Part shown: positions 1-64,000 of the stretch, piece after piece | Layout: each line of letters starts with the position of its first letter | How positions within the stretch are numbered: position 1 is the first letter of the stretch | IMG/VR virus record: IMGVR_UViG_3300031087_000494 | DNA length: 64,000 nt | Strand: one strand, 5' to 3' | Origin: an uncultured virus (IMG/VR IMGVR_UViG_3300031087_000494) | Taxonomy: Duplodnaviria > Heunggongvirae > Uroviricota > Caudoviricetes | Made by a program: the position numbers and the translations under genes | Notes under the pieces: model-generated | The model's input: the letters and a program-made list of their open reading frames with translations, nothing else | Database searches by the model: none | Told to the model about the DNA's origin: nothing

Positions 1-447
1 ATGGCAAACTCATGGATCCACGCGGTGGCTACTTCCCGCCACTTCAAGGCAGGCAAGCCAGAGGACTTCATTGACATCCATCAGTGGATCGACTCTTTCA
101 AGCAGTCCGTGGCAGATGTGCGCCACCGCGCTTTCCTCCACAACAGCCAGGGCCCCTTCATGGCTCAGGATGTCTTCGGCTTCGTAAGGACCGTGGAGAA
201 GTGGCCGCTGGGTTCCGGCAAGATGATCGAGATTCCTGTCCGCGAGATCGCCGAATCCCACATCATCGAGGACCTCGGCTGGATTCCCTCACCCGCGGAC
301 TGGGCTTCCTGTATGGAGTGCCAGGTCTGGATGGGAGGCAAGAGGAACAAGTTCATCGGCCGGGAAGAACTCCTCGATGCCAAGGTGGAAGTGCTCAATC
401 CGACTCGCAGCCCCAGCGGTCCCACCAACGGTGGATCACCGGCATAG
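1..447 (+). CDS. DUF6915-like phage protein
   Basis: HAVATSRHF..PEDFIDIHQWID..D.RHRAFLHN..G..VREIAESHIIEDLG.IPS..DW pattern resembles DUF6915. Confidence 0.65.
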   Translation: MANSWIHAVATSRHFKAGKPEDFIDIHQWIDSFKQSVADVRHRAFLHNSQGPFMAQDVFGFVRTVEKWPLGSGKMIEIPVREIAESHIIEDLGWIPSPADWASCMECQVWMGGKRNKFIGREELLDAKVEVLNPTRSPSGPTNGGSPA

Positions 448-450
448 ATC

Positions 451-1098
451 ATGCCTAAAGACACCTTCCCATCTTACATCTACGGGCTGACTGATCCCCG
501 GACCGGAGATGTGCGCTACATAGGAAAGACGAGAAGGCAAACAAGACACTCGGTGAGGTATCGCTACAGAAGCCATCTTGTTGACGCCCAACAGAATCCT
601 AAACTCACTCACAAGACTCGCTGGATCAGTCAACTTCTAGATCTCGGGCTTGAGCCAGGAGTAGTCGTTCTTGACGAAGTTCTGTGTACTCCAGAAGAGC
701 TGTCTGCTCTCGAAATCAGTCGCATTGCTGAGTACAGAGCACTAGGATTTGACCTGACCAACACTACGGATGGTGGAGACGGTGGTAGGGGTAGGCTCTC
801 AGAGGGCCAGAAAGCCATTCAGGTAGCTCGACTTGTAGCTGCTAATACTGGAAGAAAGCGCAGCGAGAAGGCTCGTGAGAACATGCGAAGGGCTCAATCC
901 TTAAGAGACCCCGAAGAGCGCAAGTTGAGTCAGAAGAAAGCCTCAGATGCGGCCAAAGCGAAAGGCATATCTGAAGCTGGTAGGCAACGCATTTCAGAGT
1001 CGAGCCGAAGGCCAAAATCGGAAGAAACAAGAGCTCGAATGAGAGCCGCCCAGCGTCGTAGATGGGTTAAAAACAGAGAGGATGAAACAGATGTATGA
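451..1098 (+). mobile_element. Free-standing GIY-YIG homing endonuclease with NUMOD3-like repeats
   Basis: YIYGLTDPRTGDVRYIGKT, LTNTTDGGDG, KRSEKARENMRRAQ / PKSEETRARMRAAQ; visibly more A/T-ending codons than flanking genes. Confidence 0.85.
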
Positions 1099-1588
1099 GA
1101 TGAAGGCCAATGACAACGACTTCAAGATCAAGGGCCGCACAATTGAGGGGGATGTTACTCGCTCGGGCCATCGAGATACTCGACCACCCGCAACAGCTAC
1201 TCAGTTCGTGGAGGCCACGGACGCTATCCTCAGCGTCCCCGGTGTTCACGCCGTGCGCTGGACTCAGTATACTCCTTCTTGGAATGACGGAGAACCTTGC
1301 GAGTTTTCGGTTCACGAGATCATGGTGCGCCTCACTCCCCTGGAGGACGAGAGCGACGAGCGCGGTGACTACGAGGATGGCTTCATCGACAGCTGGAGCC
1401 TGAGCTACGCCTGGGACCGCAAGGAGCTCACCGAGCTCACCGAGGACACCTACGAGGCACTCAAGAAGGCCCTGAAGGACTGGGAAGGCCTCTACAGCGA
1501 CGAGGTCTGTAAGCAAAACTTCGGCGATCACGCTCGGATCACCGCCACCATCGAGGGCTTCTCGGTGGACTACTACGAGCACGACTGA
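1082..1588 (+). CDS. Conserved phage hypothetical protein (WTQYTP.WNDGEPC.F motif)
   Basis: Genome-typical codon usage; motif recalled from large-phage proteins. Confidence 0.7.
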   Translation: MKQMYEMKANDNDFKIKGRTIEGDVTRSGHRDTRPPATATQFVEATDAILSVPGVHAVRWTQYTPSWNDGEPCEFSVHEIMVRLTPLEDESDERGDYEDGFIDSWSLSYAWDRKELTELTEDTYEALKKALKDWEGLYSDEVCKQNFGDHARITATIEGFSVDYYEHD

Positions 1589-1640
1589 TCCCCACTTCAG
1601 GCAGTCCGCCGGCAGGCAGGGCTGTCCGGCCACTCGGTCA

Positions 1641-1648
1641 TTAGATAG
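1641..1648 (+). promoter_or_regulatory. TTAGA motif (putative phage-specific/late promoter element); further copies at 10748, 11934, 13166, 14758, 40643, 46225, 59911
   Basis: TTAGA 38-52 nt upstream of all eight HCCH-tag genes. Confidence 0.7.
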
Positions 1649-1686
1649 GCTCCTCTGAATCGATTTTCGAGAATGAGGAGCCTATC

Positions 1687-2454
1687 GTGGCATCAGGACA
1701 GATCCATGTGAATCCAGAGACGGGAGAGCCCGGTAAGTGCAGGGCCAACATCGCCTGCCCCTACGGCAAGGACGCTCCCCACTTTGAGCATGAGCGCGAT
1801 GCTCGACTCTACTTCGAGATCAAGATGGAGGATGGCGAAGAAGCCGGACGCAAGGTCTTCCGAGTCGTGGACGCTGGCCGGGCCTACCGTCGCGCGGAGG
1901 AGAAGATCGTCACTGCCGAGTACCAGAAGTCCCAGGGCAAGGACATGGATAACACCATCGCTGAACTCGAAAAGAAGCGAGATGATGCCCAGGCTGCCCT
2001 GGAGGCAGAGGGCCTCCGCCCTGAGCAAGTCGTGGATGGAGCAAAGGGCAAGCTCAAGGCTCTTAAGGATATCCGCAAGCTCGTCACTGAGGGGAAGCCA
2101 GCCTCAGAGAGCTACCTCGACCGTAAGGAAGATACCTGGAAGCAGCGCCTCGACAAGATCAACAGCACGGTCGACTCTTCAGACAGGGAAGCTCGAGCCC
2201 GGGCGCTCTTCAATCTCAAGCTCAGCATCATTCGAGAGCTTCCCACGAAGCGGATCTTGGAGCATGAGGGCATGAGCCGGGCTCTTGACAAGGACTTCCT
2301 TGCGGGTCGCGGTCAGCGTATCGCTCAGGCTATCCCCGGAATCGGCGAGGCGGCCGATAACCGAAAGGGCGCATCCGTAGACCCTGGAAAGCTCGGTGAG
2401 TTCAACCGGTCCGCTCTGGATCGCGCCGCTAGGTTCATCAGCAGTCTGAACTGA
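1687..2454 (+). CDS. HCCH-tag protein, helical/coiled-coil body of unknown function
   Basis: GAGGAG RBS, GTG start; N-term QIH-x10-C-x5-C-PYG-x4-HF. Confidence 0.8.
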   Translation: MASGQIHVNPETGEPGKCRANIACPYGKDAPHFEHERDARLYFEIKMEDGEEAGRKVFRVVDAGRAYRRAEEKIVTAEYQKSQGKDMDNTIAELEKKRDDAQAALEAEGLRPEQVVDGAKGKLKALKDIRKLVTEGKPASESYLDRKEDTWKQRLDKINSTVDSSDREARARALFNLKLSIIRELPTKRILEHEGMSRALDKDFLAGRGQRIAQAIPGIGEAADNRKGASVDPGKLGEFNRSALDRAARFISSLN

Positions 2455-2468
2455 ATTTCTCTACCCGG

Positions 2469-2497
2469 TTGACTCCCCGGGGATGAGGTTGTAGCAT
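2469..2497 (+). promoter_or_regulatory. SigA-type promoter
   Basis: TTGACT-17nt-TAGCAT. Confidence 0.7.
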
Positions 2498-2617
2498 TGC
2501 TCCTGCGGGAACACTGCGAAGGCCCATCCCCGGGGGAGCTTCTTTTGGGGATCGGTGAGCTTTCGACAGGCTGACCGCAGACCGTTCCGAGCTTCGAGCT
2601 CCAGAGAAGAGACCACC

Positions 2618-3184
2618 ATGAAGATCCCCTTCCTCAAGAACTTCCGGCGAGGCTTCGCCACCAACAGTTCCTCGAGCCACTCCTTCGTCTACATGAAGGA
2701 AGAGCAGGGCCTCGGCGACGAGACTCCCTCGACCTACATCGACAACGAGTTCGGCTGGAACGACTTCCGGCTCGACACCATCCGGGAGAAGCTCTTCTAT
2801 GTGCTCGTCGGCCGCATCGGCGGCGGCTGGGGCTCGGACCAGAGCACCGCCGAGGAGGACTTCGAGGAGCTCGGAGACCAGTTCCCCGAGCTCACCGAGC
2901 GGGACTTCGCTGCGGCCAAGCACGGCTACATCGACCACGAGTCCGTGGGCACCATCAGCGAGTCCGAGGCCCGGGATCCCCATGTGGTGGTCTTCGGCGG
3001 CAACGACAACGACGGTGACTCCCAGGAGCGCGTTGCTGCCATCCGGGCCGGTGAGATCGACTGGTCCAAGACCAAGATGGATGTGGATGACCTCGAGCAC
3101 CTCCGCATGGACGACGAGGACGGCCAGAAGGCCGCCCGGGAGTTCCTCAAGGAGAACCCCTGGGCTAAGCACTACCTCGGCTGA
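2618..3184 (+). CDS. Hypothetical phage protein (R.GFATNSSSSHS motif)
   Basis: Strong codon bias from ATG 2618; N-terminal NSSS motif typical of large-phage proteins. Confidence 0.75.
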   Translation: MKIPFLKNFRRGFATNSSSSHSFVYMKEEQGLGDETPSTYIDNEFGWNDFRLDTIREKLFYVLVGRIGGGWGSDQSTAEEDFEELGDQFPELTERDFAAAKHGYIDHESVGTISESEARDPHVVVFGGNDNDGDSQERVAAIRAGEIDWSKTKMDVDDLEHLRMDDEDGQKAAREFLKENPWAKHYLG

Positions 3185-3260
3185 TCCTGAGAACGGACTT
3201 CGAGTGGGCAGAATGGGCTCATTCTGAGGGGAGCCTGAGGGCTTAGAGCGCAGCCTGAGC

Positions 3261-3307
3261 GCGGGCGCTAGAGCGACACTATAGCCGATGCTCTAGCGCC
3301 CGTTTCT
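3261..3307 (+). terminator. Intrinsic terminator-like hairpin
   Basis: GCGGGCGCTAGAGC..GCTCTAGCGCCCGT followed by TTCT. Confidence 0.55.
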
Positions 3308-3391
3308 GCGTAGTGAGATGGTACTTTCTCAGGATAGGGCGGAGCTCATACACGATGCGCCAGAGGTCCTTTCGAGCGAAAAGTTGCGCCA

Positions 3392-3420
3392 TTGACGGGC
3401 TCTCTTCTACGGTGTATGGT
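3392..3420 (+). promoter_or_regulatory. SigA-type promoter, leaderless transcript
   Basis: TTGACG-17nt-TATGGT, ATG 6 nt downstream. Confidence 0.75.
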
Positions 3421-3426
3421 TGCTCC

Positions 3427-3498
3427 ATGGACACCATTTCCGAAGCTGACAGCAAGCTCGCTGCGGCCGCCGTCTTCCTAGCCGAAGGGAGCCTCTGA
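3427..3498 (+). CDS. Leaderless 23-aa uORF (MDTISEADSKLAAAAVFLAEGSL)
   Basis: ATG at predicted TSS; stop 1 nt before ATG 3500. Confidence 0.55.
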   Translation: MDTISEADSKLAAAAVFLAEGSL

Positions 3499-3499
3499 G

Positions 3500-4594
3500 A
3501 TGTACCTCCTTGAGAAGATCGCACCCGCTCCCAGGCCGAAGGCCGCCCGTCAGCTCAGCCCCCGTGAGCTCAAGCAGCTGGAGTTCCAGCAGAAGCTGTC
3601 CCTGCTCATCGAAGGTCGAGACCCAGCGGCCGATGCCTCCCTGGGGCTCAATTGGCGAGCTGAAGGCTTCCTCCGGGAGCTCAAGGGGAAGACCGTGGGG
3701 CTACCCTACGCGAACCACTACTACGGAAAGCCCGTGGACGGCCAGATGAAGCTCGACATGGCTCGGGCCATGGTGCTCGGCGAGCGCCGCTTCGTGTACT
3801 TCGACCGGCTCGCCCTGCGAGTCATCGAGAAGATCATCAACCGGGACAACACAGCTCCCAGGGTCTACTTCGAGGACAAGAGGCTCATCGACTGGCGATA
3901 CTTCAGCGAGAGCTACCTGGTTCCCTTCGGCAAAGCCGCCGATGTGATGATCCCCGAATCCACGGACACGCCTGAGCCCCTTCACTTCACTTTTCACGGC
4001 CAGAAGCCCATCCACATGACCCTGGAGATCACTTCGGCGGGCCAGGTCGCCATGTTTCAGCTCAGGAAGGGCTCGGCCTGGCGAAAGTACGCCGTGAGGC
4101 TCCGCGATGAGCTCAACGATGCGCTCAAGGACTACCGCCGCCGGGCTGGCTGGGTCCGAGAGTATCAGAATGCTCCAGTACGGCCGGGGCTCGACGCCGA
4201 ACAGCTCAAGGCCGTGAAGGTCGCTCTTGACCCCTTCTACTCGGTCAAGAGGGACTTCCACGAGCTCGCTCGGGGTAAGTTCTTCGAGGGCTCCCACATG
4301 GACCTCGGCGTGAAGTCTCGAGCCTACGCGATTCGCTGCAACAGCTGCCACTTTCCTCTCGGCCTCGAGATCGTCTCCGACTACAGCTTCCAGCAGAATG
4401 TGAGCTGGGACTCCAGCTCAATCACTCGGGAGCGCATCGAGGAGCGCAGGGTCAACCAGATCATCGGCAACTTCCACCGGGAGACGGGTTGCAGCCATGA
4501 GCTCGGCACCAGCGGCCGCACGGGATCGACTGTGGCTCCGGAGCGCAGCCCCGCCATCAACCCTCGCTCTCGTCACATCGCTCGCACTATCTAG
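3500..4594 (+). CDS. Paralog family A member 1, C-terminal CxxC..HxxxxC putative Zn site
   Basis: Shares YGK..K.D.ARA, ELN..DY.RR..W.REYQ.AP..PG, Y..RC..C and FHRE..C motifs with 4718 and 5839. Confidence 0.8.
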   Translation: MYLLEKIAPAPRPKAARQLSPRELKQLEFQQKLSLLIEGRDPAADASLGLNWRAEGFLRELKGKTVGLPYANHYYGKPVDGQMKLDMARAMVLGERRFVYFDRLALRVIEKIINRDNTAPRVYFEDKRLIDWRYFSESYLVPFGKAADVMIPESTDTPEPLHFTFHGQKPIHMTLEITSAGQVAMFQLRKGSAWRKYAVRLRDELNDALKDYRRRAGWVREYQNAPVRPGLDAEQLKAVKVALDPFYSVKRDFHELARGKFFEGSHMDLGVKSRAYAIRCNSCHFPLGLEIVSDYSFQQNVSWDSSSITRERIEERRVNQIIGNFHRETGCSHELGTSGRTGSTVAPERSPAINPRSRHIARTI

Positions 4595-4618
4595 CCGGGC
4601 GAAGCCGCCGGAGAGCTG

Positions 4619-4647
4619 TTGACAGGGCTGCACAAAGAGTATAGGAT
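4619..4647 (+). promoter_or_regulatory. SigA-type promoter, leaderless transcript
   Basis: TTGACA-17nt-TAGGAT, ATG 6 nt downstream. Confidence 0.8.
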
Positions 4648-4653
4648 CGACCC

Positions 4654-4716
4654 ATGATCTCCTTTCCCTCCCTCAGCGAATCTAGCTTCGCTGCAGCCAC
4701 CCTGAGGAAGAGCTGA
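4654..4716 (+). CDS. Leaderless 20-aa uORF (MISFPSLSESSFAAATLRKS)
   Basis: ATG at predicted TSS; stop 1 nt before ATG 4718. Confidence 0.55.
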   Translation: MISFPSLSESSFAAATLRKS

Positions 4717-4717
4717 C

Positions 4718-5839
4718 ATGTACCTACTTCGCAATCTCACCGAGAGGGAACGCATCTCTCAGGAGGTGGCCGAGCTCAAGATCCTGAGCGCACAGGCGCT
4801 CAAGGAAGCCACCGAGATGGCGGCGGCCCAGGAGAGGATCCAGGAAGAGGCGAAGCTTCGGCGCATGGATCACGGCTACGCGGACGGCAACGATCTTTCA
4901 GCTGCGGTCAAGGTCATGCGAGACGAGCTCCTCAGTGGCAGTGGGCGCTTCTACGCTGAGAACTTCTACGGAAAGGAGCTCAGCGCTGAACAGAAGCACG
5001 ATGTGGCCCGAGCCGTTTTGCTCACGCGGAGCTCCTGGTTCCCTGGTAGTCCTCTTGATCCCATCGCCAAGAGGCTCACTCGCCACACGCTTCTCAACTG
5101 CCCCGGCTTGAGCGGCAAGTGGACCGCCTTCGATGTGGACAGCCGGGCCAATGTGGACATCGACACGATCTTCAATCGCTCAGAGCACTTCGGTACGAAC
5201 AGCAACAGAAGCGTCGGCGACAGGACCTTTGAAGTCCATCCCGTGACCGTTCGGACCGAGAAGGGGCTGATCACCATCGACCTCCTCGTGGAACGCAGCA
5301 ACAAGAGCTTCCACTGGGCGCTCCGAGGCAAGTCCAAGCTCAGCAGCCGTGCGCGAAGGCTGGTCGGTGAGCTCAACTCCATCGCCGAAGACCAGGACCG
5401 GCGCACACAGTGGTTCAAGGACTACGAGGCCGCAGAGCCCCTCCCCGGGCTCAGCGCTGCCCAGCAGGAAGAGCTCCTCGCCGAGTTCGGCCTCTGGAAT
5501 GAGAGCATGCCGAAGACCCTCCCCGGAGCTCGCCCCGGCGTGCATCTCGAGGAGTGGTTCGCAAACAAGTCGGGCACTCAGGTCTATCCCGTGCGCTGCG
5601 AGCTCTGCTCCCGGGTAGCTGCCTACGAGATCGTTTACTGCGTCGGAGAGCTCATTCCCCAGTCGGAATTTCGGAAGGCGAAGTCCAAGCACATTCACCA
5701 CCGGGAGGATGTTGAACACAGCGTCAACAGCATGCTCAAGAGATTCCACCGGGAGGCCAACTGCTACTCGGTTCACGGTACGAGCTTCCGGACCGGCGAG
5801 CTCGTCTGCACCGACGATCTCGGAAGGCTGGTGAACTGA
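4718..5839 (+). CDS. Paralog family A member 2
   Basis: Motifs shared with 3500 and 5839. Confidence 0.8.
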   Translation: MYLLRNLTERERISQEVAELKILSAQALKEATEMAAAQERIQEEAKLRRMDHGYADGNDLSAAVKVMRDELLSGSGRFYAENFYGKELSAEQKHDVARAVLLTRSSWFPGSPLDPIAKRLTRHTLLNCPGLSGKWTAFDVDSRANVDIDTIFNRSEHFGTNSNRSVGDRTFEVHPVTVRTEKGLITIDLLVERSNKSFHWALRGKSKLSSRARRLVGELNSIAEDQDRRTQWFKDYEAAEPLPGLSAAQQEELLAEFGLWNESMPKTLPGARPGVHLEEWFANKSGTQVYPVRCELCSRVAAYEIVYCVGELIPQSEFRKAKSKHIHHREDVEHSVNSMLKRFHREANCYSVHGTSFRTGELVCTDDLGRLVN

Positions 5840-7029
5840 TGTACTTCCTCGAGATCGCTGAGATTCCCGTGAAGCCCAAGGGTAGAGTCAAGCCCCTGTC
5901 GAGGAGCTACTCGAGCCCTAAAGGCGCCTACATGCTAGATCGGTGGACAGATGATCTCGAGTTCAAGTATGCCAAGCAGCGAGCCGCAGAGGCCCGTCGA
6001 AAGCGTGAGCTCGAGATCCAGAGGACCGTGGAGGGGCTCCAAGAGGAGAAGTTCCAGTCCCTGGACCACGGCTACAGCTCTAGCAACCCTCTTTCTCCTC
6101 GCATCAAGGGTCTGATCTCCGAGCTCAAGGGCGATGTGAAGGGTAGCTATCGGATGCGCGTCCGTCACTTCTATGGAAAAAATGTGCCGGCAGAGCTGAA
6201 GGTAGATGTGGCTCGAGCAATGATCCTCTCTGAGTCAGAGTCGGGGCTCTTCGACGAGATCTCAGCCAACCTCACCGAGGATGTGCTCAAGGACTTCACC
6301 GACTGGGACTCCGTGCTCTTTTCGATCTCAACCCGGGGAGGCTACTTCACCTGGGATCAGCTCACCAACGACCCCCTCAGCGACTACTTCAGGCCTGGTC
6401 GAGAGTTCTACTCCGATGAGGAAGATCCGACCCGGCGGGACCACGCGATCCTCGAGCTCAAGCTCAAGACCGGCTCAGTGAAGCTCCTCCTCAAGATCGC
6501 TCCGGATGGCAAGGGATTGAGCTGGAGGCTTCGAGGCGGCTCAAAGCTCAAGGCTACCCACAAGAAGCTCGTGGCAGATCTCAACGAGGTGCTCGCAGAC
6601 TACAGAAACCGCCTCGACTGGGTCCGAGAGTACCAGGAAGCTCCCTTCCTGCCGGGCTACATTCCCTCGGATGTTGAGCGAGTGGGTGAGTCCATCAAGC
6701 ACTTCTACACTCAGCAGGTCCCTGAGCTCAACTTCCTGAAGTCTGGCGTCTACCTCGACGACCAGTTCACGGTCATGGAAGATGGGCGCTCTCGGATCTA
6801 TCCTGTCCGCTGCCTGAGTTGCCAGAGGACGGTGGCTCTCGAGTGCCTCAGCGATCTGCGCGGGGAGGGCAAGTGGTCGGGCTCCGGCGTGAAGGACGGG
6901 CTTCACATCAGTACCATCGTTCCCAAGCCCGCTCGCGTAATCCTCCGAGAGCTTCACAGGGCTAGCGGCTGCGAGGACAGTGAGGCCCTCAGTGTCCGCA
7001 CTGGAAAGCTCGTCGACCTCATCGGATAG
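5839..7029 (+). CDS. Paralog family A member 3
   Basis: TGATG overlap with member 2; shared motifs. Confidence 0.8.
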   Translation: MYFLEIAEIPVKPKGRVKPLSRSYSSPKGAYMLDRWTDDLEFKYAKQRAAEARRKRELEIQRTVEGLQEEKFQSLDHGYSSSNPLSPRIKGLISELKGDVKGSYRMRVRHFYGKNVPAELKVDVARAMILSESESGLFDEISANLTEDVLKDFTDWDSVLFSISTRGGYFTWDQLTNDPLSDYFRPGREFYSDEEDPTRRDHAILELKLKTGSVKLLLKIAPDGKGLSWRLRGGSKLKATHKKLVADLNEVLADYRNRLDWVREYQEAPFLPGYIPSDVERVGESIKHFYTQQVPELNFLKSGVYLDDQFTVMEDGRSRIYPVRCLSCQRTVALECLSDLRGEGKWSGSGVKDGLHISTIVPKPARVILRELHRASGCEDSEALSVRTGKLVDLIG

Positions 7030-7106
7030 GGCATCAGCCTGGCCGGTTCGGCGATATCTGGGATCGAAATTGTTTTAGCTACAACGATCCTGGAGATCCC
7101 CGAACC

Positions 7107-8072
7107 ATGAAGAACAAGCTAGGATCGAAGTCGACAGTCCTACTGAGCGCTGCGCTCGTGGCTGCCCTCGGTGCCCCCATCGCAGGCAGCGCAGCGGGCC
7201 TTGCCAACAGCCCGATCCATGTGCGGGCCCTGAACGACGCTGACAAGAGCTTCTCAGCCATCAAGCCGGGACTGAAGTCTGCAGATCCGACAGGCTCTCC
7301 CAGCAGCTCTTCCTCGCCTTCACCGACGAGCCCTCCAGTCAGTGCTCAGCCGAATCCAGCATCTGATTTCACCTGGACAACTACTGCTACTGCTGCTACC
7401 ATCACTGGCTACATTGGAACTGCCAAGGATGTAGTTCTTCCTGAGAGCTACAGATACAATGGTGTAGATCTTCCCGTAACGACAATCGGATCCCAGGCTT
7501 TCAAGGGCACTCCTATCGAGTCCGTCGTGCTGCCGAGGAGCATGACTAGAGTGTCCGCTAACTCGTTCATGAGTGCTTCTTCGTTGAAATCTGTATCGAT
7601 TCCAGACACGATTACCTCGATCGCATCCTATGCTTTCTACGGGACAAGGCTCGAATCGCTCGATCTTCCAGATTCCGTAACAACGATTGGAACCTATGCA
7701 TTTAGCGGTGTCAATATTGGCTCGCTAAAGCTCCCAGAGGGCGTAAACAATGTCGGAGTCTACGCCTTCTATAAGAGTGGAATCACCGAGCTTAAGTTGC
7801 CTAGTAGCCTCAAAACTCTAAACATTCAGAGCTTCGGTAACAATCCTCTCACAACTGTAACAGTACCCAGCACAGTCACATCCATTGGAGACAGAACATT
7901 TGACGGTCCTTCACTCCAGTCCGTCTACATGGAGGGAAACGCTCCCACTACATTCACCTCTGCAGGTACGAGTGGAAGCTTCGGCGTGGCTAGCGGAAAG
8001 ACTGTCTACTACAGGCCCGGCGCTACTGGCTACACAGCAACCTGGAAGGGCTACAAGACCGCGACCTACTGA
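7107..8072 (+). CDS. Secreted/surface BspA-type leucine-rich-repeat (LRR_5) protein
   Basis: Signal-peptide-like N-terminus, Ser/Pro linker, repeats of L.S..LPDSVTTIG.YAF. Confidence 0.85.
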   Translation: MKNKLGSKSTVLLSAALVAALGAPIAGSAAGLANSPIHVRALNDADKSFSAIKPGLKSADPTGSPSSSSSPSPTSPPVSAQPNPASDFTWTTTATAATITGYIGTAKDVVLPESYRYNGVDLPVTTIGSQAFKGTPIESVVLPRSMTRVSANSFMSASSLKSVSIPDTITSIASYAFYGTRLESLDLPDSVTTIGTYAFSGVNIGSLKLPEGVNNVGVYAFYKSGITELKLPSSLKTLNIQSFGNNPLTTVTVPSTVTSIGDRTFDGPSLQSVYMEGNAPTTFTSAGTSGSFGVASGKTVYYRPGATGYTATWKGYKTATY

Positions 8073-8103
8073 GATCGAGTCCGACAGCTGTGGCAACAGG
8101 GCG

Positions 8104-8658
8104 TCACTTGATCGTGGGGTCGGGCATGAGGAACTCCTCCGGGAGCTCGTCGAGCCTTAGTGCCTCTTCGAGCTCCCGGGCTCGATCCTCGGTCCACACA
8201 TAGGCGAGCTCACTGCGGAGCGGGCCGAAGTGCTTCAGGTAGAGCTCCGGAGCCTTCCGGACCAGGTTGTCCCGGTGGGTGAGCCGAAGCACTTCGCTGT
8301 CAAGGAACCAAGGGCGAGGCACATCGCTGTGGCTCACAGGTGAGCTCAGAGTATCCCAGGCCCGACTTGCTGGAAGGTCCCGGGCGAGATTGTCCAGGGT
8401 CTTCTCCCAGCAGCTGTCCTTAAAGCCCCGCACGATGATCCACTCGTGGCAGATCGCCTGCTGGTAGAGCACGAGCCAGGCCAGGTGGCCATGCCACATG
8501 CGGGCAGCTGGATGGGCCTTCCAGCCGCCTCGAAGTCCCCCGTTGTCCACGAGGGCCATGGCGATTTGCAGGTTCTCGATGCGCTGCTTGCCGAGGCGCC
8601 TGTTGTCGAGGACTGCTGCGGATGCCTCGAAGCTCTGGTAGGGCATGAATGTCTGCAA
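8104..8658 (-). CDS. MSMEG_6728 / pyrimidine-dimer DNA glycosylase-like protein
   Basis: MQTFMPY..F..SA..LD.RRLGKQR.E..Q, HPAA.MW.GH, HR.NL.RK.P..Y. Confidence 0.85.
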   Translation of the reverse strand: MQTFMPYQSFEASAAVLDNRRLGKQRIENLQIAMALVDNGGLRGGWKAHPAARMWHGHLAWLVLYQQAICHEWIIVRGFKDSCWEKTLDNLARDLPASRAWDTLSSPVSHSDVPRPWFLDSEVLRLTHRDNLVRKAPELYLKHFGPLRSELAYVWTEDRARELEEALRLDELPEEFLMPDPTIK

Positions 8659-8788
8659 AGCTGCCTCCAGGTCTGTCGGCTAGAGTTTCGGTGATCCTAT
8701 GGTGACAAGTTCGTAGCTTCGGTGAACCCAGTAGGAGCGCTCTTTGGCCACGGTGACAGACCTGCTTTCATGGTGTATGGTTAGACCC

Positions 8789-9733
8789 ATGAACAGGACC
8801 CAGGCCAAGAAGCAGAACCCCATCGCGGTGCGCTTCGACAAGAACGCCGTAGCACTCTTCGACCGGCGCAACGGCACCAAGCTTCGCTTCGCCATGGGCA
8901 AGTACGAGAAGGCCTCGAAGCCCGAACTCGTAGACATCAAGGTAAGCGACTTTTGTAGCTTCGGCTGCAGCTTCTGCTATCAGGGCTCCACGCTCTTCGG
9001 TGAGCACTCGACTCCTGAGAACATCGACTTCATCGTGAGCGAGCTCGCCAAGGCCAAGGTCTTCGAGGTCGCTATCGGAGGCGGCGAGCCCCTTGAGACG
9101 CCCCACATCGTGGACACCTTCAAGAAGTTCCACGCAGCTGGCATCACTCCCAACTTCACCACCAAGTTCCCCGGGCTCGTTCGGAAGCTCTGGCCGGAGA
9201 TCGGGCACATCATCGGTGGCTTTGCCTACAGCGCTGAGACGCCCGCTCAGATCCGTTCGAGCGCCAAGCTCTTCGGCAAGGGCAAGATCCCCATGAGCAA
9301 GGTCAACCTTCACTATGTGATGGGGCTTGGCGACCGGGATCACTTCAAGGAGTACCTCATGGCGGCTGAAGAGGTCGGCATGCGAGTCACGCTCCTCGGC
9401 TACAAGACCTCGGGTCGTGGCAAGGACCTGATCCCCTTCCCCTACGATTGGTGGATCGATGTGGTCCACGAGCTCGTGGCCGCGGGCAAGTGCCCGAGCC
9501 TGAGCATCGACACGCCCCTGGCCGAGGCCTACAAGGACGAGCTCCCCGTGGACAGCACGCACTTCCACATCCTCGAGGGTGCCTACTCGATGTATATTGA
9601 CGCGGTGTCCATGGAGATGGGTGCCTCGTCCTTCGACGAGAAGGAGGAGCTCGTGCCCTTCGACGGTGGCTGGCGGAAGCGCTACCGCAAGCGCTCCTTC
9701 GCCAAGGGTCAGTGGGGCGACCGCCTCGACTGA
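8789..9733 (+). CDS. Radical SAM protein (leaderless)
   Basis: CSFGCSFC (CxxxCxxC), AIGGGEP; TATGGT -10 element just upstream. Confidence 0.9.
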   Translation: MNRTQAKKQNPIAVRFDKNAVALFDRRNGTKLRFAMGKYEKASKPELVDIKVSDFCSFGCSFCYQGSTLFGEHSTPENIDFIVSELAKAKVFEVAIGGGEPLETPHIVDTFKKFHAAGITPNFTTKFPGLVRKLWPEIGHIIGGFAYSAETPAQIRSSAKLFGKGKIPMSKVNLHYVMGLGDRDHFKEYLMAAEEVGMRVTLLGYKTSGRGKDLIPFPYDWWIDVVHELVAAGKCPSLSIDTPLAEAYKDELPVDSTHFHILEGAYSMYIDAVSMEMGASSFDEKEELVPFDGGWRKRYRKRSFAKGQWGDRLD

Positions 9734-9772
9734 TGGTTTCCCGAGTCAGGATGATGTGATAGGTTCGGATCC

Positions 9773-10723
9773 ATGGAAACGCTTCTCGAATCCCCGGTGG
9801 CATCGAAGACCTCCGCACAGTCCGCCGAGGACCTGGCAGTTCGTGCCTACTACCGACCTTCGCCTCGACAAAACTACTGGAATCGAAGCGCGAAGCCTAC
9901 CCGCTGGTGCTACAGCCGCAGCGAACAGGATATCATCCTCAACCTGGCAGCAACAGCCTCGAATTCGCTCTCCACCGTGGCAGTGAAAGACGAGGACAAG
10001 GACTGGTACAGCGAGGGTGGGTCCGTGGTTCGCCGCTTTGAGCTCGAGGACGGGACGGCCGGCTACTTCAAGCCCCTGCAGTCCAACAGTCGCTCGGAAT
10101 CTGATTTCCGAGACTACGGGATGAGCTCCCTGGCTGCCACCATCAGCGAGATCAACTCCTACCGCATGGCGCAGCTCCTCGGCGGGGAGTACGCTGAGCT
10201 CGTGCCCACCACTGCGCTTCGCCGCATCGCCGGTGAGACCGGAACGCTTCAGCTCGAGGTCGACGAGACCATGCACCTGCCCGAAGACGAGCTCATGGCC
10301 GACCACCGGCGAGCTGCTCTCTTCGATTTCATCATCGGTAACCTCGACCGCCACGGGAGTAACTTCCTCTACGGCGCTGACGCATCGGGCCGTCGGCGCA
10401 TCAAGCTCATCGACAACAGCTTTAGCTTCCCGGGGAGCAAGGGTGGCTACCTCCTCAACCAGAGCGTCTTCGGCGATAACATGCGGAAGATCGGCCCCAG
10501 CGGCACCGTCCACGAGATCCCCTTCGAGGAGCTGGAGCTCCGGGATGAGGAGGTCGCGCTCATCGGGAAGGCTCGAGTGGGAGTCGAGGGCTGGCTCGGG
10601 GCTAGGACCATCGGCATCGAGCGAGGCAAGGCTACTCTGCGACGCCTCGACCACCTCCTCAAGGTGGGGAAGCTCGGTGGAGTCTCCGACTACTTCGACG
10701 GGATCTCCAGCTACGACTACTGA
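9773..10723 (+). CDS. PI3/PI4-kinase-like (HipA-related) kinase 1, no HCCH tag
   Basis: GYFKP, SEINSY, FDFIIGNLDRHGSN, LIDNSFSF. Confidence 0.8.
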   Translation: METLLESPVASKTSAQSAEDLAVRAYYRPSPRQNYWNRSAKPTRWCYSRSEQDIILNLAATASNSLSTVAVKDEDKDWYSEGGSVVRRFELEDGTAGYFKPLQSNSRSESDFRDYGMSSLAATISEINSYRMAQLLGGEYAELVPTTALRRIAGETGTLQLEVDETMHLPEDELMADHRRAALFDFIIGNLDRHGSNFLYGADASGRRRIKLIDNSFSFPGSKGGYLLNQSVFGDNMRKIGPSGTVHEIPFEELELRDEEVALIGKARVGVEGWLGARTIGIERGKATLRRLDHLLKVGKLGGVSDYFDGISSYDY

Positions 10724-10789
10724 GCGGATCTCGTTACTGTGCCTTCGTTAGAGAAGCTCCTGTCTAGAACCTGAAAGCAGGAGCCTCCA

Positions 10790-11956
10790 GTGAGCACTCA
10801 GCGCTACCACATCGGTAAGAACGGTCCCGCGCCCTGCAACGCCCATCCCGAGCGACCCAACGGTAGAGCATGTCGCTTTGGAGAGGATCGCCACGGATCC
10901 CAGGCTGAGATGATCGAGCTCTGGGAATCAGAGCAGGAGGCCGACCACGGGAGCTTCCTCGGTGGCGTATCTCGAGCTTCAGCTGCGAACAGCCATGAGC
11001 GCAGCAGGATGCAGAAGATGCTCAGCGACCCCCTCAGGTACTACTCTGTGTCTGAGGATGGCTTCGAGTACAGCCAGGAGGATGTGTCCGTGGCCCTGAA
11101 CCTCGGCTCTCTGCCCCTGAGCAACTTCGCTGTCGGTCGAGTCAAGGATCGAGACCTGTCCTGGAAGGCCGGAGGGACCACGAGCGTTCAGCGCTACGAG
11201 CTCATGGATGGCTCCATCGGCTACTTCAAGAGCTTCCAGGAAAACAGCCGCTACGACGAGCACGAGTTCCGATCCTTCGGTACGAGCACTCTAGGTGCGG
11301 CCATCAACGAGGTCAATGCCCGACGAATGGCTCAGCTCCTCGGTTCGAGCTACGAGAAGCTCATTCCTGAGACAGTGCTGCGAGAGATCGACGGGGAGAT
11401 CGGGAGCTTCCAGCGGGAAGTGCCCGAATCGAGCGAGATGCCTCCCAACTTTCACCGGAGCGCAGAGCTTCGAGAGGACTACCGGAAGGCAGCGATCTTC
11501 GACTTCGTCATCGGGAACCTGGATCGCCATGACGCCAACTTCCTCTACAGCGATGTGGCCGAATCCGATGGATCGACCTCCAAGAGGATTCGGCTCATCG
11601 ACAACGCCTACAGCTTTCCAGCACCTTCGGATAAGCCCGTGGTCAATGACTCCATGTTCTCAGACAACGACGGAACCGATGGGGACTTCGAGCTCGATGA
11701 GAGCGGGGAAGAGGTAGAGTTCGAGGGCTACTTCATGGAGAACGACGAGTTCAAGCTCACTCCCGAAGAGCTCCAGGAGCTCAAGCGGGCCCGGAGAGGC
11801 GTTCGAGGCTGGATGCGCCAGGGCACCATCGCACAGGAGCGCGGGCAGGCCGTGGTCAACCGCATCGACAGGCTTACGACTGAAGGCAGAATGCTCTCCC
11901 TTCGGGACCACATCGACGAGCTCAACCGTACGATTAGAACTCCCTCCAGTAGCTAA
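10790..11956 (+). CDS. PI3/PI4-kinase-like kinase 2 with HCCH tag
   Basis: YHIGKNGPAPCNAHPERPNGRACRFG..H; FDFVIGNLDRHDAN, LIDN. Confidence 0.85.
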   Translation: MSTQRYHIGKNGPAPCNAHPERPNGRACRFGEDRHGSQAEMIELWESEQEADHGSFLGGVSRASAANSHERSRMQKMLSDPLRYYSVSEDGFEYSQEDVSVALNLGSLPLSNFAVGRVKDRDLSWKAGGTTSVQRYELMDGSIGYFKSFQENSRYDEHEFRSFGTSTLGAAINEVNARRMAQLLGSSYEKLIPETVLREIDGEIGSFQREVPESSEMPPNFHRSAELREDYRKAAIFDFVIGNLDRHDANFLYSDVAESDGSTSKRIRLIDNAYSFPAPSDKPVVNDSMFSDNDGTDGDFELDESGEEVEFEGYFMENDEFKLTPEELQELKRARRGVRGWMRQGTIAQERGQAVVNRIDRLTTEGRMLSLRDHIDELNRTIRTPSSS

Positions 11957-11972
11957 GAACTGGAGAATCACC

Positions 11973-13151
11973 TTGGGCGCACAGAAGTACCACATCGGCA
12001 AGAACGGGCCAGCTCCCTGTAACGCTCACCCCGAGCGTCCCAACGGTCGAGCCTGCCGCTTCGGTGCGGATGACCACGGCACCAGGGCTGAGGTCACCGA
12101 GCTCTGGGAGGCTCGTCAGACAGCTGAGAACGAGGCCTACCTCGAGAGCGCCAGCAAGAGCCTTGGAAGGCCACTGAGCTACGACGAGCGCAGCACTGTG
12201 AAGCACCTGAGCGACCGAACGAAGTACCGGCCGCCGAAGACGGTGGAGGCGCGCTACGGAAGCAGCGAGCAGGCGGTTGCCATGAAGCTTGCCCTGAGCA
12301 ATCTCAGCGAGCTCGCCCACAGCCCCATCGTGGGCAGGGACGATGACTGGGACAACCTCGGCTCCACATCCGTGGATCGCTACGAGCTCAAGAATGGCGC
12401 GGTGGGCTATTTCAAGGCCTTCTCGAACAACAGCTACGACGAGGGTTTCTTCAGGGGTAAGTACGGAGTGAGCTCCATCGGCGCATCCATCAACGAGGTC
12501 AATGCCTACCGTATGGGTCAGCTCCTCGGAGGCGAGTTCTCAAAGCTCGTGCCGGAGACAACTTTCCGGGAGGTCTACGGCCGGCTCGGAACCATCCAGC
12601 AGGAAGTTCCAGAGAACGAAGCCGTAAGCCGTAGCTTCACCGAGAGCTCACTCCTCAAGGATGACTACAAGCGAGCTGCCATCTTTGATTTCGTCATCGG
12701 CAATCTTGATCGTCACGGATTCAACTACCTCTACGGAGTCGAGGAGGGTCCAGATGGTGAACCCGTGAGTAGGTTGCGGCTCATCGACAACTCCTTCAGC
12801 TTTCCTGATCCCCAGAAAGCCTCCGCGGTCAATGCGAGCTCATTCTCGGATAACACTGGAGCAGGTGAAGGCAAGAGTACCTGGGCTCCTGAGTACGGCG
12901 CTCGGGCTGGCGAGCTCAAGCTCACCGAGGCTGATCGTGAAGCCCTGACTAGAGCTCGCGCTGGAGTGCGTGAGTGGATCGACGGAAAGACCATCGGTTC
13001 TCGGAGAGGCTTCGCCACCATCAGACGCATCGATCATCTGCTCGACAAGGGCGAAGTTCCCAACTTCTCCCAGTACCACTACAAGCACTACGCATCGCCA
13101 GACTGGTATGTGCCCGAGGAAGAGATCGAGGACGAGGGCTACTGGGACTAG
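11973..13151 (+). CDS. PI3/PI4-kinase-like kinase 3 with HCCH tag
   Basis: TTG start after GGAG; same tag and kinase motifs. Confidence 0.85.
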   Translation: MGAQKYHIGKNGPAPCNAHPERPNGRACRFGADDHGTRAEVTELWEARQTAENEAYLESASKSLGRPLSYDERSTVKHLSDRTKYRPPKTVEARYGSSEQAVAMKLALSNLSELAHSPIVGRDDDWDNLGSTSVDRYELKNGAVGYFKAFSNNSYDEGFFRGKYGVSSIGASINEVNAYRMGQLLGGEFSKLVPETTFREVYGRLGTIQQEVPENEAVSRSFTESSLLKDDYKRAAIFDFVIGNLDRHGFNYLYGVEEGPDGEPVSRLRLIDNSFSFPDPQKASAVNASSFSDNTGAGEGKSTWAPEYGARAGELKLTEADREALTRARAGVREWIDGKTIGSRRGFATIRRIDHLLDKGEVPNFSQYHYKHYASPDWYVPEEEIEDEGYWD

Positions 13152-13214
13152 GCCCGCTGGAGCTGTTAGAACAGTGTCCGCATCGAACTACAGCTGAGAT
13201 CTGGAGAAACTACC

Positions 13215-14342
13215 TTGGGCGCACAGAAGTACCACATCGGGAAGAACGGCCCCGGCCCCTGCAACGCGCATCCCGAGCGGCCAAACGGTCGCGCCTGCCG
13301 ATTCGGTGAGGAGCTCCACGGCACCGAAGCTGAGATGTGGAAGCTCTGGGAGACCGAACAGGAAGAGCTCAACGGCGACCATCTCGCGGGTGCTCGCAAG
13401 GAAGATCCGGACATCGAGCTCCGCAACAGGGCAACCAACAGCCTCAGCGACCAGTCCAAGTACACTCCTCTCGCTAAGGCAGTGAGCTACAGCGACGAGG
13501 ATCGAGCCATCGCCATGAGGCTTGCGCTGAGCAACATCAGCAAGCTCTCCTACATGGAGATCCCCGGCGAGGATGAGAGCTGGCTCACCAACGGAATCAG
13601 CACGGTGCAGCGCTACGAGCTCGAGGATGGGAACTACGGCTACTTCAAGCCCTTCGGCGAGAACAGCTACCAGGAGAGCGAGTTCGCTAACTTCGGAACC
13701 AACACGCTCCAGGCTGCCATCAGTGAGGTCAATGCTCACAGGCTCTCTCGGGCCATGGGTCCGGGCTTCGACAAGCTGGTTCCCGAAACCGTGCTCAGAG
13801 AGATCGACGGAAAGCTCGGCTCCATCCAGCGAGAGGTCTATGAGGACGCTGACTCGCTTCGAAGCTTTGAGGAAGTGCCTGAACTTCGAGAGGACTTCAG
13901 GAAGGCAGCGATCTTCGACTTCGTTCTCGGGAACCTGGACCGCCACGATCAGAACATGCTCTTCGGAGCTGAGCCTGACCACAAGGGCGGCCTTCGAGAC
14001 CGCATTCGACTCATCGACAACTCCTTCGGATTTCCCGACCCAACTAGAGCCGTCCACTACAACTGGAGTATCTTCACCGAGAACAAACCTCTTCGCTCGG
14101 ATAGAACCGACTACTACAGCACAGGCTACAGGATTCCCGATGGCGAGCTTTCGCTCCAGAAAGATGAGCTGAAAGCACTGAAGAGCGCTCGGGCTGAAGT
14201 TCAGGGCTGGGTCGACTCGAGGACCATCGATGCAGACCGGGGCCAGGCTACGATGGAGCGCATCGACTACCTCCTCGAACAGGAGCGAATCTCACCCCTC
14301 AATGGCTACTTGCAGGATAGCGGTCAGACCGATCCGTTCTGA
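13215..14342 (+). CDS. PI3/PI4-kinase-like kinase 4 with HCCH tag
   Basis: TTG start after GGAG; same tag and kinase motifs. Confidence 0.85.
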   Translation: MGAQKYHIGKNGPGPCNAHPERPNGRACRFGEELHGTEAEMWKLWETEQEELNGDHLAGARKEDPDIELRNRATNSLSDQSKYTPLAKAVSYSDEDRAIAMRLALSNISKLSYMEIPGEDESWLTNGISTVQRYELEDGNYGYFKPFGENSYQESEFANFGTNTLQAAISEVNAHRLSRAMGPGFDKLVPETVLREIDGKLGSIQREVYEDADSLRSFEEVPELREDFRKAAIFDFVLGNLDRHDQNMLFGAEPDHKGGLRDRIRLIDNSFGFPDPTRAVHYNWSIFTENKPLRSDRTDYYSTGYRIPDGELSLQKDELKALKSARAEVQGWVDSRTIDADRGQATMERIDYLLEQERISPLNGYLQDSGQTDPF

Positions 14343-14383
14343 GTTTCGGTATGGTAGCGCCATAGTCCAGAGGGAGACGCACC

Positions 14384-14629
14384 ATGCGCGCAAAGATTCG
14401 CCAGTTCAGTGCCGGCAAGTGGAAGACCATCGAGGTCCTCACCGACCCTCTTCGAGTTCGCGCGGAGGGAGTTGCTCCCGAGGACAACTTTGACTCCAAA
14501 GGCTGGGCGGAGCACCTGCCACCAGCCCTCGTAGAGGGTAAGTCAACCCAGTTCCTCGCCGACCCAGAGGGCTGGCTCACCACCATGAGCCACATGGCCT
14601 ACACTCGCATCACGGTGCAGATCCTCTAG
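14384..14629 (+). CDS. Small hypothetical protein
   Basis: GAGGGAG RBS, typical codon usage. Confidence 0.65.
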   Translation: MRAKIRQFSAGKWKTIEVLTDPLRVRAEGVAPEDNFDSKGWAEHLPPALVEGKSTQFLADPEGWLTTMSHMAYTRITVQIL

Positions 14630-14639
14630 CTGCCAGCCT

Positions 14640-14678
14640 AAGCCCACACGCATCTTCCGACAAATGCGTGTGGGCTTT
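14640..14678 (+). terminator. Terminator hairpin
   Basis: AAGCCCACACGCAT / ATGCGTGTGGGCTT. Confidence 0.65.
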
Positions 14679-14795
14679 CGCTATGTGGGGCGCCTAGAGC
14701 TGATCCTACTGCCGCTGAGCACCATCTCCTCCCCTGCAACCACCCGGAAGTTCGGCGTTAGAAACGAGCGCAGAGCAACTCGGAGGAGACCCACC

Positions 14796-17639
14796 ATGGC
14801 AAAGGGCCGGCAGCACATCAACGATGACGGCAACATCACACAATGCAGTGTGACCGTCGGCACATGCCCCTTCGAGGCTCGAGGTCACTACGACACTCGA
14901 GAGGAAGCTGAGGCCGCCTACGCCGACCAGCAGGAGCACGGCCCAGTGGGATCGAGCTTCCGCAGGGCTCGCAGCCCCAAGACCGCAGGATTCAGCCTCG
15001 AGGAAGGAGGCTACTACGGAGAAATGAAGCCCCGCTCCATCCAGATCGACGCCCTCAATGAGACCGCCAACGCCCTCCTCGAGGACGGCAACACTCAGCT
15101 CGTGGCCGCCTGTGGAACCGGCAAGTCCTACATGGGCCGTCAGCTCATGCGTCGGATGATGGATGAGGAGGATGCCAACGGTGTGGCCATCGTGCTCACA
15201 TCTTCCCGGAAGCTCGCCGTGGACACCGCGGCCGACCTTCGTCCCGATGCCAATGGGGAATACGACAGGGCCATCGGCGACTACGGCAAGGACTACGAGG
15301 TCGAGGTCATCGAGATCCACTCGGACTCTAAGGATGGCATCAAGGTAGACGGAGCTGTTTCACCTGAGCGCATCGCCGAACGCTGGAAAGCAGCCCTGGA
15401 CGAGGGCAAGCGAGTCGTCATCGTCTCTACCTACCAGTCTTCGGACAAGGTTCAGCAGGTGCAGGCGCTCATCGGTGAGCGCGCCGAAGCCGATCTCCTC
15501 ATGAACGACGAGGCCCACAACATCCTAGGCCAGAAGAAGTCGGTGAGCTCCGATGAGAACGCCGAGAACTCAGGCTACCGGAGCTTCGTCAACGAGATCC
15601 CCGGTGCCATCCAGGCTAAGCACCGGCTCTACGCCACCGCTACTCCTCCCCTAGCTGACTCTCCCGACGACGACGAGACATCCGCCAAGGGTGAGACCCG
15701 GGAGGAGCAGATCGAAGCTCTCCAGGCCCAGGTCGCCAAGATGAGCACAAACGGCAAGGAGCGCCTCACGGTCTACTCAGACGATGAGAAGATCCTCGGC
15801 CGGGTCAGTGGAGCCATCACCCAGCAGGCTGCGATTTCAGAGGGCTACCTCACGAAGCCCGAGTACCAGCTTCGTTCGGCGGTTGTTCGCGGACAGGCCA
15901 CCGACGCCAATGGATTCGTTGACGCTGGAGGAAACTACACCACTGCCCCGACAGACCCCCAGGGCCCGCGCACGCTCACTGCTCAGACCTACAGCGCCGT
16001 GAGCGCTACGCTGCAGGCCATGACAGCAGACCCCGTCAGGGATGAGGATGGAAAGCTCCGCAACCCCGTCCACAACGCTCTCGCCTACACGGGCTCCATC
16101 GACCAGGCTCGGGCCTTCCGGGACAACTTCCGAGAGGTTGCCATCGAGCAGAGTGGCCGCATGGATCTTGAGACCGCAACGGCCAATCAGAACGCCTCTG
16201 ACCCGGAGCTTCGCCGAAGAGCACGGCTTCGGCTCATCGCCGAGCACGGTGAGGCCGTCGCTGCCTACTCGGGAGAGACCAGAGAGGCCAAGGATGGCCG
16301 CGCCAAGGCGTTCTCCATGTTCAAGGGCAGGGACTACACCGAGCAGGATGCTCAGGGCGGCTGGTCGCCCCACAAGAAGGTGCTCGCCAATGTGGACATC
16401 TTCTCAGAGGGCATCTCCATCAACGAGATCGACACGGTGGTGATCTCTGACCAGTCCAAGACATCCGAGCGAGCCATGACTCAGGCCATCGGCCGATCCC
16501 TGAGGACAGTCGGTGGCAACACGCAGAAGAACACCGGCCATGTCATCATCCCGCAGGTGGTCAGCGAGGACGGGAAGGAGCTCAACGGTGGCTTCATCAC
16601 CGCCGCGAGCTACGGAGCAACCCGGGTAGAGCGCGCAGTGTCCACGAGGAAGCTTAAGGGTGAGGCAGTTCCTGCTGATGAGACCACCACTGTGGCCCAC
16701 TACGATGCGACCGGCAAGCTCGTGGACAGGAAGCTCGCCGCCGACATTTCCAGGACCCATGTGGACTCCTCCGCTAAGCTCCTCGCCGCTCAGGCCATCG
16801 AGCGCGCAGATCAGGCGATTCGATCCGCAACGGGCCTGGGCAAGGCAGAGGCAGATCGCTATAAGAAGGCATCGAAGCTCGAGCAGGCAGCCATGCAGAA
16901 GAGCTTCATCGCAAAGCGCGCAGATGAGGGCAGGGATCCGAGCTGGGGCGTTGCCCACGACGCTCTCCAGAGCGTACCCAGCTCCGACATGGCCACGGTA
17001 CGCCAGGCAGGTCGTGTCGTGACAGCCGCCCTCAGCGCCAGAGACTTCAGCGCGGTTCCGACCTCAGTCACCGACGGGCTCTCCCGGGCCGGCATCATCC
17101 GCCGGGCGGGAGGCATCGGAGACGGCCCCACGAAGGCAGAGCGCCGGGAGCTCGCCCTGAGCGCCTCTCAGGCCATGGCGGGCGCCTTCGTGCTACAGGG
17201 TGGCCAGGAAGAGCACCCGGACATCCACGCCGTGCTCTCCCAGGGTGTCAGCACCAAGGAAGCAGTGTTCTACATGAACACCGGCGGCAAGAGGGGCAGC
17301 AAGGCAGACTACGATAGGCTCGTAAACAACTACGAGAGCCTCGTGGGCAGGAGCGATGACGCCATGGAGAGAATCTACGGTGCCATCGAGAACTCCAAGA
17401 GCGCCACAAAGGTGCCCAGCGCAAGCCTCGCGGGCATCTTGAGCCAGAGGGCGGGTGCAACGGGACCAGCGAAGGCTGAGGTCTTCGACAGGCTCTCCGC
17501 GCTGCAGGAAACCGCAGCCCAGAGAGCTTCTGAGGCAGCAGCCTCAGGAAGTGCTGGCTACGAGCTCGACTCCTCGATGGTGTCCCGCAACGGAACCCTG
17601 AAGGTTCCCGCCCAGAAGAAGCTCGCCGAGCTCATCTGA
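14796..17639 (+). CDS. SF2 helicase/ATPase (ResIII / Type ISP-like) with HCCH tag
   Basis: GGAGGAG RBS; AACGTGKS, STYQS, DEAHN, ATATP, FSEGISI, QAIGRSLR. Confidence 0.85.
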   Translation: MAKGRQHINDDGNITQCSVTVGTCPFEARGHYDTREEAEAAYADQQEHGPVGSSFRRARSPKTAGFSLEEGGYYGEMKPRSIQIDALNETANALLEDGNTQLVAACGTGKSYMGRQLMRRMMDEEDANGVAIVLTSSRKLAVDTAADLRPDANGEYDRAIGDYGKDYEVEVIEIHSDSKDGIKVDGAVSPERIAERWKAALDEGKRVVIVSTYQSSDKVQQVQALIGERAEADLLMNDEAHNILGQKKSVSSDENAENSGYRSFVNEIPGAIQAKHRLYATATPPLADSPDDDETSAKGETREEQIEALQAQVAKMSTNGKERLTVYSDDEKILGRVSGAITQQAAISEGYLTKPEYQLRSAVVRGQATDANGFVDAGGNYTTAPTDPQGPRTLTAQTYSAVSATLQAMTADPVRDEDGKLRNPVHNALAYTGSIDQARAFRDNFREVAIEQSGRMDLETATANQNASDPELRRRARLRLIAEHGEAVAAYSGETREAKDGRAKAFSMFKGRDYTEQDAQGGWSPHKKVLANVDIFSEGISINEIDTVVISDQSKTSERAMTQAIGRSLRTVGGNTQKNTGHVIIPQVVSEDGKELNGGFITAASYGATRVERAVSTRKLKGEAVPADETTTVAHYDATGKLVDRKLAADISRTHVDSSAKLLAAQAIERADQAIRSATGLGKAEADRYKKASKLEQAAMQKSFIAKRADEGRDPSWGVAHDALQSVPSSDMATVRQAGRVVTAALSARDFSAVPTSVTDGLSRAGIIRRAGGIGDGPTKAERRELALSASQAMAGAFVLQGGQEEHPDIHAVLSQGVSTKEAVFYMNTGGKRGSKADYDRLVNNYESLVGRSDDAMERIYGAIENSKSATKVPSASLAGILSQRAGATGPAKAEVFDRLSALQETAAQRASEAAASGSAGYELDSSMVSRNGTLKVPAQKKLAELI

Positions 17640-17657
17640 GCGTAGTTCCAGCCGCAG

Positions 17658-17695
17658 GGAAGGGCGGACAGCTGATGATAGCTGTCCGCCCTTCC
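17658..17695. terminator. Bidirectional terminator hairpin between convergent genes
   Basis: 16-bp perfect inverted repeat GGAAGGGCGGACAGCT/AGCTGTCCGCCCTTCC. Confidence 0.7.
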
Positions 17696-17705
17696 TCGTC
17701 TTAGC

Positions 17706-18299
17706 TTAGCCCTTGAGCTCAGCCTCACGCTTGGCTCGGTGCTCAGCCTTAGCCTGGAGCTTGGCCTCGGCCCGACGCTCTGCGGCCTCAATTTCCTCGG
17801 CCGCCTTCTCGGCCTTCAGGAGCACTCGCTGCGCCTCCTCGACGGCCTTTCGAGCGCTCTCCAGGCTCTTGGCCTCGGCCTGGATTCGCTCGGCCTTCTG
17901 AGCATCCTTCCAGACGCGCACCTTCTGGCGGATGAGCTTGGCGAAGTCCCGGTCGCTCATGTGGAGGAACTCTCGGACCATGGAGCCACCCTCGAACTGG
18001 ATGCTGTGGCCGTTGAGCTTGACGAACTTGCCGAGGCCGTAGATCCAGCCGAGCTCACCGAGGATCTCCTTGGCCTTGTGATTGGGCACGGCGTAGTAGT
18101 CGGGGATGCACTTTCGGAAGACTCGCTGGCCGATCTCAGCGAGATTGCGGATTCGCTTCTCGACGAGCTCACGCTGCTCGTCTCGCGTTCCGTCGATGCG
18201 CGCCTGGATCTCCCGGAGTTCCTTCTGGAGCTCAGCCTCGGCCTCGAAGAGGGCGTTGTAGGCGACGACGGTCTTGTTGTTGGCGGTGACAGTGTTCAT
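17706..18299 (-). CDS. Hypothetical coiled-coil protein
   Basis: GAAGGA RBS; typical codon usage on minus strand. Confidence 0.75.
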   Translation of the reverse strand: MNTVTANNKTVVAYNALFEAEAELQKELREIQARIDGTRDEQRELVEKRIRNLAEIGQRVFRKCIPDYYAVPNHKAKEILGELGWIYGLGKFVKLNGHSIQFEGGSMVREFLHMSDRDFAKLIRQKVRVWKDAQKAERIQAEAKSLESARKAVEEAQRVLLKAEKAAEEIEAAERRAEAKLQAKAEHRAKREAELKG

Positions 18300-18325
18300 G
18301 GTTCTATTTCCTTCTCGTAGTGTCT

Positions 18326-18520
18326 TCACTTGCTAGCAGCTGCGCCGGAGATGGCGAGCTCATCGATCTGGTCCCGGAGCCGGCTGATCTCTTCCTGGTA
18401 GGCTCGAAGGAGCCTCGAGGGATGGGATCCGATGGGCATGGGACCGTTGCCGTAGCAGGGACGGCCCTGCTTCGCTCCGCAGACGGCGCAGATGGCTGCC
18501 CGTTCGGTGGGGTAGCTCAT
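18326..18520 (-). CDS. Small Zn-finger-like protein (CAVCGAKQGRPC..H.SR)
   Basis: GGAGG RBS; ATGA overlap with the upstream Pth2-like gene. Confidence 0.7.
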   Translation of the reverse strand: MSYPTERAAICAVCGAKQGRPCYGNGPMPIGSHPSRLLRAYQEEISRLRDQIDELAISGAAASK

Positions 18521-18900
18521 GCTCCGACCTCCCCGCTGTGCTTGTTCACAGCACCGGCTCGACGGCCGGCGAGGGGGAGCCCCGAGAGGAAGCGCCGATT
18601 CTCAGCGTGGGGAACGAAGGCCACGGAGGTGAGGCTGCCCCCAAGATCGGGCTCCCGGAAGGGAATGGGAGTGAGTCCCCGGCGAAGTGCCCTCTCGAGG
18701 AGAAGCTCAAGGCTTCCAGAGTCCTCGGTCTGGAGGGCGACGATGTACTGGCTCTCCTCGTGCCACTGCTGGAACTCGGAGTGCTTAGAAATAGCGAAAG
18801 CAGCGACTCCATGGGCCGTCTGGGCGATCTGGTAGCCCGCGGTCAAGTCGCTGCGTGTGATGATGTAGAGAGGGTGGGCGGAAACCTAGGTGGGAGCCAT
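18517..18900 (-). CDS. Pth2-like peptidyl-tRNA hydrolase with in-frame TAG at codon 5 (readthrough candidate)
   Basis: AAGGAAG RBS, ATG GCT CCC ACC TAG GTT...; LYIITRSDL..G.QIAQTAH, FREPDLGGSLTSVA. Confidence 0.75.
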
Positions 18901-18956
18901 GGTTCTCTTCCTTACTTTGTCGGATGGATCTTCTGAGTGAACGGCTGTTGCCGTCG

Positions 18957-19029
18957 TGCCTTCGACGGGACTCGAACCCGCAACCTGGAGTTTTAGAGGC
19001 TCTCGCTCTACCAATTGAGCTACAAAGGC
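18957..19029 (-). tRNA. tRNA with CUA anticodon (amber suppressor), CCA not encoded
   Basis: Cloverleaf GCCTTTG/CGAAGGC-A, D-arm GCTC/GAGC, loop CT-CTA-AA, T-arm GCGGG-TTCGAGT-CCCGT. Confidence 0.85.
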
Positions 19030-19041
19030 GTGTTGCAGAAC

Positions 19042-19070
19042 ACTCTATCACACCGGCTTAGCCCATGCAA
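19042..19070 (-). promoter_or_regulatory. SigA-type promoter of the tRNA-Pth2 operon
   Basis: Minus strand TTGCAT-17nt-TAGAGT. Confidence 0.7.
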
Positions 19071-19129
19071 CATCCTGGTAGGACTTTTTCGCAGTTGCCA
19101 TAGGAACGCTTCCCATATAGGATGGTCCT

Positions 19130-19654
19130 ATGTCAACCAATCAGACTCCCGATGATCGCTCGATCTACGGTGGATACCGGGCAACGCTCAAGGGCATCTA
19201 CCGGGGACCGAAGACGCGAGCCGGTGCTCGAAAGCAGGAAGCCCTGCGTATCACTGCCGAACGCTACAAGGTGCCGATCTCCACGGTGAAGGCCATCGTT
19301 CGAGAGCAGGATGCCAAGGAAGGCATCGTTCACGAGCCCACCGCCAACCTCATGGAACGGCGGCGAATCGAAGAGCTCTACAGCGAGGAGCTCACTCGCG
19401 TGCTCGCTACCAATCCGGAGCGTAGCTGCTCCCACTGCGGTGGTAGGGCCGACGACGAGATCGAGCTCCGCACCGGCGGGACCATGGAGCGCGGTGCTTC
19501 GAAGCTCCGGCTCGATCCGGGCCACTACCGGAAGACCGGCGAGGCTCGCTTCATCGATGCCTGTCTTCCCTGCTGGGTCATCGAGTTCGGCTACAGCGGC
19601 GCAAGCAGCGACAAGAATCCTCAGCCCCTGGTCTGGTCTCCCCAGACCGTTTGA
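19130..19654 (+). CDS. Hypothetical protein, CxxC..CxxC (leaderless)
   Basis: TAGGAT -10 element 6 nt before ATG. Confidence 0.7.
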   Translation: MSTNQTPDDRSIYGGYRATLKGIYRGPKTRAGARKQEALRITAERYKVPISTVKAIVREQDAKEGIVHEPTANLMERRRIEELYSEELTRVLATNPERSCSHCGGRADDEIELRTGGTMERGASKLRLDPGHYRKTGEARFIDACLPCWVIEFGYSGASSDKNPQPLVWSPQTV

Positions 19655-19691
19655 CATCCCTTAGATCATACAGTAAGCACAGGAGTGAACC

Positions 19692-20300
19692 ATGCCGCGA
19701 CAGGCTAGCTATCCCGCCATCTTCAAGTTCGAAGAGAAGTACGGCGACGAGATCTACATCGTTCAGTCGGAGGACGAGGTCAACCGGGTCGCGGTGGCTA
19801 AGATCCGAGAGCGCTACGCAGAGGGCTGGTACATCAAGGCCAGCGACTACGAGGACGAGCTCAACCGCGCCCTGGATCGGCTCATCAAGGAACACGATCT
19901 CGACTTCGAGAAGGCTCCCCGGACCCTGGAGGCGCTCCACGAGCTCAAGGGAGACGATGACCAGGCATCTGTGGCAGCTCTCTTCGGCATGGATGTGGAC
20001 ATCCTGAAGGCGCTCCCCGCACCCATGCGCGAGAAGCTCGTCGAGAAGGCCAAGTCCTTCGTGAAGAAGTTCAGCTCCACCATCAGGAACTACAGCGCTG
20101 AGATCGAGGACGCCCGGGACATCGAGCTCATCGCCCACAGTGAGCGGGCGCAGGATCTTCAGAAGGAGTACCGCGGTCGGACCACCAATCTCGCTCGCTG
20201 GATCCTCAACTCCCGCAAGGACCACGAGTACGAGAACTACGAGATCGATCAGCCCCAGCTCGCTCCCACCGAAGAGCAGATCGAGGCCGGCCGGCTCTAG
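19692..20300 (+). CDS. Hypothetical protein
   Basis: AGGAG RBS, strong codon bias. Confidence 0.8.
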   Translation: MPRQASYPAIFKFEEKYGDEIYIVQSEDEVNRVAVAKIRERYAEGWYIKASDYEDELNRALDRLIKEHDLDFEKAPRTLEALHELKGDDDQASVAALFGMDVDILKALPAPMREKLVEKAKSFVKKFSSTIRNYSAEIEDARDIELIAHSERAQDLQKEYRGRTTNLARWILNSRKDHEYENYEIDQPQLAPTEEQIEAGRL

Positions 20301-20323
20301 GGCCACCCCAGAAGGAGATTCCC

Positions 20324-21094
20324 ATGGTCCTACCCATCGAAGCGGGCTACCGTGTGAGCGAGAATCCGATCTACTCGGAGAAGCAGTTCTCACGCTTCGC
20401 CACAGAGCTTCCCGACACCTACATCGAGGTCTTCGAGCCACCGGAGCCCGGAGCCGGTAGCTTCGCCAACTACATCGACGCCTACAATGGGATCCGAGAG
20501 AAGCTTCGCGAACAGGACTACGAGAAGTACATCCCGGAGATCGTGGACAGCGACGAGGAAGACCATTGGGTTGCCTTCGCTGTGGTCGAGGGCGGCTACA
20601 CCCTGGATGAGCTCGCTCTCAGCCACCCCAACGGCATCGGAGGTCGAGACTGGGCCTGGATCATCAGCCGGGTGCTCACCGTGCTGATCTACGCGGAGCG
20701 ACAGCCTGATCTCAGGCTGGAGAACTTCCTCGTTCACCCTCTCGGCCACGGAGTCATCCTCCTGGGCTGGCAACCCGAAGAGGATCCGACGAGCTTCCCC
20801 CTGGACAATCTCGCTAAGCTCATCGCCGTCTACTCGGACGGCTCCAGGGAGAGCGACGAGATTCAGACCTTCATCCGCCAGGCGGGCAGGGACTACAAGA
20901 AGAACCGGGTGGGCCATCTCGATCTCAAGGTTGACAGCTCCGGAAGCGATCTCCTGAGCTACCAGCGCATCCTCATGGAGTTCCAGCTCAAGCTCCATCG
21001 GATCTACGGCGCCCGCAAGTTCCACGAGCTCACGGTGAACGAGCTCTCGGCTCCCTACCTCAGCCGGGAGAGCGAAGTGCTCCAGGACGGCTGA
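20324..21094 (+). CDS. Degenerate protein-kinase-like protein
   Basis: GYTL.EL..HP.GI..RDWAWI..RVL..L..ENFLVHP.GHGVILLGW resembles the actinobacterial DnaJ-kinase found with vWA/PurA-like genes. Confidence 0.55.
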   Translation: MVLPIEAGYRVSENPIYSEKQFSRFATELPDTYIEVFEPPEPGAGSFANYIDAYNGIREKLREQDYEKYIPEIVDSDEEDHWVAFAVVEGGYTLDELALSHPNGIGGRDWAWIISRVLTVLIYAERQPDLRLENFLVHPLGHGVILLGWQPEEDPTSFPLDNLAKLIAVYSDGSRESDEIQTFIRQAGRDYKKNRVGHLDLKVDSSGSDLLSYQRILMEFQLKLHRIYGARKFHELTVNELSAPYLSRESEVLQDG

Positions 21095-21244
21095 TCGCTC
21101 AGTGACAGCCTAAGCCCTCTGAGCAGGGACCATGAGCGATCCGACGGGAAAGGGCTCCAGGACGCTCAGGGAGGCTCCTACTGTCAGTGGGCTGTGTTCA
21201 GCTGCCAGTTGTGCTCAAGAAGATCATGGTGTAGGATTGGACTC

Positions 21245-21553
21245 ATGGAAAACACCGACCAGAAGAACCCCGACCTCGATGCGCTCGTCACCCACGCAAT
21301 CGTCGAGCTCCTCGTCAGCCCCGAGTACAGTCAAGACTGGCTCCGGGAGCTCGTGGCCGAAGACGAACGCGATCTCACCGACGGAGAGGTTGAGGTCGTA
21401 GATACCGCCGTCAACCGAATCCTGGACCAGCTCGTGATCCCCTTCGTGGAGTCCCTCCCCGAGGCCACCCGCGGGGTCTACGAGAACATCCTGAAGCGCC
21501 GGGACGCCGAAGCCTACCCCCTGAAGGACGAGGTTCCATTCCTTGAGCGCTAA
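21245..21553 (+). CDS. Hypothetical protein (leaderless)
   Basis: TAGGAT -10 element then ATG. Confidence 0.7.
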   Translation: MENTDQKNPDLDALVTHAIVELLVSPEYSQDWLRELVAEDERDLTDGEVEVVDTAVNRILDQLVIPFVESLPEATRGVYENILKRRDAEAYPLKDEVPFLER

Positions 21554-21696
21554 AACAGCAGAGAGCGGCGAGGCTAGAGGTCTGTGGACTTCCGGTTTCG
21601 CCGCTCTTTGCTGTTTTCGCCGGCTTTGGCACCCGAAAAGGTGCCAATAGGCAGGTCAGAAAGCGAAACATGAACGGCGTTTCCGATTTGACCGCC
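21552..21696 (+). other. Three consecutive hairpins (terminator plus possible structured RNA)
   Basis: Stems 21552-21617, 21626-21647, 21650-21696; G-U wobbles favour plus strand. Confidence 0.45.
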
Positions 21697-21864
21697 AGTT
21701 TCTAACTTCATACAGTTGTACTCATCGCCGCGACCTACCTCCAGGTCCTCCGAATCCCAAAGTAAGCTCCACGCTGTTTCCGAAAGGGCCTTCCCATGGT
21801 CTCCCCCTCCGCATCCCGAGGCAATACCCATCACATCTCCCTGAGCTCCAGCTCACGCAGCCCG

Positions 21865-22494
21865 ATGGCCCTTCCCATCGTGCTCCTCCGGGACAAAAAC
21901 CAGGACCTGAGCCACGAACAGTGCCTCCTCGCGTCCTTCGCCCACATGGCCAAGCTCGTGGAGCTTCGCGAATCGGAGTCCTGGAGCCAGGACTGGCAGG
22001 AGCCCTGGGATCGCTGGAAGACCGGGAAGTTCCGGAAGATCGTCAAGCGAGCCAATCCGCAGCGCTTCACCGGACTCATCGAGGACCCGCAGTCCATTCA
22101 CAGCGCTATCCGAGTCGGAGACGAGCTCATCGAGCTCCTGAGCTTCCCGCCCTACGAGCTCTCTGACCAGGATCCTCGAGTCAAGCCTCTCCAGGTCGCG
22201 GGGCTCGACTATCCGAAGCACGATACAGTTCAGTCTCCGTCTAAGGAGGAGCTCATCCTGGCCTACGACGGTGCGCTGGGAGCCTCCACCGGCAAGATGA
22301 TGGCTCAGGCCGCCCACGCCGCTCAGATCCTCAAGCTTCGCTTCCCGGAGATCCAGCCCTCCATCGAGACCATGAGCGTGGTCAACAGCTTCGATCAGGA
22401 TGCTGTTGAGTGGCTCGTGGAGGTCGTGGATGCTGGCTTCACCGAGGTGGCCCCCAACTCAATCACCGTGAAGATCGGTCGCCGCAGGGGCTGA
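21865..22494 (+). CDS. Actinobacterial-type Pth2 peptidyl-tRNA hydrolase
   Basis: RKIVKRA, PLQVAG, STGKMMAQAAHAAQ, VVDAGFTEVAP. Confidence 0.8.
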   Translation: MALPIVLLRDKNQDLSHEQCLLASFAHMAKLVELRESESWSQDWQEPWDRWKTGKFRKIVKRANPQRFTGLIEDPQSIHSAIRVGDELIELLSFPPYELSDQDPRVKPLQVAGLDYPKHDTVQSPSKEELILAYDGALGASTGKMMAQAAHAAQILKLRFPEIQPSIETMSVVNSFDQDAVEWLVEVVDAGFTEVAPNSITVKIGRRRG

Positions 22495-22510
22495 TCGGTA
22501 CCATAGGATC

Positions 22511-23068
22511 ATGGCCACAGACGGAAGCGAGCAAACCATGAGCGAGGACAGGCAAATCCTCTCCTTCTCCGAGGAGAACCGATGGCTGTCGAACTTCTGG
22601 GTAGCGCCCATCGAGCTCGAAGCCTTCGGTGAGCGCCACCGCTTCGACTCCACCGAGCAGCTCTTCCAGATGGCGAAGCTCGAGTTCGCCGAGACTGAGC
22701 GCGAGGAGCGCCGGGAGCTCTTCGATCAGGTCGCAACCCTGGACACTCCGGGAAAGACCAAGCGCTTCGGCCGTAAGATCCCCAACCTCAATGTGCCCGC
22801 CTGGAATCTTCACCGGGATCGAGCAATGGGTCGGGCCATCCGGGCGAAGTTCAGCCAGCATGCCGATCTTCGAGAGAAGCTCCTCAGCCTCGAGGGCTAC
22901 TACCTCGAGGAAGGCAATCACTGGGGCGACCGCTACTGGGGAGTCGATGGAACTGGCGAGAACCGGCTCGGTAGGCTTCTCATGGAGCTCCGGGATCGCT
23001 GGCTCGCTCAGCGCAGTGAAACCCCTCACTGGGACCCCAGGTTCTACATCCCCCACTACTTCGGCTAA
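22511..23068 (+). CDS. NADAR (YbiA-like) protein
   Basis: WLSNFW, STEQLFQMAK, KFSQH.DLREKLL, LEEGNHWGDRYWG, GENRLGRLLMELR. Confidence 0.9.
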   Translation: MATDGSEQTMSEDRQILSFSEENRWLSNFWVAPIELEAFGERHRFDSTEQLFQMAKLEFAETEREERRELFDQVATLDTPGKTKRFGRKIPNLNVPAWNLHRDRAMGRAIRAKFSQHADLREKLLSLEGYYLEEGNHWGDRYWGVDGTGENRLGRLLMELRDRWLAQRSETPHWDPRFYIPHYFG

Positions 23069-23100
23069 AGGCCACAGGACTGCACACAGGAGGTAAGCAG

Positions 23101-23988
23101 ATGACCCAGAAGGTCTATGTCTTCGGGGACACAGGCGGCCACGGACTGCAGCTTTTTGCGAGCCTTCAGGAGATCGGCGTGGACCTTGAGAAGCGCACCA
23201 TCCCCGAGGGCGTGCTCATCGTTCACCTCGGCGACCTCATCCACCGGGGACCCTACAGCAACACCATCGTAGGCCTCGTGGACGATCTCATCCGCAACAG
23301 CCCCGGCCAGTGGCTCCAAGTCCTCGGCAACCACGAGTCTCAGCATCTGAAGCAGGGTATCTCCTTCTGGGCCTGTGACTGCAACGGCTATACAGTGGAG
23401 ATCCTCCAGGACTGGTACGACAGCCGCACTGCTCGCATCGCCTGGGCCATCGAGGATGTGCTCCCCCAGCGCTGGACCGAGGGCAATCGGCCTCTCGGTC
23501 AGGAGGAGCTCATCGGCTCCTTCCTTGCCACCCACGGTGGCCTGACCTTCCCGGTCTGGAAGAACCTGGGTGGGCCGCAGTCGGCCAGGGAGGCAGCCGA
23601 TCTCCTCGTGGAGAACTCCGACTGGGCTATGCAGTCCGTCGGCGAGGCCATGGGCATGCAGCGCTTCGGCGTCGTCGGCCCCGTCTGGGCTCGAGCTGCT
23701 GGCGAGACCCACGCCTACTGGGAGATGGCTCACCGCAAGGACGGGGAAAGGATGCCCTTCGGTCAGCTCATCGGCCACAGCGCCCCATTCTACTTCTCAA
23801 AGGATACCTGGTACGCCAACACTCCCATGGAGTTCCGACGCAATGCCAAGGTGCTCAAGGATGAGCTCCGCACCGTAGTCTTCGTCGCCGACAGTGCCAT
23901 CATCTGCATGGATCCTGGCTACGGCGAGTACCTCAATCCCCAGGAGCACCCCAAGCAGCCCTACCTCACCTTCGAAACCAAAGTCTAG
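23101..23988 (+). CDS. Calcineurin-like metallophosphoesterase
   Basis: GD..GH, HLGDLIHRGP, LGNHE, THGG, GHS. Confidence 0.85.
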   Translation: MTQKVYVFGDTGGHGLQLFASLQEIGVDLEKRTIPEGVLIVHLGDLIHRGPYSNTIVGLVDDLIRNSPGQWLQVLGNHESQHLKQGISFWACDCNGYTVEILQDWYDSRTARIAWAIEDVLPQRWTEGNRPLGQEELIGSFLATHGGLTFPVWKNLGGPQSAREAADLLVENSDWAMQSVGEAMGMQRFGVVGPVWARAAGETHAYWEMAHRKDGERMPFGQLIGHSAPFYFSKDTWYANTPMEFRRNAKVLKDELRTVVFVADSAIICMDPGYGEYLNPQEHPKQPYLTFETKV

Positions 23989-24003
23989 AGAAAGAAGCTA
24001 CCC

Positions 24004-24546
24004 ATGAACCTCACCATCGGAGATCCAGTTCCGGCCACTGCTCTAGCCAATCGCTACTCGGTCGAGATCGAGGTCATGAGCGGAGACGGAGACGACTACG
24101 AGAAGTTCACCGTCTTCGGCTTCCAGCCCGGTGTGGATGAGGGGCTCCTCAGCAACCTCCTCGGACTCCTCGACAGCCTTCGGGAGTTCTACCCCCACGG
24201 CCGAGGCGGCGGGGAAGAGTACAGCTACACCAAGGTTCCCGGATTCGAGCCCTGGTTCGGTGGAACGAGCCTAGATCACGCCGAAGAGGAGTGGCTCTAC
24301 ACTCCAAAGTCGCAGGAGGAATGGCTAGAGCTCATCGACCTTGGCAGGCGCGTGGAAGCCTTCCAGGAAGGTGTACGAGAGCGGGCGCTGCGGCTTCAGG
24401 CCAAGATCGACGCGATGCCTGAGTGGCCCAGCGATGTGACCACTCTCTATGCCTACGACACCCACGGAGAGGCTACCTTCCAGTCCTACCGAGTCTTCTT
24501 CCACGATGAGAACCTGGTCAAGCGCGAGGTCCAGGTGGACTTCTAG
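24004..24546 (+). CDS. Hypothetical protein
   Basis: ORF with typical codon usage. Confidence 0.75.
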   Translation: MNLTIGDPVPATALANRYSVEIEVMSGDGDDYEKFTVFGFQPGVDEGLLSNLLGLLDSLREFYPHGRGGGEEYSYTKVPGFEPWFGGTSLDHAEEEWLYTPKSQEEWLELIDLGRRVEAFQEGVRERALRLQAKIDAMPEWPSDVTTLYAYDTHGEATFQSYRVFFHDENLVKREVQVDF

Positions 24547-24549
24547 CCC

Positions 24550-25347
24550 ATGGCGGTAGACTTTCATCTCGACGGAGCGAGTCAGTCGCTGATCTACGAC
24601 TCGCCTCTCCTCGAAGCTCAGATCATCGAGAGGCCCAACCGCTATGTGGCTCAGGTGGCAGCACCTGATGGAACTGTCCATCGATGCTTCGTGCCGGTGG
24701 GCGGTCGCATCGGCGGACTGACTCTGGATGGGCTGCCCTGCCTCCTCTCGGGTCCCTACGCCAAGGGTGCAACGAGCCATACGGTGGAGGCCATTGGAAG
24801 CCACTACGACCGGGACCACGAGGACTTCCAGTGGATCGGCATCAACCAGGGAGCCAGCAACCGCTATGTGGGCAGCCTGCTCGCAGCCGACCTTCTGCCG
24901 GAGCTCTCTCGGGGCATCCCTCGGGACACACTCCGACGGGAGCGTAAGCTCGCTGGCAAGCGCATCGACTTCTCCCTGGGCGCCGGCGAACCACCGGAGC
25001 TCTGGGTCGAGGTCAAGACACCCCTGATCTCAGTGCTCGCGGAGCTCGACAGCGGCATCCCCATCAAGACCGACTTCAGTGGGGGTGCGCCTTCCCAGCG
25101 CATGCCGGAGCAGTTCCTGGAGCTCGCCAAGGATCGGGCCAGGGGGAGCCGGGTGGTCTTCCTCGGCGTCTTCGGCTACCAGGCACTTTCAACTGTGAGC
25201 AGGGAGGAGCGCTTCCGGGCCAACCTCAATCTCGACGGGCTCGTGGATCGGGGACTGGAGCTCGGCATGGAATTCGGAGAGCTCGAGCTCTCTCAGAACG
25301 CCCGGGGCTTGGAGTCTCGAGGCTATCGAAGACTCTTCGAGAAGTAG
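24550..25347 (+). CDS. SfsA-like PD-(D/E)xK nuclease
   Basis: ERPNRYVA OB-fold start, RIDF, WVEVKT. Confidence 0.75.
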   Translation: MAVDFHLDGASQSLIYDSPLLEAQIIERPNRYVAQVAAPDGTVHRCFVPVGGRIGGLTLDGLPCLLSGPYAKGATSHTVEAIGSHYDRDHEDFQWIGINQGASNRYVGSLLAADLLPELSRGIPRDTLRRERKLAGKRIDFSLGAGEPPELWVEVKTPLISVLAELDSGIPIKTDFSGGAPSQRMPEQFLELAKDRARGSRVVFLGVFGYQALSTVSREERFRANLNLDGLVDRGLELGMEFGELELSQNARGLESRGYRRLFEK

Positions 25348-25435
25348 CTGAGTTGTAGCCATGCTTTCACTGTGATAGCATGGTGATGATCGGAGATCGG
25401 ATGGTCTTCGGCAACCACAGTAAAGGAGAAGCACC

Positions 25436-26278
25436 ATGGGTGCAGGAGCGTTCAACGCAGCAACATACCATCAGGCCGCAGCGACTCGAGCAGCAACGGG
25501 TCAGGCCGACTTCGCCTACACCGAGACACAGCGCTCGGTTCCCCGTAACCAGAGGAAGGCCTCGGCTGTCCTCGATGTGAACGGCGTCAAGCTCCGGGAG
25601 TCGCGGGATTCCGCTGAACACCCCGAGAGCACTCCCATCGTCACCCTCTTCGATGTGACCGGATCCATGCGGGCCGTTCCGGTGACGCTTCAGAAGAAGC
25701 TCGGCGACCTCTTCGGCATCCTCGAGCGGGGCTCCTATGTGAAGGATCCCCAGATCATGGTGGGCGCCATCGGAGACGATGTCTACGACTCGGTTCCCAT
25801 CCAGATCGGTCAGTTCGAGTCCGACAACCGGGTGGACGACCAGCTCCGAGAGGTCTTCCTCGAGGGCGGTGGAGGCGGCGACAAGCGCGAGGGCTACGCT
25901 CTCGCTGCCCACTTCATCAACGAGCATGTGGAGACCGACGCCTGGGTGAAGCGCCAGAAGAAGGGCTACCTCTTCATCATCGGCGACGAGCTCAACAAGG
26001 ATCGGCTCTACAGCCGCTCGATCTCCAAGTGGCTCGGCTCGGATGACACCGGCGAGGACATCGCTGTGGAGGCGGTCTACGAGAAGCTCAAGGAGAAGTG
26101 GGAAGTCTTCTTCATCCTTCCGAACCTCACTTCCTACTACAACGACTCGGAGGTCGAGCGCCACTGGAGCGGCCTCCTCGGAGAGCGCTTCGTGAAGCTC
26201 GACAACCCGGACACGGTGGCCGACTTCATCGCGACCACCATCGCCAACCACGAAGAGGCGCTCGAGCTCCAGGCCTAG
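25436..26278 (+). CDS. vWA-domain protein
   Basis: ESRDSAEHPESTPI..FDVTGSM, QIGQFESD, LEGGGGG, KGYLFIIGDE. Confidence 0.85.
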   Translation: MGAGAFNAATYHQAAATRAATGQADFAYTETQRSVPRNQRKASAVLDVNGVKLRESRDSAEHPESTPIVTLFDVTGSMRAVPVTLQKKLGDLFGILERGSYVKDPQIMVGAIGDDVYDSVPIQIGQFESDNRVDDQLREVFLEGGGGGDKREGYALAAHFINEHVETDAWVKRQKKGYLFIIGDELNKDRLYSRSISKWLGSDDTGEDIAVEAVYEKLKEKWEVFFILPNLTSYYNDSEVERHWSGLLGERFVKLDNPDTVADFIATTIANHEEALELQA

Positions 26279-26301
26279 TCCTCAGGCTCTAGCCTTTCTC
26301 A

Positions 26302-26343
26302 GAGGGGCTCTTCGGTACCGTACCGGGGAGCCCCTCGCTCTTT
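26302..26343 (+). terminator. Terminator hairpin
   Basis: GAGGGGCTCTTCGGTA/TACCGGGGAGCCCCTC then CTCTTT. Confidence 0.6.
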
Positions 26344-26366
26344 GTCGCGGTACCGAAGGAGACCCA

Positions 26367-27041
26367 ATGGAACTCGACCAGCTAAAGCCCATCGGCGCCT
26401 GGGGCAGCATGCACGGCAACGAGGACTACCTCACCAACATGACTCCAGTCTTCAGGGACGCTGACGGTACTCCCTACACCACTAGCGTTGCTGCAGGACC
26501 CTGGACGCTGAGCGATCTCAAGGACATCCGCGGTCAGGAAGACTACTTCTTCGACTATCCCGAACTCGTAACCCTCGCCCGTACTGAGCTCCGAGAGAGC
26601 TGGTATCTCTGGATCGTTGGGCCGAACCTTCGGAACAGACTGCAGGAAGCTGGCATCAGCTGGCGGGATCATCTTCCGGGACCCTACGCCCTGGGCGGGC
26701 TCCACGGCTTTCCTTGCTTCGCTGCAACCACCGAGGAAGCCCACGGGCTCCGGGACAGCCTACTCGGCGAGCTCGACGCTATCTGGCTTCCCGTGCTCCA
26801 GGATGTCGAGCTCAAGAGCGAGAGCACGGATAGAGCTATCTCCACTGCTCAAAACCTCGACTACGACGCTCGCCTCTGGGATCGGCTGAGCTACTATTAC
26901 CTTACGGGTGATGAGCGGATGCTGAACAGGGAACTCCGCTTCCAGGAACTTCGATGGCGAAGAGAGAACAGCTCCTTCGATAGGGAATGGGCAAGGAAGC
27001 GGATCGAGAAGCACCTCCGAGGGCTCAGGTCAGCCTCTTAG
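26367..27041 (+). CDS. Hypothetical protein
   Basis: AAGGAG RBS. Confidence 0.75.
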   Translation: MELDQLKPIGAWGSMHGNEDYLTNMTPVFRDADGTPYTTSVAAGPWTLSDLKDIRGQEDYFFDYPELVTLARTELRESWYLWIVGPNLRNRLQEAGISWRDHLPGPYALGGLHGFPCFAATTEEAHGLRDSLLGELDAIWLPVLQDVELKSESTDRAISTAQNLDYDARLWDRLSYYYLTGDERMLNRELRFQELRWRRENSSFDREWARKRIEKHLRGLRSAS

Positions 27042-27063
27042 ACCCCTCGAAAGGACTTCACAG

Positions 27064-27606
27064 ATGGCAGACAACCTCGACCTGAGCTTCTTCGAAAGGC
27101 TACGCTTCGGCCTCGGTAAGAACACCGTGCGTATCCTCATGGATCTCGATGGAGCCGTAGCTCCTGAGGGTAGGCTTCCCGAGGGGAGCTACAGGACCTT
27201 CTCGGGAAGCGGCTACGCCAGCTGGAGGGTCCGCAATGAGGTACTTCAGTGGCTCAAGGAGCGCAGGGAAGACGAGCGAGTCGAGCTCATCTGGAGCACC
27301 ACCTGGCAGGGCTATGCCAACAGCATTCTCGAAGAGCTGGGTCTAGAGCCCGTCGAGTGGATCAGCTTCGATGAGACCTACCAGAATCCGGGCGACTGGT
27401 ACAAGCGAGACGGGCTCCGGCTCTTCCTTGAGGATGCACCCGATCCCATCGTGCTCATCGATGATGAGCTTCCACCGGCCTTCCTGACCCTGCGGAATCC
27501 TCGGATCCTCCCCATCAAGACCGACAGTCTCACTGGGCTCACCGACGAGGATCTCAGGCGCATCGACAGCTTCATCGATGACTACCGGGATCGGAAGATC
27601 CGATGA
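27064..27606 (+). CDS. HAD-family phosphatase (Swiss-army-knife RNA-repair type)
   Basis: DLDG, WSTTW, K, IDDE, GLT. Confidence 0.8.
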   Translation: MADNLDLSFFERLRFGLGKNTVRILMDLDGAVAPEGRLPEGSYRTFSGSGYASWRVRNEVLQWLKERREDERVELIWSTTWQGYANSILEELGLEPVEWISFDETYQNPGDWYKRDGLRLFLEDAPDPIVLIDDELPPAFLTLRNPRILPIKTDSLTGLTDEDLRRIDSFIDDYRDRKIR

Positions 27607-28013
27607 GCTCCGAGAAGCCCTCCGAGGAAGGCTGGGACCTTGGAGATGAGCTCGGCCAGGGTGGCTGCGTGATCGATGGGCTACCAGATCTCAATAGCTC
27701 CGGAGGCTGTGGCACCATCGCGCTTGAGCGCTCCATGGGCATAGGTATCTGGAGAGGCCCCTCTGAGGTCGATGTGATGGTGGAGCTCCTTCGAGAGGAG
27801 TTCTCTGAGGTCATCGAGGGGCTGAATCTCCCAGAGACTCATGACTTCACGGGCTATCTCATCAGAAACATGGCTTGGGATCGCCAGAACCTGGACCCCG
27901 AAGACCCTGAGATGAGGCCAGCCGTGAAGAAAGTCATCGAGGAGCTCCAGGCAGACGGGAGCCTCCGAAGACTTGCGGAGGAGTGGATTCTGAGGCACCG
28001 AAGGCTCTGGTAG
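27603..28013 (+). CDS. Hypothetical protein
   Basis: ATGA overlap with upstream gene. Confidence 0.65.
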   Translation: MSSEKPSEEGWDLGDELGQGGCVIDGLPDLNSSGGCGTIALERSMGIGIWRGPSEVDVMVELLREEFSEVIEGLNLPETHDFTGYLIRNMAWDRQNLDPEDPEMRPAVKKVIEELQADGSLRRLAEEWILRHRRLW

Positions 28014-28060
28014 CCCGGGGAAAGTTGCGAGACTACGCGGTTCCGTGTACCATTGGATCC

Positions 28061-28231
28061 ATGGAACCGATCGATTCGCAGGATCTCATCAGCCTGTCAG
28101 AAGAGCAGCGCGAGGACGATGTCTTCGGCAAGGCGCCGCAGCCCTGGCAGCTTCGTAACAACTGGGTCAAGCCCAAGCGCAAGCGTAAGCCTCGCAGGGT
28201 CGAGATCGACATCTGGGCCGAGGAGTCCTAA
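28061..28231 (+). CDS. Small hypothetical protein (leaderless)
   Basis: TACCAT -10 element before ATG. Confidence 0.55.
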   Translation: MEPIDSQDLISLSEEQREDDVFGKAPQPWQLRNNWVKPKRKRKPRRVEIDIWAEES

Positions 28232-28233
28232 CC

Positions 28234-29901
28234 ATGGGTTCTCTGGATTCGGCGCCTCGCAACGGCACGGTCTTCGAGGCTCTCTTCGACGGGGACTGGC
28301 TTCGAGTCTACTGGTCGGAGCGTGCCGACGATGGTTCGCCCTACGGCACTGAGGGCTTCGTCCATGAGGAAGACGGCTACCACCTCGTAGAGGACGATCT
28401 CGAGGCCTGGCGTCGGATCCCGAAGCGCGAACTTCGCTATGGTGAAACCTCTCCACTCTCGGGCCACCGGCTCAAGCAGCCCATCATCGTCCTCGGACTG
28501 TCCTACGGAGACGAGGCCAAGGGCTCCACAGTCGACTACCTGAGCTGGGCCATTCCCGACGCGGCTGCCGTTGTGCGCTGGTCGGGTGGAGCCAACGCTG
28601 CCCACAATGTGCGCCACGGAGATCGTCACCACACCTTCCGGCAGTTCGGCTCCGGTACCTTCCTGGGGCTGCCCACCTTCCTCGATGAGCAAGTTGTGGT
28701 GAACCTCGAGGCGCTCATGGGGGAGGCAGTCGAGCTGGAGTCCAAGGGCATCCACGATCCCCTTTCGCTGATCACGGTCAATGGGAACGCTCGCATCACG
28801 ACGCCGATCCATGTGGCACTCAATCGAGCCCGAGAGATCCTCCGGGGCAATGCTCGCCACGGTTCGACGGGCCTGGGCATCGGTGAGACCATCGTACAGA
28901 GCTACGCCGATCAGCACAGCGTCGAGGAGGGAGAGTTCGTCGGCAACTTCGAGATCTCAGGCCCCACCTTCGGCGGAGAGGGTTTCCTCAGCGCCGGAAA
29001 GCTCCTAGGAGCAGCTGAGGCCAATCGACCTGCTCAGATCGAGGCAATCCTTGAGCATCAGGCGGCCTACGCGCAGGAACTCATTGACGCTGCCAAGAAC
29101 TTCATGCCCTCCCTGGAGAGCGAGCTCAACTACGGCTCAATTCCCGAGATCGCGGAAGAGCTCCTTAGCATCGCCAGCAGCATTGAGATCCTCAAGGACG
29201 CTGAGTTCAACGCCAAGCTCCTTCGCACAATGGAGCTCGGCACGGTGATCTTCGAGGGAAGCCAGGGACTCCTCCTCGACGAGAGCTGGGGCTTCCACCC
29301 TCACACCACCTGGTCTCAGATTGTACCCTCGGGGGTTCTCGAGTGGCTCTACGAGGAAGGCCACACTCCCTATGTGCTGGGCCTCCTGCGGAGCTACACG
29401 ACTCGCCACGGGGCTGGACCCTTCCCCTCCCACGAAGTTGCCCCTCTCGCCGAGGATGATCTGCCCGCAGACGATAACAGCTGGGGACGCTGGCAGGGAG
29501 ACTTCAGGACCTCAAGCCTGGATCTCCCACTCCTGGGCTACGCTCGAACGGTCCTGGATCGCAGCGGCATTCAGCTCGACGGCTTTTCGGTGTCCCATCT
29601 CGATGTGTTCTCCCTCCAGTCGACCGGAGAAATCCTCTCGATCTGGAGCTACGGTGGAGATCTGAACCCCGCTGAGAAGTGGGAATTCAAGATGGAGCTC
29701 GACGGCCCATTCCCGACCCTGAACAGCGATCTTTTCCTCGAGGAAGAGGTCCTCGGAAAGCCCACGCTGTTCATGTACCTCGACGAGGAAACTCTCCTCG
29801 AGGAAGTGGCTAAAAGGCTCTACACGAAGCCGGTGCTCCTCGCTCGAGGCCCCAGGCGCACAGACCGGGAGCTCATTGAGGCTTCCGAGAACGGAAACTG
29901 A
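28234..29901 (+). CDS. Adenylosuccinate synthetase-like protein with N-terminal extension
   Basis: GLSYGDEAKG, R.SGGANAAHNV, HGSTGLGIG, FEGSQGLLLD, TTRHGAGPFP. Confidence 0.85.
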   Translation: MGSLDSAPRNGTVFEALFDGDWLRVYWSERADDGSPYGTEGFVHEEDGYHLVEDDLEAWRRIPKRELRYGETSPLSGHRLKQPIIVLGLSYGDEAKGSTVDYLSWAIPDAAAVVRWSGGANAAHNVRHGDRHHTFRQFGSGTFLGLPTFLDEQVVVNLEALMGEAVELESKGIHDPLSLITVNGNARITTPIHVALNRAREILRGNARHGSTGLGIGETIVQSYADQHSVEEGEFVGNFEISGPTFGGEGFLSAGKLLGAAEANRPAQIEAILEHQAAYAQELIDAAKNFMPSLESELNYGSIPEIAEELLSIASSIEILKDAEFNAKLLRTMELGTVIFEGSQGLLLDESWGFHPHTTWSQIVPSGVLEWLYEEGHTPYVLGLLRSYTTRHGAGPFPSHEVAPLAEDDLPADDNSWGRWQGDFRTSSLDLPLLGYARTVLDRSGIQLDGFSVSHLDVFSLQSTGEILSIWSYGGDLNPAEKWEFKMELDGPFPTLNSDLFLEEEVLGKPTLFMYLDEETLLEEVAKRLYTKPVLLARGPRRTDRELIEASENGN

Positions 29902-29906
29902 GAACC

Positions 29907-30737
29907 ATGGAGTTCAAGGATCAGAGCGAGCTCTACTTCCAGAGGATGGACTCGGCCGTCGATCAGAAGGCTGAGCTTCTCCGCTGGGTCACTGGCCCGG
30001 CGGTCGCGGAGCTCGGCCCCGGATCAGGTTCGCTCACTGAGCTCATCGCTGCCAGGCCGGAGATCGAGACAGTCCTCGCGCTGGATGCGTCTGCAGACGC
30101 TGTGGCCAAGCTCTCGGAGCGCTTCGAGAGCAATCCCAGCGTGGACTTCGCCACCACGGTGCTCGGAGAGCATCCAGCACCCTTCGGCGGTCGCCGCTTC
30201 GACTCCATCGTGGCGAGCTCGGTGTACCATGAGGTCTACTCCTTCCTGGGAAAGGCTGCCCTGGAGCTCATCGAGTCGCAGGTCTACGAAGCCCTCGCCC
30301 CCGGCGGTCGCTTCATCCTCCGCGACGGCGTTCAGTCGGACGGCCATGATCTTCCTGCTCGCATGGTGATCTCCGACCGGCTTCTCGAGCTCGCCCAGCG
30401 CTACTGTGCGGAGGGCCGCGAAGATCTTCGGCCCACCATCGAGGGCAATGTGGTCACGGGCACTCGTCACCAGGTGGCCGAGCTCGCCTTCACCATCACC
30501 TGGGGTGGACTGTCCTTCGACAGAGAGGTTGAGGAGCAGTACCAGCTCTATGAGCTCCAGGAAGCCACTCGCTTCTACGAGGGCTTTGGCCTCGAGCTCA
30601 TCCACGCGGAGACCTACACTCAGGAGGGCTACATCGACCACCTCGCCGATAGCCCCATGGAGACGGTGGACGGGCAGGGCAACTGGGAGCCCTGGTTCCC
30701 CGCCACCAACGCCCTCTGGGTCTTCGAGAAGCACTGA
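29907..30737 (+). CDS. Class I SAM-dependent methyltransferase
   Basis: ELGPGSG, ALDAS, FDSIVASSVYHEVYS, LAPGGRFILRDG. Confidence 0.85.
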   Translation: MEFKDQSELYFQRMDSAVDQKAELLRWVTGPAVAELGPGSGSLTELIAARPEIETVLALDASADAVAKLSERFESNPSVDFATTVLGEHPAPFGGRRFDSIVASSVYHEVYSFLGKAALELIESQVYEALAPGGRFILRDGVQSDGHDLPARMVISDRLLELAQRYCAEGREDLRPTIEGNVVTGTRHQVAELAFTITWGGLSFDREVEEQYQLYELQEATRFYEGFGLELIHAETYTQEGYIDHLADSPMETVDGQGNWEPWFPATNALWVFEKH

Positions 30738-30814
30738 GGCCGTCTCGCTGATCTAGACTCGGTATGGTAAAAACTCCAACCACTTTCCACAGCCACAGAC
30801 AGAGGTGAGCACAG

Positions 30815-31222
30815 ATGACTGAGAGCAACAGCCGATCCTTCGAGGGCATCCTGCGAGGACTGGAGGACAAGCGCACCACGCTCACTGAGAAGCGCAGGAG
30901 CTACACCAAGAACCTGGTGACTCAGACCAACGAGGAGTCCAAGTCGGGAATGCCCTATGTGGTGGATGTGGCGGGCATGATCGCCAAGGCCAACGGCGCT
31001 GAGCTCTTCCTCGATGGGCTCCTCAACAGCCTTCGATCCGACAGCCGAACCCTGGGCGAGGGCGGCGCGGTGAAGCGCGCCCTGGGCTCGGTCATGGAGC
31101 AGGTCAAGCATCTGGAGGCAGGCGACCGTAGCGGCTATGTGGCCGCAAGTGAGCTCCACGAGATCGGCCGCTTCCTCATCGAGTGGATCAGCTCCGTGGA
31201 GCTCCGGAGCGCTGAGGCCTGA
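30815..31222 (+). CDS. Hypothetical protein
   Basis: GAGGTG RBS, codon bias. Confidence 0.7.
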   Translation: MTESNSRSFEGILRGLEDKRTTLTEKRRSYTKNLVTQTNEESKSGMPYVVDVAGMIAKANGAELFLDGLLNSLRSDSRTLGEGGAVKRALGSVMEQVKHLEAGDRSGYVAASELHEIGRFLIEWISSVELRSAEA

Positions 31223-31629
31223 TGAACCCCCTGTCGAGCAGTGACCCCTTCGGCATCGACCGCTACCTCCATCCGGTCACTCCCTCCGGATCGAAGCGGC
31301 CCTCTTCCGACTTTTCGAAAGAGCCAGGGGTTTCCAGCCAGGAAGTCAGCGAGACAGCGCGCAGGGTGGCCAGGGACTACCTACGGCAGATCGCTGTCGC
31401 TCAGGGTGCTTGCTTCCCCACTGAGGTTCACAGGAGTGGAGTTCATATCTGTGGCATTCACCACGGGCCCTGGGATGAGGAAAGCACTTCGACCTGCCCC
31501 GATCAGCGCAGGATCGCCCGGGGCATTGAGGCTTCCGTGACCGCTGAGCTGAGAGCAACCTTCGAGGGCCGAAAGCCCCAGGCTAGTCCACCGAAGGCTC
31601 TGGTGGATCTCTGGAATGACTTCGACTGA
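31222..31629 (+). CDS. Hypothetical protein (Cys/His cluster)
   Basis: TGATG overlap with upstream gene. Confidence 0.6.
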   Translation: MNPLSSSDPFGIDRYLHPVTPSGSKRPSSDFSKEPGVSSQEVSETARRVARDYLRQIAVAQGACFPTEVHRSGVHICGIHHGPWDEESTSTCPDQRRIARGIEASVTAELRATFEGRKPQASPPKALVDLWNDFD

Positions 31630-31687
31630 GCTGGGATATTAGCGTACAGCACTGATAGCATCTGCGGAAGGAACAGGGACTCGACAG

Positions 31688-32017
31688 ATGAGCCGTAGGA
31701 AGAAGACAAAGCGTGAGCAGAAGCCCAACAGTCCCAGGGGCACCAAGGGCACCGTAGTCCTCGAGTTCTTCGACGAGCGCAACGGAGAAGATCAGTTCAC
31801 CCTGGAGCTCACCGAAGAGGACTTCGCTCGCTACGAGGAGATCGCCCGAGAGCGCGGCGTGGCCATCGAGGAGCTCATGGTCGAGGTGGCTGAGCGTGAG
31901 ATCGAGGAGCGCAACACTCAGTGGGTGCTTCCAGCCGTAGACAGCTTCGGTAGGCTTGACCTCGCCAATGGCACCCCCATGGACCTCTCCAACATCGCCA
32001 ACCAGAAGGGAGCCTGA
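31688..32017 (+). CDS. Hypothetical protein, possible ribbon-helix-helix
   Basis: FTLELTEEDFARYEEIARERGVAIEELM. Confidence 0.6.
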   Translation: MSRRKKTKREQKPNSPRGTKGTVVLEFFDERNGEDQFTLELTEEDFARYEEIARERGVAIEELMVEVAEREIEERNTQWVLPAVDSFGRLDLANGTPMDLSNIANQKGA

Positions 32018-32018
32018 C

Positions 32019-32483
32019 ATGAGGCGCATCGAGTTTCCCGTGACGGGCAATCTGAGGCCCGGAGATGTGCTCCGAACGGTCTACCTCGACAAGGATACCT
32101 GTAGCGTTCGAGACACCGAGGCCGCCGAAGGTCGCAATCTCTTTGAGATCGCTCTGGATGACTATGAGCCGGGCTGCACGCAGGAGCTCTGGGATCTCAC
32201 TGGTGCTGGAGCCTTCGTGCACCGGGACTGGCGGGACAAGCTCGTACTCCCCAATCTCCTCATCAGCCAGGAGACGGAGGTCAGCCCCCGAAAGTTCGTC
32301 CTCGCCAGCCAGGACGGCATGAAGATCGACACCATCGATGATGGGCGGCAGCAGATCATCTTCGAGAAAATCCTGAGGAGCTCCCAGTACATACCCATGA
32401 GCATGGACGACTACAGGGCCTGGGTCGAACAGTACAAGCACTGGCACAGCCGCAAGAGGCGCTTCGAACAAGAGAGTGAGTGA
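32019..32483 (+). CDS. Hypothetical protein
   Basis: GGGAG RBS. Confidence 0.65.
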   Translation: MRRIEFPVTGNLRPGDVLRTVYLDKDTCSVRDTEAAEGRNLFEIALDDYEPGCTQELWDLTGAGAFVHRDWRDKLVLPNLLISQETEVSPRKFVLASQDGMKIDTIDDGRQQIIFEKILRSSQYIPMSMDDYRAWVEQYKHWHSRKRRFEQESE

Positions 32484-32489
32484 AAGACC

Positions 32490-32708
32490 ATGGGTGAACC
32501 CAAGAAGGAATACGGCATCGGCCTACAGGCTGCCAATGTGCAGCTTCATCCTCCGGTGCGCCCCGCAGGCTCGACCATTGCGCCTCCTCCGACTGCCGGA
32601 GTTCACTCGGGGGTGAGTCGCTCTGAGCTCATCCGCCGGCTCCTCGGAGCGGAGGCGCTGATTCTGCAGCTCGAGGCGCAGATCGAGCGCGACCGGCCGC
32701 CTTTCTGA
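32490..32708 (+). CDS. Small hypothetical protein
   Basis: Operonic position. Confidence 0.5.
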   Translation: MGEPKKEYGIGLQAANVQLHPPVRPAGSTIAPPPTAGVHSGVSRSELIRRLLGAEALILQLEAQIERDRPPF

Positions 32709-32824
32709 CCCTCCCAGAGACAGTAGGAAGGCCTCTCGGACGGCACTACGGTCAGAATGTCGGCATGATCGACTATGAAGTATCCACGCCTTAGCTGGCA
32801 GCCTAGCAAAGAACGGAAAGCACC

Positions 32825-33073
32825 ATGATCCAAGTCAGCGACGAGAAGAGGCCACGCACCGTGTCCGTGACGCTCTTCAAGGAGTCCGGAAAGTACTACA
32901 CGAGCGAATCCTGGCGGGCCCCTGAGCCCACGCCCAGTGGCTACCTGGCTCCAGAGGACATGGTGAAGAGCCCCGACTTCCACCGCATCGGTGGAGGAAG
33001 CGTTCTCGTGGAGTCGGATGCTCTCGACGAGTTCCCCGGAGACGAGAACTGGGGATTTCCGAGGCTTATCTAG
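32825..33073 (+). CDS. Small hypothetical phage protein (FKESGKYY motif)
   Basis: GGAAAG RBS, codon bias. Confidence 0.7.
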   Translation: MIQVSDEKRPRTVSVTLFKESGKYYTSESWRAPEPTPSGYLAPEDMVKSPDFHRIGGGSVLVESDALDEFPGDENWGFPRLI

Positions 33074-33170
33074 CCCAGCAGTAAGACCCCAGGAAAGCCC
33101 CGGAGCCGATAGTCTCGATGCACCGGGGCTTTCCCATGCCCACGAAAGACCTAGATAGGAAACCAACGCC

Positions 33171-33662
33171 ATGTCGTTCAGGAAAGAGATTCAGCCCAAG
33201 GATGGCTTCCTCGACAAGGGGCCACAGTTCTTCCGGGAGCGCTTCAAGCGCACCGAAGATGAGGGCCTCAAGGAGCGCCTCGCAACAGCCGCAGACCCCT
33301 ACGCTCAGGTCCCCTCGGGTAAGGAGCGCCGGCAGAAGCGCGAGCGCAACTACACCGTGGACCCCAACAGCATCGAGGAGCAGGAGGACTTCCCTCGCGC
33401 TCGAGCCCATCAGGTAAGCAGCCGGGGCCCACTGGTCGAGGCCTACACTGTCCTCAGCGAGACCGGCTCAGTGCGCTTTGGATCGCAGCGCGAGGACGGA
33501 AGCTGGGAGGCATCTCCCATCGAGGTCGAGCCCGCACCCAAGAACACCGGATCGGCCTTCGGAGCTGCGGCGGCGAAGCAGCAGAAGCGTGAGATCTCCA
33601 CGGCTGAGTTCGCAGCGAGCCTCCTCTTTCCGGTTGCAGGCCTCTCGGTGGACTCCGAGTAG
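33171..33662 (+). CDS. Hypothetical protein
   Basis: AGGA RBS, codon bias. Confidence 0.7.
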   Translation: MSFRKEIQPKDGFLDKGPQFFRERFKRTEDEGLKERLATAADPYAQVPSGKERRQKRERNYTVDPNSIEEQEDFPRARAHQVSSRGPLVEAYTVLSETGSVRFGSQREDGSWEASPIEVEPAPKNTGSAFGAAAAKQQKREISTAEFAASLLFPVAGLSVDSE

Positions 33663-33750
33663 CAAACTCTCAGCAAGTTCCAACAGCTGGTGGATATGAG
33701 TTCCATCGCGTTCGGTACTGTAGCGCAAACAGCCGTCGGAAGGGAAAACT

Positions 33751-35682
33751 GTGGCTAAGAAGGACAAGAAGGACAAGAGCAAGAAGCTCAAGGATGAGGC
33801 AGTCGTCGAGACTCCCAGCACCGATGCTGAGGTCGACGAGACCTCCACTGTAGAGGTCGAGGCTGCTGAGCCCGTGGCCGCAGAGGTCGAGATCATCGCC
33901 GAGAGCGACACCAAGGGCGGCAGCGGTGAGACTCCCGCTGAGATCCTGAACGCTGAGAAGCCCAAGGCCAAGCGGGCAGCCAAGAAGATCGAGATCAAGG
34001 ATGCTTCGCTGAAGTTCGTTGCTGACTTCCCGGTCGAGGACATCATCCCCCGGGAGCTCGAGACTCGATTCCGCGGTAAGGAGACCGAGAAGGTCCTCTC
34101 CGAGGCAATCCAGAAGTTCGGCTGGGTTCAGCCCATCACCCTGGACGCTGAGCACAGGATCGTGGACGGCCAGTACCGCTACGAGCTCGCCAAGAAGTGG
34201 AAGCTCGAGACCGTTCCCGTGACGATCTCCGATGGTGTCTCTGCCGCAGAGGGCACCACCGACCTCTTCCACATGCTCTCGGGTCGCATCATCGAGTGGG
34301 ACAAGTGGAACTTCCCCGCCACCAACAGCGTGCTCAAGGAGCTCGACGGAGGCCTCGGCACCGAAAAGATCCTGGGCTTCGAGACCACCTCCGAGCGTGG
34401 ACCCCTCCGGGATCTTGCTCGTGAGATCGGCTGGTTCGTGGAGATCATCCCCAAGAGCCTCTCGGGTAGCACTGTCACCCTGGAGACCCTGGCCGTGCTC
34501 CTCAAGAAGCAGCTCGCTGGCAAGTACCACTACGACCCCGCACAGCTCCTCTACATCGAGGCTCTCCGGGAGCAGCTCGAGGCTACCCGCAGGGAGATGG
34601 TGGCCAACGGTGAGACTGCCGGTGGCGTCCAGCCCAAGCTGGAGCAGCACCTCAATGAGGAAGAGCGCAAGCTCGTCGAGGGTGAGGCCATCGCCGAGGC
34701 CAACGGCTACGAGATGGAGGACTCCGAGGACGGTAAGACCAAGACCTTCACCGCCGACGCTGAGCTCACCTATGTGGTCAACAAGGTAGCGAAGGCCGAG
34801 GAGGCAGCCAAGGTTCAGGTCAAGAGTGCTGCAGACATGGCCACGCGCTTCCGACCCATGGCTGACGACAAGAAGCTCGGCCTCGGTCAGTTCCGCATCC
34901 TGGCTTCCTACTTCACCGACCTCACGGACGAGGAGGCCAAGAACTTCTTCAACAGCACCTCGCCCGAGAAGTACAACGCCTTCGTGGACTCCGTCCTCGC
35001 GGAGAACAGGACCGTGAGCCCCAACCGCAGCAAGAACTTCCCCCTCACGGAGGCTGAGTTCAACGCCGAGCAGAAGAGGCTCAAGGAAGAGGACGCTCGC
35101 AAGACCAAGGAGAAGGACGCCAAGGATCAGCCCAAGGGCCTCGCATCCCTGCTGGTCGACGAGCTCAAGGCCCTGCTCAAGGGCGAGGGCCTCTCCACCG
35201 CCGGCAAGAAGAGCGAGCTCGTCGCTCGACTCGAGGAGGCCGGCTTCGGTCCCGACGGCACCAAGGGTGACGCTCCAGTGAGCGAGGCCGAAGAGGCAGA
35301 GGCAACCGCCGATGTGGCCGAGGTCGTCGAGGTGGACGAGGAGGAGCTCACCGAGGACTTCGATGACGCTCCCATGATCTTCGCAGCTGACAGCACTGAG
35401 GAAACCTCCAGCGAAGAGGTCGAGGATGTGCGGGATGCCGACGAGGAGTCCGAGGCAGCCGAAGAGCTCGAGGCCGAAGAGGATGCCGAGGAAGAGGCAG
35501 AGGCTGAGGAGCTCGAGGAAGAGGTCAAGGAAGCCTCGGCTTCCGATTCCGCTCCCAACCTCAAGGCCCTGAAGAAGAGGGGCAAGGAGCTCAAGACCCT
35601 CTCCGAGGAGCGCGAGCTCACCAAGGCTGAGGCTAAGGAGCTCAAGGCCATCAAGAAGCAGCTCAAGGCAGCCAAGGGCTGA
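33751..35682 (+). CDS. ParB-N domain + SAP domain + acidic tract protein
   Basis: AIQKFGWVQPITLD..IVDGQYRY (ParB-N); LLVDELKALLKGEGLSTAGKKSELVARL (SAP). Confidence 0.8.
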   Translation: MAKKDKKDKSKKLKDEAVVETPSTDAEVDETSTVEVEAAEPVAAEVEIIAESDTKGGSGETPAEILNAEKPKAKRAAKKIEIKDASLKFVADFPVEDIIPRELETRFRGKETEKVLSEAIQKFGWVQPITLDAEHRIVDGQYRYELAKKWKLETVPVTISDGVSAAEGTTDLFHMLSGRIIEWDKWNFPATNSVLKELDGGLGTEKILGFETTSERGPLRDLAREIGWFVEIIPKSLSGSTVTLETLAVLLKKQLAGKYHYDPAQLLYIEALREQLEATRREMVANGETAGGVQPKLEQHLNEEERKLVEGEAIAEANGYEMEDSEDGKTKTFTADAELTYVVNKVAKAEEAAKVQVKSAADMATRFRPMADDKKLGLGQFRILASYFTDLTDEEAKNFFNSTSPEKYNAFVDSVLAENRTVSPNRSKNFPLTEAEFNAEQKRLKEEDARKTKEKDAKDQPKGLASLLVDELKALLKGEGLSTAGKKSELVARLEEAGFGPDGTKGDAPVSEAEEAEATADVAEVVEVDEEELTEDFDDAPMIFAADSTEETSSEEVEDVRDADEESEAAEELEAEEDAEEEAEAEELEEEVKEASASDSAPNLKALKKRGKELKTLSEERELTKAEAKELKAIKKQLKAAKG

Positions 35683-35698
35683 TCCTGAGCTTTCGCTC

Positions 35699-35741
35699 GA
35701 GGGCGGAAAGGCGGGCTGCGGCTTGTCTTTCCGCCCTCTTT
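35699..35741 (+). terminator. Terminator hairpin
   Basis: GAGGGCGGAAAGGCGGGC/GCTTGTCTTTCCGCCCTC-TTT. Confidence 0.7.
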
Positions 35742-35808
35742 CGTTGTGGATAGCCACAGATCCATGTAGGATGATGTCCACAGGACTGTCGAAGCAGGAG
35801 AAGAGAAG

Positions 35809-36141
35809 ATGAGCGGGATCGAACTCACCACCGGAGTCATGGTGCTCCCCGAAGGCATGGAGCTCGATCACGATGAGCTTCATCACTTCGCACTTCGAGT
35901 CGAGTGGCGCGGCGTGCGCGGAGATACCGGCCGAGGTGGCTACCGCATCACCGACGGCTTCGACGAGCTCTCCCGGGCGGGTAAGTGGGGCAGCCCTCAG
36001 CGCTTCCAGCAGCACCAGTACCGCTGGGAAACCCTGGAGGAAGCCCTGGAGATGGCTCGCAAGCATGTGGAGCTCGTCCAGCTTCGAGGCAAGACCTGGG
36101 CTCAGTGGCAGCAGGTCTTCGCGGCCAACGAGAGTAGCTGA
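35809..36141 (+). CDS. Hypothetical protein
   Basis: AGGAG RBS. Confidence 0.7.
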   Translation: MSGIELTTGVMVLPEGMELDHDELHHFALRVEWRGVRGDTGRGGYRITDGFDELSRAGKWGSPQRFQQHQYRWETLEEALEMARKHVELVQLRGKTWAQWQQVFAANESS

Positions 36142-36151
36142 TAGGGCACCC

Positions 36152-36907
36152 ATGAACAGCGACAACGACCTGAAGACCGAGGCACTCCTCCGCCGATCCC
36201 GGCGTATCTCCGTGCTCACCGGTGCGGGAGTGTCCACAGAGGCAGGCATCCCTGACTTCAAGTCCACCGATGAGGCCTGGCCCTATGACGAGCCCCGGGA
36301 AGCGCTCCTCTCTGCGCCCTACTGGAGAAAGGATCCTCGATCCTTCTGGGAAGTCTACCGGAGCACTCTGCGAGCAACTGAGCTCCAGGGTGAGCTCGAA
36401 CCGACCCGCTTCCATCGCTGGCTCGTGGATCTCGAGCACCGGGAGGAGACCACCTTCCTCGAGATCCTCACGCAGAATGTGGACGGGCTCCACACGAAGG
36501 CGGGGAGCTCGAAGGTCACAGAAGCCCACGGCAACAGCTCCCGAGCCATCTGCATCGAGTGCCGCAACACCTTCCCGATGGCCGATCTTCGGGGCGATGT
36601 GCTACCCACCTGTCCGGTCTGTGGCTTTCCTCCCCTGAAGCCGGACATCAGCCTCTTCTTCGAGGGCGTTCACGGTGTTGGGGAGTTCCGTACCTCTCTG
36701 GACTGGAGCGATCTGCTCATCGTGGCGGGCACTGGACTGCAGGTCGGACCCGTCAATGAGCTTCCCTTCTACGCTCAGCGCTATATGGTCCCCACCCTGT
36801 GGATCAGCAATGAGGAGCCTCCGGAGGGCTACAGCTTCACTCACCGGTGGATCGGCGACCTGGGAGAGTTCACGGAGCGCTTCCCGGTAGCAAGTTTCAG
36901 CAGTTGA
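36152..36907 (+). CDS. Sir2/CobB-family NAD-dependent deacylase
   Basis: TGAGVSTEAGIPDF, TQNVDGLH, HG, CxxC..CxxC, GTGLQV.P. Confidence 0.9.
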   Translation: MNSDNDLKTEALLRRSRRISVLTGAGVSTEAGIPDFKSTDEAWPYDEPREALLSAPYWRKDPRSFWEVYRSTLRATELQGELEPTRFHRWLVDLEHREETTFLEILTQNVDGLHTKAGSSKVTEAHGNSSRAICIECRNTFPMADLRGDVLPTCPVCGFPPLKPDISLFFEGVHGVGEFRTSLDWSDLLIVAGTGLQVGPVNELPFYAQRYMVPTLWISNEEPPEGYSFTHRWIGDLGEFTERFPVASFSS

Positions 36908-36932
36908 CAGATGAGCATTGAGTCGATAGAGT
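36904..36932 (+). promoter_or_regulatory. SigA-type promoter
   Basis: TTGACA-17nt-TAGAGT. Confidence 0.75.
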
Positions 36933-36938
36933 GATGCC

Positions 36939-37046
36939 ATACCCTCGAAGTGACGCGGACTGCCGCCGAATGAGAGGGAGTATTCTATTCGAGTCGTACG
37001 AGCAATTTGCTGAAGAGGGTGGACTTCCGGGTCCGCCCTCTTCTGT
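36939..37046 (+). ncRNA. Candidate ~110-nt small RNA
   Basis: Own promoter, 5' stem ATACCCTC/GAGGGAGTAT, 3' terminator hairpin 37012-37043, no RBS-led ORF. Confidence 0.45.
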
Positions 37047-37083
37047 GTTGCGAGGAGCTCTCTTCCCGTGTATAGTCGACCCC

Positions 37084-37581
37084 ATGGCTTTCATCCCACA
37101 GTCGCCCCAGGGCGCTCACCTCATCGTCTTCTCCGGCATCTCCGGGAGCGGCAAGACCCACGCAGCCCTTGAGCACCAGGCTGAGCTCCGCGCCAAGGGC
37201 TACCAGGTCCTCAAGGTCAACCGGGACGACATCCGGACCGATCTCTTCGGCGAGTCCTACCACACAGTGACTCCCATCCAGGAGCTCGAGCGCGATGTGA
37301 CCAGCCTCCAGCGGAAGCTCATCTACCACGGGCTCAAGCGAGGCTGGACGGTGATCTCGGACGACACCAACCTCCACCCGGCGGGTATCAAGGACCTCCG
37401 GCGCATCGCCGAGGAGAACGAGGCTCGCTTCGACGAGATCCCGGTGATCGTGCCTCTGGAGCTCGCCCTGGAGCGCAACCGTCAGCGTGCGGCTGCCGGC
37501 GGTCGCTTCGTGCCCGAGGAGGTCATCGCCTCCATGTTCGAGAAGCAGCAGAACAGGCTGCGGAGCCAGGGGAAGATCTGA
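37084..37581 (+). CDS. AAA_33 / polynucleotide-kinase-like P-loop kinase (leaderless)
   Basis: GISGSGKT, NRDDIR, DDTNL, ALERN..R..VPEEVI. Confidence 0.85.
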   Translation: MAFIPQSPQGAHLIVFSGISGSGKTHAALEHQAELRAKGYQVLKVNRDDIRTDLFGESYHTVTPIQELERDVTSLQRKLIYHGLKRGWTVISDDTNLHPAGIKDLRRIAEENEARFDEIPVIVPLELALERNRQRAAAGGRFVPEEVIASMFEKQQNRLRSQGKI

Positions 37582-37793
37582 TGGACGACAACCTCGACGA
37601 CCAGATGACCGACGGTTTCCTCGTCGCTGACAAGATGCACACAGACGGCGAACTCAAGCGCCTGGGCTTCTACGATCTCCAGAGCACTCACCGGGAGGCT
37701 GTGGACTGGATCAACTCCGAGATCCACCCGGCCTATCGCTGGTGCTACGAGGTCCGAGAGATCCGCGATGGCGTGCTCCTCCCGAAGGAGTAG
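37581..37793 (+). CDS. Small hypothetical protein
   Basis: TGATG overlap with upstream gene. Confidence 0.65.
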   Translation: MDDNLDDQMTDGFLVADKMHTDGELKRLGFYDLQSTHREAVDWINSEIHPAYRWCYEVREIRDGVLLPKE

Positions 37794-37845
37794 CCCCTAC
37801 ATTAGCCTGTTGCGCGGAAGGTCTGGTTGGTGTACAGTTCTATCC

Positions 37846-39111
37846 ATGGACACCAACCAGACTCCCATCTTCCTCTCGGACATCGTCTCCGTGGATGACT
37901 TCGTCGCTGACATCGCTGCCGACCGCATCCAGGAGCGCAAGCACCCCGAGGATTCCGACCTGCGCATCTACAGCTACACCAAAAAGACGCAGTTCGGTGG
38001 GCTCTGGACTCCCGCTGCGAAGCTCGCTCGCGGACTCATCCTCCGCGTGCCCAACGGCGACTTCAAGCTCGCCACCGTCGAGTCGCGGGGCCTCCCCAAA
38101 TTTTTCACGGTGGCTCAGAGCCAGGACGACTGGGGCCGCGTGAAGCTCATCGATGACGACGAGAATGTGGTCGTGGACGAGGCTCCCGAGATCCCCTGGG
38201 ACTTGCCGGCAGTTGTTGCCAACAAGCTCAACGGCGCCCTCGGCCTCGGCTACATCGACCCGGCTGGTCTCTTCCGGGTCTCCACCAAGGGCTCCTTCGG
38301 ATCCCTGGAGGCAACCGTGGCCAACCGGGTCCTCGACTCCAAGTACGCTGCTGCGCTCCCGGAGCTTTCCCGGATCTCGGGCTACACGGTGCTCTTCGAG
38401 ATCATCACCCCCGAGCGGCCCCACCCGGTGGACTACGGCAACCTCGAGGACCTGATCTTCCTCGGCGCCATCGACAACCACAGCGGTGGCTGGACTCCGG
38501 CCTCAGGTTCGGAGAAGATCGTCACCGAGCTCGGCTTCCCCTTCGCTGAGACCCACGAGGTCGGCAGCCTGAAGGACGCCGTGGCGCTGCCCTACGCGGA
38601 CAACACCGAGGGCTTTGTGGTCACCGTCATCGGCGGAGGCCCGGAGGCGATCTACAAGGTCAAGCCCAACGAGTACCTGCAGCTCCGGAAGCTCTTCTAC
38701 GCGCTCCAGGAGACGGAGCTCAAGGACTTCGTCTCGACCCGGGCTTTCACCGACCAGCTCCAGGAGATCGACGGCCCCGAGGACATCGACCTCTCGGCTC
38801 TGGTGGGGGAGCTCAAGCTCAACGGCCAGATGGAGGCAATGCTGGAGAAGCGCCGGGGAACGATCTACATGCAGATCGTTGCTCCCGCCCAGGACCTCAT
38901 CGAGGACATCCGTGAGGGCTTCATCCGCTACGCTGAGGACTCCGGTGAGCTCATCGGCGAGATCTCCCGAGGGGAGATCGCTGCCTGGGTCAACGGCGGC
39001 AACAAGGCCTTCCGGGGTCTGTACTTTGCCATCTACGACTCGCTCACCGGCGCACCGGTCACCAAGGCCAACCAGGCAGCGGTGAAGCTCATCCTCGCGG
39101 GTGAGCACTGA
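37846..39111 (+). CDS. RNA ligase (Rnl1-like nucleotidyltransferase), leaderless
   Basis: ARGLI, RGLPKFF, KLNG (motif I), STKGSF, LFEII, EGFVV, YKVK. Confidence 0.85.
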   Translation: MDTNQTPIFLSDIVSVDDFVADIAADRIQERKHPEDSDLRIYSYTKKTQFGGLWTPAAKLARGLILRVPNGDFKLATVESRGLPKFFTVAQSQDDWGRVKLIDDDENVVVDEAPEIPWDLPAVVANKLNGALGLGYIDPAGLFRVSTKGSFGSLEATVANRVLDSKYAAALPELSRISGYTVLFEIITPERPHPVDYGNLEDLIFLGAIDNHSGGWTPASGSEKIVTELGFPFAETHEVGSLKDAVALPYADNTEGFVVTVIGGGPEAIYKVKPNEYLQLRKLFYALQETELKDFVSTRAFTDQLQEIDGPEDIDLSALVGELKLNGQMEAMLEKRRGTIYMQIVAPAQDLIEDIREGFIRYAEDSGELIGEISRGEIAAWVNGGNKAFRGLYFAIYDSLTGAPVTKANQAAVKLILAGEH

Positions 39112-39157
39112 CCAGCACTACCCGCTAGGAAGCTCCAGGTGACCTCCTAAAGGCCCC

Positions 39158-39196
39158 ACAGCCCGAGGACGAAACATCCATCGTCCTCGGGCTGTT
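39158..39196 (+). terminator. Terminator hairpin
   Basis: ACAGCCCGAGGACGA/TCGTCCTCGGGCTGT. Confidence 0.6.
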
Positions 39197-39296
39197 GCTG
39201 TCTCAGGCGGCCATTCAGCATCGAGTTGACCAAAGGGCGCCGAAGGGTGTAGCATCAAAACGAACAGTAGACTCATTCTTACCTAGGGAGAAACCC

Positions 39297-39677
39297 TTGA
39301 CACTCAAGTTCACCCGCGAAGGCGGAGGCGAGCTCTCGGTAGAGCACGAGGATCCCCTCGTCGAGGTCGGCCTCGCCATGGCCGCACTCAACGAGAAGTG
39401 GGGATTCCACGGAGAGCCCGCGGAGCTCGCAAAGTCCCTGGACGGCATCATCCGGAGCGCGCAGGCAGATCCGAAATCAGGCGGCGGTGAGCTCATGCAC
39501 CTCCAGGGCCAGAGCCAGAAGATTCAGCTCATGGAGCAGCTCGCCCAGAGCTTCAGGGGAACTCGAGACGAGGAAGATGACGAGCTCCCTCGCTACGAGG
39601 GTCCGATCAGCGAAGCTCGCCAGATGGCCCAGGACTACGCTCGCAGCCTTGGCTGCAAGATGGAGGCAGCCCAGTGA
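39297..39677 (+). CDS. Hypothetical protein
   Basis: TTG start after AGGGAG; promoter TTGACC..TAGCAT upstream. Confidence 0.65.
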   Translation: MTLKFTREGGGELSVEHEDPLVEVGLAMAALNEKWGFHGEPAELAKSLDGIIRSAQADPKSGGGELMHLQGQSQKIQLMEQLAQSFRGTRDEEDDELPRYEGPISEARQMAQDYARSLGCKMEAAQ

Positions 39678-40243
39678 CGGCCGCTCTGGCCATCATCCTC
39701 GGCCTCATCGCCTCCTGTCTCATCGTCGCCCTGAGCTTCGTCAGGGGCCAGCGGCGAATCGCCCTGGTGAGCATGGCCCTGAGCACGGTCCTCGTGGGGC
39801 AGTATCTCAGCCTCAGCCAGCCCGTGGCGGCCACCCTGAGCGCCATGAGCCTCGGCTACGCTGCCCTGGTCTACTTCACGGTAGCTAGGACAGATGCCTT
39901 CAGCCTGTGGGTCAACGGTAGCAGCGCACGCATCATCCTCCTCGGAGTCTACACCGGAGTCTTCGCGGTGCTCAACGGTGGCATCGGTCTCAATCTGCAG
40001 CTCCTTGCCTACCTCGGGAGCGTGCTCATGGTGGCCGTGATGATGGTGGAGCACCCCTGGCTATCGAAGGCCATCCTGCTCGTAGCTGGAGTCTGCTGGA
40101 CGATCTTCCAGTACGAGACCGGAGCCTACGGGAACCTCGTCGGCCAGCTCTTCTACTTCGGCGGACTGGTCTGGTCGAGCCTCAAGCTCTTCCAGCTCCA
40201 GCGCGGTAGGGTTCTCCGGGAGGAAGTCCCAGAGGCCGCCTGA
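39674..40243 (+). CDS. Multi-pass membrane protein
   Basis: About six hydrophobic segments. Confidence 0.75.
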   Translation: MTAALAIILGLIASCLIVALSFVRGQRRIALVSMALSTVLVGQYLSLSQPVAATLSAMSLGYAALVYFTVARTDAFSLWVNGSSARIILLGVYTGVFAVLNGGIGLNLQLLAYLGSVLMVAVMMVEHPWLSKAILLVAGVCWTIFQYETGAYGNLVGQLFYFGGLVWSSLKLFQLQRGRVLREEVPEAA

Positions 40244-40291
40244 GATCAACTCGAGCCGATATGGTTCTGGACATCACAGAAGGGCTTCACC

Positions 40292-40630
40292 ATGAAGGCA
40301 TCACAGATCGCAGTTCGAGAGCTTTCGAGCGCTCTCCGGGAGTTCGGCGTCCGCCAGGAAGACGAGGATGGAGCTGAGGTCTTCTTCATCGAAGATGCAA
40401 GCGTGGTCTTCGGTCTCGATGATTCGGGCCAGAGGGTCTTCCAGGGGCTGAGCTTCGAGATGGTGGCTAGAGACTTCCATGTGCTCCCCAACCTCGACCT
40501 CGTGGTCACCGAAACTCCGGTGAACTCAAGCGAGAGCGAGGCCTATGTGGTCAACGACAGCAAGCTCACTGCCCACGCGAGCTCCTATCTCCTCTGGCGA
40601 GCCGGCCTCCTCAAGGACCTCCAGGTCTGA
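40292..40630 (+). CDS. Hypothetical protein
   Basis: GAAGGG RBS. Confidence 0.7.
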   Translation: MKASQIAVRELSSALREFGVRQEDEDGAEVFFIEDASVVFGLDDSGQRVFQGLSFEMVARDFHVLPNLDLVVTETPVNSSESEAYVVNDSKLTAHASSYLLWRAGLLKDLQV

Positions 40631-40694
40631 GCCCGGTCTGCGTTAGATAGCTCCATAGATAGCATGCTGAAACTGATCGCAGGGAGCTGATCCA

Positions 40695-41990
40695 GTGGCC
40701 ACACAGTACCACCTCACACCCGAGGGTCCTCGGAAGTGCTCCGTAGACCCCTCGAAGCCCAACAGCCGCGGCTGCAAGTACGACAGCATGCACTTCGACA
40801 ACTTCGAAGACGCCATGGATGTCTACAGCGAGGAGCTCGAGGCGGCCTTCGGCAAGTTCTCCGTGCTCGTGCGCCCCTCCGCAAAGGAGAGAGCGCGACG
40901 CATCGGCTACCGAGGCCTCGACGGCATCGAGCGCGTCCAGGCAAGCCCCCAGGTCAAGGCGGCAGTCGCTACCCTCAAGACCATCGGCTCTAAGGCCCGG
41001 GAAGCAGTCGCCGAAATCCGTGGCCACTACAGCGAGGGAGCCCAGCCCGTCAACCGGCCCGCCAGCCTCCCCGAGACGCTGGAGACAGCTCCTCTCAGCG
41101 AGCTCCCTGCGGAGGATCAGGCCGCAGAGGCCAACAGCGAAGAGACCTTCAGCTCCGGCAGGGAGGAGAGCCTCCAGGACTTCGCCAGCAGGATCCTCTC
41201 GAACCGCAGTGGCTCGAGCTTCACTCTCACTCCGGTGGATGGAAGCGCTCGAGAAGAGGCCCTCGCCCGGCTCGAGGAGTTCGAGAACAACCGCAGCGAG
41301 AAGGCTAAGCCTCAGCCCTCCAAGGCCCAGATCAGGCGCTCCGCCAAGAGCCGAAAGGCAGCCCTCGCAAAGGCTCGAGTTCGCAGCGCTGTGAGTGCTG
41401 GCAAGGAGCGCACGGCCCGTGTGCTCATCGACTCTGGCTACACGGTTCGTGCATCTGCAGCAGCAGCCCGGGACACCGCCAGGCTCAAGGCCCAGAGCGC
41501 AAGGGTTCGAGCCGGAGCCGCGGCTCGCATCGTTCAGCAGCGCGCAGCTCGCATGAGCGTTCCCGCAGCCCACATCCGACCCGGAGACACCTTCGATGGC
41601 ACAACGGTGAGGGCAGTCGAGGCCGTTGCCCCCGGCAAGATCAAGATCAGCTACCAGGCAGAGGCCAACGGCCCCGTGCTCTCGGCCACCGTTCCCAGCG
41701 ACCGGTCCATGCGCGTGGATCGCAAGACCCGCAGGGAGGCTCGTAACAGCCGGATCTCCTCGAGGATCGCTACCCCCATCGGTAAGACTCGTACGCTTTC
41801 CAGCAAGGTGCTGAAGTCCTCCAGGGAGCAGCTCTCGGGGCTCGACGCGCTCCTTGCCCGGGATGCTCGCTTCGGAGCAGTTGCCCGGGAGATCCGTCAG
41901 TCCGAGCGTAAGCAGAACCAGCTCGCAATCATCGATAGGCTGCGAGCGATCCGCACTGAGAATCCCGAGAGAGTTCTTCAGGATAGCTGA
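40695..41990 (+). CDS. HCCH-tag protein with basic Ala/Arg-rich body
   Basis: QYH-LTPEGPRK-C-x11-C-KYDSM-HF. Confidence 0.8.
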   Translation: MATQYHLTPEGPRKCSVDPSKPNSRGCKYDSMHFDNFEDAMDVYSEELEAAFGKFSVLVRPSAKERARRIGYRGLDGIERVQASPQVKAAVATLKTIGSKAREAVAEIRGHYSEGAQPVNRPASLPETLETAPLSELPAEDQAAEANSEETFSSGREESLQDFASRILSNRSGSSFTLTPVDGSAREEALARLEEFENNRSEKAKPQPSKAQIRRSAKSRKAALAKARVRSAVSAGKERTARVLIDSGYTVRASAAAARDTARLKAQSARVRAGAAARIVQQRAARMSVPAAHIRPGDTFDGTTVRAVEAVAPGKIKISYQAEANGPVLSATVPSDRSMRVDRKTRREARNSRISSRIATPIGKTRTLSSKVLKSSREQLSGLDALLARDARFGAVAREIRQSERKQNQLAIIDRLRAIRTENPERVLQDS

Positions 41991-42082
41991 TCGTCAGCCT
42001 CGCTTAGCGGCATCATAGGAAGAGAACAGACTTCCCGTGGTGCCGCTTTGCTGTGGCCACCAGACTCCAAGGAGCGTAACCG

Positions 42083-42691
42083 ATGGCCCCAACCGGCCAG
42101 CCGAACTGGGCCCAGGAAGCTCAGCGAAAGACCCTGGAGGCCGAAGCTCTAGATCGGCCTGAGTGGATGCCCAGCCAGGAACAGATCGATGGCTACTTCT
42201 CGAATCTTCGAGGCGGCCGCATCCTCGTTGCCGGCTCCCGGGGCTGGACCAACCGCAAGGCTGTCAAGGGTTCCCTGAGCCGGGCGCTGAAATTCCTAGG
42301 CTGGAGCCCCGAAAAGGCCACGCTGATCCACGGCGGTGAGAAAGGCGCAGACAAGCTTGCCTCCACCCTGGCCGCGAGGGAAGGGCTCATCACAGAGGCC
42401 CATCACGCCGACCGCTGGCACCACAGCCCCGAATGTCCCAGCGAAAAGCCCGCCGATGGAGGATGCTGGCAGGGCAGAAAGAGCTGTAGAAGAGCCACAC
42501 AGCGTCGCAACCGGGAGATCCTCAGCTCAGACGGCGACATCCTCCTCGCCTTCATCGAGGACGGAGATCCGGGGCCGAGCGCCATGGTCCGTGAATGGAC
42601 TGCTGAGCTCAAACCGGCCATCGTCTGCGAGTTCGACTCGGAGAGCGGAGTAGTCTCTGGAGAGCTGATCCATATGGATAGCTGGAAGTAG
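42083..42691 (+). CDS. SLOG-family (DUF2493/YspA-like) protein
   Basis: RILVAGSRGW, LIHGG.KGADKLA, RRNREIL. Confidence 0.8.
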   Translation: MAPTGQPNWAQEAQRKTLEAEALDRPEWMPSQEQIDGYFSNLRGGRILVAGSRGWTNRKAVKGSLSRALKFLGWSPEKATLIHGGEKGADKLASTLAAREGLITEAHHADRWHHSPECPSEKPADGGCWQGRKSCRRATQRRNREILSSDGDILLAFIEDGDPGPSAMVREWTAELKPAIVCEFDSESGVVSGELIHMDSWK

Positions 42692-42744
42692 CAGCAGGAC
42701 CGCTGGCTGATAGAGCACTACAACGGAAACCGGAGGCAGGCATA

Positions 42745-43293
42745 GTGGCTGAAACGCAGGGTAGACGATCCCGGGAGCAGGAGCTCTGGCGGGGAAGGAC
42801 CCATCCTAAGATCCTCTTCAAGCCCGCCATGGTGCAGCTCCTTCTCATCGGGCTCCATGTGCTCGTAGCTGTCTACATTCCCCGGGAAACCAGCTGGACC
42901 TGGTGGGATGCCTGGGGGCAGCTCACGCTCCAGAGCATCCTGGGCTTCCTCTCGCTCCTCTATGTGGTGATTCCCCTCCTCCGCTGGAAGAACGCGACCT
43001 TTGAGCTCACCGACCGGCGAGTCATTAAGCACTGGGGCATCCTCTACCGCCACTCCCTGGAGATCCCCCTGGATCGGGTCACATCGGTCTCCGTGGAGCG
43101 GGGTATCCTTGACCGGATCTTTGGCTGCGGCACTCTGAACTTTCAGGATGCATCGTCCGCCAACACTCCAACTCGAGGATCCTGGAACCGGGACCGGGGC
43201 AATCAGCAGCTCCAGGGCGTTAGATTTTACGATGTCCCTCGAGTGCTGAAAGTCAAAGAAATCATCGACAGCACTCGCTACAACGCCGACTGA
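42745..43293 (+). CDS. Membrane protein with bacterial PH domain
   Basis: 2 TM segments then FELTDRRVI..GIL.R..EIPLDRV.SV..RIFGCGTL. Confidence 0.8.
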   Translation: MAETQGRRSREQELWRGRTHPKILFKPAMVQLLLIGLHVLVAVYIPRETSWTWWDAWGQLTLQSILGFLSLLYVVIPLLRWKNATFELTDRRVIKHWGILYRHSLEIPLDRVTSVSVERGILDRIFGCGTLNFQDASSANTPTRGSWNRDRGNQQLQGVRFYDVPRVLKVKEIIDSTRYNAD

Positions 43294-43305
43294 GAGTAGA
43301 CCCCC

Positions 43306-43506
43306 ATGACCTCCGAAATCACACAGCCTTCCCGGTACTTCAGCATCGACGGTGGCAGCACTGTGGTGCAGTCACACGGAACCCACTGGACTCGCTGGGA
43401 CGACTGGGATGGACCCGTCGCTACCTCGATCTGGACAGAAGAGAACCCTCGCCTCACAGAGCTCACCGAAGCTGAAGCCAAGGCTCGCATCGGCGCTCGA
43501 GGCTGA
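43306..43506 (+). CDS. Small hypothetical protein
   Basis: Operonic ORF. Confidence 0.55.
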   Translation: MTSEITQPSRYFSIDGGSTVVQSHGTHWTRWDDWDGPVATSIWTEENPRLTELTEAEAKARIGARG

Positions 43507-43655
43507 GAGGACTTCCGTTATCACCCTGTGATATAGACCCCTGTTCGCCTCCGGGCGGGCAGGAAGCCCTTTCCGGGAGAGACTTTGAGCCCCAACTGCG
43601 TGTGGTTCGTCGGCCTGGCTGGGGACCATCATCCCCAACCGCTAGGAGAACGGCT

Positions 43656-44603
43656 TTGGCCAATCGAACGACGAGGAAGCGCAGGAGAGGCTCCCCCGCC
43701 CATAGGGCTATCCCTATCCGCAGCCACAGCAGTGGAGGCAAGAATCTAGGAAGAGCAACCGCAGGTGCAGTAGCCCTGGCGCTCTTCCTCCCAGTGGCAG
43801 GTGTTTCCGCATCTGCTGCAGTCAGCGCAACGCCCGAGAGCTCCCCCACCAACCTCACTGTGGAGGATCTCGCATCCGTAAGCAAGGTGCAGATTCAGAC
43901 AGCCAATAGCACCAAGACCGAGAGCTTCAGCTCCCAGGATCTCATCAGCAGTGTGGCCGACAAGATCGAGGCCGACCGGGTTGCCCGGGACAAGGCGCGA
44001 GAAGAGGCTCGCATCGCTGCTGAGAAGGCGAAGGCAGAAGCTGAGGCTAAGGCCAAGGCAGAGGCAGAAGCCAAGGCTGCCGCTGAGGCCAAGGCGGCTG
44101 CAGATGCTGCTGCTGCGAAGGATGAGGCAGACAGGAAGGCTGCAGCTGCCGCACAGGCCTCTCGAAGCGCCGCGCTTCAGCAGTCGAGTGGCGCTCCAGT
44201 AGCATCCCCGAGTTCGCCAACGGTCCCCAATGTGCCCTCCACTGGGGCACTCGCCGACCGCATCGTAGCTGCAGCTAAGGCTCAGGTCGGAGTTCCTCAG
44301 GACTGCACCGACCTCGTCCAGAACACGCTGGCCGCGGTGGGTCTCACCACCCGTCGGGATCAGGGTGGCTACGATCTGGGTACTGGTATCTGGCAGTACG
44401 ACAACTTCGGCCCGCGAGTTGCGCTCAGCGACATCCAGCCCGGAGACATCCTGGTCTACGGCAACGCTGGAACCGGCGCCCATGTGGCCATCTACATCGG
44501 CAACGGCCAGGCCGTCCACGGTGGCTTCGGCGGAAAGACCGTGATCTACAGCCAGTACATCACCAAGCACCAGCTCACCGGAGCAATCCGACCGGGAGCC
44601 TGA
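43656..44603 (+). CDS. Secreted NlpC/P60 peptidoglycan hydrolase with Ala/Lys/Glu coiled coil
   Basis: TTG after AGGAG; signal-like segment; QDCTDLV, PGDILVY, HVAIYIGNGQAVHG. Confidence 0.9.
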   Translation: MANRTTRKRRRGSPAHRAIPIRSHSSGGKNLGRATAGAVALALFLPVAGVSASAAVSATPESSPTNLTVEDLASVSKVQIQTANSTKTESFSSQDLISSVADKIEADRVARDKAREEARIAAEKAKAEAEAKAKAEAEAKAAAEAKAAADAAAAKDEADRKAAAAAQASRSAALQQSSGAPVASPSSPTVPNVPSTGALADRIVAAAKAQVGVPQDCTDLVQNTLAAVGLTTRRDQGGYDLGTGIWQYDNFGPRVALSDIQPGDILVYGNAGTGAHVAIYIGNGQAVHGGFGGKTVIYSQYITKHQLTGAIRPGA

Positions 44604-44649
44604 TCCCCGAGAGTTGCGAGCTGAAGAGGGTCCGTGTAGCATTGGCTGC

Positions 44650-45246
44650 ATGGACCCTCAGCTCGTTCCCCCAGCCGCCGATAAGGACAAGGCCACCTTC
44701 TCCGATGGCCGCAATGTGACTGATTTCTACAAGAGCTGGGAGCTCGAGGAGATCAAGGCGGACCTCGACCGACGGCGCACTCCCCTGGTCAACATCTGCA
44801 TGAACCTGAGCTCGGATTTCAACAAGTCCTCGGTGATCCGCTCCAACAACGCCTTCCTCGGCCGCAAGGTCTACATCGTGGGCAAGAAGCGCTACGATGT
44901 GCGAGGCGCTGTGGGCACTCGCCACTACGAGCATGTGGAGCACTCCGAGGAGCTCGCTCCGGTGATCGAGGGGCTCATCGCCGAGGGCTATCTGGTCTGC
45001 CCGGTGGACAACATCCCCGGCTACGAGCCTCAGAACCTCTTCGATGTGGAGCTCCCGGAGAAGGTAGCCTTCCTCTACGGTGAGGAGGGGCTCGGTCTAT
45101 CCGCTGAGGCCATCGAGCTCTGCAACGGTCCCATGATCCAGGTTCAGATGTACGGCTCGGTGCGCTCCCTCAATGTGGCCCAGTGCGCAGCCGTGCTCAT
45201 GGCTGAGTACAGCCGCCAGCACCATCAGCTCCTCACTGGAGAGTAG
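44650..45246 (+). CDS. TrmH/SpoU-family RNA methyltransferase (leaderless)
   Basis: N.SSVIRSNNAF, GEEGLGLS, MYGSVRSLNVAQCAAV. Confidence 0.9.
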   Translation: MDPQLVPPAADKDKATFSDGRNVTDFYKSWELEEIKADLDRRRTPLVNICMNLSSDFNKSSVIRSNNAFLGRKVYIVGKKRYDVRGAVGTRHYEHVEHSEELAPVIEGLIAEGYLVCPVDNIPGYEPQNLFDVELPEKVAFLYGEEGLGLSAEAIELCNGPMIQVQMYGSVRSLNVAQCAAVLMAEYSRQHHQLLTGE

Positions 45247-45319
45247 CCCGTCGGACTGCTGTTTGACCTAGAGCCCGAAGTGGGTTAGGGTGGACCCAAC
45301 GAACGAAGGAGAACCACCC

Positions 45320-46192
45320 ATGTCGATGCCGCAGGACCTCGTGCTCATCCGCCACGGACAGTCGGAGGCCAATGTCCGTCAGCGAGCATCCCGCAAGGGT
45401 GACAACAGCCTCTTCACCGAGGATCTCGTCACGGTGCCCGACCGCTCCTGGCGGCTCACTGAGATGGGAGCCACCCAGGCTCGTAGCATCGGCTACTACC
45501 TCAAGGGAGAGTTTCCTCAGGGCTTCGACCGCTACATCGTGAGCCCCTTCATCCGTACCCGGGAGACCGCAGCCAACCTTGGGCTCAGCCGGGCCGACTG
45601 GGAAGAGAATCGGATCATCCGAGAGCGTTCCTGGGGCGAGGTCGATGGCCTCTCAGTCGCGGACTTCAAGAAGCTCTACCCCTACAACACCCGGCTCAAG
45701 GAGATCGATCCGATCTACTGGGCTCCACCCGCTGGTGAATCCCTGGCCTCCGTGGCCGAGAACCGGGTCAGCAACTTCCTCCGAGGGCTCTCCCGGGACT
45801 CCTCGGGTGCTCGAGTCCTCGCGGTGACCCACGGCGACTTCATCCTCTCCAGCAGGCTTCTCATCGAGCAGTGGTCGGACGAGGAGTTCCTAAAGATGGA
45901 CGCTGACGAGAGCCAGCGCACTCGCAACTGCATCATGGTCCACTACAGCCGCCGGGACCCCAAGACCGGCAAGCTCGCTGATCGCTTCCGCTGGGTGCGG
46001 CTCTCCTACCCCGATGGTGAGACCGACTACTTCGGCACCAAGAAGATCACCGAGCAGGGCTGGCGGGAGTTCGGAGGACGGCGTACCATGTCCAACCGGG
46101 AGCTCCTCGGTCTCGTGGAGTCCCAGGAGCGCCGGCTAACTGAGGTCGACGAGCTCACCACTGCCCTGGCAGGAGCCTCCGAGAAGGCCTAG
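45320..46192 (+). CDS. Histidine phosphatase (phosphoglycerate mutase family)
   Basis: LIRHGQSEAN, SPFIRTRETA, ERSWG, VTHG. Confidence 0.9.
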   Translation: MSMPQDLVLIRHGQSEANVRQRASRKGDNSLFTEDLVTVPDRSWRLTEMGATQARSIGYYLKGEFPQGFDRYIVSPFIRTRETAANLGLSRADWEENRIIRERSWGEVDGLSVADFKKLYPYNTRLKEIDPIYWAPPAGESLASVAENRVSNFLRGLSRDSSGARVLAVTHGDFILSSRLLIEQWSDEEFLKMDADESQRTRNCIMVHYSRRDPKTGKLADRFRWVRLSYPDGETDYFGTKKITEQGWREFGGRRTMSNRELLGLVESQERRLTEVDELTTALAGASEKA

Positions 46193-46269
46193 CCCATCGC
46201 TTCCTAGAGGTAGCTACTCCTCGTTTAGATAGGAGTCCCATCGGACCCCACTAACAGAGGAAAGCACTG

Positions 46270-46992
46270 ATGGCAAAGTTCCACATCCGCGAAGACGGCG
46301 TAGCTCGTCGCTGCTGGGCGCAGCCCGGTAATTGCCCCGTGAACCGTGGAGAGGATGGCACTGAAGCACCTCACTACGCTTCAAAGGATGAGGCCAATTT
46401 GGCCTACGAGAAGAAGATGGAAGACAAGCTCATCCATGGGGCAGTTCAGAAGGACGGCACTCGTAAGCACCCCATGGCTGACATCCCTGACCTGGGAACT
46501 CGAGAGAACTCCCCGGCGGTAAGGCTCACCATGGAGGCTGTGGATTCGGTTTCCGACGAGACCCTGGAGCGCTGGAGGAATCTGGACCAGAACGCTCCTG
46601 AGCACAGGATCGCGAAGAACATCGATGACTACAGGGCAGGAAGCTACACCGAGGGAGTTCTTACCAATCTCGCCAGTAACAGTGGTACCGTAGCCTACGC
46701 CTACGCCGATAAGGACCTCAAGGCCCTGGCGAAGGAGAAGGTAGAGCTCGAAGCGGCGGAAGAGATCAACGCACTTCACGATAGGATCACCAGTAGGAAC
46801 AGGGAGATCCTCGCTGAGTCGGGGGTCGATACCTACGACGGCTTCAAGGTCAATGACTTCGGACTCGAGAAGGTTGAAGTCGATCCTAAGCGCAAGGCTG
46901 AAGTCGAGAGTGAGATGGCCCGTATCTCCCAGGATCTTCCCGTACTCAAGAAGCTCCACGAGGCATGGAGCGCACCAAACAGCATGAGCTAG
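46270..46992 (+). CDS. HCCH-tag protein of unknown function
   Basis: KFH-IREDGVARR-C-WAQPGN-C-P-x11-HY. Confidence 0.8.
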   Translation: MAKFHIREDGVARRCWAQPGNCPVNRGEDGTEAPHYASKDEANLAYEKKMEDKLIHGAVQKDGTRKHPMADIPDLGTRENSPAVRLTMEAVDSVSDETLERWRNLDQNAPEHRIAKNIDDYRAGSYTEGVLTNLASNSGTVAYAYADKDLKALAKEKVELEAAEEINALHDRITSRNREILAESGVDTYDGFKVNDFGLEKVEVDPKRKAEVESEMARISQDLPVLKKLHEAWSAPNSMS

Positions 46993-47003
46993 AAAGGTAG
47001 ACC

Positions 47004-47567
47004 ATGGGTAGCGAGCGTAGCCCCCGAGCGGTCCTCATCCTGGACATCGACGGGAACCTGAACCCCTACTACGCTCGCCACACCCTGGAAGACCACCCGG
47101 AGCGGCTCCCCGGCTTTGGGGAATGCACTTTCCTCGATCCACAGTGGGGAGCCGCTTCCGTGTTCCTGCAGGCAGATGAGCTCAGGCGTCGATTCCGAGA
47201 GCTCAGGGAGGCCGGCGTAGAGCTCCTCTGGGGCTCCGCCTGGAATGAGAACTCGAACCTGATCACTCGCATGCTCTTCCCCGATGGGGACTTCGAGGAT
47301 GCTCCCACCATCGTCTTCCCGGAGGAGATCGAGTTCAGCTTCTCGGTGCAGACCTGGAAGCTCTCCACGGTGCGAAGCTACATCGAGGATCACTACGAGG
47401 ATAGCGTTCCCCTGATCTGGACGGACGACGAGGTCTTCGAGGATGCAGAGAGCTGGGTCCGAGGACGCCCAGGCCCTGGAATGGTCATCCGTCCCGAGCG
47501 CCACACAGGGCTTCGACTCCAGGATTGGGAGTCCATCGATTCCTTCGTTGCCAGCTTGAGGAGCTGA
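47004..47567 (+). CDS. HAD-family phosphatase (Swiss-army-knife RNA-repair type)
   Basis: LDIDGNLNP, WGSAW, WK, WTDDE, GL. Confidence 0.8.
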   Translation: MGSERSPRAVLILDIDGNLNPYYARHTLEDHPERLPGFGECTFLDPQWGAASVFLQADELRRRFRELREAGVELLWGSAWNENSNLITRMLFPDGDFEDAPTIVFPEEIEFSFSVQTWKLSTVRSYIEDHYEDSVPLIWTDDEVFEDAESWVRGRPGPGMVIRPERHTGLRLQDWESIDSFVASLRS

Positions 47568-47625
47568 CTCTTCCTCGCGATATGCCCAACCAGCCGTAGC
47601 CGCTGTCAATCCTTCTGGAGGAGCC

Positions 47626-48123
47626 ATGCTCGAAGAGCCCAAGGGTCGAGGTGACCTCATCGCCGCCCATCGGCCAACAGCTGATTCTGCCTACATCGAG
47701 GGTGTCGTTCAGAAGGTCCATGTGAACGGCGACGACTACTTCTATGAGATAGCCTGGGAAGATGGAAGGCACTTCGGAGAGCTGTTCTACGAGGGAGAGC
47801 TCGATGAGATCGACCTCGATGAGTCAGAGGCCACCATTCGAGTCGCCATGGGTGAGTTCCTTTCGGAAGATGCCCTCGACGAGTGGTTCGACTTCCCCAA
47901 CGACCGGCTCAAGGGGCTCACTCCCTACGAAGCTCTGGAGACCATGGGCCTGCGGCGCGTTGCCCTGGTGGCGGTCGAGGACTACACCGACGCGCTCTAC
48001 GAGGAACAAGAGCTCTCGGACGGCGACGAAGAAGACGGTTCGGGTAGCGCTCCCGTAAGGGAAGAGGACGAGCTCGAGGCTCAGATGGCGGCCATGTTCG
48101 CCAACAGGGATTCGCGAGACTGA
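47626..48123 (+). CDS. Protein with Xre/MbcA/ParS antitoxin-like C-terminal motif
   Basis: EWFDFPNDRLKGLTPYEAL..G.RRV. Confidence 0.5.
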   Translation: MLEEPKGRGDLIAAHRPTADSAYIEGVVQKVHVNGDDYFYEIAWEDGRHFGELFYEGELDEIDLDESEATIRVAMGEFLSEDALDEWFDFPNDRLKGLTPYEALETMGLRRVALVAVEDYTDALYEEQELSDGDEEDGSGSAPVREEDELEAQMAAMFANRDSRD

Positions 48124-48156
48124 CAGCTCAAGGGAGCTCCTTGTTAGGATCTGTTC

Positions 48157-49029
48157 ATGGCAGATCACGCAGCACTCGTACCCAGTTTCCGAGACTTCAG
48201 CTACCTCCGCAACTCCACCGACGAGAAGGCAGAGAGACTCCCCAAGCCCACAGTCCAGGAAGTGGCGCAGATCCTCGAGCACAGCCCCGCTGGCAAGCTC
48301 GGTCAGGCTGTCAACACCGAGGGCTGGCCCTGGCTCGAGCGGATGGGCTTCATGGATGCCGTGATCCCCGGTATCCTCTTTCACAGCCTCGGCGGCTTAG
48401 TGCCATTCCAGGCCGACGGCACCTGGGGACCCTACGAGTTCTACTACCGGGAGCGCCACGGCCACGCTACGCTTCGGCTTACGCCCATCGCCACCTTCCC
48501 AGGAGCCTGGAATGCCCTCTACAGCGCTAAGGCCGATGCTCCTGAATTCGCTGGAACCACGGGTTGGCTTACGCGCTTCCTCGAGCTCTGGGAGCAGCTA
48601 TCCGTGGCACCTTTTCTCTACAAGTTCCAGGCTCGGGATGTGAACATCCGTAAGACCGGCGAAGGTGAGAACGCCACGCGGGAGCTCGTCTTCGGTGAGG
48701 GCTTCACCGAAGTGGCTGGCTGGGGATTCACGGCCGAAGAGGCACGCAGTGATGCTCTCAGTGTGGTGCCCTTCTACGAGGAGCAGTTCGGCTGGACTCC
48801 CGGGCTCCAGGAGGCCCGCTTCGAGGCCATGGAGGTAGCTGAGCTTCCCCTGAACTCAGATGAGCGGGTCTTCCCGGAGGAACAGCCTCGCTTCGAGGTC
48901 AATCGGGGCGCGCTGGCCGTTCCAGAGGAGCTCAGCAAGTTCACCGAGGAGTACATCGCTCCGGAGCGCAAGGCTGGCTCCACCGTGGGAGTCGCCAATG
49001 AGCTTTCGGGCGCACTCACTGCACCCTAG
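48157..49029 (+). CDS. Hypothetical protein (leaderless)
   Basis: TAGGAT -10 element; VPFQADG..FYYRERHG motif. Confidence 0.75.
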   Translation: MADHAALVPSFRDFSYLRNSTDEKAERLPKPTVQEVAQILEHSPAGKLGQAVNTEGWPWLERMGFMDAVIPGILFHSLGGLVPFQADGTWGPYEFYYRERHGHATLRLTPIATFPGAWNALYSAKADAPEFAGTTGWLTRFLELWEQLSVAPFLYKFQARDVNIRKTGEGENATRELVFGEGFTEVAGWGFTAEEARSDALSVVPFYEEQFGWTPGLQEARFEAMEVAELPLNSDERVFPEEQPRFEVNRGALAVPEELSKFTEEYIAPERKAGSTVGVANELSGALTAP

Positions 49030-49152
49030 GCTGCCCGCTATGACGGCTTCAAGCCCTAGGCGCATCGTTGCTCATCGAGCAAGCGCTGTGGGCTTAGGCT
49101 GTCGCCTGTGATAGACCAACTGTACGAATCTGACAGAACAAAGGAGAGCACT

Positions 49153-49458
49153 ATGACCACGACCGAAGATTTCGCTAAGGTTGCTCAGAAGAAGGCCCAG
49201 CAGGCCGCCAAGAAGCTCGGCAAGTCCACTCAGCGTGTCCACAAGGGTGCCGCCAAGAACATCAACCGCTACAGCAAGAAGCTCTCGAAGGACGCCCGTG
49301 CCCTGAAGAAGACCGCTGAGCAGAACTACGGCAAGCTCAACCACAACCAGAAGATCGGCGTGGTGGGCGCAGTGATCCTCGGCGTTTCTCTCGTGAGTGC
49401 AGTAGCTGGCTATGTGAGTGCCAAGAAGGACCAGCGCGAAGAGCACCGGGAGGATTGA
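49153..49458 (+). CDS. Small basic membrane-anchored protein
   Basis: AAGGAG RBS; Lys-rich with C-terminal TM segment. Confidence 0.7.
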   Translation: MTTTEDFAKVAQKKAQQAAKKLGKSTQRVHKGAAKNINRYSKKLSKDARALKKTAEQNYGKLNHNQKIGVVGAVILGVSLVSAVAGYVSAKKDQREEHRED

Positions 49459-49483
49459 CACTTCGGGCTCGAGGGCATAGGAT
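49455..49483 (+). promoter_or_regulatory. SigA-type promoter
   Basis: TTGACA-17nt-TAGGAT. Confidence 0.8.
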
Positions 49484-49524
49484 GATCCTAGAACATCATC
49501 TCTCTACCTAGATAGGAGCGCCTC

Positions 49525-50025
49525 ATGGCGACCCTCGAGCTCAAGTTCGGCGACCTCTTTCACAGCGATGCCGACGCCGTAGGCCACGGGACCAACACCC
49601 ACGGCCTCATGGGCGCCGGCATCGCTGTTCTCTTCAAGCGGCGCCACCCCCAGATGCACGCTCACTACAAGCGGCTCTGCGAGATCTTCGGCGACACCTT
49701 GGGTGGCCACGCTCAGCTCTACTTCTCGGACGACGAGGCAGAGGGTTACCGCTACATCGCCAACATCTTCTCACAGCGTGCTCCGGGTGCCAGCGCCTCG
49801 GTGAAGCTCCTCGTGAGCGGCGTTCGAGACGCCTTCATCAAGCTCTTCGGAGATGAGGAAATCGAGAACCCCCACCTGGCCATCCCCCTCATCGGCTGTG
49901 GCATCGGCGGCCTCGACTGGGAGACCGAAGTTCACCCCGCCCTCGAGGAGCTCGCAGCAGCACTCCCGAAGGACTGGAAGCTCACCGTGGTGAGCAACGA
50001 GGAGCGAGAGGGGTTCTCGGCGTGA
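49525..50025 (+). CDS. Macrodomain (ADP-ribose processing) protein
   Basis: GDLF, N..G.MGAGIA..FK, AIPLIGCGIGGLDW. Confidence 0.9.
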   Translation: MATLELKFGDLFHSDADAVGHGTNTHGLMGAGIAVLFKRRHPQMHAHYKRLCEIFGDTLGGHAQLYFSDDEAEGYRYIANIFSQRAPGASASVKLLVSGVRDAFIKLFGDEEIENPHLAIPLIGCGIGGLDWETEVHPALEELAAALPKDWKLTVVSNEEREGFSA

Positions 50026-50504
50026 GCCGCTTCGATCACATCTTCAACCGGCTCAACCTGGAAGAGAAGGCTCGGGCCTTCGATCATGCCAAGAGCCGGG
50101 GCTACATCATCACCACCATCGCTGAAGAAGCTGTCTTCGCACCGGTAGTTCCCATCGAGGTCATCCCCGCGGATGAGATTCCCCGGAGCCACTTCGCTCA
50201 GCTCAACGATGAGACCTTCGAGTCGTTGAAGGGCTACTACAGGGTCACAGACGCCAAGGACACCGAGATCTATCCGCCGCTGGGCTACACTCCCTCGGTT
50301 CGCCAGGAAGAGAAGGAGGCTGCTTCCTTCCTGCGCTACATGCTGACAGTGGCTGACAAGGACGGGATCGAGAGAGCTATCGAGAATGGCTATCCCCTGG
50401 CGAAGCTGGAGCTACCGGCAAAGACTCGGGGTAACACTGGTCGACGGGCTGGTGATTCGAAGCGTCAGGGTCTCAAGTCCCGGTTGACTTCTCTCTTCTC
50501 GTAG
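50022..50504 (+). CDS. Hypothetical protein
   Basis: GTGA overlap with upstream gene. Confidence 0.65.
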   Translation: MSRFDHIFNRLNLEEKARAFDHAKSRGYIITTIAEEAVFAPVVPIEVIPADEIPRSHFAQLNDETFESLKGYYRVTDAKDTEIYPPLGYTPSVRQEEKEAASFLRYMLTVADKDGIERAIENGYPLAKLELPAKTRGNTGRRAGDSKRQGLKSRLTSLFS

Positions 50505-50557
50505 CGTAGGATTGCACCAATGCAATCTATCCGCACTTTCAAGAAAGGGGCCTGAGC

Positions 50558-51253
50558 ATGGTTCAGTACTGGCTGGGCGACCCCCACTTCGGCCACGAGA
50601 AGGTCTCGGGCATCCGAGGCTTCGCTTCCACCGACGAGCACGACGACCACCTCCTCGAGCAGCTCTCCGTGCTCAAGGACGACGACACGATCTACTTCCT
50701 CGGGGACCTCTCCTCGGGCCGTGACGCGGCTGAGACTCGAGCCCTGGAGCTCATCTCCGGGCTCAAGGGCACGAAGCACCTCATGGCTGGCAACCACGAC
50801 TCGGTTTCCTCCATCCACAAGAATGGCTGGAAGAGCCAGCGGCGCTACCTGGAGGTCTTTGACTCGGTTCGGGACTACGGTCAGTTCGCCATGGAGCGGG
50901 AGAAGGTACTCATGAGCCACTTCCCCTACGCTGCCATGGGTGACGGGGACGGCCGGGACAGCAACCCTCGCTACTTGGCCTTCCGGCTTCCGGATGTGGG
51001 GCTCCCGCTGATCCACGCCCACACCCACCAGGTTCACCCGTTCTCACTCCTGCGAGAGGCTACGGTGCACCCGGTGGCCTTCGAGGGCTACGACCTCAAC
51101 TCCATGTGCGTCTCCTGGGATGCACGCCGGGGGCTCACCACGGAGCGCGAGGTCAAGGAGTGGCTCCTGGCTCGAGACCAGGTCAAGCGGGACCAGGAGA
51201 TGGAGCGCGTCCGTAGCTTCTGGGGAGCCTTCCCGAAGCCCCAGCTCGGCTGA
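50558..51253 (+). CDS. Calcineurin-like metallophosphoesterase
   Basis: GDPHFGH, LGD, GNHD, SHFP, HAHTH. Confidence 0.9.
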   Translation: MVQYWLGDPHFGHEKVSGIRGFASTDEHDDHLLEQLSVLKDDDTIYFLGDLSSGRDAAETRALELISGLKGTKHLMAGNHDSVSSIHKNGWKSQRRYLEVFDSVRDYGQFAMEREKVLMSHFPYAAMGDGDGRDSNPRYLAFRLPDVGLPLIHAHTHQVHPFSLLREATVHPVAFEGYDLNSMCVSWDARRGLTTEREVKEWLLARDQVKRDQEMERVRSFWGAFPKPQLG

Positions 51254-51346
51254 TCTCCGCAGAAAGTAATCGCACCGAGGGAGCACTGTGCCTGTTTACA
51301 AGATGATCGCAGTGCTCCCTCCGCTATCCCCTAGAAAGGAACCGCC

Positions 51347-51739
51347 ATGGGGAACTCAGCCAAGCACATCGAGGGAGATGAGCTTCGAGACCTCTACGAG
51401 CGCAGCGGGCTTTCGACGCTGCAGTTCGCTCGGCTCTTCGGCACCTATGAGCGTCCCATGGTCGGAGCGCTCACCGGAGCCGGACTTCAGGGCGAGTGGA
51501 AAGTCGAGCAGTACGAGCGGCTCAGTCGACTCGTTGCAGAGATTGAGTTCGAGGGTATCCGGGAGCTCACTCCTCTAGTGGCCTTCAACTCGCCGAAGCT
51601 TCGAGAGTTCGTTCGAGCTGCACTTCTCAGGAGCAGCGGAGGTCGGTCTCCCTTCCATCGGCTCCTTGCGGAAGTCGTCCGTCCTCAGCAGATCCAGTTT
51701 CAGGCTCTAAGTGTACGGGATAGGCTCGGTGTTTCCTGA
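51347..51739 (+). CDS. Putative HTH DNA-binding protein
   Basis: LRDLYERSGLSTLQFARLFG. Confidence 0.55.
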   Translation: MGNSAKHIEGDELRDLYERSGLSTLQFARLFGTYERPMVGALTGAGLQGEWKVEQYERLSRLVAEIEFEGIRELTPLVAFNSPKLREFVRAALLRSSGGRSPFHRLLAEVVRPQQIQFQALSVRDRLGVS

Positions 51740-51788
51740 GGTCCTTGCTTCGATACAGTTGATCGCAGAACACCAGAAGGAGACTCCA

Positions 51789-52124
51789 ATGGCCAAGAAG
51801 AGCAAGCAGAAGCCCCTCACGGGTAGCGTCGATGTCCGCGGTGGTGCCGATCCCCTCGCTCAGTGGGAGCTCGAGCTCCTCGGGGCTCAGCTCCAGGGCA
51901 AGGGCCGGCGAGGCGGCGGCCGTGTTCGCCCGGGTGCTCGACTTCGCGCCAATCAGCAGAGGCTCAACCGCCTCGGCAAGAAGCCCAAGACCGCTGCGGA
52001 TGCTGAGTTCAGCCGCAGCCAGGCGGCCGCCCATAAGCGTGGAGGCTACACCTCCCAGTACAAGCCCCGGAAGAGCCGTCGGGCCATCAAGCGTGAGCTC
52101 TACGGTCCACAGTCCGAGGACTGA
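51789..52124 (+). CDS. Highly basic small protein
   Basis: AAGGAG RBS; Arg/Lys-rich. Confidence 0.7.
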   Translation: MAKKSKQKPLTGSVDVRGGADPLAQWELELLGAQLQGKGRRGGGRVRPGARLRANQQRLNRLGKKPKTAADAEFSRSQAAAHKRGGYTSQYKPRKSRRAIKRELYGPQSED

Positions 52125-52163
52125 CGCCACTACCCTCGCATAGCTGAGCCAAGAGAAAGGTCC

Positions 52164-52460
52164 ACTGCGGCCAACAAGCAGAAGAAGCCCTCCCTGTTCA
52201 GGCGCCGGCGAGCCGAGCGGCTCGTCGAGACCATCTCCGACGCTGAGCTCTTCGTGGTGCTCTACTGGCCCGATCCCAGCCACCATGTGCCCGAGGTCAA
52301 GGGACCCTACTTCAGCAACGACCACGCCCTGAGCGTTCGGGACAATCTTCGCTCGATTCAGAAGCGGGAAGAGAAGATGGCTCAGGCTATGCCCCTCGCT
52401 CGCTATCCCCACGGAAAGAACTCCCACGACCGGGGTGAGCTCACTCGTTTCAGCGGTTGA
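52164..52460 (+). CDS. Hypothetical ORF without a canonical start, in frame with the upstream gene
   Basis: Coding-like codons from ~52164; frame open from 52125; start uncertain. Confidence 0.4.
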   Translation, partial: TAANKQKKPSLFRRRRAERLVETISDAELFVVLYWPDPSHHVPEVKGPYFSNDHALSVRDNLRSIQKREEKMAQAMPLARYPHGKNSHDRGELTRFSG

Positions 52461-52485
52461 CAGCAGGACTCTGTCCGTATAGAGT
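52457..52485 (+). promoter_or_regulatory. SigA-type promoter
   Basis: TTGACA-17nt-TAGAGT. Confidence 0.8.
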
Positions 52486-52552
52486 GGTGCACGATCTCAT
52501 CCACCACTAGGAGGCCGTAGGCTGCCTCCTAAGCCACAGAAAGGCCGCAGCC

Positions 52553-53389
52553 ATGCGCGCCATCACTGCTCCCAATTACGGGCTCCTAGGGGTCATGGGC
52601 GATGTGCACTCCCACGCACCCTGGACCCTGCAGGCCATCGAGCGCTTCGCGGCCCTGGGAGTGACTCACATCCTGCAGGTCGGTGACTTCGGAGTCTGGC
52701 CCACGGAGACCGGAGAGAACTTCCTCCGGGTTGTGAACCGCAAGCTTCTCGAGCTCGGCGTGCTCATGGTTGTGGTTCCCGGCAATCACGAGAACTACAC
52801 TCGCCTCGAGAACGAGCTCCGGCCGGCAATCCATGACGGCAGCTTTCTGCAACTTCCGGAGTACGACGGGATCCTCTTCGCTGATCGCGGTCAGCGCTGG
52901 AACTGGGACGACACCGATTTCTGCGCCCTCGGTGGAGCCAACTCCATCAACAAGGACAGCCTCGTACCCTTCGTGAGCTGGTGGCCTCAGGAGTCCATCA
53001 GCCTCGGAGATGTCTACCGCACGGTGGCCGGCGGTCGAGCCGACATCATGCTCACCCATGAGGTTCCCGACGGTGTGCCCATCGTCCAGGAAGTCAGCCA
53101 CCACGGTGAGGATCAGGGCTGGAGCCCCGAGGCTCTCGGCTACGCCCAGGATTCTCGGGCCATGCTCCGACAGGCTGTGGACACCGTGCAGCCTGAGCTC
53201 CTGATCCACGGCCACTACCATGTGTTTGCGGATCTCCATGTGGAGCTCGGAGTGCTCGGCACCGACGAGTCCTACGCCATGCGCTCGGTCTGCTTGGACA
53301 TGGAGGAGACTCCTGGCAACATGGCTCTCCTTCAGCCCCGAGCCCGCAGGCTCACCAGGTACGACGACTGGATGGCTCAGAACAGCTGA
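52553..53389 (+). CDS. Calcineurin-like metallophosphoesterase
   Basis: GDVH, VGDFG, PGNHE, GGANSI, LTHE, HGHYH. Confidence 0.9.
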   Translation: MRAITAPNYGLLGVMGDVHSHAPWTLQAIERFAALGVTHILQVGDFGVWPTETGENFLRVVNRKLLELGVLMVVVPGNHENYTRLENELRPAIHDGSFLQLPEYDGILFADRGQRWNWDDTDFCALGGANSINKDSLVPFVSWWPQESISLGDVYRTVAGGRADIMLTHEVPDGVPIVQEVSHHGEDQGWSPEALGYAQDSRAMLRQAVDTVQPELLIHGHYHVFADLHVELGVLGTDESYAMRSVCLDMEETPGNMALLQPRARRLTRYDDWMAQNS

Positions 53390-53404
53390 GTAGTCCGCAG
53401 CGAG

Positions 53405-53447
53405 TTGCCTCTGGGTCCATCAGTGTGTACGATGGACCCAGAGGCAA
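53405..53447 (+). promoter_or_regulatory. SigA-type promoter embedded in a 17-bp perfect inverted repeat
   Basis: TTGCCT-17nt-TACGAT; arms 53405-53421 and 53431-53447. Confidence 0.6.
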
Positions 53448-53471
53448 TTGCCCACGAGATAGGAGACGGAG

Positions 53472-54059
53472 ATGACCAGCTTCGATAGCGCAGCGCTCTG
53501 CGCGAAGCGTCCAGTGTTCTATCTCGACTGGGACGGTGTAGTCAACTTCTTCGGAAGCCGCAATCAGTACCTCAAGAAGGCTGGCTTCGGCTACCTTCGC
53601 CGCGGTTCCGCCATGCCCCGCCCCGCCGACCTGCCACCGGGAGGCCTAAGCTTCGGCCCCTTTCCCCTCAACTGGTCGGCCGAGCTCCTCCGCAAGCTCG
53701 CAGCTCTTCCCGTGGACATCGTCTTTCTGAGCACCTGGCGACACTCCTTCTCTGAGCTCCTCAGCGCAACGCAGTGGGAGCTGGAGAACTACCGGGTCCT
53801 CGACTGGACGGATGGCCCCAAGGGCTCTGAGCACGCTGGCAAGGTGCCCGCACTGGTGGCCGATCAGCTCGCCGATCCCCGGCCCTTCATCTGGGCAGAT
53901 GACGAAGCTCACAGCTTCTACGGTGAGGAAGATCGGGCCAAGCTCGCCGGCATCCCCCAGCTCCTCCTTGCCCCGGACGAGGCGCTCGGACTCACGGCCG
54001 CCGACTATGCGGCAGTGCTGGATTTCCTCTACGACCTCAATGCTCTAGGGGAGGCCTAG
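53472..54059 (+). CDS. HAD-family phosphatase (Swiss-army-knife RNA-repair type)
   Basis: LDWDGVVN, LSTW, K, FIWADDE, GLT. Confidence 0.8.
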   Translation: MTSFDSAALCAKRPVFYLDWDGVVNFFGSRNQYLKKAGFGYLRRGSAMPRPADLPPGGLSFGPFPLNWSAELLRKLAALPVDIVFLSTWRHSFSELLSATQWELENYRVLDWTDGPKGSEHAGKVPALVADQLADPRPFIWADDEAHSFYGEEDRAKLAGIPQLLLAPDEALGLTAADYAAVLDFLYDLNALGEA

Positions 54060-54062
54060 CCC

Positions 54063-56858
54063 GTGACCATCTTCCAGAGGACCGAGGTCTCGGTGGAGGA
54101 TCTCCTTCGGGAGTTCTATGAGGCACCTGACTTCAGCTTCCTCCAGCACTGGGATGGAGAGAGCTCGATCTTTCCTCGGCTCAACGGCGCTCCGATCCGC
54201 CCCCTGGACCTCAAGGGTGCGGATCGGAGCAAGCTCGAGGCAGCGGTCGCATCGGCCCGTCGGCTCGAACCCCTCCTCGCCGAAACCGGTCCCGAGCTCC
54301 GAGCGAACCGCGGATCCTTCAGCAACTCGATCTCTACCTTCCAGCGCGACGGTGAGCTCTCGGTGGTGGCCATCCCCGTGACCGGGGAAACTCGCCGCAG
54401 CCTCGCTGGCTTCCTCCTCGCCCGGGAGCTCATGGCCTTCGGCAATGCTGAACAGTTCTTCGAAGAGCTTCGAGACCTCGAGGTTCTTGCCGACGGAGCA
54501 CAGCGCGCGCTGAGCCACAAAAGGCGCTGGTGGAAGCGCCGGGACGACAGCGATCTCGAGATCGACCTTCGCCGGGCTTCCCAGCTCCTCCTTGCGGCAG
54601 AGGCCACCGGGCCCTCCCAGCTCGGCCGCATCGTCGGCAATCTCGAGGGCCGCATCGCCCTCGCCACGGCGGAGAAGCCCTCCGTGAGCGATTGGCAGCA
54701 TGCTCTCCTGAAGCTCGAATCAGTGAGCCAGCTCCCCAAGAGCGCGGTGGTCTCAACCATCGAGATCAGCGAGTCCGGCGAGCTCACGAAGACTCTGGAT
54801 GCAATCGCTGTGGGCTTCCACCGGCTCGATCAGCGGCGCATAGTCCTCGAGAACAGCCTGGACACGCTGAAGGCAGCCAAGGTGCAGGACTACGCTCGCA
54901 GCTTCAGCCTCGAGAGCTTCGCCCAGCGAGTCAAGGGCAAGGGCTTCCCCCGCAAGACCCTGGAGCGCATGGTCCTCGATGACCGGCGCCGCTTCAGCGT
55001 CGAGGAAGACCGCTCTCCGAGCATCGGAGATGTGCTCGACCTCGCAGAGCACAGCCCAAGCCTCTTCCGCAACAAGTCCATGGGCTCAGCCCTGAAGCTC
55101 CTCCAGGACTTCTTCGAGGATCAGAAAAACCTGCTCAGCTACCCTCGGCTCACCGACAGTGGCGATGCCTTCGACAGCTTCCTCGTGGCGGCCCACGAGC
55201 TCACCCTGGAGCAGACCCGACCCTATCCCGTGCGGGCTCAGTTCGATGTGCTCTACAAGCTCCTCCAGGGTTCACCCAACGAGCTCCATCTCATCGGTCG
55301 CACCAAGGAGTCCATTTCCAGGCTCATCGGCTCTGTCAATCTCTACTCAGATGCTGACAGGCGAGCAAGACTCTCGGCAGAAGCTGAGGTGTCCACGGTG
55401 GAGCGCGCTCGAGACTTCTTCCAGGCGAACCCCGCGAGCTTCCAGTCGGTGCTCTCCAACCTGGGCTTCAATGCGCTCTCCCTGGAGCAGATCTCCGGCT
55501 TCCTCGCACCCGAGCTCACCTCGAAGATCAAGAACCTGGATCTCGACCTCGCGGGCATGCGCTCACAGCTTCGCTCCTACCAGAGCTTCGGAGCCCAGTA
55601 TGCGCTGAACCAGAAGCGCGTGATCCTCGGCGACGAGATGGGCCTCGGGAAGACCGTGACCGCTCTGGCCCTCGCCAAGCACCTGAGCAATGAGGGCGCG
55701 CAGCGCATCCTTGTGGTGGTGCCCCTGGCCGTGCTCGAGAACTGGCGGCGCGAGGTGCTCAAGCACACTGACTACACGCCTCGGGTGCTCTACGGAGAGA
55801 GCTTGGACGATGATCTCGATCTCTGGGTGCAGTCCGGTGGGCTGGCTCTGGCCACCTTCGAGAGCATTCAGCGAGTCAACCAGCGGGATGTGCTCGCGGC
55901 GCTGAACTCCATCGACCTCACGGTGGTGGATGAGGCTCACCTGATCAAGAATCCCAGGACCAAGCGCACCCGGGCTGTGGTCCCCTGGCTCGGTGGCTCC
56001 GAGCGCGCACTGCTCATGACGGGCACTCCCCTGGAGAACAGCCTCGATGAGTTCGTGCAGCTCATCCGCTATGTGCAGCCCAACCTGCAGCTTCCAGAAG
56101 ACATGCTCGACTATGCTGCCTTCCGGAAGGCCATCGCGCCGGTCTACCTCCGCCGCAACCAGGTCGATGTGCTCCAGGAGCTCCCTGAGCTTCAGGTCGA
56201 CGAGGACTTCATCGAGCTCTCTGAGGCCGATGTGGAGAACTACAAGCGCGCCCTGGCTAAGCGAGATTGGCACGGAGCTCGCCAGGCCCGGGTGCTCGCC
56301 GGAGAGAAGTCCTCTACAGTCCAATGGATCCAGAGCACCGTTAAGGAGTCCGTGGACAATGGCCACAAGGTGCTGATCTTCAGCTACTACCTGGACACCA
56401 TCGCCGTGCTCCAGCGCTGCCTCAGCGAGGATGATCCCTACACTCCGCTCACCGGAGCCCTGAGCTCCAAGGAACGGCAGGAAATGGTGGACAAGTTCAC
56501 CGAAGCCAAGGAACCAGGCGTACTTCTCGCCCAGGCCAGCGCCGGTGGAACGGGGCTCAACATCCAGGCAGCATCGGTGGTCATCATCGTCGAGCCTCAG
56601 CTCAAGCCCTCCATCGAGGATCAGATGATCGGCCGATCCCACCGCATGGGTCAGACCAAGGCCGTCCGGGTCATCAAGCTCCGCGGAGCGAACACTACGG
56701 ACGAGCGCTGGGTTGCACTTGTAGAGGAAAAGCGTAAGGTATTCTCTGCGACCGCTGGAATCTCAGATGCGGCCGCCCTCGACAGCGCACTAGAAGGTGC
56801 CGGTAGCTCCAGGGAGATCATGGAGGCCGAGCGCAGGGCCTGGGGAATCGACTCATGA
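54063..56858 (+). CDS. SNF2-family helicase/ATPase
   Basis: LRSYQ, LGDEMGLGKT, DEAHLIKN, TGTPLEN, GGTGLNIQAAS, QMIGRSHRMGQ. Confidence 0.95.
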   Translation: MTIFQRTEVSVEDLLREFYEAPDFSFLQHWDGESSIFPRLNGAPIRPLDLKGADRSKLEAAVASARRLEPLLAETGPELRANRGSFSNSISTFQRDGELSVVAIPVTGETRRSLAGFLLARELMAFGNAEQFFEELRDLEVLADGAQRALSHKRRWWKRRDDSDLEIDLRRASQLLLAAEATGPSQLGRIVGNLEGRIALATAEKPSVSDWQHALLKLESVSQLPKSAVVSTIEISESGELTKTLDAIAVGFHRLDQRRIVLENSLDTLKAAKVQDYARSFSLESFAQRVKGKGFPRKTLERMVLDDRRRFSVEEDRSPSIGDVLDLAEHSPSLFRNKSMGSALKLLQDFFEDQKNLLSYPRLTDSGDAFDSFLVAAHELTLEQTRPYPVRAQFDVLYKLLQGSPNELHLIGRTKESISRLIGSVNLYSDADRRARLSAEAEVSTVERARDFFQANPASFQSVLSNLGFNALSLEQISGFLAPELTSKIKNLDLDLAGMRSQLRSYQSFGAQYALNQKRVILGDEMGLGKTVTALALAKHLSNEGAQRILVVVPLAVLENWRREVLKHTDYTPRVLYGESLDDDLDLWVQSGGLALATFESIQRVNQRDVLAALNSIDLTVVDEAHLIKNPRTKRTRAVVPWLGGSERALLMTGTPLENSLDEFVQLIRYVQPNLQLPEDMLDYAAFRKAIAPVYLRRNQVDVLQELPELQVDEDFIELSEADVENYKRALAKRDWHGARQARVLAGEKSSTVQWIQSTVKESVDNGHKVLIFSYYLDTIAVLQRCLSEDDPYTPLTGALSSKERQEMVDKFTEAKEPGVLLAQASAGGTGLNIQAASVVIIVEPQLKPSIEDQMIGRSHRMGQTKAVRVIKLRGANTTDERWVALVEEKRKVFSATAGISDAAALDSALEGAGSSREIMEAERRAWGIDS

Positions 56859-57514
56859 GTAAGGAAACGAGAAGGACTGTGAACAGGACTCGAGCACTCA
56901 TCGGCAGCGGAGTGATCGCGGCGAGCTCCATCGGCTCTGCGATCTTCCTCGCGGTGGCTCCCAGCGTGTTCCTCACGGCGACTCCGAGCACCGTCGCCAT
57001 CGGCCTTGGAGCCATCGGCATCGGATCGACGCTCATCGCCTCCCGGTCGAAGAAGAGGGCAGTGGAGAGCTCAGCCGTCAGTGCTCTCACCATGGGGAGT
57101 CAGATCTCCGAGGAGCTCCGGGAGAAGGTCGCTGAGCTCCACGGACTCGCTCAGGTCTACGAGGAGCGCAACAGTCCCCTGTTCCCCGCGGTCAATGGTG
57201 TCCTCGCCAATGTGCAGGAGCTCTTCGAGCGCATGGGTACCCACACCGATGAGCAGTCTGCCCGCATCGCAGGAGTCCGCTACACGGACACGCTCACCAA
57301 GCTCAACCGGGCGCTGGGTAGGAACTACTACCTCGACATCGAGGCCCATCCGGAGCTCTGGAGCGATCCCGATGGTCGCATGGAGGCAGTGGAGACAGCT
57401 GTCAACGCCACCGGAGAACAGATCCTCCGCAACATCCGAGAGCTCAACAGCAGCCGGGATCTCATCTACCAGCTTTCCCTGGACGCCCTCGAGCGCTCTG
57501 CCGCCAACAGCTAA
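56855..57514 (+). CDS. Membrane protein (2 N-terminal TM segments, helical C-terminus)
   Basis: ATGA overlap; hydrophobic N-terminus. Confidence 0.7.
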   Translation: MSKETRRTVNRTRALIGSGVIAASSIGSAIFLAVAPSVFLTATPSTVAIGLGAIGIGSTLIASRSKKRAVESSAVSALTMGSQISEELREKVAELHGLAQVYEERNSPLFPAVNGVLANVQELFERMGTHTDEQSARIAGVRYTDTLTKLNRALGRNYYLDIEAHPELWSDPDGRMEAVETAVNATGEQILRNIRELNSSRDLIYQLSLDALERSAANS

Positions 57515-57592
57515 AGATCAGTTTGCCACAGTTTCGAACTTGGTGTAGGATCGAAACTAACACTGTCCACACCGAAAGAGAGGGAGACAGCT

Positions 57593-58063
57593 ATGGCTGA
57601 GATCCTGGACGAGCTCAACAGAGCAAAGACGGCCGCCATGAAGGCGAAGATCGCAGGTGAAAGCGAGAATGAGAAGCTCCTGGCTGGAATTCGGCTCGGC
57701 GTGGTTCGTACGCTCATCGGAGAGGTCGAGAAGGACTCGAAGCTTGAGAACCCCCGTGGGGCACTCGCCGTGCTCAAGTCCGAGCTCAAGAAGCGCAACG
57801 AGATGGCTGATCTTTTCCGGAAGTCCGGCAAGGACTCTCATGCCTTCAAGGAGCTCGACGAAGCTCGCGTCGTGGAGGAGTTCCTTCCGAAGGCACCCAG
57901 CGCAGAGCAGCTCGAGACTGTGATCGCCAAGGTCATCAAGGACAAGGAGCTCAAGGGCACCGGTGGCAAGGGCATCGGTCCAGTCATGGCTGAGCTCAAG
58001 GTCACCTTCGAGGCCTACGACGGCAAGGTCGCCTCCGAGATCGCTCGGAAGCTCCTGGCCTAG
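57593..58063 (+). CDS. GatB/YqeY-domain protein
   Basis: AAMKA, ELKKRNE..DLFRKSGK, VVEEFLPK, IGPVM, DGKVASEIARKLL. Confidence 0.85.
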   Translation: MAEILDELNRAKTAAMKAKIAGESENEKLLAGIRLGVVRTLIGEVEKDSKLENPRGALAVLKSELKKRNEMADLFRKSGKDSHAFKELDEARVVEEFLPKAPSAEQLETVIAKVIKDKELKGTGGKGIGPVMAELKVTFEAYDGKVASEIARKLLA

Positions 58064-58096
58064 AGCGCCATAAGTTTCAGGTCGCTAGAGCCATCA

Positions 58097-58141
58097 AAGG
58101 CCGGCACACCCTGTGAAAATGGTGTGCCGGCCTTCGCTTTT
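58097..58141 (+). terminator. Terminator hairpin
   Basis: 14-bp inverted repeat AAGGCCGGCACACC/GGTGTGCCGGCCTT then CGCTTTT. Confidence 0.65.
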
Positions 58142-58208
58142 CCCGCTACTTTCGGCACCATAGACTGACAGCAGACTATCTTCAACCCAGCAACTAAGGA
58201 TCAGAAAA

Positions 58209-58793
58209 GTGCTCCAGTACTCCCCCGACAAGTTCCAGTGGCTCATGCTCACTGACTCAAGCCCCATCGGCTTCCTTCTCCTCATCCTCGGCCTCGCGCT
58301 CCTCGTGAAGATGGCAGTCACGGCCTACAGGAAGAAGGACGACCGGTCCAACTACCTCAAGTTCGGCATCCCCGGCATCGTTCTGGTGGCCATCGGGGTC
58401 TTCCTTCCGAGCTTCGCCAGCACCGCTCCTCTTGCGGAGGGCGTGGCCAAGAACCTCTCCTCCACCGCGAACTTCAAGGATGTGAAGCTCCTCCATCTGG
58501 AGACAGTTTCGGACACTCCTTTCACCGAGGGCTCCGTGGTCTTCGTGGGTACCGCCACCGATGTGGACGGCGACCCTCGACAGTTCCGCTACACCCAGTA
58601 CGCTGACTTCGGCATCTACGACATCGTGGGCTTCGATAAGCCCGCCGTGGACCTCAAGGACCAGAGCTACCAGGACCTCGAGGACGGCCTCGACAGCCGC
58701 AAGGATGACCTCAGCGCCAGTGAGTCGCCGAAGCCCAGCCAGAGCTCCAGGAGCACCTCGACTCCGACGCCCTCAGCAACTCCCAAGTCCTGA
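58209..58793 (+). CDS. Membrane protein with Ser/Thr/Pro tail
   Basis: 2 TM segments. Confidence 0.7.
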   Translation: MLQYSPDKFQWLMLTDSSPIGFLLLILGLALLVKMAVTAYRKKDDRSNYLKFGIPGIVLVAIGVFLPSFASTAPLAEGVAKNLSSTANFKDVKLLHLETVSDTPFTEGSVVFVGTATDVDGDPRQFRYTQYADFGIYDIVGFDKPAVDLKDQSYQDLEDGLDSRKDDLSASESPKPSQSSRSTSTPTPSATPKS

Positions 58794-58837
58794 GCATCGG
58801 ATCCTAGCGGACTCTTGAGCACACAGAAGGAGAGCCC

Positions 58838-59896
58838 GTGGTTCAGAACCTCATAGCAGTGGCGCTCATCGCCCTGGGAGCGACCTTCGCCCTCTGGCCG
58901 GTGCCACTGCGAAAGATCAGCACCTTCTTCGACACGCTGATCCACGAGGCTGGCCACGGGCTCTCCTCTCTTCCCTTCGGAGCTCCACTGCCCTCGATCA
59001 CTGTTCGGAAGAACACTTCGGGCGAGACCCAGTCCGCCATGGGCTACCTCCACCAGTTCCTTCCCCTGGGCCTGGGAGTGCTCACCGAGAAGATCGCGCG
59101 CTTCTTGAGCCTCATGGCCGGCTACAGTGCGAGCCTCATTCTAGCAGCATTCCTCCTCGTGCTGATTCCTCTCAGAGAGATCCACCTCGAGCCCTGGGTG
59201 CTGCTCCTCATTGCTCAGATCGCTCTAGCAACGCTCCTCTGGACGCTGGTACGGGTCACAGAGAGCCCGCTGACCTTCCTGGCCGTGGCGGCTGGCTTCA
59301 CCTTCATCTACCTCCTGCTCTTCTCCTGGAACTGGCTGATCTACGGTGGAGTGATCCTGGGAGCTGTCGTGCTCTTCTTCCTTGCGAGGAGCCTTCTGGC
59401 TACGCTGGCAGTGGCCCTCACCGTCACCGCTCCTCTGGTGCCCATCGCTGAGCTCACCGTGCTCCAGGGAACCGCCCTGGGGAAGCTCATCGAACCCCTG
59501 GGGCTAACGGTGGACATCGCGCTCTTCTCTCGGGTGCTCTTCGGGGCGCTCCTGCTCTTCCTGGCGCTCTGCTGCAGGAGCTGGCTGAGCTTCGGGCTCA
59601 CGGCGCTGATCCTGGGCTCCGTGTTCGGGCTGCTCTTCGTTCCGGGATTGCCCGTGGCCTTCGTGTTCGCCTTCGTGGCTGGGATGCTCACGGTTGCAGG
59701 CGTTCGCAGCCTGATGGAGCTCCATCGGATCACCTTCAGCGCTACGGCGTCCCACTGGCAGAGCGAACGAGTTGCCACGGACATGGTCTTCGCAGCTGAA
59801 GAAATCGGTGGCGATCCTCGCTACTGGTACTGGGCCCAATGCTTCGTAGCTGGAGTTGGATTCCTTGGTATCGTCGTTTTTGGCTACTTCCTCTAG
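58838..59896 (+). CDS. M50B-like intramembrane metallopeptidase
   Basis: TLIHEAGH, SGET, AGY, TD motif, many TM segments. Confidence 0.8.
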   Translation: MVQNLIAVALIALGATFALWPVPLRKISTFFDTLIHEAGHGLSSLPFGAPLPSITVRKNTSGETQSAMGYLHQFLPLGLGVLTEKIARFLSLMAGYSASLILAAFLLVLIPLREIHLEPWVLLLIAQIALATLLWTLVRVTESPLTFLAVAAGFTFIYLLLFSWNWLIYGGVILGAVVLFFLARSLLATLAVALTVTAPLVPIAELTVLQGTALGKLIEPLGLTVDIALFSRVLFGALLLFLALCCRSWLSFGLTALILGSVFGLLFVPGLPVAFVFAFVAGMLTVAGVRSLMELHRITFSATASHWQSERVATDMVFAAEEIGGDPRYWYWAQCFVAGVGFLGIVVFGYFL

Positions 59897-59960
59897 GTTC
59901 TGTTGACTCATTAGAACTCCTCTCAGTCAAGAGCAGTAATCAAGCGGCAAGGAGCACAGA

Positions 59961-60635
59961 ATGGCCAAGGGACAGCTACACTCGACCGGAACGGTCTGCA
60001 GGGCAGAGATTCGCTGCCCCATCGAGGACGAGGGTGGTCAGCACTTCGATTCAGTCGATGAGCTCGTGGAGCACACGGCAACGCAGACGGGCACCGATGC
60101 CTCTGAGCTTCGAGGCGTGCTCGCAACCGGAGTCAGTACCGCTGAAGCTGTTTCGATGGCTAGAGAGGGAGTTCTCGGCAGCGGTACCCCTCAGTCCGTA
60201 TCCCGGGAGCCTCTGAAGCCCGCTCAGGTAAAGGAGCTCGACCAGTTCGATCCAGCTGTCCACAGCGTGTTCTCCAACGCTGCTGCTCGGACCGATCCCA
60301 ATGTGGCCGCTCGAGCACTCAAGAAGGAAGTTGCCAACGGCGAATGGATGGGCTCGCTCTCCGACGAGCATGCAGACCTCGTGGACTCCAATGCAGATCC
60401 CGACTACATCGAGGAAGATCGAGCAAAGGTAGTAGAGTACGGGGATAGGCAAAAGGCATCCGAGGCTCGACAGGCTGCGATGGCCAAGGAGATGCTCTGG
60501 CTTGCTGACAGCGCTCCCAGCTACAAGGCCCGGCTTCCCAAGGGCGCCCACGGACTCCTTCAGCGTGTTCAGGGCTATGACCACTCAGGCATCTCCATCG
60601 GCACGGTGAGGAAGGCACCTGCAGCCAAGGGCTAG
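59961..60635 (+). CDS. HCCH-tag protein of unknown function
   Basis: GQLH-STGTV-C-RAEIR-C-PIEDEGGQ-HF. Confidence 0.8.
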   Translation: MAKGQLHSTGTVCRAEIRCPIEDEGGQHFDSVDELVEHTATQTGTDASELRGVLATGVSTAEAVSMAREGVLGSGTPQSVSREPLKPAQVKELDQFDPAVHSVFSNAAARTDPNVAARALKKEVANGEWMGSLSDEHADLVDSNADPDYIEEDRAKVVEYGDRQKASEARQAAMAKEMLWLADSAPSYKARLPKGAHGLLQRVQGYDHSGISIGTVRKAPAAKG

Positions 60636-60722
60636 AGCTGATCTGGCTGAGTTTGACAGAACAGCCTCCAGGATGATAGATTGGTTGAACCGATCTGGCT
60701 ACTCATCCTGGAGGCTGTTCCC

Positions 60723-61481
60723 ATGTCCAAGACCTACAAGGATGCTCCCTACCGGATCCGCGAGAAGCGACTCGGCATCACCGACGGAGATGAGAGCTGC
60801 TCTCTCTGCCTCGAGAACAAGGGTAAGCCTCGAACCTTCACCACCGGCTTCACCGCGATCTTCTTCGCCCATGAGCTCTCTCAGCTCGAGTCCTTCCTGG
60901 AGCTCGCCGAGGAGAAGGGCTTTGAGATCCAGCAGCGCGAGGCGCAGGGCTACCTCGGCAAGGATGTCTACGAGGACTTCGGCTACAGGCTCTCCTTCCG
61001 CTCCGCCAAGTCGGCCTTCGAGGGCTACTACGACGACGAGCGCGCCATCTACTCGGAGCCTCGCGCTCTCAAGGAGAACCTCCTCTGGAATCTCACCGGA
61101 AGTGGGAAGGATGCCGACGCCAATCAGCACAGCTACGGACGCAGCGTGTCTTCCGCATTCTTCGGGCTCCCCTCTGTGTCCCACAAGCGCAACATCTTTA
61201 AGGTGATCTCTGTCTCCAAGACCTTCGAGAGCCGCTACCCTCGCTTCGGAGGTCACAGCCACGAGATCGACAGCGCGAGCTACCTCCTCGGTGGCGTTCA
61301 CCACTGCCACTGCGACTACTGCGAGCCCGACGAGAAGAGCAGCAAGACTCGAGTTCGCTCGGTGACCAACGAGCTCAAGAAGGCCTACAACGGAGGCGAC
61401 TACGATGCCCTCGAGGACATTGCCTCCGAGCTCGTTCGAACCAGCACCAGCGCTCAGCGCAGCGGCGACAGCATCTACTGA
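60723..61481 (+). CDS. Hypothetical protein (MSKTYKDAP start, Cys clusters)
   Basis: GGAGG RBS; promoter TTGACA..TAGATT at 60653-60682. Confidence 0.75.
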   Translation: MSKTYKDAPYRIREKRLGITDGDESCSLCLENKGKPRTFTTGFTAIFFAHELSQLESFLELAEEKGFEIQQREAQGYLGKDVYEDFGYRLSFRSAKSAFEGYYDDERAIYSEPRALKENLLWNLTGSGKDADANQHSYGRSVSSAFFGLPSVSHKRNIFKVISVSKTFESRYPRFGGHSHEIDSASYLLGGVHHCHCDYCEPDEKSSKTRVRSVTNELKKAYNGGDYDALEDIASELVRTSTSAQRSGDSIY

Positions 61482-61620
61482 CGGCAACCTGCGCGCCGAT
61501 AGTTCTCAGGTTGCACACGCTCACGCCGAAGCGCCTTTCGGCGTGCAGCGAGGCAGCTACTGTCTTTCAGGACCGGTTCCTGACAGCCCACGACCTCAAG
61601 TAACACAGATAGGGATACCC

Positions 61621-61905
61621 ATGGCCACTGCCACCATCGAACTCGAGCTCTCCGACGGTGAAGCAACCGCTGACGGGATTCTCTCAGAGCTCCCCGAGGA
61701 TCTCGATGGAGTAACCGTCGCCGTGGACTGTGGCGGCTCTGCCCTGGTCACGAGGAGCTTCACCGATCAGCTCGGGAGAGAGCTCCTCGAGGTTCGCCAT
61801 GCCTCGGGGCTCGTTCTTCGGGGTCTCTCGGAGGCCATGACCAACGCCGCGCTAAAGTCGAGCTACCTGCGAGGACTTCCGGGGCTGACTGTGATCTCCG
61901 GCTGA
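61621..61905 (+). CDS. Small STAS-like (DUF4325-like) protein
   Basis: VAVDCGGSALVTRSFTDQL. Confidence 0.5.
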   Translation: MATATIELELSDGEATADGILSELPEDLDGVTVAVDCGGSALVTRSFTDQLGRELLEVRHASGLVLRGLSEAMTNAALKSSYLRGLPGLTVISG

Positions 61906-62021
61906 CGGTTGCGTGACGCTACTGCCGCGAGATCTCCCGCATTTTTGCCGAAAATTATGCCTCAAAGTAGTGACTTCCGTTCCGCCCCGTGATACGATGG
62001 ATTCCATTGGGAGGCGAGACC

Positions 62022-62363
62022 ATGAAGCCAGAAGTTCTACCGCAGGCACCACTGAACCTCTTCGCGGACCTAGTGCGGCTGGCGCCGCCTGAGACATCCA
62101 CGAAGGCTCACATCGACGCGACGCTGAAGTACCTCGAGGACCGTCAGAATCGCTGGACTGTGGAGCAGAACCTTCGCCTTCAGAAGGCCGAGAAGCGCAT
62201 CAAGCTCTGTGCCTACCTCCACGGCATGCTCCTGGGCATCGGCCTGACTCCGGACTACAGGGTGCATCACAAGCACTTCAGCTGGTGCCCCTTCGAGGAC
62301 TGGATGGGCAGCGAGTACAGCACGATCCCGGAACTCCTCGAGCCTCTAGGAGATCAGGTGTAG
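62022..62363 (+). CDS. Hypothetical protein
   Basis: GGAGG RBS. Confidence 0.65.
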   Translation: MKPEVLPQAPLNLFADLVRLAPPETSTKAHIDATLKYLEDRQNRWTVEQNLRLQKAEKRIKLCAYLHGMLLGIGLTPDYRVHHKHFSWCPFEDWMGSEYSTIPELLEPLGDQV

Positions 62364-62367
62364 ACCC

Positions 62368-62919
62368 ATGCAGACATTCCTTCCCTACGCAGACTACGCA
62401 GCTTCCATGGCCACCCTGGACGACAAGCGCCTCGGCAAGCAGCGCGTGGAGGCCTATCAGGCGCTTCTGCAGCTCACGAGCCTCAAGATGGTGGATTTCC
62501 CGGTCTGGGAGCCTCGCTTCGGAGGCTGGAGCCACCCCGCCATGGCCATGTGGTCGGGCCACGAGATCGAGCTCCTCAAATACATCGAGGCCTGCTGCAA
62601 CGAGTGGACAAGTCGAGGGGCCAAGGACACCGTCCTGGAGAAGTCGGCCTTCACCCTGGAGCTCGCCCGGGAGGATGACTGGAGCACTGAGCCTCCGGCC
62701 TGGCTCGGCGATCCCGAGTTCCACCGAAGCCACCGCTCCAACCTCATCCGCAAGGACCCGGCTCACTACAGCCCGCTCTTCCCCGAGGACGGACCCGAGC
62801 TCGAGTATGTGTGGCCCACCACGGAGATCCCCATGAGGGACCGGAAGATCTACAACTTCAAGCGCATGATCGAGCTCAAGGAAGCTGAGTTCGAGGCCAT
62901 TCGCTCAGAGGCTTCCTAA
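62368..62919 (+). CDS. MSMEG_6728 / pyrimidine-dimer DNA glycosylase-like protein (second copy)
   Basis: MQTFLPY, LDDKRLGKQRVEAYQ, HPAMAMWSGH, PAWLGD.EFHRSHRSNLIRKDP.HY. Confidence 0.9.
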   Translation: MQTFLPYADYAASMATLDDKRLGKQRVEAYQALLQLTSLKMVDFPVWEPRFGGWSHPAMAMWSGHEIELLKYIEACCNEWTSRGAKDTVLEKSAFTLELAREDDWSTEPPAWLGDPEFHRSHRSNLIRKDPAHYSPLFPEDGPELEYVWPTTEIPMRDRKIYNFKRMIELKEAEFEAIRSEAS

Positions 62920-63028
62920 GCCCCTCGGCACTCCAGGCGAAGCGTACCGATGGAGCTGGACTGTAGCCGTCCTAGAGCGGCTCCTGCGGCCGTAGGTGGT
63001 GCCATCGGGAATGGGACGGCAACTACAG

Positions 63029-63057
63029 TTGACAGGAGCTGCTGATGATTGTAGGAT
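63029..63057 (+). promoter_or_regulatory. SigA-type promoter
   Basis: TTGACA-17nt-TAGGAT. Confidence 0.8.
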
Positions 63058-63102
63058 CGGTTCCATAGTACACCACGCAACCGAACTCTAGGAATCAAGC
63101 AG

Positions 63103-64000
63103 ATGCCACTCTCCCTGACGAAGATCACCGAGTACATGCAGCACGGCCTGAACATCTACATCACGGGCAAGGCAGGTACCGGTAAGACCGAGGTCCTCAA
63201 GGCTGCCGCCAAGAAGAACAACCTCTGCATGGGCTACATGTCTGCTCCGACCCTGGATGCCTATGTGGACCTCGTGGGTATCCCCGTGGCCAAGATGGAC
63301 AAGCAGCTCAAGAAGCGCGTGCTCAAGTTCATCCGCAAGCAAGACTTCGATGACATCGAGGTGCTCTTCATCGACGAGCTCCCCCGAGGCGAGCTCAAGA
63401 CCCTCAACGCGATCTTCGAGATCGTGCAGTTCGGCACCATCAACGGCGAGGTCGCCATGCCGAAGCTCAAGTGCGTGGTCGCTGCCGGCAATCCGATGAC
63501 CGACGAGTACCAGGGTCAGCAGGAGCTCGACGAGGCACTCCTCGACCGCTTCGACATGTACCTCGAGACGGACACCGAAGCGGATCGGGCCTACTTCATC
63601 GGCGAGTTCGGCACTGAGATCGGAAAGGCCCTCGTGGGCTGGCACAAGGCCCACGATCACGAGGCCAACGGCTATCTCTCCCCTCGACGCCTGGAGAAGA
63701 TCGGCAAGACCTGGCTGAAGATGCCGGAGCTCTCCACCATCAAGGCCATGGTGCCTCCCGGTGGACGCTTCAATGTTCAGAAGCTCCAGGATGACCTCGA
63801 GCGCGCTCGCGCCAAGGGTCTCGGTGCGCAGGCAGTGAGCAGCACCGCTCCCATCTGGGATCAGATTCCCTACATGAGCACCGGCGAGCTCCGCAAGAAT
63901 CGTGAGGACATCATCCGGGTGCTCCCCGACCTGGACGCTCGGGGTCAGGCTCAGGTCACCGAGGCCCTGGCCAAGGGCCTCCAGCGAGGCTTCACCGTGG
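63103..64000 (+). CDS. MoxR/AAA_5-type AAA+ ATPase (runs off window end; absent from the ORF track)
   Basis: Translated by hand: ITGKAGTGKT, DLVGIP, LFIDELPR, AAGNP, LDEALLDRF. Confidence 0.85.
   Translation, partial: MPLSLTKITEYMQHGLNIYITGKAGTGKTEVLKAAAKKNNLCMGYMSAPTLDAYVDLVGIPVAKMDKQLKKRVLKFIRKQDFDDIEVLFIDELPRGELKTLNAIFEIVQFGTINGEVAMPKLKCVVAAGNPMTDEYQGQQELDEALLDRFDMYLETDTEADRAYFIGEFGTEIGKALVGWHKAHDHEANGYLSPRRLEKIGKTWLKMPELSTIKAMVPPGGRFNVQKLQDDLERARAKGLGAQAVSSTAPIWDQIPYMSTGELRKNREDIIRVLPDLDARGQAQVTEALAKGLQRGFTV

Follow-up and report, generated by a model that had tools for sequence, protein, structure and literature searches.

What does a shared label do when eight genes of one DNA element begin with it, and is that element a virus? 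The question is raised by a stretch of 64,000 nucleotides (the window; 79 genes called) from a source contig of at least 346 kb, IMG/VR record IMGVR_UViG_3300031087_000494. The first-pass annotation proposed that the label, here called the tag, could load effectors into a phage capsid for injection, and took the TTAGA before each tagged gene to mark a phage-specific, probably late regulon. The features discussed are collected in Table 1.

Table 1. Tagged genes, upstream motifs and marker genes of the window.
Feature	Position	Strand
TTAGA, candidate -10-like promoter element before gene 1687	1641..1645	+
12-bp hairpin over the Shine-Dalgarno (SD) sequence (arms 1644-1655 and 1675-1686); the 5' arm begins at TTAGA	1644..1686	+
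Tagged protein, 255 aa, body unnamed; tag ~1687-1827	1687..2454	+
Kinase paralogue with neither tag nor TTAGA; internal control	9773..10723	+
TTAGA 10748-10752; 8-bp SD-covering stem, 10756-10763 with 10777-10784	10748..10784	+
Tagged kinase-like protein, 388 aa; tag ~10790-10939	10790..11956	+
TTAGA 11934-11938; 7-bp SD-covering stem, 11944-11950 with 11959-11965	11934..11965	+
Tagged kinase-like protein, 392 aa	11973..13151	+
TTAGA before gene 13215; clear SD hairpin absent	13166..13170	+
Tagged kinase-like protein, 375 aa	13215..14342	+
TTAGA 14758-14762; anti-SD arm 14725-14732, upstream of TTAGA, pairs with SD 14782-14789	14725..14789	+
Tagged SF2 (ResIII-type) helicase, 947 aa	14796..17639	+
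Untagged ParB-like/SAP protein, GATAT upstream; marker of element type	33751..35682	+
TTAGA 40643-40647; 7-bp stem, 40648-40654 with 40683-40689	40643..40689	+
Tagged protein, 431 aa, body unnamed	40695..41990	+
TTAGA before gene 46270	46225..46229	+
Tagged protein, 240 aa, body unnamed	46270..46992	+
TTAGA before gene 59961	59911..59915	+
Tagged protein, 224 aa, short tag variant, body unnamed	59961..60635	+

All eight open reading frames are present and begin, as annotated, with an H-C-C-H module and a helix. The H-C-C-H spacings are 10/5/7, 8/11/6 (the three kinases), 9/6/6, 8/11/5, 9/6/12 and 5/5/8. A profile search with an HMM built from 151 tags against the 79 called genes matched exactly these eight and zero others. 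The module of ~45 residues is predicted to fold as a beta-hairpin and a helix, which the H-C-C-H residues, nearly invariant in the tag alignments, probably close around one Zn ion. The tag is conserved more strongly than the kinase domain, and its first histidine lies at residue 10 or earlier in 139 of 142 new top matches. At +0.45 the Zn part is close to neutral, and at -1.9 the helix is acidic, a profile unlike that of a plain DNA binder.

No model in Pfam, NCBIfam or PHROGs covers the tag. In the comparison with the classical C2H2/CCHH zinc finger and the Kunitz fold, a PDB sequence search returned zero matches, and the best fold-search result, a superposition of 39 residues on a Kunitz domain at rmsd 2.4 (VIA Z 4.5), lies within background. 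The ESM Atlas gave no usable match to the window tag; for P0065 its only matches were clusters without a name (0.81-0.82) and DUF8081 (0.77), which are leads only. Pattern matches in L003, L007 and several from GTDB are due to chance, the tag being absent there; L007 was excluded from the co-occurrence counts and L003 was retained as a control.

The tag is a large unnamed domain, with 4,129 clusters at 50% identity, and the bodies behind it are mostly unrelated: 140 bodies fall into 111 groups, and a Pfam match of any kind was found in just 8 of 143 top tag matches. The types recognized are kinases, a helicase, nucleases, an endonuclease, primase-like, PARP-like, Zeta and ADP-ribosyltransferase proteins, and RNA-repair and tRNA enzymes. 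The same body occurs both tagged and untagged for an RNA ligase, a polyA-polymerase/CCA enzyme and a kinase, and P0041, a helicase orthologue, bears the tag type of gene 40695. Membrane helices are predicted in 0 of 47 tagged proteins versus 192 of 949 others, indicating soluble cargo. Soluble accessory proteins carry the tag as an interchangeable N-terminal label, and the portability claimed for it holds well outside the window. Within the window, the annotated helicase is borne out (ResIII, E 3.7e-14), and the three kinases are weak calls (Pfam PI3_PI4_kinase, below cut-off); because these three are paralogues, the window offers about six independent cases.

TTAGA lies 38-52 nt before each of the eight tagged starts, among 15 sites on the + strand of the window. 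At positions -70 to -8 it precedes 8/8 tagged versus 2/71 untagged window genes (Fisher p=1.7e-9, the best among 5,120 k-mers tried), and it is absent (0/47) before the untagged genes whose upstream gap measures 40 nt or more. Neither the control gene, 9773, nor its L104 and L108 orthologues have the tag or TTAGA. The ATG of 9773 is preceded at 7 nt by a TAGGTT hexamer, which is compatible with a leaderless start. The association recurs out-of-sample in three other elements, with TTAGA before 10/14 tagged versus 20/351 other genes in G001, 5/5 versus 2/85 in G003, and 3/5 versus 33/381 in G019. Enrichment is absent in G002 (1/11 versus 74/383), G007 (2/9 versus 49/272) and G006 (0/3), whose tagged genes have no upstream motif.

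Low-GC elements have GATAT in place of TTAGA, the same motif as their transfer genes; in G002 it precedes 9/11 tagged and 8/12 transfer genes versus ~20% of the rest. TTAGA itself stands before 9/25 transfer/pilus genes versus 20/326 others in G001. It is not enriched at the transfer genes of G019 (2/16) and G003 (0/4), which use GATAT, so co-expression of cargo and channel is not required in actinobacterial elements. No conserved -35 element is found across 45 TTAGA sites. The effect of the SD hairpins is modest (p=0.019 in the window, 0.03 in G001, 0.09 in close relatives), with a cut point picked on the window itself and gene 40695 running opposite. What stands of the proposed regulon is an element-specific candidate promoter motif; its description as late and phage-specific is not supported.

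The complete DNA elements that carry the tag are giant, conjugative and plasmid-like, rather than phages. Complete tag-bearing records have genes for a relaxase and for type IV conjugation of the Gram-positive kind, and the annotated ones, of 200-420 kb, combine VirB4 and VirB6-like proteins with a relaxase and a replisome of their own; the elements also encode SMC/ParA. A profile search found a VirD4-type coupling protein in 11 of 14 tag-bearing IMG/VR records, including 7/7 near-complete ones, and no match in the one untagged record searched; the profile itself contained 4 of the matched records, and the counts are not independent, since many tag-bearing records are near-identical gut elements. 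The gene set of G001 comprises VirB4, TcpE, a VirB6-like protein, a lysozyme, a MobC/Replic_Relax relaxase, Tad genes and a replisome, and this transfer and replication set is conserved in G002, G006, G007 and G019. Three tagged genes of Nocardioides Root140 adjoin a relaxase homologue; the relaxases of the elements are untagged. In Nesterenkonia alba, which has 5 tags, the queries used matched neither a coupling protein nor a VirB6-like protein. PLSDB gave no match, and neither PLSDB nor INPHARED matched the core proteins of the elements at the thresholds used.

Placement of the window depends on orthologues. Its helicase has tagged orthologues at 48-51% identity in G003, L109 and L110, beside an SbcC-CpaF core, and another, likewise tagged, in the complete conjugative element G019 (36% over 847 aa). 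The ParB-like protein 33751 finds its closest match near the transfer core of G019. Of the 79 window genes, 3-7 are shared with each of G001, G002, G003 and G007, and 4 with G019; queries with the kinase, the helicase, 46270 and a radical-SAM protein found no close relative of the window in IMG/VR. The window has 61% GC, and its relatives are of actinobacterial type. Judged by its orthologues, the window appears to belong to the variable region of a self-transmissible, Inocle-like giant element (at least 346 kb) with an actinobacterial host.

Inocles, in the available part of their description (PMC12340149), are plasmid-like, reach 395 kb, inhabit oral Streptococcus, carry VirB4 and VirD4 with Replic_Relax (PF13814) as marker, and also encode Pol III, gyrase, an RpoS-like sigma factor, a bifunctional transglycosylase and an S26 peptidase. 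G001 has VirB4, VirD4, Pol III, gyrase, sigma, transglycosylase and S26 peptidase genes on a giant chromosome-free replicon, and G002 has orthologues of most. The relaxase-like gene of G001 matches NCBIfam MobC, and its G002 orthologue matches PF13814 (residues 298-368 of 587). InoC, as described there, has 454 aa and carries PF13814 at its N-terminus, whereas the elements' proteins are 566-680 aa long and begin with an extended acidic part. The tag-bearing elements range from 29 to 61% GC and include actinobacterial hosts, in contrast to the oral Streptococcus of that account, and the same part of the text mentions no N-terminal tag.

A modular tag, linked to a promoter-like motif, thus co-occurs with a transfer system. 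As would be expected of a type IV secretion signal, a constant domain is found on many unrelated soluble bodies and, in the tag-bearing relatives, is encoded together with a type IV secretion system and coupling protein. The reading favored here, with a probability of roughly 0.55, is that the tag is a portable signal routing accessory proteins via the conjugation machine into the recipient. Counting against it are the untagged relaxases, the result for Nesterenkonia alba, the G006 tags that lack a motif, the small number of window genes shared with the elements, the use of GATAT at the transfer genes of G019 and G003, and the C-terminal position of the known signals compared below. The delivery of proteins proposed in the first-pass annotation survives in this form, with the conjugation channel as the likely vehicle in place of the capsid. 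Tagged proteins would be made in the donor cell from promoters at which an element-encoded sigma factor may read TTAGA (GATAT in low-GC elements), while an SD-covering hairpin in some genes could silence read-through RNA. The tag would then be recognized by the type IV machinery, whether the coupling protein, VirB4 or an adaptor, or through the relaxosome; a structure prediction pairing the coupling-protein domain and the tag of G002 scored 0.00, with controls also unfolded, and is uninformative either way. Cargo would enter the recipient together with the DNA, and there disarm defences and start replication.

The BID domain of Bartonella is a C-terminal signal. By analogy, the tag most likely works like BID or XVIPCD, the C-terminal domain of ~120 aa on the X-T4SS effectors of Gram-negative Xanthomonas (available text of PMC8740702): in each case one unvarying domain, joined to diverse effector bodies, is, or would be, recognized for type IV translocation. 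The tag differs from XVIPCD, as far as that text describes it, in being N-terminal, ~45 aa long, built on Cys/His ligands and found in monoderm elements; its N-terminal position also sets it apart from BID, and no Pfam match links it to either. Accessory proteins are known to reach recipients through conjugation channels, where they protect and start the element: F-like pED208 co-transfers SSB, PsiB and ParB2 (PMC8406263, in part), and the RP4 TraC1 and R64 SogL primases, ArdC and polyvalent proteins are also transferred (PMC5512222, in part). Cargo overlaps in primase-like proteins, SF2 helicase, ADP-ribosyltransferase and nucleases; primases and anti-defence proteins are among the types that conjugative elements are known to transfer (PMC5512222). 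The accessible parts of both papers describe no shared swappable signal domain, and polyvalent proteins as presented there join many domains in one chain, whereas tagged cargo comes as separate genes with their own promoter motif.

The T4 capsid-targeting sequence is a short N-terminal peptide label on diverse cargo, and the tag shares both properties; it differs in being a folded Cys/His domain in elements that have no virion genes by the profiles tried. Terminase_6N was found in 0/15 and Phage_portal (PF04860) in 0/12 tag-bearing records, these being one terminase and one portal family; no PHROG head or connector protein occurs among 116 G001 and 148 G002 proteins; and the 50,697 phage records of INPHARED contain no match to two tags or the helicase. 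A full conjugation set is present instead, and assignment to a phage is not supported for the relatives. Motifs of T4- and phiKZ-type prohead proteases are taken as [IL]xE and [SAG]xE, and these motifs are not enriched behind the tag (27/141 versus 28/132 control windows, and 27/141 versus 37/132), which also speaks against capsid loading. In favor of the capsid model, IMG/VR lists the relatives as viruses, the nearest Atlas clusters carry a viral label, the tRNA arrays and RNA-repair genes recall those of phages, and the other 280 kb of the source contig lie outside the analysis. The SD hairpins also resemble the control of T4 gene e and I-TevI, in which a late promoter starts inside an SD-covering hairpin (PMC3014915, in part). 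A jumbo-phage capsid tag under a late promoter is nevertheless very improbable. Scarcely more credible is that the tag times cargo action as a degron or as a stability switch responsive to metal or redox state: near invariance of H-C-C-H, N-terminal placement and the lack of any sequence or fold match pointing to another role would suit this, but it leaves unexplained why the tag was found in a single class of transfer-proficient elements.

Binding to nucleic acids or proteins is common among small beta-beta-alpha Zn modules. The tag might accordingly dock its proteins on a partner or nucleic acid of the element inside the resident cell (replisome, partition complex, nucleoid, or sigma factor/RNA polymerase), without transfer. 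The elements' own replisome and SMC/ParA, TTAGA before dnaB in G003, and the different motif at the transfer genes of G019 and G003 lend this some weight, but nuclease, Zeta and ADP-ribosyltransferase cargo makes more sense against a new cell, the charge distribution is not that of a plain DNA binder, and strictly N-terminal placement fits a targeting signal; docking in the resident cell is judged unlikely. Delivery as weapons against rival cells or elements, in the manner of polymorphic toxins rather than DNA escorts, is a mechanistic sub-case of conjugative hand-over and is considered improbable. A constant N-terminal domain before variable bodies (Zeta toxin, ADP-ribosyltransferase, PARP-like, endonuclease, kinases) recalls it, with XVIPCD as precedent (PMC8740702, in part), but no regular immunity gene follows the tagged genes of the window, where tested neighbors had no Pfam match, and several of the bodies (RNA ligase, CCA enzyme, primase-like) serve repair or replication.

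Conjugative hand-over extends to a broader, more tentative proposal, put at somewhat under even odds: giant Inocle-like elements of Actinobacteria and Firmicutes, a widespread and for the most part uncatalogued superfamily, may use one small N-terminal Zn domain as a universal type IV address, so that any enzyme fused to it is expressed from a sigma promoter specific to the element and then injected into recipients. If true, more than 4,000 effector clusters would make up the library of these elements, and Gram-positive conjugation would have a portable signal for protein delivery. A swappable signal of this kind is not described in the literature found; a full-text search, which is blind to sequence and misses most subscription journals, returned no paper on the tag. 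As a sequence marker, the tag points to thousands of proteins that are candidates for anti-defence or takeover roles, most of them without a known family. A class of giant elements filed as viruses by IMG/VR is marked by it as well, which extends the Inocle type beyond oral Streptococcus. As a separate observation, G019 suggests a second such tag under the same promoter motif.

The first-pass annotation placed the eight tagged reading frames correctly, together with the H-C-C-H module of each and the TTAGA site ahead of it. Gene calling yields 79 genes in the window, and TTAGA lies upstream of all eight tagged genes versus 2 of the 71 untagged ones (p = 1.7e-9), ranking first among 5,120 k-mers. 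The untagged kinase paralogue at 9773, put forward earlier as an internal control, lacks both tag and TTAGA, and so do its orthologues. The four ligands do not vary among 22 tagged kinases, whose tag is more conserved than their kinase domain. Judging from these ligands, the tag probably binds zinc. Its AlphaFold model has two short strands and one helix (pLDDT 81), and a PDB search with the tag returned no significant match.

The tag is a real feature, without a name in the libraries searched, and its spread goes far beyond what the window alone would indicate. A profile from the eight window tags, searched at E ≤ 1e-3 against 1.84 billion proteins, retrieves 4,129 clusters (50% identity), and 28 members give the consensus MAKYHINxxGxPGxCxAxxGNCPFGxxxxHYxSxEEARxAYE. 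The first histidine falls inside the first 10 residues in 139 of 142 new top matches. Among 149 proteins taken, 140 have a body of sufficient length for comparison, and these form 111 groups unrelated by BLAST. Named bodies among the top matches are Nudix, RlaP, RNase T, YqaJ, LRV/HEAT, and kinase; further ones are RNA ligase, ADP-ribosyltransferase, polyA-polymerase/CCA enzyme, Zeta, PARP-like, Toprim, and non-specific endonuclease. Membrane helices occur in 0 of 47 tagged proteins versus 192 of 949 others. The tag is portable, since the same body type is found tagged or untagged depending on the element, and one of the helicase orthologues bears the tag type of another gene.

DNA-pattern scans gave 16 IMG/VR records, 14 with true tags, and also found tags in Nesterenkonia alba, Nocardioides Root140, and two MAGs; one top tag match comes, by its annotation, from Schaalia suimastitidis. 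The relatives analyzed were G001 (unique part ~327 kb), G002 (325 kb, circular), G003, G006, G007, and G019 (420 kb, circular). The scan of G001 covered 179 proteins, almost all of them drawn from its 201 proteins with 140 aa or more. It found a coupling protein of VirD4/TraD-like type, a TcpF-like VirB4 encoded as two genes, TcpE, three VirB6-like membrane proteins, and a lysozyme; a MobC-type replication-relaxation protein is present too, as are Tad ATPases and pilins, a complete replisome, and a sigma factor resembling RpoD. This core gene set is likewise present in G002, G006, G007, and G019. It fits the description (PMC12340149) of Inocles, giant plasmid-like elements of oral Streptococcus with VirB4 and VirD4, to which the tag-bearing elements may belong. 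A coupling-protein profile matches 11 of the 14 tag-bearing records, among them every one of the 7 with a completeness rating of 90% or more; four of these 7 had gone into building it. The three records without a match are fragments of 16–89 kb.

These elements have further features (see table), among them a 428-aa core protein that is a candidate second sigma factor. In the 437-kb G001 record, ~110 kb at each end mirror one another; this is either a terminal inverted repeat of great length or an error of assembly. Among these plasmid-like elements, G001 has a tRNA array of 48 genes, and G002 and G007 each have one of 27. Core CpaF homologues (P0218, P0221, P0223, P0243, P0306) lie on contigs of 570–830 kb, so some members of the class may approach a megabase. 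In Nocardioides sp. Root140 (L017), three tagged genes adjoin homologues of a relaxase and of a core gene, in DNA that otherwise looks chromosomal; this may be a small relative that has integrated.

Additional features of the window and of tag-bearing relatives
Feature	Location	Strand	Observation
Three related proteins	window 3500-7029		start MY[LF]L; C-terminal CxxC motifs; no Pfam match; expanded in L108
tRNA	window 18956-19029	-	CTA (amber) anticodon (ARAGORN)
Dense RNA-/NAD-repair set	window 22511-53389		NADAR, Sir2, Macro, RNA ligase, kinase, HAD_SAK_2, SLOG, metallophosphoesterases
Split VirB4 (TcpF-like), G001	L042:8856-10238 and L053:11083-12108		N- and C-terminal genes far apart; same split in G002, G006, G007, G009, G019
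428-aa core protein, G001	L043:10811-12094		conserved in G001, G002, G006, G007, G019; sigma region-2-like words by eye; no Pfam or NCBIfam match
Second N-terminal tag, G019 (L158-L178)	e.g. L161:3730-4110	-	about H.EPP..GA.WVE.YER.GV.VSGYWRG; on 12 diverse proteins

Orthologues suggest, indirectly, that the window belongs with the tag-bearing conjugative elements. Its source is a 346,375-bp contig (L101). The helicase at 14796 has tagged orthologues in G003 (48%) and in stretches L109 and L110 (50–51%), adjoining an SbcC-CpaF core, and one with a divergent tag in G019 (36% over 847 aa); the L110 helicase and a CpaF probably share one 683,316-bp contig. The ParB-like gene at 33751 matches G019 close to its core. 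Only 3–7 window genes have a match in each relative, and among the matches listed by two homologue searches, none was a core gene of the source contig.

TTAGA is enriched ahead of tagged relative to other genes in G001 (10/14 vs 20/351), G003 (5/5 vs 2/85), G019 (3/5 vs 33/381), and close relatives (22/29 vs 6/139, orthologues and thus not independent). Adding divergent tags in G019 gives 7/11 vs 32/363, several of these having first been spotted among motif genes. The motif begins as little as 14 nt upstream of an ATG in G001 and G003 and has no conserved −35 partner, as would suit an element of the −10 type. In the low-GC elements G002 and G007, GATAT takes its place (9/11 vs 77/383 and 8/12 vs 75/269), and tagged genes of G006 have neither. 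GATAT also marks transfer genes in G001 (12/25 vs 43/326), G002 (8/12 vs 70/371), and G019 (10/16 vs 78/365); TTAGA is a mark of transfer genes in G001 only. The second tag of G019, with no informative Pfam match in 6 proteins tested, follows TTAGA in 6/12 vs 32/363 genes (p = 4e-4).

In four tagged window genes, a 7–12 bp stem covers the Shine-Dalgarno sequence, its 5′ arm beginning 3–10 nt past the first T of TTAGA. Cutting the predicted RNA at +12, a point picked on the window itself, frees the start region by a median of 4.8 vs 0.7 kcal/mol (8 tagged vs 49 control genes, p = 0.019); the same comparison gives p = 0.03 in G001 and p = 0.09 in close relatives. These hairpins resemble the control of T4 gene e (PMC3014915), with an effect that is partial.

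The tag is best taken as an address that sends its cargo into type IV transfer, with escort delivery, at a probability of about 0.55. This reading draws on the same small domain being kept constant on soluble enzymes that are otherwise unrelated and number in the hundreds, on the conjugation system being the only recognizable delivery device of the tag-bearing elements, and on the promoter motif common to tagged and transfer genes in the low-GC branch. XVIPCD, the Xanthomonas type IV effector signal domain, is a precedent for a constant domain as such an address, and F-like plasmids and polyvalent proteins are precedents for protein co-transfer. Counting against it, relaxases carry no tag, transfer genes were not detected in Nesterenkonia alba despite its tags, and cargo and channel motifs differ in G019 and G003. 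An intracellular docking role is unlikely, if still the strongest alternative.

That the conjugation system delivers the tagged proteins as weapons is improbable, and a stability switch more so. Capsid loading, as first proposed for the window, is the least probable. Annotation of 47 further proteins from the window named no virion gene, Terminase_6N matches 0 of 15 records and Phage_portal 0 of 12, and a PHROG scan of 116 G001 and 148 G002 proteins gave lytic-domain matches only, none to head or connector. The idea of a label survives from that account; the phage setting does not.

Recoding through the CTA-anticodon tRNA of the window is unlikely, because its anticodon stem has mismatches and TAG closes 26 of the 79 genes; the tRNA may have decayed or may act as a weak suppressor.
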